NCBI GenBank assembly: GCA_964421955.1 | Contig: CAYQYU010000010.1 | Coordinates: 1-36,498, forward strand | Reading direction: 5' to 3' | DNA: 36,498 bases | Source: an uncultured archaeon | GTDB taxonomy: Archaea > Nanohalarchaeota > Nanosalinia > Nanosalinales > Nanosalinaceae | Part shown: positions 1 through 36,498 of the stretch, in pieces | Position numbering within the stretch: the stretch's first letter is position 1 | Layout of the letters: every line of letters begins with the position of its first letter | Made by a program: the position numbers and the translations under genes | The notes under the pieces: model-generated | What the model saw: only the letters and a program-made list of their open reading frames with translations | Database searches by the model: none | What the model was told of the DNA's origin: nothing

Positions 1-79
1 GGATTTGAACCCGCGTGGGAGCATTGCACCCCCAGTGGCTTAGCAAGCCACCGCAATAGCCAGACTATGCGACCCCGAC
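1..79 (-). tRNA. tRNA-Ser (anticodon GCT), 3' end truncated by window edge
   Basis: Reverse complement reads GTCGGGG-TCGCATAGTCTGGCTATTGCG-GTGGC-TT-GCT-AA-GCCAC-long variable arm-GCGGGTTCAAATCC. It has an anticodon stem-loop with GCT, a type II variable arm and a T-arm consensus. Confidence 0.93.
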
Positions 80-108
80 CCGGTTATGTAAGTGGTTGGA
101 TGTGAAAT

Positions 109-116
109 GTTTAAAA
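109..116 (-). promoter_or_regulatory. Putative TATA box of tRNA-Ser
   Basis: TTTTAAAC on the minus strand about 30 nt upstream of the mature tRNA 5' end. Confidence 0.5.
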
Positions 117-124
117 TTCCGAAC

Positions 125-289
125 CTATCCGTATTTTCTTCTCCTATGTGCCTTGGCGATGCTGGCGTTGGGAGCGCATTCCAGGCATGCCAGCAGCTCG
201 CCGTCATCGTCACTGAACACTCGTTCGAAAGAGTCCGAGACGTGACCTCCGCAGTAACCGCATCCCTCTTCAGTTCCTCCATCAGCCAT
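125..289 (-). CDS. Small zinc-finger-like protein (54 aa), haloarchaeal CxxCG...CxxC type
   Basis: ATG at 289 gives MADGGTEEGCGYCGGHVSDSFERVFSDDDGELLACLEC, with two CxxC pairs. The upstream extension in the ORF track overlaps the PRC-barrel gene and its promoter. Confidence 0.7.
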   Translation of the reverse strand: MADGGTEEGCGYCGGHVSDSFERVFSDDDGELLACLECAPNASIAKAHRRRKYG

Positions 290-440
290 GTAAATGGCTG
301 AGTCGTCTTCAAGAAGCTCTGACCAGTCGTTCCTCATGACCAGAAATATGGCTTGAAACCTTATGTATTTGGCCGAGCCCCTCAACAAGCTATTTAAATT
401 TCTGACCGCCAGTTTCCCTTGTAAAGAGGTCTTACAATAA

Positions 441-716
441 ATGGCAGACAACATTATCGATTTCTCGGAGATCACCGACAAAGATGTTTTCACCAGGAAA
501 GGGTCCTACTGCGGCAAGCTGAAGGATGTCGAGCTGAATCTCGGCAAGTTTGGCGTTAGAGCGGTAGTGGTTGGTGCGAAGAAAGGGTCCTACCTCGCGC
601 AGAAAGTTGGCGGGGCGAAGAACGTCGTGATACCGTACAACATGGTTGAGGCACTTGACGACGTTATAATAATCAAGGACTTCCAGACCTCGGACATGGA
701 AGAGCAAACAGCTTAA
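441..716 (+). CDS. PRC-barrel domain protein (possible CdpB-like cell-division protein)
   Basis: 91 aa with the PRC-barrel pattern ITDKDVFTRKGSYCGKLKDVEL...VVIPYNMVEALDDVIII. Confidence 0.85.
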   Translation: MADNIIDFSEITDKDVFTRKGSYCGKLKDVELNLGKFGVRAVVVGAKKGSYLAQKVGGAKNVVIPYNMVEALDDVIIIKDFQTSDMEEQTA

Positions 717-747
717 ACCGCTGGAGTTCAATTCTTGAACTGTAGTA

Positions 748-1047
748 ATGGTTGTCCAGATTCTGGCATCTGCGGTCTACGAGGCCATCAGGCATTCATG
801 GCTAGTCGCCACGGTGCTCGTGAAATACATTCTGGTCGGGCACCTTGGAGCATTGATTTACAGGAACGATATCAGTTTCAGGAGTTTTCTCGAACTTGTA
901 GAAAAGTATTCGCGTGAAACAGTCGTCGGTATTATCGGTCTCGGGATAGTTTTCAGCGCGATAGGTTTCAGGCCGGAATCCATGTTAACGTTGTCCAGTG
1001 AGATGATTGCACTGGCATACTTCGGGTACCTTTTCTGGGAGTACTAG
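748..1047 (+). CDS. Hypothetical membrane protein
   Basis: 99 aa with about three hydrophobic segments; stop overlaps the convergent gene by 4 nt. Confidence 0.7.
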   Translation: MVVQILASAVYEAIRHSWLVATVLVKYILVGHLGALIYRNDISFRSFLELVEKYSRETVVGIIGLGIVFSAIGFRPESMLTLSSEMIALAYFGYLFWEY

Positions 1048-1370
1048 TTCAACTTGTCAGTTACACGGCTGTGCCAGGTATCTAATGCCTCCGTTGTGAT
1101 CTGCTTGATCTCCTCCATCGGCAGCGCGGTGTAAACGTAGTAGACAGTCTTGTCCGTCTTGCCCTCCCTCATGATGATGTCCTTGTCCATCATGTCCTGG
1201 AGTGCTCGTTGAACTGTCGAGCGATTCCGGTCGACCCGGGAGGCTATTTCCTGTACCGTGAGCTTTGAACTCCTTAGCTCCTCAAAGACATTCTCCTGTA
1301 GCGTGTTTAGATCAAAAACCTCGAAAACTATGTCCTCTTCGTCCTTCCCCTCCAGATCTAGAAACTCCAT
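1044..1370 (-). CDS. Winged HTH transcriptional regulator (TrmB-like)
   Basis: LTVQEIASRVDRNRSTVQRALQDMMDKDIIMRE HTH-wing pattern followed by YYVYTA. Confidence 0.85.
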   Translation of the reverse strand: MEFLDLEGKDEEDIVFEVFDLNTLQENVFEELRSSKLTVQEIASRVDRNRSTVQRALQDMMDKDIIMREGKTDKTVYYVYTALPMEEIKQITTEALDTWHSRVTDKLN

Positions 1371-1402
1371 TATCTAGATACTGGAACAATGAGAAATAAA
1401 AA

Positions 1403-1615
1403 TTAGCCCCCTGCAATCACATCGAACACCCTGATCTCATCGCCATCTTTAAGTTCGTGCTCGCCCGAAATTATGGTCCCGTTTCTCGACACCAGAACCT
1501 CCTCCGGCTCGATATCTTTTGACTTCAAAAGTTCAGAAACATTCGCACCCGTCTCAACCTCGACCGACTCTTCCTTCTCGGTGTCAAGATCGTCACGAAC
1601 CAGAGTTACCTTCAT
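1403..1615 (-). CDS. Ubiquitin-like sulfur carrier / SAMP (MoaD/ThiS family)
   Basis: 70-aa beta-grasp pattern ending LKDGDEIRVFDVIAGG with C-terminal di-glycine; AGGTGA SD-like sequence just upstream of ATG 1615. Confidence 0.9.
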   Translation of the reverse strand: MKVTLVRDDLDTEKEESVEVETGANVSELLKSKDIEPEEVLVSRNGTIISGEHELKDGDEIRVFDVIAGG

Positions 1616-1657
1616 CGAGTTCACCTAGGATAAACTCCGGAGCAAGAGATAAGTGGC

Positions 1658-1825
1658 TTACCTATCCCGGAAGTGAGAGTAGAAGTAGACGCCCGATACA
1701 CCGCCGACCACCGAGGCGTAAAAGACGGTTATCGTGGACATTCTAAGCAGAAGTGCCGCTTCTCCAAGAAGCGAAATCCCCATAAGTGCCGCGGCCGCAT
1801 ATTGATGCTTCTCCGATATCCCCAT
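1658..1825 (-). CDS. Small hypothetical membrane protein (55 aa, below ORF-track cutoff)
   Basis: Hand translation MGISEKHQYAAAALMGISLLGEAALLLRMSTITVFYASVVGGVSGVYFYSHFRDR*. The ATG is 2 nt after the glycosylase stop and the ORF fills the gap; two hydrophobic segments. Confidence 0.65.
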   Translation of the reverse strand: MGISEKHQYAAAALMGISLLGEAALLLRMSTITVFYASVVGGVSGVYFYSHFRDR

Positions 1826-1827
1826 CT

Positions 1828-2694
1828 CTATCCTTCCACCTCTATCACGTTGTTCCTTGCGGCGTGGAAAAGATACTCCTGGGCGTAGCCCGCGTAGTCG
1901 CCGAAGTGATCCTTCAGGTTCTCCGAGGTTTCATCGTAGTCATCGCTATGCAGCTCCGGGTAATGAGCTTCGATAGCCTTCCATGCCCAGGTATCGAGAG
2001 GTGCGGCCTCGTGGAACCCGAGCGAGAAAAGCAGGACGCAGTCAGCTACCTTGTCGCCCACGCCGTAAAGCTTCTTCATCTCCTTTCTGGCGTCGCCGTA
2101 ACTCATCTCCCGGACCCTGCCGGGATCGAAACCTTCCTGGAGAATATCGATAGTTTCGAATATGTACTTCGCGCGGTAACCAACACCGATCTCTCGCAGC
2201 TCTTCCTCTGTAGCATCGGAAAGTTCCTCCAGAGTCGGGAACCTGAGAAGCTCCCGGCCGTTGAACTCCAGAGTTCCGCCGTACTTTCTTGCGATCTCAT
2301 TATGCATCTCCTTGATCCGTGGGATCCTCATCTGTGGCGAGCAGAGGTAAGATATCAGACAGGGAAAAAACTCATCCTGAACAACTCGGAGACCCCAGTA
2401 GTTTTCCCTTGCGGTCTCAAGCCCACGGTCTTCCGGGAAACGTGAGAATACTTCCTGGAGATCGTGGTCGAGGCCCAGAGCCTTTTTCACATCCCGAGGT
2501 GAGAGTTCAGTCTCAACGAACAGCGTTTCGCCCCGTTGCTCGACCATAACTGGCGAGCCGTTCCTGATCGTGTAGAACTTGCTCCCGCCTTTACCATAGA
2601 GGTCGCCTTCAGTCCTGTGCCAGCAGAAGGTCTGGCCGCAGGTCATCGTCAGCTCCAGATCGAAATTCTCCGCGGGAATTGAGAACTGTTTCAT
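1828..2694 (-). CDS. ogg: 8-oxoguanine DNA glycosylase/AP lyase (OGG1 family)
   Basis: N-terminal FDLELTMTCGQTFCW, then LRVVQDEFFPCLISYLCS, HhH motif LYGVGDKVADC with catalytic Lys, and Asp in PLDTW. Confidence 0.92.
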   Translation of the reverse strand: MKQFSIPAENFDLELTMTCGQTFCWHRTEGDLYGKGGSKFYTIRNGSPVMVEQRGETLFVETELSPRDVKKALGLDHDLQEVFSRFPEDRGLETARENYWGLRVVQDEFFPCLISYLCSPQMRIPRIKEMHNEIARKYGGTLEFNGRELLRFPTLEELSDATEEELREIGVGYRAKYIFETIDILQEGFDPGRVREMSYGDARKEMKKLYGVGDKVADCVLLFSLGFHEAAPLDTWAWKAIEAHYPELHSDDYDETSENLKDHFGDYAGYAQEYLFHAARNNVIEVEG

Positions 2695-2747
2695 ACTTAG
2701 AAAGTCGGACTTAAAGCTAAAATAGCTGTGACCGCAACAGAATCTAG

Positions 2748-3767
2748 ATGCTCGAACACCTTGGATCGAACCGGCCTGAAGGAATCGAAGATCCGGATTC
2801 CAGGCACAACTTCAGTCCTCCAGAAGAGCTCGGAAGGAAAGTCTGGGGTCTAGAGTTCCAGTCACCGCTGATGAACGCGGCCGGAGTTTTCAAGTCAGCA
2901 AAACATTACAGGGCCACAGCCCAAAACGGCGCGGGAGCATACCTCGCAGGAACCTTTACACCGGAACCCAGAGAAGGAAGAACTGTAGACAGGGACAGTC
3001 CTTTCCTCCACATGCGTGAATCTGGAGCGACCGTCAACGCACTTGGGCTGCCGAACCCAGGATTCGCCGAAGGACAGGCGAACATTAAAGGTGTAGATAG
3101 ACTGCAGGGCTGTCCTTACGGAACCAGCATCACGGGCAGCCCTGACAACATCGGTGAAAGGAAGTATGCCGAGGAAATCGTGGAAGGATTGCTCACCATG
3201 GAAGATGCAGGAGTTGACTTTGTGGAGATCAACGAGAGCTGTCCGAACACCGAGAAAGGTCGCCCGCAGACCACAGATCTGGAAGAAAGACTTGAGCATA
3301 TCTCCAGAGAGTTCCTGGATTCACACGACCTCCCTGTTATAGTAAAGTTCTCAAACGACACCCCTCCTGAAGAAGTCGAACACATCGTAGACCTGCTCGC
3401 GGAACATGGATTTCACGGCATCAACTTCGGCAACACATCAGAGAACTATGAGAGGTATTCCATGAACATCTCGGGATCAGAGGAGAGAAGTTACAGGAAA
3501 TTCACAGGAAAGCACGGAGGAGGTATTGGTGGACGACCGCTCAAAAAACGTTCCCTCGATCTGGCCGGGAGAGCTGTAAAAAGAGCACAGGAAAAACACA
3601 TGGAAAGGGATTTCCTCGTGGTAAGAACCGGTGGCGTCGAGGGAGCCAGTGATATCAGGGAGTCGGATTCACGAGACATAGGAATGAACCAGTGGTTTAC
3701 AGGATACCTCGAGGCACTAGAGGAACACGGCAATAGAGCGTACCAGGAAACGTTTAAAGATCTCTAA
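2748..3767 (+). CDS. pyrD: Dihydroorotate dehydrogenase-like FMN oxidoreductase
   Basis: Motifs PLMNAAG, NALGLPNPG, INESCPNT, VIVKFS, GNT, GGIGGRPL, TGGV. Confidence 0.8.
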   Translation: MLEHLGSNRPEGIEDPDSRHNFSPPEELGRKVWGLEFQSPLMNAAGVFKSAKHYRATAQNGAGAYLAGTFTPEPREGRTVDRDSPFLHMRESGATVNALGLPNPGFAEGQANIKGVDRLQGCPYGTSITGSPDNIGERKYAEEIVEGLLTMEDAGVDFVEINESCPNTEKGRPQTTDLEERLEHISREFLDSHDLPVIVKFSNDTPPEEVEHIVDLLAEHGFHGINFGNTSENYERYSMNISGSEERSYRKFTGKHGGGIGGRPLKKRSLDLAGRAVKRAQEKHMERDFLVVRTGGVEGASDIRESDSRDIGMNQWFTGYLEALEEHGNRAYQETFKDL

Positions 3768-3949
3768 TCCTCTTTCTTCGAGTACCTGAAGAACCCCGTG
3801 CCCTTCTCATCATCAACATCAGCCGATTTATCCTTGTACTTCTTCGCATCGCTTTTCTTGTAGCTGCGGCCGCATTTATGGCATTCAACGCGCTTCTCCG
3901 CCCTGGATCGCTGCTTGTAACCGCAGTCAGGGCACTGGTAGTAGACCAT
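3764..3949 (-). CDS. Small CPxCG-type zinc-finger protein
   Basis: CPDCG...CHKCG in 61 aa; ATG start; 4-nt stop overlap with pyrD. Confidence 0.8.
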   Translation of the reverse strand: MVYYQCPDCGYKQRSRAEKRVECHKCGRSYKKSDAKKYKDKSADVDDEKGTGFFRYSKKED

Positions 3950-4009
3950 GTTATCGATTAATGTTCAAAGGTGAAAAAGCTTTTTATTGAGTCCTGGAAG
4001 AGTTTTTGC

Positions 4010-4300
4010 ATGAAGAAAGCCGTTCTAAAGGGAGCTGTGGTAGGCTCAATTTTTTCAGCCGCCTCTTTCGCGATTGTAAAGTTCCTGGGTTACAGGTGGG
4101 AAAGCTTAACCGCTCTTATGTACATGTACGTCGTTATGGGAGTTATAATCGCGATAATCTACGAGATTGAGACAAGAGCCGGAGGCTTCTCCGGGCTACT
4201 GGATAGAATAGTCCTTGTGGCGGAGGACGAGCACCTCCACATGAAGAAGCTTTTCTCGGGAGAAAAATATAGAATAAAAGGGGAAGTTGAGAAGCTCTAG
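4010..4300 (+). CDS. Hypothetical membrane protein (2 TM)
   Basis: ATG at 4010 (MKKAVLKG); two hydrophobic stretches; convergent CTAG stop overlap. Confidence 0.65.
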   Translation: MKKAVLKGAVVGSIFSAASFAIVKFLGYRWESLTALMYMYVVMGVIIAIIYEIETRAGGFSGLLDRIVLVAEDEHLHMKKLFSGEKYRIKGEVEKL

Positions 4301-5142
4301 TAGCTCTCCGAGTCGATCTCCTGTCCCTCACTGTCTGACAGAGTTGCGGTGTCGCCTCCGTCGTTCCAGGAAATTCCTGTTCCCTCGTTTCCTTTCCACT
4401 CCTGGCTGGAGTAGACCTTCAGGCGATCCCCGGACTCAAGTGCGACCGATGGGAAAGTGTAGCTTCCTGCCTCGTCCTCAAGAGTCCAGCCTTCAAGGTT
4501 GACCTCCTCAAGGTCGTTGTTGACAAGCACCACATGCTCCTGATCGTTGTCCCCGAAGCCGGATGCGGTCGAACTGTTCGCGATCACCTCGACGTTCGGC
4601 CGGACGCGCTCACGGAGATCCTGTCTTCTCTCGTCGAGATCTTCCTTCCGCGACTCCATCATTTTCATGAGTTCCTGGTGTCTTTTCTCGACTTTCTCGC
4701 GGCTGGAGCCCTCGAACTCGACTTCTCTTGTCCCTTCGTGGCGGGTGACCTCAAGGGATCCATAGGGAGTCGAGGATTTCTCGACCACTCGGTCTCCAGA
4801 TTCCTCAAGCGTGAGAGTCCCCGAGGAAGCGGTGAGCTCCCAGGTCGTTCCAGAGGGAGTTCTCTCAACGTCGAGCCTCGAGTTGGGGTTCTCGACAGAT
4901 GCCTCAACTGAACCCGAGGTTACCTCGGTCCTGAACTCGTTGAAGGCAGTCTTCACCTCCGCGCTGAAACTGTCGGAGGAAGCCTCCCTAGAGACCTGTT
5001 TGGGAACCTCTTCACTCGAAGATATATCCGGCAGATCATCTGAAACTACTTTTCCAGAAGTTACTGACTGTGAAGCAGCCGGAATAGATACAAGACCTAC
5101 TAGAACTGATGCAGCAACTGCAGCTTGTGCTATAGTTGCCAT
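4297..5142 (-). CDS. Secreted lamin-tail-domain (LTD) protein
   Basis: N-terminal signal-like hydrophobic stretch; C-terminal LTD signature EHVVLVN...VNLEGWTLED...YTFP...WNDGGDTATLSD. Confidence 0.85.
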   Translation of the reverse strand: MATIAQAAVAASVLVGLVSIPAASQSVTSGKVVSDDLPDISSSEEVPKQVSREASSDSFSAEVKTAFNEFRTEVTSGSVEASVENPNSRLDVERTPSGTTWELTASSGTLTLEESGDRVVEKSSTPYGSLEVTRHEGTREVEFEGSSREKVEKRHQELMKMMESRKEDLDERRQDLRERVRPNVEVIANSSTASGFGDNDQEHVVLVNNDLEEVNLEGWTLEDEAGSYTFPSVALESGDRLKVYSSQEWKGNEGTGISWNDGGDTATLSDSEGQEIDSESY

Positions 5143-5165
5143 ATCTACCACTAAAAACACAGTTG

Positions 5166-5173
5166 TTTATAAA
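5166..5173 (-). promoter_or_regulatory. Putative TATA box of LTD gene (leaderless spacing)
   Basis: TTTATAAA preceded by purine-rich AGAAAGA (BRE-like), 24-31 nt upstream of ATG 5142. Confidence 0.55.
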
Positions 5174-5286
5174 TCTTTCTGGCGTCTAGAAAAACATAAA
5201 GGCTCTAAAAAGATTTCTATATATAAATAAAGCTTTCTCTGTGCTTTAAAATGATTGAAGACAGACCATATTCTCTTTTCAGATCT

Positions 5287-6297
5287 CTAGATATTATTTT
5301 CAATCTCGTTGTTGTTCTTGAAAACCATGAGTATGGCCTTGAAGACTCCGAGGAGTATCGGCCCGAAGAACAGTCCGGGCGCACCAAAGATGTAGACCCC
5401 TCCTATTACACCTATAATGATGGCTGCTGGATGTAGTTCCGCTTTCCTGTCCACGACTATTGGGCGGAGAATATTGTCCGTGAGGCCAACAATTACTAGA
5501 CCGTAGATCAGCAGGAATATCCCCATGAGAGTATTCCCCGTGAGGAACAGGTACGCCGAAGCCGGAGCCCAGACGAGCATAGACCCCACTATAGGTATGA
5601 ACCCGAGTATCACCATCATGAACGTCCAGAAAATGTAGTTAGGGACCCCGGTCGCTGCAAGACCTAAACCTGCGACCAATCCCTGGGCGACCGCGACGAG
5701 TACGTGACCCTTGATAACTGCCCAGGTCGTTATATTCATCCTCTCGTAGAGGTTGTCCCTGACATCTGATTCAAGCGGTATTATCTCCTTTATCCATAAA
5801 GCCATCTCCCTGCCGTCCCTGATGAAGTAGAACAGAAGGAACAGCATCAGCGTTATACCTATCGCGAAGCCCGCAATCAGGTTAACAAGTTCAGAGAAGC
5901 TGCCGAAAGTGACCGACGTGAACTCGGTTATCGCAGAGTTTATAGTCTGCTCGACATCAAGTTGCTGTCCGGTATATTCCCGGATGTAGTTCTCTATCTC
6001 AGTAGTGTTGATCAGCTCCGTCTGGTTGATATCCTGCGTGAGGTCCCGGGCGTCGTCGATGACCGCTGCAGTCGCAAACACGAGGGGAACGACCGCGATC
6101 AGGATCGCAAAAATCATCAGCAGAAACGCAGAGATACTGGGATTTATGTAGCGGGAAAGCTTCTTCTGGAGCGGATAAAGTATGAAAGCCAGTATAATCG
6201 CGAAAAGGAAGTATTCGAGAAATGGCCTCAGCATCAGCCAGGATACAAAGGTCAAAAGTGCTATGAGGGCTAGAACAAAGATTTTCTGGTTATCCAT
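5287..6297 (-). CDS. AI-2E family (UPF0118) transporter
   Basis: Multi-TM protein with motifs LFYFIRDG, GFIPIVG, DNILRP, LHP...GVIGG...GLFFGP. Confidence 0.92.
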   Translation of the reverse strand: MDNQKIFVLALIALLTFVSWLMLRPFLEYFLFAIILAFILYPLQKKLSRYINPSISAFLLMIFAILIAVVPLVFATAAVIDDARDLTQDINQTELINTTEIENYIREYTGQQLDVEQTINSAITEFTSVTFGSFSELVNLIAGFAIGITLMLFLLFYFIRDGREMALWIKEIIPLESDVRDNLYERMNITTWAVIKGHVLVAVAQGLVAGLGLAATGVPNYIFWTFMMVILGFIPIVGSMLVWAPASAYLFLTGNTLMGIFLLIYGLVIVGLTDNILRPIVVDRKAELHPAAIIIGVIGGVYIFGAPGLFFGPILLGVFKAILMVFKNNNEIENNI

Positions 6298-6318
6298 GTG
6301 TCGATTTGGAAGTCCTAG

Positions 6319-7509
6319 CTAAATAAATATACCTGAAGACCAGTAGAAAGATATCGCCGGGACAAGAAGCACCGCCATACATGCCGCCCTCTCGCTCTCT
6401 ATCAGCGCGGCGTATCCTATGAAGCTCGCAGTTGATAGAACCAGGAGGCCCTGGAGACCTGTCAGCCAGACGGTTGAAAAAACGATGACTGCCGAGACCG
6501 CAAGAAGCAAGTATTCGAGCCTGTAACTCCGTATGAACGAAACGAAGAGACGAGAGGTCCACCGTGCAGAGACGAGCGAAACTGAAACAGCGACCAGAGA
6601 AAGTCCGATGAGAAAAACTATCTCGAAAGCGCCCGTTGTCGAGATACTTTTCAGCGCGACTGACGCACCTGAACGAGCCTTGCCAAGAATATGGAGAGCG
6701 ATGAAAGAGACCAGAATATCCGAGGTGTTGACACCTCCCATGCCCGCAAGGAACTCCTTTCTCGAAGACAATAGGGGCGAGAGAAACGATGTCGATACCG
6801 CTGCACCGAGTCCAGGGAAGACCCCCGCCATCAGGCCGGCAAAGAAACCTACCAGGCCCCCACGGAAAGACTTCCCTGGCGATACAGGGACGCGGCGCTG
6901 TCCCGGTATCCGGAAACCCGATTTCAGGGCGTGGATTATAGACGGTATCGCGAACAGTCCTGAGAACACAGGTATAAGCACGAACTCCTGGTTGACGTTC
7001 GCCGAGAAAGAAAAGGTGCCGAGCAAGCCCGCAAGTAAAGCAACAGTCAGTGCGGTTATCCAGGTATCGGATCTGAAGACTATGAAGAACAGGAAGAACA
7101 ATAGCACGAAAGCCATGACTCTCTCTATGAAGCCGTAGACGGATTCGAGTAAAAGCAGCAGGAAAGGCACTACAAAGATCAGGGCGAGAACCGAGAACAT
7201 ACCTCCCGCGACCGTGTAGTCGAAAGCCTCCAGACCGCGACCCCTGACAGCCATCTTCGCCCCGGGAAGAGACGATAGCGCAGACTCAGCTTCCGGAGCG
7301 CCAAGGAAAATCGCGGGCAGAAAGTCGTGGAAAGTGTGTGAAACTGATAGACCGGATAAGAAACTCATGTAAGGTAGAAGGCCAATTTCATAGCTGAAAT
7401 AGAATGGCAGAGTAGTGAAAACAACTGTATTTGGATGAACGCCTGGAATAAGCCCTGTAAAGATTCCTGTAACGACTCCGAAGCCCAGAATTACGAGATA
7501 TTCGATCAT
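6319..7509 (-). CDS. Tripartite tricarboxylate transporter TctA-like permease (archaeal type)
   Basis: GLIPGVHPNT, HTFHDFLPAIFLGAP, LPG and repeated FPGLG; highly hydrophobic. Confidence 0.85.
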   Translation of the reverse strand: MIEYLVILGFGVVTGIFTGLIPGVHPNTVVFTTLPFYFSYEIGLLPYMSFLSGLSVSHTFHDFLPAIFLGAPEAESALSSLPGAKMAVRGRGLEAFDYTVAGGMFSVLALIFVVPFLLLLLESVYGFIERVMAFVLLFFLFFIVFRSDTWITALTVALLAGLLGTFSFSANVNQEFVLIPVFSGLFAIPSIIHALKSGFRIPGQRRVPVSPGKSFRGGLVGFFAGLMAGVFPGLGAAVSTSFLSPLLSSRKEFLAGMGGVNTSDILVSFIALHILGKARSGASVALKSISTTGAFEIVFLIGLSLVAVSVSLVSARWTSRLFVSFIRSYRLEYLLLAVSAVIVFSTVWLTGLQGLLVLSTASFIGYAALIESERAACMAVLLVPAISFYWSSGIFI

Positions 7510-7559
7510 AGTTCTGATCCATCATCACGGATATAAAAAGTGAGGCCAAATGCCCGAGT

Positions 7560-7871
7560 ATGTTTGGCGGCAAGGATATGTCGAAGATGATGAAGCAGAT
7601 GGGAATGGATATGGAAGAGATCGACGCTGACCGCGTAACAGTAGAGGTCGGCGACAGGAAACTCGTCTTCTCCTCCCCCGAACTTTCAAAGATAGATGTC
7701 CAGGGACAGGAGATATTCCAGCTCCAGGGCGACTACGAGGAAGAGTCCGCAGGTATTCCTGATGACGATGTCGAACTCGTGATGGAGAAAACTGGTGCTT
7801 CGGAAGAAGAAGCCCGATCCGCACTTGAAGATGCCGACGATGTTGCAGAAGCAGTCATGGAGCTCCAGTAG
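7560..7871 (+). CDS. nac: Nascent polypeptide-associated complex protein (archaeal NAC)
   Basis: KMMKQMGMDMEEI NAC domain plus C-terminal UBA-like DDVELVMEKTGASEEEARSALE. Confidence 0.95.
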   Translation: MFGGKDMSKMMKQMGMDMEEIDADRVTVEVGDRKLVFSSPELSKIDVQGQEIFQLQGDYEEESAGIPDDDVELVMEKTGASEEEARSALEDADDVAEAVMELQ

Positions 7872-7872
7872 A

Positions 7873-8640
7873 TCATATCTGTTTCTTCACGTAATACTTC
7901 AGGGGTGTCGGGAAAATACTCTCCGCGAGGACGAAAATCTTTGCTCTCAGCGGAGTCTGGTATCTCGGCTTCGGATTATCTTTCTCAATTACATCGACTA
8001 TCTTCCCGGCCGGCACCTCGGCATCGACCCCCTCGAGCCCTCCCTGCTCCAAGATTCTCTCGTACTCCTCTGAATAAATCGAATCCGGGATGTACCTTCC
8101 AAGTGCATTTCGCGCCCTCTCGTTGAAACCGGTCTCGATCACTCCCGGCTCCACAACGGTCACATCAACTTCCTGATCGGATACCTCCATCCTCAGCGCG
8201 TCACTGATAGCCTCCACCGCCTTCTTTGAGGCGCAGTACTGGCCTGAAAAAGGCATAGTTATTCTACCGGCGACAGAGGATACATTGATTACCCTGCCCT
8301 GTTTTTCCCGCAGCGTCGGCAACGCCTTCCTTGTAACATTCAGCAGCCCAAAGACATTCGAGTAGAAAATCCTCTCCACCGTTTCAATCGGCATGTCTTC
8401 AATCGAGCCCTGCTCGTAGTAGCCCGCGCAGTTCACCAGGACATCGAAATCCTCTTCATCAATAAGCCCTGCGACGGCTTCTTCATCACAGATGTCGAGG
8501 CAGCGAGTGACAGCTCCTTCAAGAACTTCGAGCCCTTCACAGTCCATGTCAACCGCTATAACCCCGTGACCTCTGTCAACCAGTTTATCGGCAGTCGCCC
8601 TTCCTATACCAGATGCGGCGCCTGTCAGAAGTATCCTCAT
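7873..8640 (-). CDS. Short-chain dehydrogenase/reductase
   Basis: TGAASGIG, LVNCAG, NVSS, YCASK, EPG motifs. Confidence 0.93.
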   Translation of the reverse strand: MRILLTGAASGIGRATADKLVDRGHGVIAVDMDCEGLEVLEGAVTRCLDICDEEAVAGLIDEEDFDVLVNCAGYYEQGSIEDMPIETVERIFYSNVFGLLNVTRKALPTLREKQGRVINVSSVAGRITMPFSGQYCASKKAVEAISDALRMEVSDQEVDVTVVEPGVIETGFNERARNALGRYIPDSIYSEEYERILEQGGLEGVDAEVPAGKIVDVIEKDNPKPRYQTPLRAKIFVLAESIFPTPLKYYVKKQI

Positions 8641-8685
8641 ACAGGAAAATTATTCAGGGAGGATTATAACCCTGGCCGGGAAAAA

Positions 8686-10302
8686 TCAGCTCTCAAGGTG
8701 CTCGAGTACCTTTGCATACGCCGGCCTCGTGATTGCAATACCTATTATGACACCGAGAATTGTCGTGATAGCGAAGCCCTTAACCGCCTGGAGCGCAAAT
8801 CCTGACGGATCCATAAGATTGGCGAAGACCGCGACCGTTACACCCATGGTTCCGATCACCATGTACTGTGGGCTGGTGGACCGGGTAAGTGTATAACCGA
8901 TCAGCCCTATTCCCGCGGCGCCGATCGCGAGATGCGAGAGCTCGGGAGAAACCAGAGGCATCATCGCACCAATCGTCGATGCGGCGGATGTGAAAATCAC
9001 GAAGAACGCTCTCTTCATCCTCTTCTTCCATGAACGTATCTTTTCTCTACCAGATTCGTCAGCTATAATGATCTGGTCGTCAACCCCTGTTCCCACCGCG
9101 GCGATAATTCCTGCGATCGAGGCGAGATCGAGAGTTGCCACTGTCGAGAACCAGACCCCGAGTATAATGAATACCTCAGACGAACCCGTGATAAAGATAG
9201 GTAATGCGACTCCCAGACTGCGGTAGCGCACATACACCAGGCCTCCGACCGCTATAAGCGCTGCGGCAATCGAGATGAAGGCCGCCGAGGTGAACTGTGC
9301 CCCCAGCGAGGAAGACACAGAGGAGAACGACTCCACCTCGACAGGTGCGGGAAGTCTACCCGACTGGAGTATCGACTGTAGCTCCTTCATCTCTGCCCGG
9401 GCCTGTTCCGCGGTCTCTGCACCACCGTTAATCGACGGCTGTGTGATAATATTTCCTTCACGCTTGAAGGAGGCCGCCATCCTGAGTTCGCTAGCCTTCT
9501 CATCGTCCACGTAGAGACCCAGCATCGCGAAGTCTCCATTATCCATTGCCAGGTAAGGGTTTCCAGAATTGGGGTCGACCGCCGTGCCGTAGTTGCTCGC
9601 GACCTGCTGGACGTTTCTCGCGGCCTCGGTCGAAATCACTACAGGGAACCGGAAGCTGTATCCCTGGGTGCCGCCCTGTACCACAGACTCGGAGGTCAGG
9701 ACCTGCTGGACATCCTCGCCGTCGTACGCCACAACTTCAAGATTAGCCGAGGTGTCGGAATTATTGATGTAGGAGAACCTCGTACCTCCTAGTTCAAACT
9801 CGTCACCAGACTCGTAAGATTCACCGCTCACAGTTACTCCTGAACCGGTGCGTTCAAAGGTGTAGGTGTCTTCGAGCGTGAAGTTCTTCGTATCGCTTAT
9901 CTGGAGAGGTAGCCGGGCCTCGAAGCTTCCCTCCCGTGATATCAGGTTTTCCAGTCGCGTCCTGTTGGTATCGGCGACCTCCACCTGTATCTTGTAGTCG
10001 TCTCCCAGCCTGACCGTTCTAATATCTGTCTGCGTCAGCCCGAACGCGGAGACACGGGTCTGCAGAACGTCGCGGACCTGATTGGTGACGTTCTCAGAAT
10101 TGGTCCCCTGCACATTAAGTAAAACGCGTAAACCGCCCTGGAGTTCCAGCCCTTTCTGGATGTTTGTTACGAGCTCGACATCTCCCTGGTCGTTGGTATC
10201 ATACGGGAGCGGGTTGAACGGGAACAGTAGTGCTGTGGAGATAAAAAGCGATATCAGCAGTATCCATACTCTCCACTCCTTCAGCATCGGTTTCAGTTCC
10301 AT
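8686..10302 (-). CDS. secD: Protein translocase subunit SecD
   Basis: GLELQGG, LQTRVSAFGL, LQSGRLP, LDLASIAGIIAAVGTGVDDQIII, GFAITTILGV...TRPAY; directly downstream of secF. Confidence 0.93.
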   Translation of the reverse strand: MELKPMLKEWRVWILLISLFISTALLFPFNPLPYDTNDQGDVELVTNIQKGLELQGGLRVLLNVQGTNSENVTNQVRDVLQTRVSAFGLTQTDIRTVRLGDDYKIQVEVADTNRTRLENLISREGSFEARLPLQISDTKNFTLEDTYTFERTGSGVTVSGESYESGDEFELGGTRFSYINNSDTSANLEVVAYDGEDVQQVLTSESVVQGGTQGYSFRFPVVISTEAARNVQQVASNYGTAVDPNSGNPYLAMDNGDFAMLGLYVDDEKASELRMAASFKREGNIITQPSINGGAETAEQARAEMKELQSILQSGRLPAPVEVESFSSVSSSLGAQFTSAAFISIAAALIAVGGLVYVRYRSLGVALPIFITGSSEVFIILGVWFSTVATLDLASIAGIIAAVGTGVDDQIIIADESGREKIRSWKKRMKRAFFVIFTSAASTIGAMMPLVSPELSHLAIGAAGIGLIGYTLTRSTSPQYMVIGTMGVTVAVFANLMDPSGFALQAVKGFAITTILGVIIGIAITRPAYAKVLEHLES

Positions 10303-11195
10303 GGAAACACCCCGTAATCCAGTTCCCCGTTAACGTATTTCTTGAGTATTATGGCGTTCCCGAACCAGGTGAACGGCATGTCCGCCAGGAGCCCTATAAC
10401 CATTACTCCCGCGATGTTTGATAGCTCCGAGGGACCGACAAGTGCGCGGGAAACGAGGAACAGCAAGGTGAAGCCGGCGATACCTCCCGAGCTCATCGTG
10501 ACCCCTGTCTTCACCGAGCCCCAGATTCTCTCCTTCATTGAGCCGCGAGTCTTTTTGAGAACACGGGTCGAGAGCAGAATGTCGGTGTCGACCGAGTATC
10601 CTATAAGCATCAGCAGTGCGGCGAGCGAACCCAGTGTCAGTGGAATTCCGAGCACCGCCATTCCGGCAGCAGCAAAGATTATGTCGCCGGCCGCCGCGAA
10701 TATAACCGCGATCGATGGCGTGACATCCCTGAAGGCGACAAAAATTACCGTGCTCATGATTGTGAACGCCATCACAAATGCGAGCTGTGCCTGCCGGAAG
10801 AATTCCTCGGAAACTGAAGCGGAGATCGACCTGAAGCCGGTTACATCCGCGTTATAGCCCGAGTCTTCAAGTATTCCCTGGACCTCGGCCTCCTCCATCG
10901 AGGGAGGCGGAACCCGGATTATCAGCGAGGTCTGGTTGCCTGAAGTCTGCTTTATGGCGTCGATGTCTCTTCCTTCGTTCGCGAAAACTCGCTGAATCTC
11001 CGCAGTGCTAAAATCTTGCTGTAGCGCAACCGTTAGCTCCGTACCTCCTGTGAAATCAGTACCCTTCTCCAGGAACTCTCCTGTAGTAGCGTAGTTGTAG
11101 CCCAAGACGCCTATAGCGAACATCAGCATCAGGACCGGTATCACCAGATAACGGTCATAATTACTGTAGACACGATCGAAATACCCCTCCAGCAT
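10293..11195 (-). CDS. secF: Protein translocase subunit SecF
   Basis: GTDFTGGT and AALLMLIGYSVDTDILL; 10-nt overlap with secD. Confidence 0.95.
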   Translation of the reverse strand: MLEGYFDRVYSNYDRYLVIPVLMLMFAIGVLGYNYATTGEFLEKGTDFTGGTELTVALQQDFSTAEIQRVFANEGRDIDAIKQTSGNQTSLIIRVPPPSMEEAEVQGILEDSGYNADVTGFRSISASVSEEFFRQAQLAFVMAFTIMSTVIFVAFRDVTPSIAVIFAAAGDIIFAAAGMAVLGIPLTLGSLAALLMLIGYSVDTDILLSTRVLKKTRGSMKERIWGSVKTGVTMSSGGIAGFTLLFLVSRALVGPSELSNIAGVMVIGLLADMPFTWFGNAIILKKYVNGELDYGVFPWN

Positions 11196-11271
11196 AGAAA
11201 AATACTAGAGGCTAAAATCCTTTTAAAACGCAAGGGAGACAATAAAAAGTTCTTGACTCAAGTTGCTCCTT
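11196..11271. promoter_or_regulatory. Divergent promoter region secF / aglB
   Basis: 76-nt spacer with TTTTAAAA at 11221-11228 (about 26 nt from the secF ATG) and AATAAAAA at 11241-11248 (about 25-30 nt from the aglB ATG). Confidence 0.5.
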
Positions 11272-13725
11272 ATGAACAATCTGGTCCAGAAAATCGATGA
11301 TTTCTTCACCGTGGACGGACTGAAGAAAAACTGGGATGTTCTTGCGGTCGCGAGCATATTTGTTCTCGCGATCTGGTTCCGCTACATGCCTGCGGGAGGC
11401 ATGCAGTATCTTCAGGCGCTCGATCCCTACATGATCTTCAGACTATCACAGCACCTGGCATTCGAGGGTAACCTGCCCGCTCTGGACTTCATGCGTTACT
11501 TCCCGTACGCCAATCCTGTGCACAAGCTGCAGATGGGCAACATCGTGTTCCCTGCAGTATTTTACTGGCTCGGGCCTTTCCTGTTCTTCGACAGCTACAT
11601 GGGATGGGCCCAGTTCTATCCCGCATTAATGGGAGGTATCGGAACAATATTTGCCTACCTCCTCGGCAGAGAAATCTGGGGTAAAGTCGCCGGAGTCTCG
11701 GGAGCGTTCTTCCTCGCGACTATTGCGGGAGCGATGCACCGTACTTCAGCTGGCTTCTTCGAGAAGGAGCCCATCGGCACAATGTTCATGATGATGTCCC
11801 TGTACTTCTTTGTCAGGGCCTGGAAACGCGACGAGTGGGTCGCCGGAATAGGATCAGGTCTCGCGCTTGCAGGCTTCACGCTCTCCTGGGGAGGCGCCAG
11901 TATGGCATGGATGCTCTACCCTCTTACAGTCGGAACCGTGATGCTGCTTGACGAGGACATAGACAGCCTTGTAAAGGCCTATACTCCGCTGGTGCTCCTG
12001 GGAGGCGGTCTCACCGCGATTCTGAACCCTGCAAAGTCGCTCTGGTTCACTGACTCGCTATTCCTTGCCAACCTCGGGCTTCTCGGGCTTCTATGGAGCA
12101 GGAAGCTTGTGGAAGAGTTCAAACTTGTCGAGCAAGACCAGCTCAAATACTACGTGCCCGGGATGTCCGCTCTGGGACTGTTCTTGCTGTTCCTTTCCCC
12201 GCTTTACTCCGACTTCATAGCCTCAAAGATGATGGGCATCATCGGCGGTCTCATCCCCGGCGGCAATGCAACTATCGCAGGAACTGTCGCGGAGAACCAG
12301 GCCGCGTCTCTTGGACAGCTGGTTAGCCAGCTCGGGGCAATTTCATCAGTCAGAATCAGCCCGGTATTCGGCTACCTCTCGAATGTCGTGGGCCCTTGGC
12401 CGCTCGCATTTATCGCCGTCGGATTCCTCGGCACCTCAGTAATTCTCATGGTTCTGAGGAAATACGGCGTCCTCGAAAAGACCATACACGACTCCACCTA
12501 CTACTACACCTTTGGAGCCGTTTTCCTTGGATGGATCATAGTTTTTGCAGCATTTTTCGGGGGCTCAATAATATTTGCGGTCGCGCCTTCAGTGCTCGCG
12601 GTAATGGCGGGCATGATAATTTTATACACCTTCTCAGACTTTGGAGAGCGCGACATCGATTTCAGGTGGTACTACCTTCTACCGATGTTCTGGATCATGA
12701 GCAACGTCCTGGGCGCAGTACTGATGTCAAGGCTCGTGTTCCTGTCCTCATTCTCCGTGGCGATAGGCGCAGGATACGCCTTTTCAATCGCGGTCGAAAA
12801 GCTTGGAGAACTTGATCTCGGAGATATTTTAAGGGACATCGACCACAGACAGGTCTGGATGCTGGGAGTGATACTGCTCGTCACCCCTGTAATGGCCGTG
12901 AACGTTGCATCAGGTTACTCTGCCGCCCAGAGCCTTGGAGGTTCACCAAACCAGGCCTGGACACAGTCACTCGACTACATGAGAGAAGAGACCCAAAAGG
13001 GATCAGTAATCATGTCCTGGTGGGACTACGGTTACTGGTTCGAATCAATCGGTAGAAGGCCCGCAATAGCCGACGGCGGAAACGCAGGATACTACACTTC
13101 GAACCCTGGAACAAATAAGGTGAACTACCCGGTCGCGGACTTCTTCACCTCCTCAAATCCGGACAACCATACGGACCTGTTCAGGAGGCATTCTGTGGAT
13201 TACCTGGTCCTCGATAACTCGATGATAGGGAAATATGCGGCAGTATCCCAGATATCCAACCGCGACAACTCCCAGTTCCAGAGCATGCAGCAGATGAGTA
13301 CATCCGGGGGAATACAGAACTCCATAAGCCAGTCAGGTAACAGGACCGTGGTACAGCTCCAGAACAGGAGGGCGAGAGCTTACGTCCCAATCAACCGGAG
13401 CGGGAACTCTATCGGGATCACAGGAGTCTCAACGCTACAGGTCCAGGGCGGCCGGATAAACGTTGGTTGCGTCCTAACCGAGGAAGGTAGAAAGGACTTC
13501 CGCGATGAAAACGAGCGATTCTGTCTCGCGGAAGACCCCTACTACAGCTTAGAAAGGGCGATCGCCACGAACGGCCAGGCCCGTGTAATCCTCGTTCCCG
13601 AAGTAATCTCTGAAGCATCTCTCGTACGACTCTACCTGATGGACGGCTACGGCGTTGACTTCGTGGAAAAGATCCCGGAGGCCTCTAACGGCTACGTCAA
13701 GATGTGGAAAGTTGACATCCAATGA
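11272..13725 (+). CDS. aglB: Oligosaccharyltransferase AglB (STT3 family)
   Basis: ALDPY, TVAE (TIXE-like), SWWDYG, ADGG and DNSMIGK motifs; many TM segments plus a C-terminal soluble domain. Confidence 0.95.
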   Translation: MNNLVQKIDDFFTVDGLKKNWDVLAVASIFVLAIWFRYMPAGGMQYLQALDPYMIFRLSQHLAFEGNLPALDFMRYFPYANPVHKLQMGNIVFPAVFYWLGPFLFFDSYMGWAQFYPALMGGIGTIFAYLLGREIWGKVAGVSGAFFLATIAGAMHRTSAGFFEKEPIGTMFMMMSLYFFVRAWKRDEWVAGIGSGLALAGFTLSWGGASMAWMLYPLTVGTVMLLDEDIDSLVKAYTPLVLLGGGLTAILNPAKSLWFTDSLFLANLGLLGLLWSRKLVEEFKLVEQDQLKYYVPGMSALGLFLLFLSPLYSDFIASKMMGIIGGLIPGGNATIAGTVAENQAASLGQLVSQLGAISSVRISPVFGYLSNVVGPWPLAFIAVGFLGTSVILMVLRKYGVLEKTIHDSTYYYTFGAVFLGWIIVFAAFFGGSIIFAVAPSVLAVMAGMIILYTFSDFGERDIDFRWYYLLPMFWIMSNVLGAVLMSRLVFLSSFSVAIGAGYAFSIAVEKLGELDLGDILRDIDHRQVWMLGVILLVTPVMAVNVASGYSAAQSLGGSPNQAWTQSLDYMREETQKGSVIMSWWDYGYWFESIGRRPAIADGGNAGYYTSNPGTNKVNYPVADFFTSSNPDNHTDLFRRHSVDYLVLDNSMIGKYAAVSQISNRDNSQFQSMQQMSTSGGIQNSISQSGNRTVVQLQNRRARAYVPINRSGNSIGITGVSTLQVQGGRINVGCVLTEEGRKDFRDENERFCLAEDPYYSLERAIATNGQARVILVPEVISEASLVRLYLMDGYGVDFVEKIPEASNGYVKMWKVDIQ

Positions 13726-14846
13726 TACTTCTCGCAACATCCCTGGCGCTAGGATTCGTGGCGGTGCTGGTAGGAACCCCTTTTGCCCGCCAGTACCTGC
13801 TGATGTCCGGCATATTCGGCATCGATCAGCAGAAACCGGAAAAGCCAAGACTCGCAACCTCCGGAGGACTTCCAGTAATATTCGGCTTCCTGATATCGGT
13901 AACCACCTACATCGCCCTTACCGCGTTCTTCAGTAGCCCCGGAATAAACCTTGCAGAGACTCTGGCCGCATTAACGTCGGTGATTCTGATCTCGATGATA
14001 GGGTTCATCGACGATATCCATGTCAACATGAAAGCAGTTATAGAGGAAGAACTCGACATCGAGAAAGAGGAGTTCGAGCTAGACTTCCACAGAGAAATAG
14101 AGAACGCAGAGTTACCTCACTTCCGGATCTGGAACCGGCTCTCAGGAGAAAAAGACGGCGACACAATAAGACAGGGTCTGGGCCAGGTCTCGAAGATGCT
14201 GTTCGTGCTCCCCGCCGCACTGCCCCTGATCGCGGTAGGTGCCGGATCATGGACTATGCACTTCCCCATTATAGGAACGGTGAACTGGGGCATGATCTAT
14301 CCGCTCGTGCTCCTGCCTCTGGGACTCCTTTTCGTCTCGAACGTCGTGAACATGCTTGAGGGGATGAACGGGCTCGCGGCCGCGATGAGCATCGTCTCCT
14401 CAACCTCACTCGGTATCTACGCATACATCAACGGGAGCATAGAGGCCGCACTCATCGCCTTCAGCCTCTCGGCCTGTTTGCTCGGATTCCTGAAGTACAA
14501 CTTCTACCCGGCATCGATTCTTCCCGGCGATTCTCTCACCTACCTTTCAGGTGCCGCGATGTTTTCGGCGATGGTCGTCGGGGACATGGAGCGTTTCGGG
14601 GTCTTCATATTCATGCCATGGGCCGCAGAGTTCCTTCTGAAGCTGCGTTCCGGTTTCCAGGCCCGGTCATGGGGAGAACTCCAGGAAGACGGCTCGCTGA
14701 AGCCTTTCCATGATAAAAACTACTCGCTCACACACCCCCTTATGAGGCAGGGTCTCAAAGAGCGCGAGATCGTGCTCGCACTGGCAGGAGTGGAAACTTT
14801 AATCTGTGTTACAGGTCTATACCTATTCACGGCGGGGATAATATGA
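13722..14846 (+). CDS. Polyprenyl-phosphate HexNAc-1-phosphate transferase (GPT/AglH/MraY superfamily)
   Basis: GIDQQKP, SGGL, GFIDD, NVVNMLEGMNGL, KYNFYPASILPGDS; ATGA overlap with aglB. Confidence 0.88.
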   Translation: MILLATSLALGFVAVLVGTPFARQYLLMSGIFGIDQQKPEKPRLATSGGLPVIFGFLISVTTYIALTAFFSSPGINLAETLAALTSVILISMIGFIDDIHVNMKAVIEEELDIEKEEFELDFHREIENAELPHFRIWNRLSGEKDGDTIRQGLGQVSKMLFVLPAALPLIAVGAGSWTMHFPIIGTVNWGMIYPLVLLPLGLLFVSNVVNMLEGMNGLAAAMSIVSSTSLGIYAYINGSIEAALIAFSLSACLLGFLKYNFYPASILPGDSLTYLSGAAMFSAMVVGDMERFGVFIFMPWAAEFLLKLRSGFQARSWGELQEDGSLKPFHDKNYSLTHPLMRQGLKEREIVLALAGVETLICVTGLYLFTAGII

Positions 14847-16618
14847 AGCAGCTAATCGAAGAGATCAGGGATTCGCTGAAAAATCCCTACTACATCGCTC
14901 TACTGGTCATACTCGGGGCAGCTACATTCCTCAGGTTCAGGTATGCTTTCTTCGAGGGGATGTGGGTAGACGAAGGACGTTACGCGCGGGTAGGATTTGA
15001 ACTCTCCAACCATCTGCTCAGCTACTCAACAACAGAGGCCTGGCGCGGGCAGATAACCGGCTTCCCTCCAGTATACCCTTACATGATAGCTCTCTCCACA
15101 TACATTTTCGGCAAGACAGACTTCGCAGTCAGGATAGTCAGCCCGATCATGGGTGTGGCAGGAACCGGGCTCACCTATCTACTTGGAAGAGAGATGAAGA
15201 ACCGTGAGACCGGAATTATAGCCGCTGCACTTGTAGCTGTGAGCCCCGTATTCTGGTTCCTGAGCGAAAGAATCCTTGTCGGAGCAACTTTTGCCGCACT
15301 ATACACCGCCGCACTGTTCCTGCTCTACTACGGGCTTGAAGAACGAGAATACTCGAAATACGCGATCTGGGCGCTCGGCCCTGTCGTGATGCTGAATATC
15401 CTGACGAAGCAGCCCGCCTATACGCTCGGCATAATTGTGCCCGTTTACTTCCTCTACAAGAAGAGGGCCGAGCTGAGAGAAGTCCTGGTCGACCGCGTGG
15501 AAATCAGGAAGAGCGTCCTCTACGAGAATACGCTCACCGACCGGAACTACTACATTTCCGCAGGACTGGCATTACTGACAATCGGTCCGTGGATGCTGAG
15601 AAACATGTCGGTGTGCAACTTCCCGCTTTGCGGGCTTTCACGTGCCGCAAAGTTCGCGGATGCGAGTTCCCCGGCAGCATGGGCCAGCTCACAGGGGCCG
15701 TTCTTCTTCATACTCAACCTTCCCGCGGTCGTGAGCATAGGGGTTTCAATACTAATAGCGCTGAGAGTTGGCCAGTACCTGTTACAGTGGAGCGACAGGG
15801 ACGCAGACATGCTTGTAAAGTACTCCGCAGCAACCCTTGGACTGCTTGCAGTGACCTATCTCTCGGTCCCGAGACTGGTCCCTATGGTGCTGCTGACTTC
15901 GATCGCGCTCTACGCCACAAACGACGCCGAGAAACTGCTCTGGATCTCGATCGGCATAGGAATAGGATTCATGTCGATACCGACCATCAAGGTCCCAAGG
16001 TACATCGTTTTCGTGGTGCCTGCTCTGGTGACCGTGGCCGCGATCTCGGTTTATTCGATAAGCGACTGGCTCTCATACCAGCTCGAGACGGATGATCTTA
16101 CCACGATCAGGATCGCCGCAATAATTATGCTCCCGCTGCTCTTCATGTCGTATGCCCAGGGCCTCAACACGGTTTCACAGGGTGGTTTCGCCCAGCTTGA
16201 GCCCGCGGGTGACTGGATCGACAGGAACGCTCCCGAGGACGCAAGCATTACCGGCTCATCGCCCACGCCGCTCCGGTACTATGTATACCCTAGGAACTCC
16301 TACAGGCTTCCGGACAACCGGACAGAACTGAGATCATTCATCCAGGAGAAGGACATCAGCTATGTTGAAGTCGACATATACGAGCGGGCTCAGCCCAAGT
16401 GGGCGCATACGGGACTTCCACCCTACAGGCTCCATGTCTCTACAGTCCAGCAACTCAGATCGGGAAGCCTGTCGCCACAGCAGGTCGCATCCAGCTACGG
16501 TCAGCCGCCAGACTATCTTGAACCCGTGAAAAGCTTCGGCACTACGGGTGTTCCTCTCACACAGCAAAACCAGCAACCCGTGGTAATAATCTACCGGGTC
16601 AACCGTTCAGGCCTATGA
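14843..16618 (+). CDS. ArnT/PMT-family (GT-C) glycosyltransferase
   Basis: WVDEGRY, FPPVY, FAVRI, YLLGREM, LTKQ, RYIVFVVP; multi-TM; ATGA overlap. Confidence 0.85.
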   Translation: MKQLIEEIRDSLKNPYYIALLVILGAATFLRFRYAFFEGMWVDEGRYARVGFELSNHLLSYSTTEAWRGQITGFPPVYPYMIALSTYIFGKTDFAVRIVSPIMGVAGTGLTYLLGREMKNRETGIIAAALVAVSPVFWFLSERILVGATFAALYTAALFLLYYGLEEREYSKYAIWALGPVVMLNILTKQPAYTLGIIVPVYFLYKKRAELREVLVDRVEIRKSVLYENTLTDRNYYISAGLALLTIGPWMLRNMSVCNFPLCGLSRAAKFADASSPAAWASSQGPFFFILNLPAVVSIGVSILIALRVGQYLLQWSDRDADMLVKYSAATLGLLAVTYLSVPRLVPMVLLTSIALYATNDAEKLLWISIGIGIGFMSIPTIKVPRYIVFVVPALVTVAAISVYSISDWLSYQLETDDLTTIRIAAIIMLPLLFMSYAQGLNTVSQGGFAQLEPAGDWIDRNAPEDASITGSSPTPLRYYVYPRNSYRLPDNRTELRSFIQEKDISYVEVDIYERAQPKWAHTGLPPYRLHVSTVQQLRSGSLSPQQVASSYGQPPDYLEPVKSFGTTGVPLTQQNQQPVVIIYRVNRSGL

Positions 16619-17508
16619 TAGCGGTAATAATACCGACGCTCAACGAGGAAGAGGCCATAGAATCCGTGGTCAGGGGTTTTCCGTCTAACTACCAGGACCA
16701 CGATGTCAAGGTCCACGTGGTTGACGGCGGCTCCACGGACAAAACCGTAGAGAAGGCGGAGGAAGCCGGGGCCGAGATCATCCGGCAGGTGAGAGGAGGA
16801 GGGAAGGGCAACGGCGTCAGCCAGGCCCTGAAACAGGTAGATGCGGACATCTATGTAATGATCGACGGTGACGGGACCTACGATCCTGCGGAAATGAGCA
16901 GACTTGTCGACCCGCTCATCGATGGAAACGCTGAGCACGTAATAGGACGGCGTTCCAATCGCGAGACGGGCGCAATACCTGTATTTAACCGGCTCGGCAA
17001 CTACCTCTTCAACCTCATAACACGTGTCAGCACTGGTGAGAAGATATACGACATGCTCTCCGGCTACCGGGCATTCACCCGCGAATCCCTGAAACACACC
17101 GGGTTCACGAAGCCCGGCTTCGGGATCGAGACCGAGATGACGTTTACCGCGGTCGAGAACAACCTGCCGATAGAGGAGGTCCCGATCTCGTACAGGGAAA
17201 GAACGGGGAACAGCAAGCTTCACCCGTTAAAAGACGGCTGGAGGATAATCAATACTATTGTCTGGAGCATCCGGGACATGAACCCGCTGAAGTTCTTCTC
17301 CTCCATCTCGCTCATTCTCTTCATCATATCCCTTTATCCCGCGTTCCTTACAGTCAAACAGAAGATCACCGAGGGAATAATAACCAACCCTGGCACAGCC
17401 ATAACAGCAGGGGTTCTCGTGATCCTCGCGGTCCAGTTCATGATCTTCGGGCTTCTCGCGGACCAGGTCAAGAACGTCGAGAAAAGGTTGAGAAACCGGG
17501 TGGATTAG
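16615..17508 (+). CDS. aglJ: GT2 dolichol-phosphate glycosyltransferase, AglJ-like
   Basis: IPTLNEE, VDGGSTD, GKG, IDGDGTY, AEHVIG, SGYRAFTRES, FGIETE, DG; two C-terminal TM helices, as in haloarchaeal AglJ. Confidence 0.75.
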   Translation: MIAVIIPTLNEEEAIESVVRGFPSNYQDHDVKVHVVDGGSTDKTVEKAEEAGAEIIRQVRGGGKGNGVSQALKQVDADIYVMIDGDGTYDPAEMSRLVDPLIDGNAEHVIGRRSNRETGAIPVFNRLGNYLFNLITRVSTGEKIYDMLSGYRAFTRESLKHTGFTKPGFGIETEMTFTAVENNLPIEEVPISYRERTGNSKLHPLKDGWRIINTIVWSIRDMNPLKFFSSISLILFIISLYPAFLTVKQKITEGIITNPGTAITAGVLVILAVQFMIFGLLADQVKNVEKRLRNRVD

Positions 17509-17509
17509 A

Positions 17510-18820
17510 ATGGATAGCCCCAGCGTGGTTTTCTTGGTTCTCGACAGCCTCAGGAGAGACCGGCTTTCCACATACAATTCCAAAATCGATTTTACAGAGA
17601 GTATAGAAAAGTTCTCGGAGGAGGCCGCGGTCTTTGAAAACGCAGTCGCGAATGCACCTTGGACCCTGCCTTCACACGCGTCGATGTTCACCGGGATGTA
17701 CCCCTGGGAGCATAACGCGACACAGAGAAATCTTTCCCTCGAGGTCGAAAAACCGCTGCTCGCGGAAAGATTCTCGGAGGAAGGTTACTCAACCGCTTGC
17801 ATCTCGACCAACGCCTGGCTGTCCCGCAAGTTTGGACTCGGGAAAGGTTTCGATCTCGTGGACAACCTTAGCTCCGGCGGGCTCTCCGAGAAGCTGTCGA
17901 AGATAAGGAGGACTATGGATGAATGGCTTTCAAGCCCGGGGAACGAACAGCTGAAACGACTGATCGTGAGACTCGGCAACAGTCTCTTCCATTACTGGAA
18001 CAGCGGGAGCCAGACAGAGGAAGTGCTGGAGAGAGGAAAGGAATTTATCGCTGAAAACGACCAATTCTTCCTCTTCCTGAACCTGATGGACGCTCACGAG
18101 CCTTACTTCCCGCCGGAAGAATACCGGGAGAAACACGGAGCGCCCTCGCCGAGAGAAATATGCCAGGACCCTACCGACTACCACTTCGGACGGAAGCAGC
18201 CCGACTTTGATGCGATAAACAGGATATACGACGCCTCGGTTGACCACGTGGACGATATGCTGGGCGAGTTCTTCGACTACCTGAGAGATACCGGTAGATG
18301 GGAGGGCACAGTCTTGATCGTGACCTCAGATCACGGCCAGATGTTGGGGGAAAACGAGGAGTATGGCCACCAGTTTTCGGTGGCGGAGTCTCTGGTGTCA
18401 GTTCCGCTAATGGTGAAAGGTGCGGAGGATGTCGATAGCCAGGTCGAGCTACGGGAGTTATATGATATTGTGCTCAACGCTGCAGGTATAGAACCCGGAT
18501 ACGAGGCTGGCACCAGGTTTGCGAAGGGGAGCTACGAGTTCCCTGACATGATGCGACCCCGGATCCCTCCCAAAAAATGGCGGGATTTCTACCGCCGCCA
18601 CAAGTTTGCCAGGTCACTGGACGGCCGGGTCACTCGTTCGGAGAATGAGGAAGAAGAGGTCGAAACCAAGTTCGAGGGCTTCAGCAAGGAACTTTCAGAC
18701 GAAGAAAAACGGCGGCTGGAGGAGAAGCTCGAACTGATCGGTAAATCGGAAAAAGGCGAGGACCTTGAAGAACATACTGACGAGATAAGGAGGAAACTGA
18801 AGGATCTCGGGTACGGCTAG
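17510..18820 (+). CDS. Sulfatase-fold (AlkP superfamily) protein, non-FGly type, LGY tail
   Basis: VLDSLR, PWTLPSHASMFTG, DAHEPY, TSDHG, GH; ends EIRRKLKDLGYG. Confidence 0.9.
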   Translation: MDSPSVVFLVLDSLRRDRLSTYNSKIDFTESIEKFSEEAAVFENAVANAPWTLPSHASMFTGMYPWEHNATQRNLSLEVEKPLLAERFSEEGYSTACISTNAWLSRKFGLGKGFDLVDNLSSGGLSEKLSKIRRTMDEWLSSPGNEQLKRLIVRLGNSLFHYWNSGSQTEEVLERGKEFIAENDQFFLFLNLMDAHEPYFPPEEYREKHGAPSPREICQDPTDYHFGRKQPDFDAINRIYDASVDHVDDMLGEFFDYLRDTGRWEGTVLIVTSDHGQMLGENEEYGHQFSVAESLVSVPLMVKGAEDVDSQVELRELYDIVLNAAGIEPGYEAGTRFAKGSYEFPDMMRPRIPPKKWRDFYRRHKFARSLDGRVTRSENEEEEVETKFEGFSKELSDEEKRRLEEKLELIGKSEKGEDLEEHTDEIRRKLKDLGYG

Positions 18821-18875
18821 GCGAAAGAATTCTGGAAATGTTTTAATTCTCATGCTGACCCTTTCAACAATATAG

Positions 18876-19784
18876 ATGGACACCGGAAAACGTTTGAAGC
18901 AGCTGGCAAGCATCCTTATCACGGCAGGAGGTTTCTACATAGTTCTCAGGAACCTCGACCTGTCCAAAGCCTGGACTGCCCTGGTATCAGCTGATCCTCT
19001 TTATTTCGCCGCGGGAAGCATTGTGCTTGTCTTCATCTATTTCCTGATGGGTGAGAGATGGAGGGTGATACTCGGCGACAAAGAGGTCGAGGTAAGTCAG
19101 ATGAAGGCTTTTGAACAGCTTCTGGTATCAGATTTTGTCAACAGCTTTCTGCCCGCCAGAGCCGGGGACATCTACCGCGGCTACATGGCCTCCGGGGAAG
19201 AAAAGTCGACTCTCGATACCTCGGTGATGGTGCTGATGGAGCGGGTGATGGACGTGACCGCTATCACGCTGCTCCTCTCGCTGGCGCTGGTCAGCTTCTA
19301 TCCCGGCAAGAAATTCATCATGTATCCTGCCGCAGCCGGAGCACTCCTGCTGATAGGATTAGCAGGCCTCTATCTACTCTGGAAACTCGAAGAGCCTCCG
19401 ATCCCTCTCCTTGAAAAATACTATTCTACGCTGAGAGGGGTGATAGTCGAGAACTTCACCACCACGAGACTCGTGGAACTCTTCCTTCTAACTGTGGTTA
19501 TCTGGATGATGGGTGTCGCGAGAACCTTTACAGTTTTCGAGGCCCTGGGAATCCCCGCAGGAATCGGGCTGATAACTGTTGTAACGTTTCTCTGGGCCGT
19601 CATAGCTGTTCTCCCTCTCACTCCCGCTGGCCTCGGCGCCACGGATGCTGCCGTGTTCCTGCTCCTGGCGAGCACAGGCTTCGGATCTGCGGAGGCCGCG
19701 GCCTTCATCGCGCTCAACCGACTGATGCTCCAGGGAGTTCCAGTGATCCTGGGAGGATCGCTCTACATCAGAAGATCAGGCTAG
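18876..19784 (+). CDS. Lysylphosphatidylglycerol-synthase-TM / flippase-like (UPF0104) protein
   Basis: RW, FVNSFLPARAGDIYR, ERVMD, PLTPAGLG motifs; multi-TM. Confidence 0.88.
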   Translation: MDTGKRLKQLASILITAGGFYIVLRNLDLSKAWTALVSADPLYFAAGSIVLVFIYFLMGERWRVILGDKEVEVSQMKAFEQLLVSDFVNSFLPARAGDIYRGYMASGEEKSTLDTSVMVLMERVMDVTAITLLLSLALVSFYPGKKFIMYPAAAGALLLIGLAGLYLLWKLEEPPIPLLEKYYSTLRGVIVENFTTTRLVELFLLTVVIWMMGVARTFTVFEALGIPAGIGLITVVTFLWAVIAVLPLTPAGLGATDAAVFLLLASTGFGSAEAAAFIALNRLMLQGVPVILGGSLYIRRSG

Positions 19785-19785
19785 C

Positions 19786-20154
19786 TCATTCCTCTCTTTC
19801 TTCGGAATATGGATCCTCCACGCGCGTGATATCGTCGGGCCGATATGGGAAAGAAATCTCGAGTACCTCTGCGACTTCGCCGCCTATATTCTGTATCTGG
19901 TGTCTCTGGCCTGACCGGATAACCTTTGCGCCGCCGTTCTCCAGATCCTCGAGTTCATCATCTCTTCTCAAGACCACGTTGCCTTCCTGAAGGTAGATGA
20001 CGTCGGCCTGTTCGTCGTGGTAGGAGTAAGAAGTCATCCCCTCCGCGTCTATGACCAGTCTGCGGATTCCGAGCATTCCTGTGCGATCTCCAACATCGAC
20101 CTGGGTGATCAGAACCTGGTCCTCGTAGCCCCAGGGTTTCTCTATACGCCCCAT
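19786..20154 (-). CDS. Cupin protein, mannose-6-phosphate isomerase type II-like
   Basis: IEKPWG, SYSYH, GQRHQIQN, LEIS, DDITRVEDPY. Confidence 0.8.
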   Translation of the reverse strand: MGRIEKPWGYEDQVLITQVDVGDRTGMLGIRRLVIDAEGMTSYSYHDEQADVIYLQEGNVVLRRDDELEDLENGGAKVIRSGQRHQIQNIGGEVAEVLEISFPYRPDDITRVEDPYSEEREE

Positions 20155-20179
20155 GCACCTTCAAGGACGCTCAAACTTC

Positions 20180-21118
20180 TTATACGTGATTCTGGTAGTA
20201 CTCCACCGTCTTTTCAAGACCTTCTTCAAAGCTGTAATCCGGCTCGTAACCCAGAGATTTCCGGGCACGGGAAATATCCGCCTTTGTGGTCTGGACGTAC
20301 TTTTCACGGGGATTGTCTACATGTTCTGCCTCTATATTCTTCCCGAGAACCTCGTTTAGCTTCTCAACCACCTGGTTGAACGAAACGTCTTTCCCGGTTC
20401 CAACATTGAAGTATTTACCGTCGATCCCTTCTTTCCGTTCAGCCGCGAGAATGTTCGCGGTCACGACATCCTTCACAAATGTGAAGTCCCTTGTCTGTGA
20501 ACCGTCCCCCCAGATGACAGGTTGCTCGTCCTCCATCATCTTCCAGAGGAACTGGGTCACGATGTTGGCGTACTTGCCCTTCGATCTCTCATGCGGTCCG
20601 TAGACAGAAAAGTAACGCAGACCTGTGGTCTCCACACGATTATTGTAGGAGTAAACCTGTGCGTATCTTTCGCGAGACATCTTCGATGCGGTATAGAGGT
20701 TGGTAGGTACCTCTTCCATGTCTTCCCTGTGGGGCGGCTCGACGCTCCCGTACATCGAACTCGTCGAGGCATACACTATCTTCTCGACGCCGGCCTCTAT
20801 CGCCGCCTCGGCCGTGGTCACGAAGCCTTCAATATTGACACGGCATCCTCTCTGCGGGTTTTCCTTATGCATGGGGGAACTTGAGCGGGCGGCCTGATGG
20901 AAAACCGTATCGCAGCCTTCTACTGCGGCCTCAACTTTTTCGCGGTCGAGAACCGATCCCTTCACAAATTCTATCTCGCTTTCAACTTCCGATAGGTTTT
21001 CCCTTGATCCAAGGTAGAGGTCGTCCAGAACCACTACTTCAATATCGCGTTCTACAAGCTCCTCGACCAGATTAGAACCTATGAATCCCGCTCCTCCTGT
21101 CACTAGCGCCTTTTCCAT
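20180..21118 (-). CDS. NAD-dependent nucleotide-sugar epimerase/dehydratase
   Basis: TGGAGFIG, YASTSSMYG, YTASK, RYFSVYGP, GDGSQTRDF. An alternative GTG start at 21148 overlaps the pfkB-family stop. Confidence 0.93.
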   Translation of the reverse strand: MEKALVTGGAGFIGSNLVEELVERDIEVVVLDDLYLGSRENLSEVESEIEFVKGSVLDREKVEAAVEGCDTVFHQAARSSSPMHKENPQRGCRVNIEGFVTTAEAAIEAGVEKIVYASTSSMYGSVEPPHREDMEEVPTNLYTASKMSRERYAQVYSYNNRVETTGLRYFSVYGPHERSKGKYANIVTQFLWKMMEDEQPVIWGDGSQTRDFTFVKDVVTANILAAERKEGIDGKYFNVGTGKDVSFNQVVEKLNEVLGKNIEAEHVDNPREKYVQTTKADISRARKSLGYEPDYSFEEGLEKTVEYYQNHV

Positions 21119-21144
21119 GGTATAATTTCGACCTGAAACGTTTT

Positions 21145-21996
21145 TCACTCTAACTCAGTTCTGCCCGGGAGGGCCGACATCGCTCCCTTTGCCGTGGTCG
21201 ATATAGATGCGGCCTTCACAGCTTTCTGAAGAGCTTCTCTCTTACCGCGGTTCCGGAAAGCAAGGTATGTTCCTGTCAGGGCGTCTCCAGCCCCTGTAGT
21301 ATCGACTACCTTAACATCTTCTGCGTCTTCGCCGAACCGATCTTCCGGTGTCACCAGCTCAGCTCCACTGCTCCCTCTTGTGATAATTATCTCGCCCACC
21401 TTCTCTCTCAGTCTCTCCAGACCTCCGAAGAACTCAATTTCCTCTTCAGCCGCGGTGAGAATATCGACGTGGTTGATCAGCCGTTTTAGCCTTTCCTCGT
21501 ACTCCGCCGACATTAGATCCTCTCTCAGGTTGGGATCAAAGCTTACCGGGGCATCGATACTCTCTGCAAACTCCAGGACGTTTCCGGCAGTCTTCTCATC
21601 GGTCAACGGCAGAGAACCCAGGTGTACTATTCCTTCAGGTTCCAGGTCAAGCTGTTCAGTTGAGATATGCTCATCAGCCTCCCTGTAGAACATGAAGTGC
21701 GGTTTCGCGCCCTCATCAAGAGATGCAAAAGCCAGTGTCGTCCTTTGGTCCAACTTTTCTATTCTGTCTGTTCCCACTTCCTCTTCCCGGAGCTTTTCCA
21801 GCAGGAATTCTCCGAACTCGTCTTCCCCGACAGTCGCTACCATCTCCACATCCGCGCCGAGGCGTGCAGCGGCGACCGCAACGTTGGCAGGAGCACCACC
21901 CGGCCTCTTGGAGAACTCTGTGTTTTCCTCAAGGCTTTTCCTTTCCTCCCCTATAAAATCTACCAGGAGCTCCCCTACACAGACAAGATCACTCAT
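21145..21996 (-). CDS. PfkB-family carbohydrate kinase (fructokinase-like)
   Basis: GELLVD, GGAPANVA, FDPNLR, VDTTGAGD. Confidence 0.93.
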   Translation of the reverse strand: MSDLVCVGELLVDFIGEERKSLEENTEFSKRPGGAPANVAVAAARLGADVEMVATVGEDEFGEFLLEKLREEEVGTDRIEKLDQRTTLAFASLDEGAKPHFMFYREADEHISTEQLDLEPEGIVHLGSLPLTDEKTAGNVLEFAESIDAPVSFDPNLREDLMSAEYEERLKRLINHVDILTAAEEEIEFFGGLERLREKVGEIIITRGSSGAELVTPEDRFGEDAEDVKVVDTTGAGDALTGTYLAFRNRGKREALQKAVKAASISTTAKGAMSALPGRTELE

Positions 21997-22810
21997 ACCT
22001 GAGATCCTTGACCTCTTCTATCTTCTTCTGGAGTTCTCCAGAGTTCCTAGCCAGTTCTCCCGGGAACGCATAACCATCTGAAATATCAAGATCGTTCTCC
22101 TCAACGTATCTTCTTGTATCCTCTATGTCGTCGCCCACCAGGTAGTGCATCAGAGCCGATGTAAACTCGTGATCCTTCGAATCCACAGAGTAGACCGAGG
22201 CTTCCGTGACCTTTTCAGCGTCCTCAGGCGAGTCTCCTATAGCTATGCCGTATCCTCCCGTTGCCACGGCGTATCTCATGGCTTCCAGATCCGTGTCGCT
22301 GTCTCCAATATATGTCACATTCACCGGCCCTTCAACAGGGTCGATTCCCTGCCCGACAAGATGATTCTGCATCCTGACTGGTTTCTGGTACCTTCCGTTA
22401 AAGCTCGGGCCTTCTTCCGTGAGTTCACCGGCGATCTTGCCGTCAAAGTGGCCGTTGGTTACTGCATCAATAGCGGGTTTCCATCCTGCAGAATGGGCAA
22501 CAAGAACGTATTTGTCCGAGAAATCTTCTATTACCGATTCCATCCCTCTCCGGGGCCTGGGTTCGAGATTTCTGGCCGCCGCTTCGAGATCATCTACTTC
22601 ACCGTTTCCATCGAGGTAGAGAAGCAGTTCGTTTCCCTTCCCCTCAGGAGGCTCTCCTTCCCTGGGATCGTGGAAGGTAGCCATCAGATCTCCAAACTCG
22701 TCTCTGGAACAAACTCCGGCGTTTACAAGGGTTTCCTGCCCTGTATCTCGGGGATCTACAGTCCCGTCTATATCGAAAAACACTACTTGTCCAGACTCTT
22801 TCTCAGGCAT
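21989..22810 (-). CDS. HAD-superfamily hydrolase
   Basis: Motif I FFDIDGT, motif II HSAG, Lys in YQKP, motif IV IGDSDTD; 8-nt overlap with the kinase gene. Confidence 0.8.
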   Translation of the reverse strand: MPEKESGQVVFFDIDGTVDPRDTGQETLVNAGVCSRDEFGDLMATFHDPREGEPPEGKGNELLLYLDGNGEVDDLEAAARNLEPRPRRGMESVIEDFSDKYVLVAHSAGWKPAIDAVTNGHFDGKIAGELTEEGPSFNGRYQKPVRMQNHLVGQGIDPVEGPVNVTYIGDSDTDLEAMRYAVATGGYGIAIGDSPEDAEKVTEASVYSVDSKDHEFTSALMHYLVGDDIEDTRRYVEENDLDISDGYAFPGELARNSGELQKKIEEVKDLRYE

Positions 22811-22888
22811 AGTATTACGATGTATTACTTATCGTTTTTAAATGGTGCGGTCCTGATCTTTATGAACCGAAATCACAAACTCGGTTCT

Positions 22889-23323
22889 ATGCGGAACAAC
22901 CTGCTCCGGTCGATCATCGACAGCGAATCCCGTGCCTATGGATTCACGATCGCTTTCTGGGGTTCCGGGATGATACTCGTCAGTACCTTTGGAGCGCCAG
23001 GAATAACAGGAGTCCTTTACTATGCGCTCGGTGCAATAACAGGCTTCGGTCTAACAACGCTCCTGGCGTACGAGCATTTCTTCGGATCACCGGACTATGA
23101 GCAGCCCGAGTACCTGATTTTCAGCACCATACACTACCTTTCGTCACTCGCACCGATAATCGCTACCTACTTTTACACGCTTGCATATCCATCCCTGATC
23201 GGTTCGGGGATGGTCTTCTTCCTCTCGGGAGTCTCCGTTTCATTCACCTACAACATCCTGATGCTCGTGGAGGAAAAAATCTCGGAAGAGGTAAAGCAGC
23301 TCGAAGAGAGAATCCTGAAATAG
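22889..23323 (+). CDS. Hypothetical membrane protein (about 4 TM)
   Basis: ESRAYGFTIAFWGSG followed by hydrophobic helices. Start at 22889 or 22862; the longer ORF-track version is antisense to the HAD gene. Confidence 0.75.
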   Translation: MRNNLLRSIIDSESRAYGFTIAFWGSGMILVSTFGAPGITGVLYYALGAITGFGLTTLLAYEHFFGSPDYEQPEYLIFSTIHYLSSLAPIIATYFYTLAYPSLIGSGMVFFLSGVSVSFTYNILMLVEEKISEEVKQLEERILK

Positions 23324-24070
23324 CTACTCGTCAACATCCATCCAGTTGCCGCCGTATATGTAGCCGGAAAGGTTCCCTGACGACGCAAGCTTCTCGAATA
23401 CAGTTTCGAGACTGTTGTTCTCCAGGTGGTCAAATATCTCCGGTTCGACAACATAAGTTCCAGCGTTGATAAGACGGGAAGGTTCCTCGCCAGATTCAGG
23501 TTTCTCTTCAAAGCCGAGAATCTTCCTGCCCTTCAGGCGGGCGACACCGTAGCGTGAAGGGTCTTCGACAGTCGTGAGCGCCATCGTCGCAACGGATTCA
23601 CCGTCCCTGTGGACCTCCCCCATTTCATGGAAGTCAACATCGCTTATGACATGGCCGTTGAGCACCAGAAAGCTACCATCGATCAGATCTTCCACATTCC
23701 TCAGGGCCGCGGCAGTTCCACGAGGTTCTTCTTCCTGGACGTACTCCAGCGACATTCCGCTGTATTCAGAACCGAAGTGGCTCTCTATCTCATCGTTCTG
23801 GCCTATCAGGAGTATCGTGCGGGAGATCGACTGTTCCGACAGGTGCTCCAGTATATGTTCTAGCACCGGCCGGCCACTGTAATCCTCGAGAGACTTCGCG
23901 TCCGGGTCGCCACAGAGAACCACCGCAGTGTCAAGAGATCTCTTCTGGAAATAGCTCTCGATCAGCTCTTCAACCATCTGTGAGCGGTTTACATCGACCT
24001 TTGAGGCCTCGGAATCGATCTTTTCGACCAGGCTTTCCTCCAGGGTAAGGGAGATTCTTTTCTTGGCCAT
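23324..24070 (-). CDS. RHH (CopG-like) domain fused to degenerate sugar-phosphate nucleotidyltransferase domain
   Basis: N-terminal KKRISLTLEESLVEKID...NRSQMVEELI; C-terminal EEEPRGTAAAL, DPSRYGV, FEEKP, INAGTY, WMDV; GGxGTR loop absent. Confidence 0.85.
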   Translation of the reverse strand: MAKKRISLTLEESLVEKIDSEASKVDVNRSQMVEELIESYFQKRSLDTAVVLCGDPDAKSLEDYSGRPVLEHILEHLSEQSISRTILLIGQNDEIESHFGSEYSGMSLEYVQEEEPRGTAAALRNVEDLIDGSFLVLNGHVISDVDFHEMGEVHRDGESVATMALTTVEDPSRYGVARLKGRKILGFEEKPESGEEPSRLINAGTYVVEPEIFDHLENNSLETVFEKLASSGNLSGYIYGGNWMDVDE

Positions 24071-24211
24071 GACAGGAAATTTGTGATATACACTTTAATT
24101 TGTCATTCCGGACAGCGCCGATATCATACCGATAACCATGGACATAACAGAATAGTCCACATCCTCTGTGTTCTAGAAAAGTTTTAATCAGTTATCAAGA
24201 CAGGATAAGTC

Positions 24212-25012
24212 ATGGATGTCCCTCCTGTAATCTACCGGATGTACCGGGAGCGGTTTTACCCGTTAATTTCGGACACAGTTCTTGAAGATGCCGTGCACGA
24301 GACTCTGGTAAAGCTCTCACAGGCAGGCATAGAAAAGGTGGACGAGAGCCGGGCAGAGGGAATATACGAAAAAGGCGGCTGGGACAACCTGATAATACTG
24401 GATGCCTGCCGGTACGATTTTTACCGAGAGAAAGTAGGAGATGTAGACTACCGGATAACTCTGGGAAGCAACTCGAGAGATTTCATACGCGAGACTTTTT
24501 CCGGGCGAGACTGTTCGGATACTGTTTACGTCTCGGGAAACGCCCACACTGATGAAGAAATATTCATGGAGATAACAGGCAGGAGTCCGGGACAGGTTTT
24601 CCACGAGATTTTCCAGGTCCACGAGACCGACTGGATAGGTGAAGAAGGAGCGAATCCTGGAGCCATAGTCAGGGATGGCAGAACCGCTCGCAAACTCTGG
24701 CCTGACAAAAAACTGGTCATACACCTCATGCAGCCACATCTACCGTTCATAGCGCGTGAAGAGGACAAAGAAATAGACTACGAGAAGGCCAAGAAAGGAC
24801 AAATCGATGCAGAGAGAGTCAGGAACGCGTACGAGAGAAATCTTGATTACGTCCTTGAAGGACCGCTCCAGGAGCTCCTGGAGGCCCTGGACGGAGAAAC
24901 AGTTATCACCGCGGATCACGGGGAATTCCTTGGCGAGAACAACAGGTACGGTCATCCCGGAGGATGCAGCGAAGAGATACTCAGGAAAGTCCCCTGGCAC
25001 AGAGTTGAATAA
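24212..25012 (+). CDS. AlkP/sulfatase-superfamily protein (short haloarchaeal type)
   Basis: WDNLIILDACRYD, HLMQPHLPF, TADHGEFLGE, GH, KVPW. Confidence 0.85.
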   Translation: MDVPPVIYRMYRERFYPLISDTVLEDAVHETLVKLSQAGIEKVDESRAEGIYEKGGWDNLIILDACRYDFYREKVGDVDYRITLGSNSRDFIRETFSGRDCSDTVYVSGNAHTDEEIFMEITGRSPGQVFHEIFQVHETDWIGEEGANPGAIVRDGRTARKLWPDKKLVIHLMQPHLPFIAREEDKEIDYEKAKKGQIDAERVRNAYERNLDYVLEGPLQELLEALDGETVITADHGEFLGENNRYGHPGGCSEEILRKVPWHRVE

Positions 25013-25052
25013 AGAAAAAATAATGGAAGGAACCAGAGGTTTTGAGCCTCTG
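25011..25052 (-). terminator. Hairpin plus U-tract after the CysD-like gene
   Basis: Minus strand CAGAGG-CTCAAAA-CCTCTG starts 3 nt after the stop, followed shortly by TTATTTTTTCTTT. Confidence 0.5.
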
Positions 25053-25054
25053 CT

Positions 25055-25972
25055 TCACATGTAACCCAGTTCCCTCAGCTTGTTCATGATCTCCTTGTCG
25101 TCCTTGTTCTGGGCCCTCCCGGCGCGCTCCTTGGTGTTCTCTACGTCCTGGAGCCAGGCAGGTTCATCCTCGTGCTTGTCGGTAGAGACCTCCGAGCCCA
25201 GGGATCGGAAGCCCGCCCAGTACTTCGGACTGATCGGGACATCGTTCTTTGAAAGCCCTTCCGGTAGATCTTCAGGGCTCTCCGGGTACTCCTCGATATC
25301 CACGCCGGTGATGTCCGGCACCATGTGGAACCAGGATACGTCCCACACGTCTCGCTCTGTTAACTGGAGAATCGGGTGGACTCGCATGTGATCAGGGTCT
25401 TCCCTCGGAGAGTAGAAGTCTTCGTCGCCGCGGGACTCGTGCTCGTCCCATCGCACACCGTTAATGACTGCTTCAACATCGTGGTTTTCGAGCAGCTCGT
25501 TCATGGGAACCGTCTTCAATAGATGGTTGCCTGCCTCAGTGTCCATCAGCCACGGTACTTCCTCGTAGTCGCCGACACGTTCAGCTTCCTCCTGGTTCCG
25601 CTCATTAAGTTCGGCAACCGGAACTTTATCACCAGGATTCTCGGCCTTCTCTATCAGGTCCTCGTTTTTCGCGACCATGACTTCGAAGCCCCAGTCATCC
25701 GCGAGTCTTCGGACATAATCCTCAAGCTCCTCAAAGTGCTGGCCGTGGTCCACGAACATGAACCTTGGCTTCTCCCAGCCTTCTTCCTCGCATACTCGCT
25801 TGACGAGCCAGGCGGTAATAGTCGAATCCTTGCCGCCGGTGAATCCGATTACAGAGTTCTCCGGTCCGTACTCCTCCAGCGCACGTTTCACAACCTCTTC
25901 TCCGGCTCTTATTTTGGCTTTTGTGGGTGCTTTCTCGATCTCTTCTCGTGTTACAGGTGGTTCTGGTGTCAT
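25055..25972 (-). CDS. PAPS-reductase-family adenine-nucleotide-binding protein, CysD-like (sulfate adenylyltransferase subunit 2 type)
   Basis: PP-loop FTGGKDS, GVRWDEHESR, RVHPIL, GFRSLG, ERAGRAQ. It lacks the CC/CxxC Fe-S ligands and C-terminal ECGLH of true reductases; ends EIMNKLRELGYM. Confidence 0.82.
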   Translation of the reverse strand: MTPEPPVTREEIEKAPTKAKIRAGEEVVKRALEEYGPENSVIGFTGGKDSTITAWLVKRVCEEEGWEKPRFMFVDHGQHFEELEDYVRRLADDWGFEVMVAKNEDLIEKAENPGDKVPVAELNERNQEEAERVGDYEEVPWLMDTEAGNHLLKTVPMNELLENHDVEAVINGVRWDEHESRGDEDFYSPREDPDHMRVHPILQLTERDVWDVSWFHMVPDITGVDIEEYPESPEDLPEGLSKNDVPISPKYWAGFRSLGSEVSTDKHEDEPAWLQDVENTKERAGRAQNKDDKEIMNKLRELGYM

Positions 25973-25988
25973 GTTATCACGAAGTATT

Positions 25989-26762
25989 CTAGTCAACGCC
26001 GTAGTAGTCGAGAATTGCCTTCCCGACATCCTCCGGCTGGTTGATCTCGTAGTCGACGTTGTTTGTGATTAAAACTGCGTCCTCGTGGTGGTCGCCCTGT
26101 AGCTTGCCGTGCGGTGTCTCTTCAGGAAGTGTTTGTACGCGGCCCTCGCCGAACTCTGCGAAGCCGTGGTCACTCAGCACGATTAGCGGTTCATCGCCTG
26201 AGAAGTCATAGTAATTGAGCAGTTCGCCTAGGACTTCGTCCATCTTCCTGTACCACTCGAGTATCAGTTCCCTGTCGTTCCAGTAGAAGTGTGAGACGCG
26301 GTCGAGCTGCATGAAGACGACGGCGAAGAACTCGGGATCGTCTTCCAGCACTTCCCTGCATTTATCCAGCAGCTTCTTCCGGTCGGCTTCCAGTTCATCC
26401 AGGTCGCTAGAGACTCCGAAGCCCTCTGGCTCGTAATCTGTATTCCAGTTGATCGGAGGTATCACAGAGGGAACCTGGAGCACGCGTGCATCCACCTCTC
26501 CATCAAGCTTCTCCCAGACGAAAGTCCCCTCGATATCTTCTCGCTTCTGCAGCTCGTCATCGACCACGAAGTCCTTGTGGCCGTGTTCTTTTTGCGAAAG
26601 ACCTGTGAAGATTGATGTCCAGAGCGGCGCGCTCTTGGGCGTCTCCTCTACAGTTACGGTCTTGTAGTCGCATTCCTCCATCAGACGGTCGAAGTTCGGG
26701 AGCTCGTCTCTGTTGGGTTTGATGATGTCCCATGTTGCAGCGTCGATTCCAATAACTTTCAT
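25989..26762 (-). CDS. AlkP superfamily / type I phosphodiesterase-like protein (short)
   Basis: IGIDAATW, SAPLWTSIFTG, LDRVSH, LSDHGF, GDH. Confidence 0.85.
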   Translation of the reverse strand: MKVIGIDAATWDIIKPNRDELPNFDRLMEECDYKTVTVEETPKSAPLWTSIFTGLSQKEHGHKDFVVDDELQKREDIEGTFVWEKLDGEVDARVLQVPSVIPPINWNTDYEPEGFGVSSDLDELEADRKKLLDKCREVLEDDPEFFAVVFMQLDRVSHFYWNDRELILEWYRKMDEVLGELLNYYDFSGDEPLIVLSDHGFAEFGEGRVQTLPEETPHGKLQGDHHEDAVLITNNVDYEINQPEDVGKAILDYYGVD

Positions 26763-26817
26763 AGTATCTTTTCGTCCAGCGTAAAGATTTGAGAAAATCT
26801 ATGATTTTCGACCATTG

Positions 26818-27021
26818 CTATACCTCCATCCCCCAGTTAATATTGCTCCATGCGCGTTCCCAAGCGTAGTATAGCGCGGTCTTGGCTATTGCCGCCGTAC
26901 CACCGATCTTTACAGAAGAACCGATTTTCCCGGTGTAAAGCAGCGCAACTCCGAATACGGTCACGGTCGCGAACATCCTGTAGCTCAGAGCTTTTACTAA
27001 AGATCTCCTGTGTTTATGCAT
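26818..27021 (-). CDS. DUF2061-like small membrane protein
   Basis: RSLVKALSYR...KTALYYAWERAWSNINWG family pattern. Confidence 0.8.
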   Translation of the reverse strand: MHKHRRSLVKALSYRMFATVTVFGVALLYTGKIGSSVKIGGTAAIAKTALYYAWERAWSNINWGMEV

Positions 27022-27032
27022 CAGTTGAAAAC

Positions 27033-27233
27033 CTATCTATCCATGTATCCTAGTTTCTCCAGCTTTTTACCAATCTCCTTTATGTCGTCTTCCGACAGAT
27101 CTCTTTCGTCCTCAGGCATCCTGTTCTCCGCCAGCTCCTCCAGCTTGTCCTGGACAAAGCGAGACAGGTTGATATGGTTCTCGTCCACGAACTCGGCGAG
27201 CTCGTCGGGCAGGGAGATCGTCTTCCTCTTCAT
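27033..27233 (-). CDS. Small RHH-like protein with acidic linker and LGY tail
   Basis: MKRKTISLPDELAEFVDENHINLSRFVQDKLEEL beta-helix-helix pattern; ends EIGKKLEKLGYMDR. Confidence 0.75.
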   Translation of the reverse strand: MKRKTISLPDELAEFVDENHINLSRFVQDKLEELAENRMPEDERDLSEDDIKEIGKKLEKLGYMDR

Positions 27234-27273
27234 ATAATACATAAGTTAATTAAGATATTAAATAAGTTTTTCT

Positions 27274-28716
27274 TCAGAACGATATGTCCTCCACCTCCAT
27301 CGATCTGATCTCCTCCTCAAGATCGGGGACCAGTTCCGAAGGCAGTGAGCCATCCAGGTCATCGGGAACAGGCTCTCCCAGAAGGGTGTAGATTAGCGGA
27401 GCCACATCGCAGATATAGAGGTCCTCCTCTGCATCTTCGTCGACGTCCGGGCCTCTGGCGAAGAACACTCCTGTCTCGTCGTGGGTGAAGGAGTTGGTCT
27501 TATCAAAGATTGACGAGGAGTTCTCGGAAGAGATGATGACGCCCTTTCTTGCCTTCACGACGACATCCGGCCGGTCCTCTGCATCAGGATATATTTCTTC
27601 ACCTCTCCAGACTTCCTCTATCAGCTTTTCCCCGTCCTGCTCCAGGGAGCCGAATTTTTCAACCAGACTTTCAACTATCTCCTCCCGTTCTTCTTCAGGG
27701 ACTTTTCCGTGCGGGAGATCTTCTGTATGAACCTTCAGGCCCGCCTCCCTGCCCTCGGTGAAGTACGGAAGAACTCTGGAACTCTTCGATACGCCGCTGA
27801 GTGCTCCTGATTCAAAGCCGGTCAGGTCTGCTCCTGTCTTTGACTCGAAGAAGTCGTGAGCGTACTTTAGATACTTCTTGAGGCCTGTGTCCAGGAACGG
27901 CTTTGCAAGCCGGTAGACCGGCGTCTCGCTCTTCCCATCCTCAAACTCCAGGTAGCCCTCTTGCTCCAGAAACGTGGAAATGTTGAACTTTAGCTTTGCC
28001 TTTTGAAAGCCGTGGTCCGAGACCACAATCAGTTTGGCGTCGTTCTCTTCCGCCTTCTCGATGAACTCTCCTATAGTTTCATCAACGTACTCGTAGGCCC
28101 TGAGAACCGTTTTCTCTCTTTCCGAGAAGTGTCCTGCCCTATCGACGAGCTGGAATACCGATACGAACACGTCCGGCCTCTTTTCATAGATGTGCTGCGA
28201 AACTATCTTCTCCTTCCGGAAATTCTCTTTCTCCGTCTTGATCTTCGAACTGGCGGTCGTCCGGGAGTGAGAACTCTGCTTGGAGATGTCGAGCTTTCCC
28301 TCCAGTTCTTCTTCAAGCTCATCAGGATAGAACTCGAAATTGTTCGCGAGCGATCCCGAACGCATCCATCCGTTAACGGGGTAGACGGGCGAGGTTCCCG
28401 GGATAAAGTGGAGACCCACCTTTCCGTCTATGCGGTCCCAGAACATCTTGCCCCGGAAGTAAGACGAGTCGGGGAAGCGGGCGCCCCAGTTCTCAAAGTC
28501 CGCCATCGCCAGGTGGTACGCCTCGAACTTGTCTGGCGTGTAGCCGGAGAACATACAGGGCCATGCAGGGATAGTTATTGCAGGAACAGTGCTCGGAAGC
28601 TCGGTGTAGAACGATTCTCCCACCAGTTTTTCCCAGTTCTCTAGCTCATACTTCTCCATCGCCTTTCTCAGGTACTCGGGATCGGCACCGTCTATACCAA
28701 GCACAATCAGATCCAT
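27274..28716 (-). CDS. AlkP superfamily / type I phosphodiesterase-like protein
   Basis: LGIDGA, STVPAITIPAW, VDRAGH, VSDHGF, DVAP, DLDG; ends EVEDISF. Confidence 0.9.
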   Translation of the reverse strand: MDLIVLGIDGADPEYLRKAMEKYELENWEKLVGESFYTELPSTVPAITIPAWPCMFSGYTPDKFEAYHLAMADFENWGARFPDSSYFRGKMFWDRIDGKVGLHFIPGTSPVYPVNGWMRSGSLANNFEFYPDELEEELEGKLDISKQSSHSRTTASSKIKTEKENFRKEKIVSQHIYEKRPDVFVSVFQLVDRAGHFSEREKTVLRAYEYVDETIGEFIEKAEENDAKLIVVSDHGFQKAKLKFNISTFLEQEGYLEFEDGKSETPVYRLAKPFLDTGLKKYLKYAHDFFESKTGADLTGFESGALSGVSKSSRVLPYFTEGREAGLKVHTEDLPHGKVPEEEREEIVESLVEKFGSLEQDGEKLIEEVWRGEEIYPDAEDRPDVVVKARKGVIISSENSSSIFDKTNSFTHDETGVFFARGPDVDEDAEEDLYICDVAPLIYTLLGEPVPDDLDGSLPSELVPDLEEEIRSMEVEDISF

Positions 28717-28791
28717 TTTTCTTACTCTCCTGCGTTACACGATACTTCCACTGTTAATGATAATAAAATAACCGGATTCAAAACTATTGAC

Positions 28792-30351
28792 ATGGGTAGG
28801 AGCAGCATAATAAACGCGATAGTGAAGGGCGCAGGCATCGCTGCAGTCGGAGCGATAGTATCCAAGCTCCTCACATACGTCTACCGGCTGGCGGTCGCGC
28901 GCTACATCGGACCCGAGGCCTACGGGCAGTTAACGCTCGCGCTCACCTTCCTGAGCATAACAGGGACACTATCCTTGCTCTCCGTCAACCAGTCGATAGT
29001 CAAGTACGTTTCGGAGTACCGGGCCAACGACGACTGGGCCTCCATAAAAGGCGCTGTACTGTCATCTCTTCACCTCATAATGCCGACCTCCGTCATCAAC
29101 ATACTGGTTATGTACTTCACGGCGGGCTTCGTGGCCCGGAACATCTTCAAGAACTCCAGCCCGGAGTTCATCTTCATAATCCAGATACTAGCGTTCGTAG
29201 CGCCCTTCAGCAACACCTCTAGCGTCTTCATCGACACCATAAAGGCTTTCAAGAAGATGAGATACGTCGTCTTCACCAACAGGATATTCCAGAATCTTGT
29301 ACAGCTCGTCGTTACACTTATTTTGGTATCTCTTGGCTACGGCCTTATTGGAGCGGCCTGGGGCTGGCTCGCGGGAGTCGCCCTGTCATCCCTCCTGGCT
29401 TTCTACTTCATGGAGAGGAAGATTGGCCCGATCATTTTCCGGGACGTGAAACCCAACTACCAGCGCAGAAAGATACTCCGTTTCTCCACCCCTCTGCTGT
29501 TCTCCGCACTTATGGCCACGATACTCGGCTGGATAGACACGATCATACTCGGATACTACCTCAGTGAGTCGCTCGTGGGCATCTATAATGCCGCGTTCCC
29601 GACCGCGATGCTGGTTTTGATACCTTACAGCGCCCTTAACACGCTCGCGCTACCATCACTTTCCGAGGTGCATGAGACGGGAGAAACATCCTTATCCACC
29701 ATCGTCAAGACTATTGCCCGGTGGGCGGTGATCGCCAGCTTCCCTCTTTTTATCCTGATGGCTCTTTTCTCCGAACAGGTCTTACATCTACTGTTCGGCA
29801 AACAGTACATCCCGGCAGCGACCGCGCTGATAATACTCTCGGCGGCCAACATAACGAGCGCCATGATAGGCCCTCTTTCAGACCTCCTGAAATCCGTGGA
29901 GAGAACGGATATACTTTTCAAGAACAGCGTTGTAGCTCTCGTGCTGAACACCTCGTTCAACATCTTCTTCATCCCGGAATGGGGCCTGGGACTCGGTATT
30001 GAAGGTGCTGCGCTTGCCACCTTCCTCACAACCATTCTGATGAACGTCGTGATAGTGGCGGAGGCCTACTACTTCGAGAGCGTGACTCCGTTCCACGTCG
30101 ACATATGGAAACCTGTCCTCGCAGCCATAGTGCCCCTGGTACTGGTTTACGCCGGCCTGAAGATGCTATTCACGACCGTGCCTCTATGGGTGCTCTTCCC
30201 TGCCGGAATAGTGTTTGCCGCGCTCTACCTCGCGACCTTTGTGCTCCTCGGAGGCATAAACGAGAGAGATATAGAGATAATAGAGGGTGTCGGGGAGAAG
30301 ATAAACAGGAAGGAAGAGGCGGAAAGGCTAGCAAGAATCCTGAAGAGATGA
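28792..30351 (+). CDS. Wzx/MOP-family oligosaccharide flippase
   Basis: ARYIGPEAYG, IDTIILGY...VGIYNAA, GIEGAALAT; about 14 hydrophobic segments. Confidence 0.92.
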   Translation: MGRSSIINAIVKGAGIAAVGAIVSKLLTYVYRLAVARYIGPEAYGQLTLALTFLSITGTLSLLSVNQSIVKYVSEYRANDDWASIKGAVLSSLHLIMPTSVINILVMYFTAGFVARNIFKNSSPEFIFIIQILAFVAPFSNTSSVFIDTIKAFKKMRYVVFTNRIFQNLVQLVVTLILVSLGYGLIGAAWGWLAGVALSSLLAFYFMERKIGPIIFRDVKPNYQRRKILRFSTPLLFSALMATILGWIDTIILGYYLSESLVGIYNAAFPTAMLVLIPYSALNTLALPSLSEVHETGETSLSTIVKTIARWAVIASFPLFILMALFSEQVLHLLFGKQYIPAATALIILSAANITSAMIGPLSDLLKSVERTDILFKNSVVALVLNTSFNIFFIPEWGLGLGIEGAALATFLTTILMNVVIVAEAYYFESVTPFHVDIWKPVLAAIVPLVLVYAGLKMLFTTVPLWVLFPAGIVFAALYLATFVLLGGINERDIEIIEGVGEKINRKEEAERLARILKR

Positions 30352-30352
30352 T

Positions 30353-30568
30353 CTAATCGAGGTAGCCGAGTCCGCGGAGACGGTCCTTGACCTTCTCCTC
30401 CTCCTCTTCACTGTAAGAAGACTCCTGCTGCTCCTTCTCGCGCCTGATCTTCTCGACCACCTGTTCCAGAAGGTATGCGATATATTCCTCTGTCGTATCA
30501 AAGTCTTTTTCCTCGGCCCTGGCCTCCAGAACAGAATGAATGTCGTCATCGACTTCTACGTTTGCCAT
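30353..30568 (-). CDS. Small RHH/CopG-like protein with acidic linker and LGY tail
   Basis: VEVDDDIHSVLEARAEEKDFDTTEEYIAYLLEQ followed by SEEEEEKVKDRLRGLGYLD. Confidence 0.82.
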   Translation of the reverse strand: MANVEVDDDIHSVLEARAEEKDFDTTEEYIAYLLEQVVEKIRREKEQQESSYSEEEEEKVKDRLRGLGYLD

Positions 30569-30630
30569 TATGAATCACGTCTAACTTTCAACGGGAGAGC
30601 TTATTATTTCTTTCACCCGCAACTTCTGGT

Positions 30631-31623
30631 ATGCCGGAATTCGAAAACATCTTCATCTACGTTTCAGATGCGCTGAGATACGATCACGTACCGGAATCAA
30701 TCGCAGAGTCAAGAAATATCGTACCTACGCTTGTTCCTGCAGGATACACCCCCATCTCGTTTTCATCTCTAGTCACGGGGCTTGATCCGAGGAAACACGC
30801 GGTGAGATCATTCTACGACACCCTGGAGATGGAGACGGTATTTGAACGTTTCGATGACCACTCCTACTACGACCATCCGGACGACGCGATGAGCCGGAAC
30901 GTGATGAAACATTTCGACAGGAAAGAGCTGGAGGACCAAGAGCCTCCTTTCATACATGTCGAGAGGGCTCTCGACACCCACGCACCGTATGGCCAGATGG
31001 AACACGGCAACGAAATCCACGAGGAGGAACAGGAAGGAAGTTTAAAGGAACAGTACAGGCGCGGCGTTGAGTCAACAGAGGAGCACTTCTGGAGCCACGT
31101 CGAAGAGCTGAAGGATCGTGGACTCTACGAGGACACTCTCATCATCTTCACCTCTGACCACGGAGAATGGCTTGGAGAGAAAGTGCTGGGCAAGAAACGC
31201 CACGACCATAACTGTCCTGTAAGAGAAGAACTGTGCGTCGTCCCGACCGTGTTCCTGAACTATGAAAACAGCTGGGATCGGGCAAGAACGATCGACATAC
31301 TGCCGACCGCGCTCTCGATACTCGGAAAGGAAACAGTGGGAGAGGGCTTCGATCTGCGGGATAGGGAGCCTGATTCTGGCCACTCGATGCTACAGGTAAA
31401 CACCCACCCGCTGATAGTTACTGGTAGCGAGTGGCGCTGGGACAGTCAATGGAAGATAAGCAAGGGCAAGCTCAGGGTGGACGCCGCCACCAAGTTCATT
31501 GACTGGATAAACCCGATACGCCAGCCTTTGAGAAACACAAAGATCGGGGACCTGTTCGGCTCAGACAACTCGGTACAGCAGAAGTTCTATGCTGATGACG
31601 AGCTTGAAGGGATCGACTTCTAG
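30631..31623 (+). CDS. Sulfatase-like AlkP superfamily protein
   Basis: YVSDALRYD, YTPISFSSLVTG, DTHAPY, TSDHGE, DILPT; ends ELEGIDF. Confidence 0.87.
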   Translation: MPEFENIFIYVSDALRYDHVPESIAESRNIVPTLVPAGYTPISFSSLVTGLDPRKHAVRSFYDTLEMETVFERFDDHSYYDHPDDAMSRNVMKHFDRKELEDQEPPFIHVERALDTHAPYGQMEHGNEIHEEEQEGSLKEQYRRGVESTEEHFWSHVEELKDRGLYEDTLIIFTSDHGEWLGEKVLGKKRHDHNCPVREELCVVPTVFLNYENSWDRARTIDILPTALSILGKETVGEGFDLRDREPDSGHSMLQVNTHPLIVTGSEWRWDSQWKISKGKLRVDAATKFIDWINPIRQPLRNTKIGDLFGSDNSVQQKFYADDELEGIDF

Positions 31624-31630
31624 AAGTCGA
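31613..31630. repeat. Perfect 18-bp palindrome centred on overlapping convergent stops
   Basis: TCGACTTCTAGAAGTCGA equals its own reverse complement. Confidence 0.9.
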
Positions 31631-33071
31631 GGTCGTGCACGTCCTCGCTGGTTGTTTCCCGCTGTCTCTTCCCAGGTTCAGAACTCGCGGAGAAAATATC
31701 CATGACCTTGCCGTCCATCTCTTCAGGAATATCCTCGCCAAAGTAGTGCAGAACCGTCGGGGCGAGATCCACAAGCTCCGCGTCCTCTTCATCAAAGTCG
31801 AAAACGTTGCCATAAAGTCCTATGTAGCCCTGCTTCCGGTGCATGTAGCTCGAGAGTTTACCAGTCACGTTCGGCTTTATGTCGGAATCGTTCTTCACTT
31901 TTTCCTCGAACACGACTACCAGGTCAGGGAATGTTTCCACGTCAACATCAAAGGCCTCTTCTTTCAAAAGCACATTTTCAACCAGTTCGTGCCGCTCCAG
32001 TTTGCCCTTGATCTCCTTCTTCTTGGCCTGACGATCTTCTACAGTACCTTGAGGAAATCTATCATCGTTTATCCAGATGCCGGCGTATCCGCATACTCCT
32101 GTCATGTAGGAGAATGCCTCTGTACCTTCCCAATCTATCGAGTCGAAGTCCAGGTCTGTCGAGACAAATTTTTCTCCAGCGATGTTTCCGTAGAGATCAT
32201 TGATTCTCACAAGGTAGTCTCTCAGGCCCGCGCTTTCGAAGACTTCCGCAGTCCCGAGAACCAGCGATTTCAATTTCTCTTTTACCCTCGAACTCTCTTC
32301 CTCTTTCATTTCCAGGAAGCCGTTCTCTCTCAGCCAGGTATTGATGGAGAAACGTCTATCGGCCTTGACTGCGCCGTGGTCTGAAAGCGCGATTATGTTC
32401 ACATCACGCTCCATCAATTCTCCTAGGAGTTCATCACATTCCCTGTAAGCATCCAGCATGATCTCTTCATCGGAGCAGTGGTGCATCATGTTATCGGGCA
32501 GCCGGAAAACCATGAAGTAGACCTCCGCATCCTTCCTGTCCATCAACCATTCCAGGGTGTCCCTGCGCTTCTCAAAGGAGTCGTAGAAAGACTCTCTCCT
32601 CTCCTTCTCGCTCCCAAAGTAGTCTATGCCCTCTAGCCTGAACTCGCCCAGGTCTTCCTCCATCTCGGTGTAGAGCTCTTCCGGGTAGGTCGATTGGGTC
32701 GACACGTCGAATATGCCGCCGACCATCCATCCGTCGATCTCGTGCACGGTCGCGCCGGGAACATCCGCTATCGCGGACTTTCCATCCATGTAGTTCCAGA
32801 ACTCCTGGAACCAGTACCGCTCCTGTCCCGCAGGAGCGAATCCATAGTTCTCGAAGTCTATAACCTGGAAATCAAATCTCTCCAGCTTCTCGGGCTTCTT
32901 GCCCGTGAAAGACGATATCCACGCCGGCACAGTTATCGGAGGCAGGGTTGACTCCAGCAGCCCTGAATTACCCGATTCGTCGAGCTGCCTTAAGTTCTCC
33001 AGCTCATCGATATTGTTCTCGATCAGGTAGGGATCGATGCCGTCGAGGCCCAGTATGACGAGAGGCTTCAT
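31620..33071 (-). CDS. AlkP superfamily / type I phosphodiesterase-like protein
   Basis: LGLDGID, STLPPITVPAW, PDNMMH, LSDHG, DLAPT, EMDG; ends DVHDLDF; ATG 1 nt after the upstream stop. Confidence 0.9.
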   Translation of the reverse strand: MKPLVILGLDGIDPYLIENNIDELENLRQLDESGNSGLLESTLPPITVPAWISSFTGKKPEKLERFDFQVIDFENYGFAPAGQERYWFQEFWNYMDGKSAIADVPGATVHEIDGWMVGGIFDVSTQSTYPEELYTEMEEDLGEFRLEGIDYFGSEKERRESFYDSFEKRRDTLEWLMDRKDAEVYFMVFRLPDNMMHHCSDEEIMLDAYRECDELLGELMERDVNIIALSDHGAVKADRRFSINTWLRENGFLEMKEEESSRVKEKLKSLVLGTAEVFESAGLRDYLVRINDLYGNIAGEKFVSTDLDFDSIDWEGTEAFSYMTGVCGYAGIWINDDRFPQGTVEDRQAKKKEIKGKLERHELVENVLLKEEAFDVDVETFPDLVVVFEEKVKNDSDIKPNVTGKLSSYMHRKQGYIGLYGNVFDFDEEDAELVDLAPTVLHYFGEDIPEEMDGKVMDIFSASSEPGKRQRETTSEDVHDLDF

Positions 33072-33072
33072 C

Positions 33073-34341
33073 TCAGTCCCTGTAACCAAGATTCCTTAGA
33101 CGCGATTTTATCTCCTCTTCCTCATCTGCTTCAACCTTTCCGCGGAAATCCTGGAGAACCTGGGAGAATTTTTCTATCCGATCTGGTTCCTCTTCCGAGA
33201 TATCATCGGTTTCTCCAGGATCCTCCTCGATATCGTAGAACCTGTCCTCATCCTTCCTGAAGTCACGGATGAGCTTGTATTCCCGCGATCTCAGGGCCGC
33301 CTTCTGCCTTTCATCGGTGTTCACCTCGGCGTAGGCGTACTCTGGAGAGGATTCAAACAGGTCGACTCCGTCGAAACTCTCCTGATCGAAGTCGAGATCG
33401 CAGGCGCTCAACGCCGTCGGAAGAATGTCTATACTTCTCGCGAGCCTGTCCCACTTCTCGCCGGACTCGAGGAGCGAATCGTCCCTAGACCACAGAACCA
33501 AGGGGACGTTGAGAACGTTATCATACAGGAAGTTGCCGTGCTCGTACCGTTTTTCCTCCTGTCTCTCCTGATGCTCGTTGAAGCTCTCGCCGTGATCGCC
33601 GAAGACTACTATCAGCGTGTCCTCCAGAGCATCTTCATCCTCCAGAATCCTGATCATTTCTTCAATATACTCGTCAGCCTCCTTGAGAGATTCTCGATAG
33701 CCCCGCTCAACTCTTTCAGGATATTCTTCTATCAGGTCTCTTATCCGCTCCATCCGATAGTTCCAGAAATACTTGATTGGGTATCTCAGGATCTCCTTCC
33801 AGAAAGGTCTATTATAGCGGCCCATGTAACCCCTCGGAAACAGTTTCTGCTGTATTCTCAGGGCTACGTTTGCAAAGAAATCCCGCATCCCACTGACTGG
33901 AAGCCGAGTCCTGTAAGGAAGATGGGTGTTCCAGTAGTGGATGAAAAGGAATAGATCATCCTCTCTAGTCTCCTGAATTGCCCCCTCCACATTCGAAATC
34001 TCGTCGGAGCCCGCGTAGCTCCATCCTCTAAATCCGCGGTCTTTCAACATCCCGGAGCCCAAGAGCGTCCTCACCTCGAAACCGTTCTGGTCAAAGAAGC
34101 TGAACACAGTTTCCATTTCTTCATCCTTCAGTGCTCCTCCCAGGCTTCTGATGCCCGAGTTTTTCGGGAGCTTCCCTGTCAGGATCGATCCGTGGTTGCC
34201 TGTGTGAGGCATCTGGACGAACGTGTCTGGAAAGTGCTCTCCCTCCTCGCATATCCTGTCGATAGCCGGAGTGTCTAACGGGCTTTCAGGGCCAAAGTAA
34301 TCACTCCTAGTGCTTTCAAGGGAGAGGAATATGACATTCAT
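33073..34341 (-). CDS. Sulfatase-fold protein, non-FGly type, LGY tail
   Basis: LSLESTR, PHTGNHGSILTG, HYWNTHLPY, GDHGE, HG, VPL, DILPT, YDIEEDPGE; ends EIKSRLRNLGYRD. Confidence 0.9.
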   Translation of the reverse strand: MNVIFLSLESTRSDYFGPESPLDTPAIDRICEEGEHFPDTFVQMPHTGNHGSILTGKLPKNSGIRSLGGALKDEEMETVFSFFDQNGFEVRTLLGSGMLKDRGFRGWSYAGSDEISNVEGAIQETREDDLFLFIHYWNTHLPYRTRLPVSGMRDFFANVALRIQQKLFPRGYMGRYNRPFWKEILRYPIKYFWNYRMERIRDLIEEYPERVERGYRESLKEADEYIEEMIRILEDEDALEDTLIVVFGDHGESFNEHQERQEEKRYEHGNFLYDNVLNVPLVLWSRDDSLLESGEKWDRLARSIDILPTALSACDLDFDQESFDGVDLFESSPEYAYAEVNTDERQKAALRSREYKLIRDFRKDEDRFYDIEEDPGETDDISEEEPDRIEKFSQVLQDFRGKVEADEEEEIKSRLRNLGYRD

Positions 34342-34394
34342 GGCTAATCAAGTAGATGCTAAGAATAAAAAGCCTCATTTGCGACCTCATAGCT

Positions 34395-35405
34395 ATGGAT
34401 GAACCCCATGTCTCTGTCATCCTTCCCTCCTACAACGTCGAGGAGACGCTGGAAAGAACTCTCGAGGGCGTTCTGAAACAGGACTATGAACATATGGCGG
34501 AGATACTCATAATCGATGCTGGCAGCAGTGATCACACCCCTGATATAGCGAAAGAATACGCATCAGAGCACGAAAAAATCGAGCTTGTAAGCAAGGATCT
34601 CGACGGACTGGCTGCAACCATAAACGAAGGCATAAGGCAGTCCTCTTCAGAAATTGTGTGTACTATAAACCCTGACTGCGTGCCCGCGTCAGAGGATTGG
34701 CTTAGAGAGCTTGTCAGCGCGCTAGACCCTGAGGAAGATATTGTAGGAGCGCAGCCGGTACAGGAGATACCAGAAGATCTGGTTGAAAGCTCCTCGCTCC
34801 CGTACAAAATGTTCTGCGGCACGAGGGATTCCAGAGATCTAGAGGAAGCCGAGATAGGTCCATATAACTTCCAGCCCAACGGCTGCGTCTTCGTGAAGTC
34901 GGCGATAGAAGAGCTCGGGCTGCTGGATGAAGAGAACTATTCAAGGGCGGGCGAGGACTATGACATCTCGATAAAAGCCCAAGAGAAAGGCTACAGGTCA
35001 GCCTTCGTTCCCATGGTTCTACTTCACTACCACGGTCTGGGATCAAGTTTCGGGATGAAAGACTATCTGGCAAAGCAGCTCCAGTACAGCGAGGCCCAGG
35101 GCGCCATAACCCGGCGATATCCTTTCAAGAGGCACTATACGTTCTGGAACGAATTCACGAAGTCGGGTCTGTACGCCTCAGTGTTCGTGCCCTGGCTGAA
35201 CCTTGCGACCATTCCCCTTCTCACCCTCTACCTGACGATCTACACCTACCAGAGCAGGGAAGTACTCTCGGGAACCGAACTGTTACGCGCCCCCTTCATC
35301 AAGTTACTCGGCGACATCTACAACATAATAGGATTCTACAAAGGACTTATAACGGGAAGACAGACATCAACCTCGCACCATATATTGGAGTTTTCATCTA
35401 ACTAG
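34395..35405 (+). CDS. GT2 glycosyltransferase
   Basis: VSVILPSYN, IDAGSSD, NPD, GEDYD; C-terminal hydrophobic segments. Confidence 0.9.
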   Translation: MDEPHVSVILPSYNVEETLERTLEGVLKQDYEHMAEILIIDAGSSDHTPDIAKEYASEHEKIELVSKDLDGLAATINEGIRQSSSEIVCTINPDCVPASEDWLRELVSALDPEEDIVGAQPVQEIPEDLVESSSLPYKMFCGTRDSRDLEEAEIGPYNFQPNGCVFVKSAIEELGLLDEENYSRAGEDYDISIKAQEKGYRSAFVPMVLLHYHGLGSSFGMKDYLAKQLQYSEAQGAITRRYPFKRHYTFWNEFTKSGLYASVFVPWLNLATIPLLTLYLTIYTYQSREVLSGTELLRAPFIKLLGDIYNIIGFYKGLITGRQTSTSHHILEFSSN

Positions 35406-35427
35406 AAGATCTCGGACATCTAAGATT

Positions 35428-35991
35428 CTAATCTTTATCAAATATCCAGTCAGGGAACTGTTGCTGAGTAGAACGTATTTTTGGCCTTTTATCTTGATTT
35501 GCGGCAAAATCCCAAACTGCTCTAAAAACTTCATCTATCTGCGCATCATGACCTCCAATTACTCCGCCTTCGCGGATTTTCGGCCAGTAATTCGCTAGGT
35601 CTTTCTTTACCTGATCTTGGGTATGAAGACCATCGATATAAACGAAATCCAAGCTCCCTGGGATTTCCTGTGCTGCTTCATCACTGGTTTTCGTTATCCA
35701 TTCAACTTGGTCACCGAAACCTGAAGCGTTCAGCTCGGTATGCGCCCTATGGTACTTGGATTCTTCACTAGGGTAGGGGTCTATCAAGTAAAGTTTTTCT
35801 ACATTAAGCGTTTCCAAAATTTCTTCCGCATTTTCTCCTCTAGCAACTCCGATCTCGGCGCCAGTGACTGGTTGCCCACCAAATTTTTCCGCACAGTATC
35901 TGTTGAAACCTCTTTTCTTATCAAAACGGACAAATAATCCGAGGTAATCCCGGATTTTTCTATGGATTCTGAACCTTAGTGGTTGACCCAT
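35428..35991 (-). CDS. Class I SAM-dependent methyltransferase (Methyltransf_24-like)
   Basis: GAEIGVARG, LIDPY, LDFVYIDGLH, GGVIGGHD. Start uncertain (35991 or 36009). Confidence 0.85.
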   Translation of the reverse strand: MGQPLRFRIHRKIRDYLGLFVRFDKKRGFNRYCAEKFGGQPVTGAEIGVARGENAEEILETLNVEKLYLIDPYPSEESKYHRAHTELNASGFGDQVEWITKTSDEAAQEIPGSLDFVYIDGLHTQDQVKKDLANYWPKIREGGVIGGHDAQIDEVFRAVWDFAANQDKRPKIRSTQQQFPDWIFDKD

Positions 35992-36085
35992 GCGGAACCC
36001 TAAAATCATATAGAAGAGGATAATTTTTATTCCACATCCTTCTTGACTGAATAATACAGTTAACTCTTCATACGTGTAAGCTGAA

Positions 36086-36498
36086 CTATCGGAGACCAAG
36101 CTCCCTGTTGGCCTTTCTCAGTCTTCCAGGAGTTCCGACGTCGATGTAGTCTCCCTTGAGCATCCTGTAGCCTACTTCGCGGCCGTTCCTCCTCAGATAA
36201 TCGATCGCGTCCGTCAACTGGTACTCATCGCCGGCACCTTTCTCGATGCTTTCTATAGCTTCAAATATATCTGGCTCGAGAACGTATACTCCTGCTATAC
36301 CGATGTTGCTCGGCGCTTCGTCCTCGGACGGCTTTTCCACCATGCCCTTAACGAGGTTATCTTCCCCAGGATCGATAATACCGTAGGAGTTCGGATCATC
36401 CGTCTTGAACGTCCCTATGGTGGCCCCGTAACCGTTGCTTTCATGGAAATCCCTGAGCTGTTTGACCTCTTCTTCTGTCTCAAGGTAGTTGTCGCCGA
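36086..36498 (-). CDS. Sugar-1-phosphate nucleotidyltransferase (RmlA/GalU/AglF-like), 5' part outside window
   Basis: Frame is open to the window edge: GDNYL...DPNSYGII...VEKP...GVYVL...EYQLTDAI...YIDVGT. Confidence 0.88.
   Translation of the reverse strand, partial: GDNYLETEEEVKQLRDFHESNGYGATIGTFKTDDPNSYGIIDPGEDNLVKGMVEKPSEDEAPSNIGIAGVYVLEPDIFEAIESIEKGAGDEYQLTDAIDYLRRNGREVGYRMLKGDYIDVGTPGRLRKANRELGLR

Follow-up and report, generated by a model that had tools for sequence, protein, structure and literature searches.

A conserved C-terminal L-G-Y tail on sulfation-linked proteins of unrelated folds in Nanohaloarchaea

The window, the whole stretch of 36,498 nucleotides analysed here, is nanohaloarchaeal and contains an N-glycosylation and sulfation island anchored by the oligosaccharyltransferase AglB/STT3 (11263-13725, plus strand; Pfam PF02516). 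Five ORFs of the window terminate in the pattern [EK][IV]xx[KR]LxxLGY followed by one to three residues, hereafter the T1 tail. The window has 359 stop-to-stop ORFs of 50 aa or more, of which only these five ended in LGY with four or fewer residues behind it. An earlier note had described this shared end on five proteins of three folds and its absence from the proteins encoded at 1-11 kb. Each of the five ends and all positions proved exact, the folds were recovered as PF00884 (two proteins), PF01507 and a small beta-alpha-alpha domain (two proteins), and none of 12 tested proteins from 1-11 kb, including SecD/F, DHODH, OGG, SDR and transporters, carried the tail.

Two of the carriers are sulfatase-fold proteins. 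The first (17510-18820, plus strand, 436 aa), of the alkaline-phosphatase superfamily (Pfam PF00884, E 8.4e-35), has the C-terminal end DEIRRKLKDLGYG, in which the tail EIRRKLKDLGYG and the stop codon occupy 18782-18820 (plus strand). Its nucleophile position is Thr, not Cys or Ser, and T52 is nearly invariant and H56 invariant in the alignment of its family (A5). Formylglycine-dependent sulfatases have the signature C/S-x-P-x-R at the nucleophile, and this assignment was rejected for the carrier, which has W-T-L-P-S-H instead. The protein is probably a glycan sulfotransferase, as the homologous class comprises N-glycan sulfotransferases in Halobacterium salinarum (PMC11980604). The other sulfatase-fold carrier (33073-34341, minus strand, 422 aa; Pfam PF00884, E 4e-22) ends in EEIKSRLRNLGYRD, with the tail EIKSRLRNLGYRD and stop at 33073-33114 (minus strand), and its gene shares 17 nt with the next one (31620-33089).

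The third enzyme bearing the tail (25055-26029, minus strand) is a CysD-like PP-loop protein of the PAPS_reduct family (Pfam PF01507, NCBIfam CysD subfamily) with the end KEIMNKLRELGYM, of which the tail EIMNKLRELGYM and stop lie at 25055-25093 (minus strand). Translation probably starts at 25972, which would make the protein 305 aa long; the orthologues begin MPEAPVTREEIE. Identity across Nanohaloarchaea was 71-91%. The protein scored 75.9 bits against the NCBIfam CysD subfamily, under the cut-off of 195, matched 1ZUN_A at E 2e-11 in an alignment reaching residue 324 of 325, and combines the PP-loop fold with a CysD-type C-terminal ERxGR...GY segment. No CysN GTPase partner was found by Pfam among the cluster proteins of the window, nor in related loci by blast labelling and a Pfam sample (17 unlabelled neighbours). 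In place of CysN, the neighbour of the CysD-like gene is AlkP257 (25989-26762, minus strand; PF01663), a short tail-less protein strongly conserved at 70-88% identity. It lies between the CysD-like gene and that of small protein A (27033-27242, minus strand, 69 aa; end KEIGKKLEKLGYMDR; tail EIGKKLEKLGYMDR and stop at 27033-27077, minus strand), which opens the unit A - DUF2061 - AlkP257 - CysD-like. Small protein B (30353-30568, minus strand, 71 aa) ends in EKVKDRLRGLGYLD, with the tail KVKDRLRGLGYLD and stop at 30353-30394 (minus strand); both small proteins are beta-alpha-alpha (RHH-like) proteins.

The island further encodes AlkP266 (24212-25012, plus strand), an alkaline-phosphatase-fold paralogue without the tail in the window; linker and tail are present on its homologues in the loci L013 and L019 and on a Haladaptatus plasmid. 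A second tail type of the cluster, T2 ([ED]x[LI][DS]F-COOH), was observed on AlkP480 (27274-28716, minus strand; PF01663; ...EVEDISF), encoded directly upstream of small protein A, on AlkP489 (31620-33089, minus strand; PF01663; ...VHDLDF) and on the short sulfatase-fold protein Sulf330 (30631-31623, plus strand; ...LEGIDF).

The core pattern [LIVM]xx[KRQENSD][LIVM]xx[LM]GY was counted in 1834 ORFs (198,032 residues) from the window and 21 related loci. It occurred 59 times, of which 56 were within four residues of the C-terminus and three internal; from the internal rate, about 0.03 C-terminal matches would be expected in the window by chance, versus the five observed. A local HMM gave 53 C-terminal matches of at least 15 bits and a single 'internal' one, on a CysD-like protein extended by a hydrophobic stretch, and no internal match at 8-15 bits. 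The DNA of the five tails was only 44-72% identical (33-58% at third codon positions), with a longest common run of 8 nt, so that the tails are not a DNA repeat. The divergence of the DNA and selection at the peptide level, both asserted in the earlier note, were thus upheld.

The tail was retained in 118 of 120 sulfatase-like homologues among the matches listed, and among those listed for small protein A, 119 of 120 ended in LGY(0-6) and one in MGY. In the family of the first carrier, L430, L433, G434 and Y435 were invariant (A5), and mean column identity in the sulfatase family reached 0.76 in the tail against 0.57 in the domain and 0.26 in the linker. The tail is under stronger purifying selection than the catalytic domain. 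It is borne in most carriers by a poorly conserved acidic linker, which in the sulfatase family comprises 48-78 residues with 32% D/E. Of the acidic linkers described earlier, the one before the CysD-like tail was not borne out, this tail following a conserved ERAGRAQNKDD segment. The conserved positions of the tail are basic as well as hydrophobic. The cross-lineage consensus was [YF][ST]xE[ED]EEK[VI]KxRL[RK]xLGY, to which the tail of small protein B was the nearest among the five. T1 would form an amphipathic, self-contained helix some 14 residues long, with an acidic first half, often opening with an [ST]xxE N-cap, a basic second half K[VI]KxRL[RK]x and an L-G-Y cap; such an end is read as a Schellman-type cap with the Tyr packing back on the helix. 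A peptidoglycan-binding domain (PF08823/PGBD) was rejected at 18.6 bits, below the cut-off of 21.1 and covering only profile positions 4-33 of 74, the first helix. Further sub-threshold matches of this kind occurred. No Pfam or NCBIfam model spanned the tail, and we found no published description of it in the literature.

In the window and the 21 nanohaloarchaeal loci, T1 was present on sulfatase-fold, CysD-like, APS kinase and AlkP266-like proteins and on two small-protein families, and on no other protein type among the 1834 ORFs. Small protein A, present in 21/21 loci by construction of the search, had 287 homologues, the named ones being from Nanohaloarchaea. In the locus L008, a gene for ATP sulfurylase followed by one for an APS kinase with T1 occupies the slot of AlkP257 followed by the CysD-like gene with T1; when this pair is swapped, the tail moves onto the APS kinase.

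A profile of 18 tails gave 118 matches with the motif C-terminal in 105. They comprised 42 CysD-like proteins, 35 APS kinases, 16 AlkP/sulfatase proteins, six AlkP266-like proteins, 18 small proteins and one odd protein, and the named sources included the bacteria TA06 and Eisenbacteria as well as Methanosarcinales and Aenigmarchaeota. An exhaustive profile search among 1.84 billion representatives, free as to position, placed the motif at the C-terminus in 149 of the 150 matches listed (E <= 1e-3); an APS kinase-RHH-tail fusion (P0391) was among the matches. Two proteins had two tails each (P0358, P0359), two small membrane proteins carried the tail (P0181, P0493), and so did an Lrp/AsnC-type protein (P0443). 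By family, the carriers were PF00884, PF01663, PF01507, PF01583, AlkP266-like, small beta-alpha-alpha and small membrane proteins. The association claimed earlier with sulfate activation, transfer enzymes and RHH-like proteins was thereby borne out, and extended to APS kinases and to COG3379-type alkaline-phosphatase-fold proteins of other archaea and bacteria.

Homologues of small protein B were encoded on six haloarchaeal plasmids, all within glycan clusters, and at least one annotated sulfatase-like gene stood beside the small tail-bearing gene in 6/6. Other T1 carriers (sulfatase, AlkP, AlkP266-like) were close by in three of the six, and in the remaining three the small protein was the sole T1 carrier within 10-12 kb. 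The linkage to sulfation genes holds in Nanohaloarchaea, haloarchaea and bacteria.

These plasmid loci and two proteins of Hbt. salinarum bear out the earlier remark that such tails occur on haloarchaeal sulfatase-like proteins. Agl30 (VNG1056C) and Agl31 (VNG1057C) are N-glycan sulfotransferases (PMC11980604), and translation of the printed reverse primers gives the ends ...LEDLGYL and ...LEELGYT, respectively. They resemble the carriers of the window in belonging to the alkaline-phosphatase superfamily, in being sulfatase-like, in their aglB-anchored cluster and in this primer-derived LGY end. Both were assayed with StrepII and His tags directly after the tail, which goes unmentioned in the accessible text of PMC11980604, and a glycan was still sulfated in Haloferax volcanii. 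In that overexpression setting, catalysis thus did not require a free tail end, which speaks against an indispensable docking role.

In two enzyme families the motif coincides with the native end of the protein. The solved archaeal APS kinases of PDB entries 7YQ0 (...VLKKLMELGYL) and 8A8H (...TAQKLGYL) end in the same [VI]/L/L-G-Y-hydrophobic pattern as T1. The CysD-like protein of the window, ...ERAGRAQNKDDKEIMNKLRELGYM, aligns to the native C-terminal end of canonical CysD, including the final residues of the P. syringae protein (PDB 1ZUN_A). Both Leu of T1 are missing from canonical CysD (E. coli CysD ends in ...MELKKRQGYF), and E. coli CysC lacks the motif. APS kinase and CysD resemble the cluster in that both are sulfate-activation enzymes; in them the segment directly extends the catalytic domain, whereas most carriers of the window have unrelated folds, from which an acidic linker of 10-50 residues separates it. 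In the tail-bearing APS kinases the native end is followed by a linker and another copy of the motif, and HMMER scored both copies. Of the portable tag proposed in the earlier note, portability across folds stands, with T1 on at least five architectures, but the motif of CysD and of APS kinase is the native end of the enzyme and not an added tag.

We propose as the best reading, at about an even chance on the sequence comparisons above, that T1 serves as a portable helix for protein-protein docking in the part of glycan biosynthesis that adds sulfate. By non-covalent contacts it would bring together the enzyme from which activated sulfate is released, either the CysD-like protein or an APS kinase, the sulfotransferases of alkaline-phosphatase fold, and the small RHH-like proteins, presumably dimeric, as bivalent adaptors and/or regulators. 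Binding would occur in trans, the tails either pairing with each other or binding a tail-less hub, for which proteins of the AlkP257 and AlkP480/489 type, the CysD-like body or the flippase may be considered; AlkP257 is a candidate partner or hub for the tails, and no conserved tail-less receptor was identified. Docking is favoured by the combination of portability with pathway specificity, by the use of the same gene slot by a different fold in L008, and by the repeated fusion (2GKS, 1X6V) or complexing of APS/PAPS producers, as in the CysD-CysN/CysC complex (PMC4373884). The tail stands at the extreme C-terminus of unrelated folds and, except in the CysD-like protein, behind a flexible linker. 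Docking tails on flexible linkers are known at the C-terminus of bacterial SSB, in docking domains of modular synthases and in binding helices of type II antitoxins, which share with T1 a short conserved extreme C-terminus, a low-complexity linker and many clients per motif. T1 would be a capped helix, in contrast to the acidic-aromatic carboxylate peptide of SSB; T2 is nearer to that type.

Several observations speak against docking, or for a helix that each carrier uses on its own, by dimerising or tetramerising via its own tails or by packing in cis. On this account, the sharing would go back to the terminal helix of APS kinase/CysD and to co-transfer of cassettes, rather than to a hetero-complex. 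The pattern is the last chain segment of solved APS kinases and of CysD, so that it can be an ordinary structural element, and the second copy on the tail-bearing APS kinases agrees with such descent. Each family conserves its own variant with a fixed number of residues after the Tyr (1-4), by which contacts could be family-specific, even intramolecular; the hydrophobic face of three or four residues offers little for a stable interface, and half of the plasmid loci have no nearby T1 carrier besides the small protein. We nevertheless consider this account unlikely, including its part on shared descent. Packing in cis needs a matching surface on five unrelated folds, for which the beta-alpha-alpha domain, at 45 residues, has little room. 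Linkers that are long, variable and acidic fit an element acting in trans on a tether, and the tail was gained and lost among orthologues (AlkP266). Stability alone leaves the restriction to a single pathway and the slot-for-slot transfer from CysD-like protein to APS kinase unexplained. Improbable, and more so than own use, is a partner switch in which the small proteins would be transcription factors with an RHH domain, a flexible linker and a binding helix, on the plan of type II antitoxins, along with its corollary that their tails compete with enzyme tails for one site, free sites reporting assembly to transcription. The CopG/Arc/MetJ-type regulator names given to these proteins in the sources, the invariant RKTISLP strand of small protein A and the 67% identity of its tail to that of the CysD-like enzyme in its own unit, the highest likeness found for it, fit this switch, as does P0443, which may however be a chimeric prediction. 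The two small proteins are homologues of one another (hhalign probability 97%, E 8.5e-11). Their RHH assignment is not established. Neither reached the Pfam RHH threshold, small protein B matched no Pfam family, hhalign against the RHH_1 domain of the RHH-nucleotidyltransferase of the cluster gave a probability of 6-13%, and no RHH structure in the PDB was found by profile; CopG names are used by the sources and in Atlas clusters, with PF01402 on 28% of the members of one Atlas cluster. RHH-like small proteins are among the carriers as described earlier, their identity as regulators being uncertain. The strand of small protein B (NVEVDDD) is acidic, not that of a DNA reader, and both small genes lie inside operons of enzymes, where they often overlap or abut AlkP genes, and not at promoters. 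The Mnt repressor, an RHH domain followed by a C-terminal tetramerisation helix, is the parallel for oligomerisation of each carrier through its own tails and has a similar layout of small beta-alpha-alpha domain, linker and short C-terminal helix; its helix is not common to enzymes, unlike T1, and the window proteins are RHH-like only.

Membrane targeting of the MinD/FtsA type, by which a C-terminal amphipathic helix would bring soluble enzymes to a lipid-linked glycan, appears very unlikely. In its favour, lipid-linked glycans at the cytoplasmic face are presumably the substrates, 12 CysD-like homologues continue beyond LGYM with a further hydrophobic stretch some 17-20 residues long, and small membrane proteins carry the tail; proteins with their own membrane spans, however, need no such helix. 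Instead of a hydrophobic face broad enough to insert into a bilayer and net positive charge, on which grounds this type was rejected, the helix segment has a mean hydrophobicity of -0.35 to -0.71 (hydrophobic moment 0.54-0.78) and the tail region a net charge of 0 to -3 behind a strongly acidic linker. Agl31, with its LGYT end, was located in the soluble fraction (PMC11980604). Equally remote is a proteolysis or chaperone recognition tag for co-ordinated turnover of the pathway proteins, although the C-terminal position of the tail, its exposure on a flexible linker and its presence on functionally linked proteins would suit such a tag. The number of residues after the Tyr varies and the preceding Gly misfits carboxylate-anchored motifs: the HbYX motif of proteasome activators, Hydrophobic-Tyr-X as the last three residues, was rejected with Gly always before the Tyr and 1-4 residues after it. 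Known degrons lack such conservation on both helix faces across bacteria and archaea, and no linked protease or chaperone gene was present in the 21 nanohaloarchaeal and six plasmid loci.

If T1 is a docking helix, it would achieve a coupling that other organisms obtain by gene fusion, in PAPS synthase (1X6V), Sat-APS kinase (2GKS/3CR8) and CysN/CysC (CysNC; 4BZQ), where consecutive steps of sulfate activation are likewise physically coupled. These are single polypeptides, while the coupling proposed for T1 would be non-covalent and would reach the transferases and small non-enzymatic proteins.

The window had a G+C content of about 52% and encoded an acidic proteome. Ordinary genes occupied the first 11 kb (1-11 kb), including those for OGG glycosylase, dihydroorotate dehydrogenase, AI-2E and TctA transporters, an SDR protein and SecD/SecF, and Pfam analysis identified an AglB-anchored glycosylation island from 11.2 kb to the window end. 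Besides STT3/AglB, GT4, PMT_2 and two GT2 genes, the island encoded a MOP-type flippase and sugar-nucleotide enzymes. It also encoded seven paralogues of the alkaline-phosphatase superfamily (with starts at 17510, 24212, 25989, 27274, 30631, 31620 and 33073), along with two small proteins, a DUF2061 membrane protein and a CysD-like PP-loop protein. A partial tRNA gene truncated by the window edge was located at 1-79(-) (Rfam RF00005, 30 bits). The 3' part of ORF 22145-23323 (approximately 22850-23323(+)) resembled a small multi-span membrane protein lying between annotated-looking genes, and its 5' part, overlapping a HAD-like gene, was probably non-coding. The sugar-1-phosphate nucleotidyltransferase at 23324-24070(-) carried a bona fide RHH_1 domain (E 1.9e-5) at its N-terminus, a fusion kept in 10 loci.

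The earlier note had claimed that five proteins of this region share a C-terminal tail (hereafter T1), [EK][IV]xx[KR]LxxLGY followed by 1-3 residues. Exactly five ORFs of the window terminated with LGY and 1-3 residues, at the positions claimed. According to Pfam, they were two sulfatase-fold proteins (17510-18820(+) and 33073-34341(-)), the CysD-like protein (25055-26029(-)) and the two small proteins A (27033-27242(-)) and B (30353-30568(-)), which formed one superfamily over their full length (hhalign 97%, E 8.5e-11). The core pattern occurred 59 times in the 198,032 ORF residues of the window and 21 related loci, 56 times within four residues of the C-terminus; arithmetic from the internal rate gave an expectation of only about 0.03 C-terminal core matches in the window. 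A local HMM also cleanly set the T1 carriers apart from all other ORFs. The DNA encoding the tails was divergent, with a longest common run of 8 nt and 33-58% identity at third codon positions, so that the likeness is kept at the peptide level, in agreement with the selection proposed by the earlier note. The end of the HAD-like protein 21989-22810 (...KKIEEVKDLRYE) was rejected as a degenerate tail because of its low score and its lack of conservation in orthologues.

The tail was also retained within families. Among the listed homologues of small protein A, 119 of 120 ended in LGY(0-6) and the remaining one in MGY. In the family of the sulfatase-fold protein 17510-18820, the tail stood at the very end of 118 of the 120 best homologues, down to 36% identity, and its columns scored higher for conservation (0.76) than those of the catalytic domain (0.57). 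The preceding segment of 48-78 residues was rich in D/E (32%) and unconserved (0.26), and L430, L433, G434 and Y435 were invariant, as were the metal ligands. Gain or loss of the tail was seen among orthologues of the alkaline-phosphatase-fold protein AlkP266 (24212-25012(+)), which terminated with ...KVPWHRVE in the window, without the tail, and was extended by a linker and the tail in its relatives in the loci L013 and L019 and in a Haladaptatus plasmid.

All named homologues of small protein A, as well as all 21 genome loci retrieved with it, were nanohaloarchaeal, and in these loci T1 was also carried by an APS kinase (L008), further sulfatase-fold proteins and the AlkP266-like family. Scoring of 8000 candidates with a profile of 18 tails detected 118 proteins, which were 42 CysD-like proteins, 35 APS kinases of approximately 200-207 aa, 6 AlkP266-like proteins, 16 PF01663/PF00884 proteins (often 509-570 aa long), 18 small proteins and one odd protein; the sources named for some of them were TA06 and Eisenbacteria bacteria, Methanosarcinales and Aenigmarchaeota. 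The motif was C-terminal in 105 of the 118, and in 12 of the remainder, all CysD-like, it was followed by a further hydrophobic stretch of some 17-20 residues. These extended homologues (L005 2058-3011; P0125, P0126, P0134, P0135, P0139-P0141, P0150, P0152, P0163, P0164 and P0166), in which for example AVPLFA... follows ...LGYM, included one from Nanohalobium constans, and the extension is possibly a membrane anchor.

A profile of the tail was searched exhaustively against 1.84 billion representatives with no positional constraint, giving at least 150 matches with E <= 1e-3. Among the 150 matches listed, 149 had the motif at the very end of the chain, and the consensus across lineages was [YF][ST]xE[ED]EEK[VI]KxRL[RK]xLGY[ILM][DE]. 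Fifty of these listed matches had fewer than 55 aa and are probably fragments. Pfam scans of the remaining 100 showed mostly beta-alpha-alpha proteins of 55-90 residues without a family, along with APS kinases, a sulfatase and the small membrane proteins P0181 and P0493. P0391 was a natural fusion of an APS kinase, a beta-alpha-alpha (RHH) domain and the tail, P0358 had three RHH-type domains and two tails, and P0359 had one domain with two tandem tails; an Lrp/AsnC-type and a DnaB_N-type carrier were both possibly chimeric. Small proteins of 60-85 residues accounted for at least 83 of the 50%-identity cluster representatives among the matches listed. No Pfam or NCBIfam model covered this small-protein family, and only CopG-named clusters were stored in the ESM Atlas for one of its homologues. 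The tail itself matched no NCBIfam model and, in Pfam, only PG_binding_2, CheR_N and UFL1_C below threshold. In the PDB, the tail profile weakly resembled the final helix of L7/L12 (E 0.013) and the small protein A profile weakly resembled designed TPR helices (E approximately 0.1), both of which were treated as generic capped amphipathic helices.

Six haloarchaeal plasmids contained a small tail-bearing gene within a glycan cluster that included one or more annotated sulfatase-like genes, and in three of the six loci a nearby sulfatase, COG3379-type AlkP or AlkP266-like protein was also tailed. Large hypothetical proteins of approximately 865 aa with a similar C-terminal region adjoined the small tail-bearing gene in two plasmid loci (L023 12313-14901(-) and L027 10471-13080(+)).

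The signature of 17510-18820(+) (residues 51-62) was W-T-L-P-S-H...F-T-G, with Thr instead of the formylglycine-forming Cys/Ser and His instead of Arg. Thr occupied the nucleophile position in the sulfatase-fold proteins of the window, unlike the Cys/Ser of hydrolytic sulfatases, which fits transfer rather than hydrolysis. The sulfatase-like VNG1056C and VNG1057C (Agl30 and Agl31) of the aglB cluster of Halobacterium salinarum were reported in 2025, from genetics and mass spectrometry, to be N-glycan sulfotransferases (passages of PMC11980604). They are the first enzymes identified for archaeal N-glycan sulfation. Translation of the reverse-complemented reverse primers of that paper gave ...HLEDLGYL and ...LEELGYT as the last residues of Agl30 and Agl31, and these proven sulfotransferases therefore carry T1. 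The passages of the paper leave the sulfate donor unnamed, with zero occurrences of donor, PAPS and phosphoadenosine, and make no mention of the tail.

The locus L008 was informative. At 2414-4570, a canonical ATP sulfurylase (PF01747 and PUA_2, no tail) preceded a tailed APS kinase, and this pair stood downstream of small protein A and DUF2061, where other loci have the alkaline-phosphatase-fold AlkP257 followed by the tailed CysD-like protein. The tail tracks the pathway role and not the fold, and the swap suggests that AlkP257 (25989-26762(-)) and the CysD-like protein form an alternative sulfate-activation module. Both were 70-91% identical across nanohaloarchaeal genera; the sulfatase-fold homologues of the same loci were 23-31% identical to those of the window. 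No CysN-type GTPase was seen near the pair. Orthologues of the CysD-like ORF start at an internal Met (MTPEPPVTREEIE...), corresponding to 25972 instead of 26029, and this is probably the true start, with which the protein has 305 aa and no longer overlaps AlkP257 by 41 nt.

The profile of the CysD-like family aligned with Pseudomonas syringae CysD (1ZUN_A, E 2e-11) up to residue 324 of 325, and E. coli CysD ends in ...SMELKKRQGYF, so that an end of GY plus one residue is native to CysD. Archaeal APS kinase structures end with the same [VI]/L/L-G-Y pattern as T1 (7YQ0, ...VLKKLMELGYL; 8A8H, ...TAQKLGYL). As the tail-bearing APS kinases have the native end, a linker and then a second copy, the portable tail appears to be a detached copy of the segment that ends APS kinase and CysD, the two sulfate-activation enzymes. 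The passages of PMC5770160, PMC4373884 and PMC10322725 contain nothing on contacts of the CysD C-terminus.

T1 was read from its sequence as a single capped helix, because most families begin it with [ST]xxE, its first half is acidic and its second half basic, its hydrophobic residues are spaced 4 and 3 apart, and its Gly would be a helix stop with Tyr folding back; this reading also draws on general principles of helix capping. The best-supported explanation, to which we give an even chance, is that T1 is a predicted docking helix assembling the sulfation pathway, in which the tails would either interact among themselves or dock onto a hub that lacks a tail. DUF2061 is missing from several loci and was therefore dismissed as a receptor common to all. 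Several observations weigh against docking. Tagged Agl30 and Agl31 were still active (passages of PMC11980604), the small protein was the lone T1 carrier within 10-12 kb in three haloarchaeal loci, every family retains its own tail variant, and the solved APS kinases indicate that such a motif can serve simply as a structural helix. The main rival, a self-contained oligomerisation or stabilising helix, is considered unlikely. Ranked below it are regulatory mimicry by RHH factors, membrane binding and a turnover tag. T1 is too polar to serve as a membrane anchor, and carboxylate-anchored motifs do not fit because 1-4 residues come after Tyr.

A second tail (T2), [ED]x[LI][DS]F-COOH (EVEDISF, VHDLDF, LEGIDF, EDLDF), was found on COG3379-type and short sulfatase-fold paralogues without the LGY tail: in the window at 27274-28716(-), 31620-33089(-) and 30631-31623(+), and in related loci at L001 5297-6766 and 7001-8404, L002 6686-8164, L007 636-2057 and 2335-3330(-), L008 959-2383 and L012 4001-4990(-). 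A T2-ended gene was followed by a small LGY-tailed gene on the same strand in L001, L002, L007, L008, L015 and the window. A broader and doubtful proposal treats T1 as a cross-domain assembly code. T1 would be a sticker on acidic spacers that draws the enzymes of sulfate activation and the alkaline-phosphatase-fold sulfotransferases together in a non-covalent metabolon. The small beta-alpha-alpha proteins, which are abundant, would serve as bivalent adaptors and not as DNA binders, and T2 on the COG3379-type paralogues would supply a code complementary to T1. The tail would have originated by detachment of the native terminal helix of APS kinase/CysD and would dock where that helix docks. In a bolder variant, the invariant Tyr on its flexible arm may carry sulfate covalently between enzymes.

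Shared C-terminal docking tails are already known as a kind of element. Literature searches found no published description of this tail, and its motif, its pathway and its spread over both prokaryotic domains appear undescribed. T1 offers a handle common to activation enzymes, transferases and abundant uncharacterised small proteins, by which pathway components may be found from sequence, and its conservation predicts physical coupling between the energetically unfavourable activation step and its consumers. The handle is open to simple tests in haloarchaea that are easy to manipulate, for example Halobacterium salinarum, Haloferax volcanii and Halogeometricum borinquense, and would supply a role for a large protein family (60-85 residues) that has no Pfam model.

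Follow-up and report, generated by a model that had tools for sequence, protein, structure and literature searches.

Does a cluster of AlkP-fold genes in the glycosylation locus of a nanohaloarchaeon encode degradative sulfatases, or enzymes that build a modified glycan? The window analysed here (the whole stretch of 36,498 nucleotides) is an aglB-anchored glycosylation locus of a 0.92-Mb (923 kb), 98.8% complete genome with approximately 10 non-iPGM AlkP genes, 7 of which lie within 17 kb. The original prediction described an AlkP-rich agl locus containing a CysD-like gene, and this observation is confirmed: all seven AlkP ORFs are found where they had been placed, interleaved with Pfam-supported genes for the CysD-like protein, a DUF2061 protein, a Wzx flippase and glycosyltransferases (Table 1).

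Table 1. Features of the aglB-anchored locus, in window coordinates
Feature	Position	Strand	Basis
AglB oligosaccharyltransferase (STT3 family), locus anchor	11263..13725	+	Pfam STT3 5.2e-17, STT3-PglB_core
GT4	13722..14846	+	Pfam
PMT_2-type membrane glycosyltransferase	14843..16618	+	Pfam
GT2	16615..17508	+	Pfam
AlkP1, sulfatase-fold, Thr52 in W-T-L-P-S-H	17510..18820	+	Pfam Sulfatase 8.4e-35
LPG_synthase_TM / flippase-like membrane protein	18876..19784	+	Pfam 2e-37; NCBIfam TIGR00374
Cupin (sugar-nucleotide gene set)	19786..20154	-	Pfam + NCBIfam
NAD epimerase/dehydratase (sugar-nucleotide gene set)	20180..21148	-	Pfam + NCBIfam
PfkB sugar kinase (sugar-nucleotide gene set)	21145..21996	-	Pfam + NCBIfam
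Weak HAD-like (sugar-nucleotide gene set)	21989..22810	-	Pfam + NCBIfam
Conserved membrane protein	22889..23323	+	Conservation in relatives
RHH-fused NTP_transferase (sugar-nucleotide gene set)	23324..24070	-	Pfam + NCBIfam
AlkP2, short sulfatase-like	24212..25012	+	Pfam Sulfatase 18.7 bits, below cut-off 25
CysD-like PP-loop adenylyltransferase (predicted)	25055..26029	-	Pfam PAPS_reduct 1.4e-23
AlkP3, minimal NPP-type, 257 aa, Ser44	25989..26762	-	Pfam Phosphodiest 4.1e-22
DUF2061 small membrane protein, 67 aa	26818..27021	-	Pfam 7.1e-16
69-aa protein, ribbon-helix-helix-like by eye	27033..27242	-	ORF; weak Pfam matches only, none significant
AlkP4, long NPP-type, Thr48, C-terminal ...EDISF	27274..28716	-	Pfam Phosphodiest 2.8e-31
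Wzx-type flippase, 12 hydrophobic segments	28792..30351	+	Pfam Polysacc_synt 6.7e-33; hydropathy
AlkP5, short sulfatase-fold, C-terminal ...EGIDF	30631..31623	+	Pfam Sulfatase 1.7e-11
AlkP6, long NPP-type, Thr53, C-terminal ...HDLDF	31620..33089	-	Pfam Phosphodiest 1.7e-25
AlkP7, sulfatase-fold, Thr47 in H-T-G-N-H	33073..34341	-	Pfam Sulfatase 4e-22, SGSH_C
GT2	34356..35405	+	Pfam
Methyltransferase	35428..36099	-	Pfam
Partial NTP_transferase	36086..36496	-	Pfam

The GT4, PMT_2-type and GT2 trio (13722..17508) is syntenic in relatives, which also keep the sugar-nucleotide gene set (19786..24070), and the DUF2061 gene occupies an equivalent position in 6 related loci. The ORF at 22145-23323 was rejected as it stands, its 5' part being spurious and the true gene being that of the conserved membrane protein. 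The 69-aa protein, which ends in ...KKLEKLGYMDR, has homologues 5' of AlkP3/CysD-like in 13 nanohaloarchaeal loci, as well as upstream of Sat in one locus (L085) and of AlkP-Sat in another (L082), and is possibly a regulator or adaptor of the AlkP3/CysD-like module.

Seven AlkP-fold proteins and the host genome

Six of the seven AlkP proteins score above the Pfam gathering thresholds, and the fold of the seventh, AlkP2, is backed by a profile-profile match to the AlkP1 family (hhalign probability 98%, E 2.5e-13 over 180 columns). All seven are acidic (pI 4.3-4.9) with an N-terminus that forms the first strand of the fold, and none contains a 19-residue Kyte-Doolittle segment of at least 1.6, in agreement with the predicted lack of signal peptides; by hydropathy and pI they are predicted to be soluble, as is the likewise acidic CysD-like protein.

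The metal ligands are retained and the formylglycine Cys is replaced by Thr or Ser, the C/S-x-P-x-R motif being present in 0/7 proteins as had been claimed. A Thr or Ser at the nucleophile position, also part of the original prediction, was placed by alignment for AlkP1, 3, 4, 6 and 7 and by motif reading only for AlkP5 (Thr40 in Y-T-P-I-S-F) and AlkP2 (presumed Ser86/Ser88, with D64, H176 and D235-H236 invariant). In alignments with S1 sulfatases of known structure, Thr52 of AlkP1 takes the formylglycine position, giving T-L-P-S-H, and D12, T52, D274-H275 and H287 are invariant in the AlkP1 family. The AlkP1 C-terminal tail (...KLKDLGYG) has counterparts in 115/120 homologues; AlkP7 ends similarly (...RLRNLGYRD). 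Thr48 of AlkP4 and Thr53 of AlkP6, the latter protein probably starting at the ATG at 33071, fall in one common aligned motif. The NPP-type proteins match solved structures with weak E-values: Ser44 of AlkP3 aligns weakly (E 0.033) with an ENPP4 chain residue that we take to be the ENPP4 nucleophile Thr. Ser44 is nonetheless invariant among 12 AlkP3 orthologues (71-86% identical), together with D7, D154, H158, D198-H199 and H225-H226.

These proteins share with the S1 formylglycine-dependent sulfatases (PF00884) the fold, the N-terminal metal-binding Asp and the DHG and GH motifs, but have T-x-P-S-H rather than C/S-x-P-x-R, are predicted to be cytoplasmic and lie in a biosynthetic context within a genome lacking FGE and anSME; they cannot be true sulfatases. 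With NPP/ENPP enzymes (PF01663) they share the fold, the Thr/Ser nucleophile motif and the D..H and DHG metal ligands, but similarity to solved members is weak, the location would be cytoplasmic, AlkP3 is a minimal form, and the partners are two unrelated kinds of sulfate-activating enzyme, CysD-like and Sat. In LtaS, EptA/MCR-1 and OpgB a covalent Thr-linked intermediate passes its group to a glycan or lipid rather than to water, which is how the AlkP proteins here would work; against this, the Thr-nucleophile AlkP enzymes characterised are known to transfer phosphoryl, not sulfuryl, groups. LtaS, EptA/MCR-1 and OpgB also act outside the cytoplasm from a membrane anchor, with lipids as phospho-donors, whereas the AlkP proteins here have no transmembrane segment and score far below the LtaS/EptA NCBIfam cut-offs.

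The predicted absence of CysN, APS kinase, P-loop sulfotransferase and sulfatase-maturing enzyme from the window extends to the whole 98.8%-complete genome, which yielded no APS kinase above cut-off, no Sat, no match to Sulfotransfer_1, _2 or _3 and no FGE. No anSME was found in the genome, the sole radical-SAM protein appearing Elp3-like by eye. There are just two EF-Tu-type G-domain matches, hence no dedicated CysN. A CysH-type reductase is likewise missing from the genome: its only PAPS_reduct match besides the CysD-like protein resembles, by eye, an NcsA/TtuA-type tRNA thiolation protein, so that sulfate assimilation is unavailable. The canonical Sat-APS kinase-P-loop sulfotransferase pathway, which presumably has the same end result and is found in the same loci in 8/70 relatives, differs in its unrelated folds, its PAPS donor and its absence from this genome.

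The CysD-like enzyme and its AlkP partners

The CysD-like protein contains a TGGKDST loop, ends in ...KLRELGYM and probably starts at Met20 (25972), since its homologues are 304-305 aa. Its top NCBIfam model is CysD (75.9 bits, far below the cut-off of 195), and its profile finds CysD as the top solved structure (1ZUN_A, E 5.3e-16, with an alignment that starts at the PP-loop and reaches the final residues), followed by FAD synthase (3e-10) and PAPS reductase (9.7e-6). Like CysD, the small subunit of the CysDN ATP sulfurylase, it has the PP-loop motif, and the two align overall, beginning in the N-terminal region that binds the nucleotide and continuing to the C-terminal FR[ST]LG ... ER.GR..D ... 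GY. Unlike CysD, it falls below all CysD model cut-offs, archaeal members have Ser for the Cys of the LGC motif, and the partner is an AlkP domain rather than a GTPase, with one exception (P0295). A CysH-type reductase is ruled out because the family has no invariant Cys. Canonical CysD alone is nearly inactive and APS formation is strongly unfavourable; the lack of a CysN partner in this genome is a point against an APS-forming role.

CysD-like orthologues are 80-89% identical across Nanohaloarchaea, far more conserved than the surrounding glycosylation genes. The expected co-occurrence with non-FGly AlkP genes was borne out by both pairing and fusion. In 18/19 nanohaloarchaeal loci with at least 800 nt of upstream flank, the CysD-like gene is immediately preceded, on its own strand, by an AlkP3 orthologue (4/23 lack this flank; the exception is L012), and an NPP-type AlkP gene adjoins the CysD-like gene in 22/57 halobacterial loci (Pfam agreed in 2/2 tested). 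Among homologues of 568-2000 aa, from archaea and bacteria, 54/58 combine an N-terminal AlkP domain with a C-terminal CysD-like domain. The AlkP parts best match AlkP3 (L021, P0241-P0243), AlkP1, AlkP7 or AlkP4. Thr occupies the formylglycine position in 48/49 aligned sulfatase-type fusions, the 49th being N-terminally truncated, and the archaeal ones carry the AlkP1 nucleophile motif as H-W-T-L-P-S-H. Of the best 150 cluster representatives of the family, 18 (642-849 aa) match the CysD-like protein at their C-terminus and are read as such fusions. One protein (P0295) joins AlkP, an EF-1alpha/CysN-like G domain and a CysD-like domain. The literature searched contained no mention of a link between AlkP proteins and an activating enzyme of the CysD-like kind.

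The CysD-like gene is present in 40/70 genomes of the phylum and in 0/10 of family f4. Among the 70, 38 have an intact copy, 8 have Sat with adjacent APS kinase and 0 have both (Fisher p 0.0011, without correction for relatedness). Sat-CysC sits inside the same AlkP loci, and two family-f4 genomes have an AlkP-Sat-CysC operon (L082, L084). In family f1, two genomes (G037, G054) have Sat-CysC beside degenerate CysD-like remnants, one of them (G037) retaining AlkP3 at 74% identity; the third with Sat (G035) has just a 100-residue CysD-like fragment on a different contig, and its locus L085 opens with the first 18 residues of the AlkP3 gene (83% identical). The displacement argument is not airtight, because a P-loop sulfotransferase accompanies Sat-CysC-PHP in 3/3 family-f1 loci and this cassette could be self-contained. 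PF01663 matches have a median of 5 per genome with either activating gene versus 1 without, the single match being taken as baseline because iPGM gives one in the window's own genome. Two genomes (G030, 93% complete; G067, 92%) have several AlkP genes and neither activating gene, a point against coupling of AlkP proteins to sulfate activation.

Outside the phylum, the CysD-like gene is found in 101/101 sampled Halobacteria genomes and Sat in 3/101, and those genomes of Haloferax and Halobacterium that were tested yielded no full-length APS kinase. AlkP genes lie 4-13 kb from aglB in 5/13 Halobacterium-genus genomes; in the four of these whose ORFs were read (G180, G150, G181, G176), the ORFs have a W-[TS]-x-P-S-H motif and all end in the LGY tail, features shared with proteins of the window. 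In Halobacterium salinarum, the AlkP-superfamily proteins Agl30 (VNG1056C) and Agl31 (VNG1057C) are N-glycan sulfotransferases required for sulfation of the DolP- and N-linked tetrasaccharide, and their expression in Haloferax leads to sulfation of its pentasaccharide (Zaretsky et al., 2025; PMC11980604). They resemble the proteins described here as sulfatase-like AlkP-fold products of an aglB-anchored cluster that act on lipid-linked glycan before flipping, as proposed here; Agl31 is soluble and cytosolic, as predicted for all seven, and that paper's closest structures, 6HHM and 5G2U, are among the 52 sequence matches of AlkP1 to solved structures. The likeness noted is one of shared features, across different phyla and with seven paralogues rather than two or three. 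In the text searched, that paper specifies no donor and no mechanism: "PAPS", "donor", "adenosine", "catalytic", "cysteine" and "formylglycine" each occur 0 times, so that relative to this text a connection with a CysD-like enzyme is new.

Alternative readings and a proposed sulfation pathway

Biosynthetic transferases, rather than degradative sulfatases, had been proposed, and the Agl30/Agl31 genetics (Zaretsky et al., 2025), the AlkP3-CysD-like pair, the fusions, and the exclusion and in-locus replacement by Sat-CysC support this. The group transferred could instead be a phospho- or nucleotidyl-substituent (phosphosugar, phosphoglycerol or AMP) moved by the usual Thr-nucleophile phosphoryl chemistry, with the CysD-like protein adenylating another anion or making another adenylated donor. 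Pfam assigns 3/7 AlkP proteins to the Phosphodiest/NPP family, NCBIfam weakly matches the LtaS and EptA models, LtaS, EptA and OpgB move phospho-substituents, and the CysD cut-offs are not reached. We nevertheless consider this unlikely, as the same loci can carry Sat, APS kinase and a PHP protein in place of the CysD-like gene. The substrate chemistry of Sat and APS kinase is that of sulfate, and PHP proteins are possible pAp phosphatases. The CysN-like G domain of P0295, the lack of an LtaS/EptA-type membrane anchor in all seven proteins and the sulfation that haloarchaeal aglB-cluster AlkP proteins confer genetically (Zaretsky et al., 2025) also argue against it.

If the AlkP proteins were instead cytoplasmic hydrolases, acting as nucleotide pyrophosphatases on APS/PAPS or NDP-sugar pools or as precursor-trimming esterases, any sulfation would be due to something else. 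Both Pfam families are mostly hydrolases, NPP enzymes hydrolyse nucleotide pyrophosphate bonds, and the family-f1 Sat loci bring a P-loop sulfotransferase. However, exchanging formylglycine for Thr or Ser reportedly leaves sulfate-ester hydrolysis severely impaired and the enzyme trapped in its sulfo form, and is counted against hydrolysis here; an APS hydrolase fused to or co-operonic with an APS-forming enzyme would be futile, yet fusions are the rule among the long homologues; and the genome offers no other sulfotransferase candidate. The Halobacterium cluster also encodes a third AlkP protein, VNG1063H, which showed no sulfation phenotype, but Agl30 and Agl31 did (Zaretsky et al., 2025), and a purely hydrolytic role appears improbable. 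An incidental co-location, in which the CysD-like protein serves housekeeping, for example as an ATP sulfurylase of sulfate assimilation or as an FAD-synthase-like adenylyltransferase, would suit its conservation well above that of its neighbours and FAD synthase as second-best solved relative. Its universality in Halobacteria, together with a position outside any agl cluster in the three Haloferax loci examined, agrees equally well with a general housekeeping function and with one specific to glycans. Its patchy distribution in the phylum, its fusion to and position beside AlkP partners, its decay where Sat arrives and the missing CysH-type reductase make this very unlikely.

The sulfate-transferase reading is supported by four independent lines, and we infer APS as donor and a covalent Thr/Ser intermediate. 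We favour, as the probable though not assured account, a pathway in which the CysD-like PP-loop enzyme would adenylate sulfate to APS, as its homology and the replacement by Sat in relatives suggest, and the seven cytoplasmic Thr/Ser AlkP enzymes would move the sulfuryl group to hydroxyls of the dolichol-phosphate-linked glycan at the cytoplasmic face, probably via a sulfo-Thr/Ser intermediate, a step for which Agl30/Agl31 are the genetic precedent. Judged by conservation, AlkP3 would be the core component that pairs with the CysD-like enzyme, and the more variable paralogues may serve different acceptor positions. From the gene content, Wzx would then flip the modified glycan and AglB transfer it to protein. 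Sulfation of archaeal N-glycans by AlkP-fold proteins has already been put forward (Zaretsky et al., 2025); the locus described here is, on balance, likely to be a glycan sulfation system that would operate independently of PAPS synthesis.

The glycosylation locus and its AlkP-fold proteins

The genome to which the window (contig C10) belongs comprises 922,649 bp in 27 contigs (98.8% complete), and hits to the window's proteins bear the name Nanohaloarchaea. By Pfam assignment, an aglB-anchored glycosylation locus spans positions 11263-36496, with all seven AlkP genes lying no more than 21 kb from the anchor. A GT4, a PMT_2 glycosyltransferase and a GT2 are encoded near aglB, followed by AlkP1 and a flippase-like LPG_synthase_TM protein, while the sugar-nucleotide genes precede AlkP2. 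AlkP4, a 69-aa protein, a DUF2061 protein, AlkP3 and the CysD-like protein form a minus-strand run divergent from Wzx, and the locus ends with AlkP5, AlkP6, AlkP7, a GT2 and a methyltransferase. The sugar-nucleotide genes are reminiscent of an NDP-heptose-type pathway, with all NCBIfam scores below cut-off: ADP-glyceromanno-heptose 6-epimerase is the best model for the NAD epimerase, and heptose 1-phosphate guanosyltransferase is among the matches of the RHH-nucleotidyltransferase, a domain fusion kept in relatives. The 5' part of a 392-aa ORF overlapping the HAD-like gene is spurious; what is really encoded is a multi-pass membrane protein of 144 aa with no Pfam family, which adjoins the nucleotidyltransferase in 13 related loci.

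Coordinates of the locus features, of related genes elsewhere in the same genome (G000) and of CysD-like remnants in relatives
Feature	Position	Strand	C-terminal tail	Remark
AglB	11263-13725			anchor (Pfam)
AlkP1	17510-18820		18790-18820 (LGY)
Sugar-nucleotide set	19786-24070			cupin, NAD epimerase, PfkB kinase, HAD-like, RHH-fused nucleotidyltransferase
392-aa ORF	22145-23323	+
144-aa membrane protein	22889-23323	+
AlkP2	24212-25012
CysD-like protein	25055-26029	-	25055-25090 (LGY)
AlkP3	25989-26762	-
69-aa protein	27033-27242	-	27033-27070 (LGYM)
AlkP4	27274-28716	-	27274-27290 (second motif)
AlkP5	30631-31623		31605-31623 (second motif)
AlkP6	31620-33089		31620-31640 (second motif)
AlkP7	33073-34341		33073-33110 (LGY)
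AlkP1-like paralogue	C12:4540-5871		LGYM	W-S-L-P-S-H
Further AlkP paralogues	C11:15269-16069, C6:1993-2568
Partial AlkP7 copy	G000:C24:1-1989			short contig with Ns
CysD-like remnants	L081:9481-10155, L086:43-690			G037 and G054; sulfotransferase-PHP-CysC-Sat cassette adjacent
CysD-like fragment	G035:C24:44544-44831			100 residues

The original prediction of seven AlkP-fold genes within the agl locus holds. AlkP1, AlkP5 and AlkP7 exceed the Pfam cut-off of PF00884 (Sulfatase), AlkP3, AlkP4 and AlkP6 exceed that of PF01663 (NPP/Phosphodiest), and the fold of AlkP2 is shown by profile-profile comparison alone (98% probability, E 2.5e-13). All seven have a pI of 4.3-4.9 and none contains a hydrophobic segment, in agreement with the claim that they carry no evident signal peptide. 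This sets them apart from LtaS/EptA-type enzymes, which have an N-terminal TM domain and act extracytoplasmically. They share the AlkP fold with S1 formylglycine sulfatases, but the C/S-x-P-x-R motif is absent from all seven sequences and Thr or Ser occupies the nucleophile position, as the non-formylglycine assignment had it. In alignments AlkP1 Thr52 and His56 take the Cys and Arg positions of solved S1 sulfatases, while AlkP3 Ser44 and the metal ligands are invariant among 12 orthologues. Ser44 pairs in a weak alignment with the nucleophile Thr of ENPP4. AlkP4 (T48) and AlkP6 (T53) have Thr within the same motif, and the Asp/His ligands are conserved across the NPP-type set, so that AlkP3, AlkP4 and AlkP6 resemble NPP enzymes in model score, nucleophile and metal ligands alike. 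Alignment or motif places a Thr at the nucleophile position of AlkP5 and AlkP7 and a Ser in AlkP2.

AlkP paralogues also occur beyond the window. The one on contig C12 is AlkP1-like with Ser at the nucleophile position, and the remaining ones comprise one AlkP2-like and one weak AlkP3-like protein. The partial AlkP7 copy (67-85% identity) is either due to strain variation or a fragment of the assembly.

The CysD-like protein and its coupling to AlkP genes

Searches of solved structures by single sequence were weak for AlkP4 and the CysD-like protein, and profiles were used instead. The CysD-like family profile has CysD as its best solved match (1ZUN_A, E 5.3e-16), with the alignment running from the PP-loop to residue 324 of 325; FAD synthase and then PAPS reductase are the next-best matches. 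The TGGKDST loop is invariant in the family. While the PP-loop core and C-terminal region are shared with CysD, the protein scores below the curated cut-offs (NF003587: 75.9 bits, cut-off 195; TIGR02039: 50.5 bits, cut-off 396.6) and has no CysN partner. Nor do the 16 aligned members contain an invariant Cys, in contrast to CysH-type PAPS/APS reductases with their catalytic C-terminal Cys. Identity of the CysD-like protein is 80-89% within Nanohaloarchaea and about 53% to halobacterial proteins; AlkP1 is far less conserved than the CysD-like protein (40-65% versus 80-89%). In 8 of 57 halobacterial loci (L027, L032, L046, L053, L057, L064, L065 and L076, from Haloferax, Halogeometricum, Salinigranum and others) a second CysD-like paralogue (41-46% identity) follows directly downstream, and the tandem pair could represent a heteromeric form.

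CysD-like and AlkP genes are coupled by adjacency and by fusion. An AlkP3 orthologue (41-87% identity) lies directly upstream of the CysD-like gene on the same strand in 18 of the 19 nanohaloarchaeal loci whose upstream flank is long enough, and an NPP-type AlkP gene adjoins it in 22/57 halobacterial loci. In Ca. Nanohalalkaliarchaeum AlkP3 and the CysD-like protein form a single 570-aa ORF. Fusions of this kind account for 54 of the 58 CysD-like homologues of 568-2000 aa, with hosts including Nanohaloarchaea, Thermoplasmata, Desulfovirgula and Deltaproteobacteria, and their AlkP parts match AlkP3, AlkP1, AlkP7 or AlkP4 best. Among aligned sulfatase-type fusions 48/49 have Thr at the formylglycine position, the archaeal motif being that of AlkP1. 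The CysD-like match is C-terminal in 18 of the best 150 cluster representatives (642-849 aa), which we read as likely AlkP-CysD-like fusions. A distant metagenomic homologue (P0295, 720 aa) carries, fused to its NPP-like AlkP and CysD-like domains, a G domain of the EF-1alpha/CysN-like kind; it is the one sequence seen with this combination. The median number of PF01663 matches per phylum genome is 5 with either activating gene (CysD-like or Sat-CysC) versus 1 without; as a caveat, two genomes (G030, G067) have AlkP genes and neither activating gene.

Several of these protein kinds share a C-terminal peptide, [LIM]-x-x-L-G-Y (longer form [IM]xx[KR]L[KR]xLGY[GMR]), present in 115/120 AlkP1 homologues, 97/120 CysD-like homologues and 57/58 of the long homologues; canonical CysD terminates in a homologous ...GY-x. 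A second C-terminal motif, [DG]-[IL]-[DS]-[FIL], is found on AlkP4, AlkP5 and AlkP6, and also ends the long NPP-type AlkP proteins of related nanohaloarchaeal loci (L081, L083, L085). As a conjecture, both tail types may be docking peptides. The 69-aa protein, ribbon-helix-helix-like by eye, has no significant Pfam match. In 13 nanohaloarchaeal loci it is conserved ahead of the AlkP3/CysD-like pair, and it immediately precedes Sat in L085 and AlkP-Sat-CysC in L082; it goes with the sulfate-activation module regardless of the enzyme used there.

Sat-CysC in place of the CysD-like gene

Of the set of 70 nanohaloarchaeal phylum genomes, 40 contain the CysD-like gene (38 with it intact or interrupted just by contig ends) and 8 contain Sat (ATP sulfurylase) with an adjacent APS kinase (CysC); both are intact in none (0/70; plain counts, not corrected for relatedness). 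Sat-CysC, usually with a PHP protein, occupies the same AlkP loci, and forms an AlkP-Sat-CysC operon in two family f4 genomes (L082, L084). Three family f1 genomes hold what is left of the CysD-like gene. In G037 and G054 Sat-CysC stands beside degenerate, split CysD-like remnants (32-48% identity, core motifs lost), with AlkP3 retained in G037 (74% identity). In G035 only a fragment persists, on another contig, and the Sat locus (L085) opens with the first 18 residues of the AlkP3 gene. As a caveat to the displacement argument, Sat-CysC comes with a canonical P-loop sulfotransferase in all 3 family f1 loci. From the mutual exclusion and the presence of Sat-CysC in the same loci, the chemistry is read as sulfate activation, and the CysD-like protein is indirectly supported as a putative ATP sulfurylase. 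All 101 sampled halobacterial genomes carry the CysD-like gene and 3/101 carry Sat; the presence of the CysD-like gene throughout would also fit a housekeeping role.

The absence of CysN, APS kinase, P-loop sulfotransferases and maturation enzymes, noted at first for the window, extends to the 98.8%-complete genome. Whole-genome searches found no Sat and no APS kinase over cut-off. Sulfotransfer_1/_2/_3, the domain of P-loop PAPS-dependent sulfotransferases, gave no match at E <=0.1 in the whole-genome profile search, and with the relatives' P-loop sulfotransferase as tblastn query only matches at E >0.5 were obtained. No FGE-sulfatase match was found, nor an anSME candidate; the genome's single radical-SAM protein (contig C9) looks Elp3-like by eye, and a second PAPS_reduct match (C14) looks like an NcsA/TtuA-type tRNA thiolation protein, neither apparently related to sulfur esters. 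A dedicated CysN was likewise not found among the genome's 2 EF-Tu-type G-domain matches.

Precedents and a possible sulfation route

Haloarchaea characteristically carry sulfate on N-glycans and glycolipids. The sulfotransferases were named only in 2025, by Zaretsky et al. (PMC11980604): sulfation in Halobacterium salinarum requires Agl30 (VNG1056C) and Agl31 (VNG1057C), AlkP-fold proteins of its aglB cluster, and expression of the two gives Hfx. volcanii sulfation. The searched text of that paper identifies neither a sulfate donor nor a catalytic mechanism; PAPS, donor, adenosine, catalytic, cysteine and formylglycine have 0 occurrences each in it, and PAPS is likewise unmentioned in a 2025 follow-up paper. 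An AlkP-superfamily protein in an aglB-anchored cluster is a feature shared by our locus. The Agl30/Agl31 type was compared through aglB-proximal AlkP genes of the genus Halobacterium, with aglB located by Pfam STT3 (tblastn with nanohaloarchaeal AglB did not pick up the Halobacterium AglB). In 5/13 genomes aglB has a sulfatase-family gene at a distance of 4-13 kb; ORFs from four of those five contain W-[TS]-x-P-S-H, and the LGY tail is present on all AlkP ORFs in these loci. The published Agl30/Agl31 precedent and the comparative genomics support the earlier reading of the AlkP proteins as biosynthetic sulfate transferases.

An identification of the Haloferax CysD-like protein with Agl7 (HVO_2046), which according to excerpts of PMC3892788 contributes to sulfation of DolP-hexose, was dropped: in three Haloferax loci no agl cluster surrounds the tandem CysD-like genes, whose neighbours are purine, transport and nuclease genes. 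Other papers mentioning HVO_2046 yielded no annotation of it. AlkP-fold glycan sulfotransferases are already known. The CysD-like donor module, the fusions and the Sat displacement were not found in print, and literature searches turned up no relevant account of a sulfotransferase system that is CysD-like/AlkP or APS-dependent.

Comparative evidence points to the CysD-like enzyme as a candidate answer to the question of donor and mechanism. We put forward, as a plausible rather than a probable reading, an unrecognised class of sulfation in archaea and some bacteria that would operate without APS kinase or PAPS. An AlkP-fold enzyme with a Thr/Ser nucleophile would receive APS straight from a CysD-type ATP sulfurylase fused to it or docked on it, and would sulfate glycans via a covalent sulfo-enzyme; docking would be through the conserved C-terminal LGY peptide, which the CysD-like protein has in common with many AlkP paralogues and the 69-aa protein. 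Halobacteria and Nanohaloarchaea would generally sulfate by this route, which would also provide the missing donor and mechanism of Agl30/Agl31. If true, it would constitute a third kind of biological sulfotransfer, besides P-loop PAPS enzymes and arylsulfate sulfotransferases, could offer PAPS-free sulfation catalysts, and would explain both the incorrect annotation of many archaeal proteins as 'sulfatase' and why a 0.92-Mb symbiont genome devotes about 8 kb to these genes.
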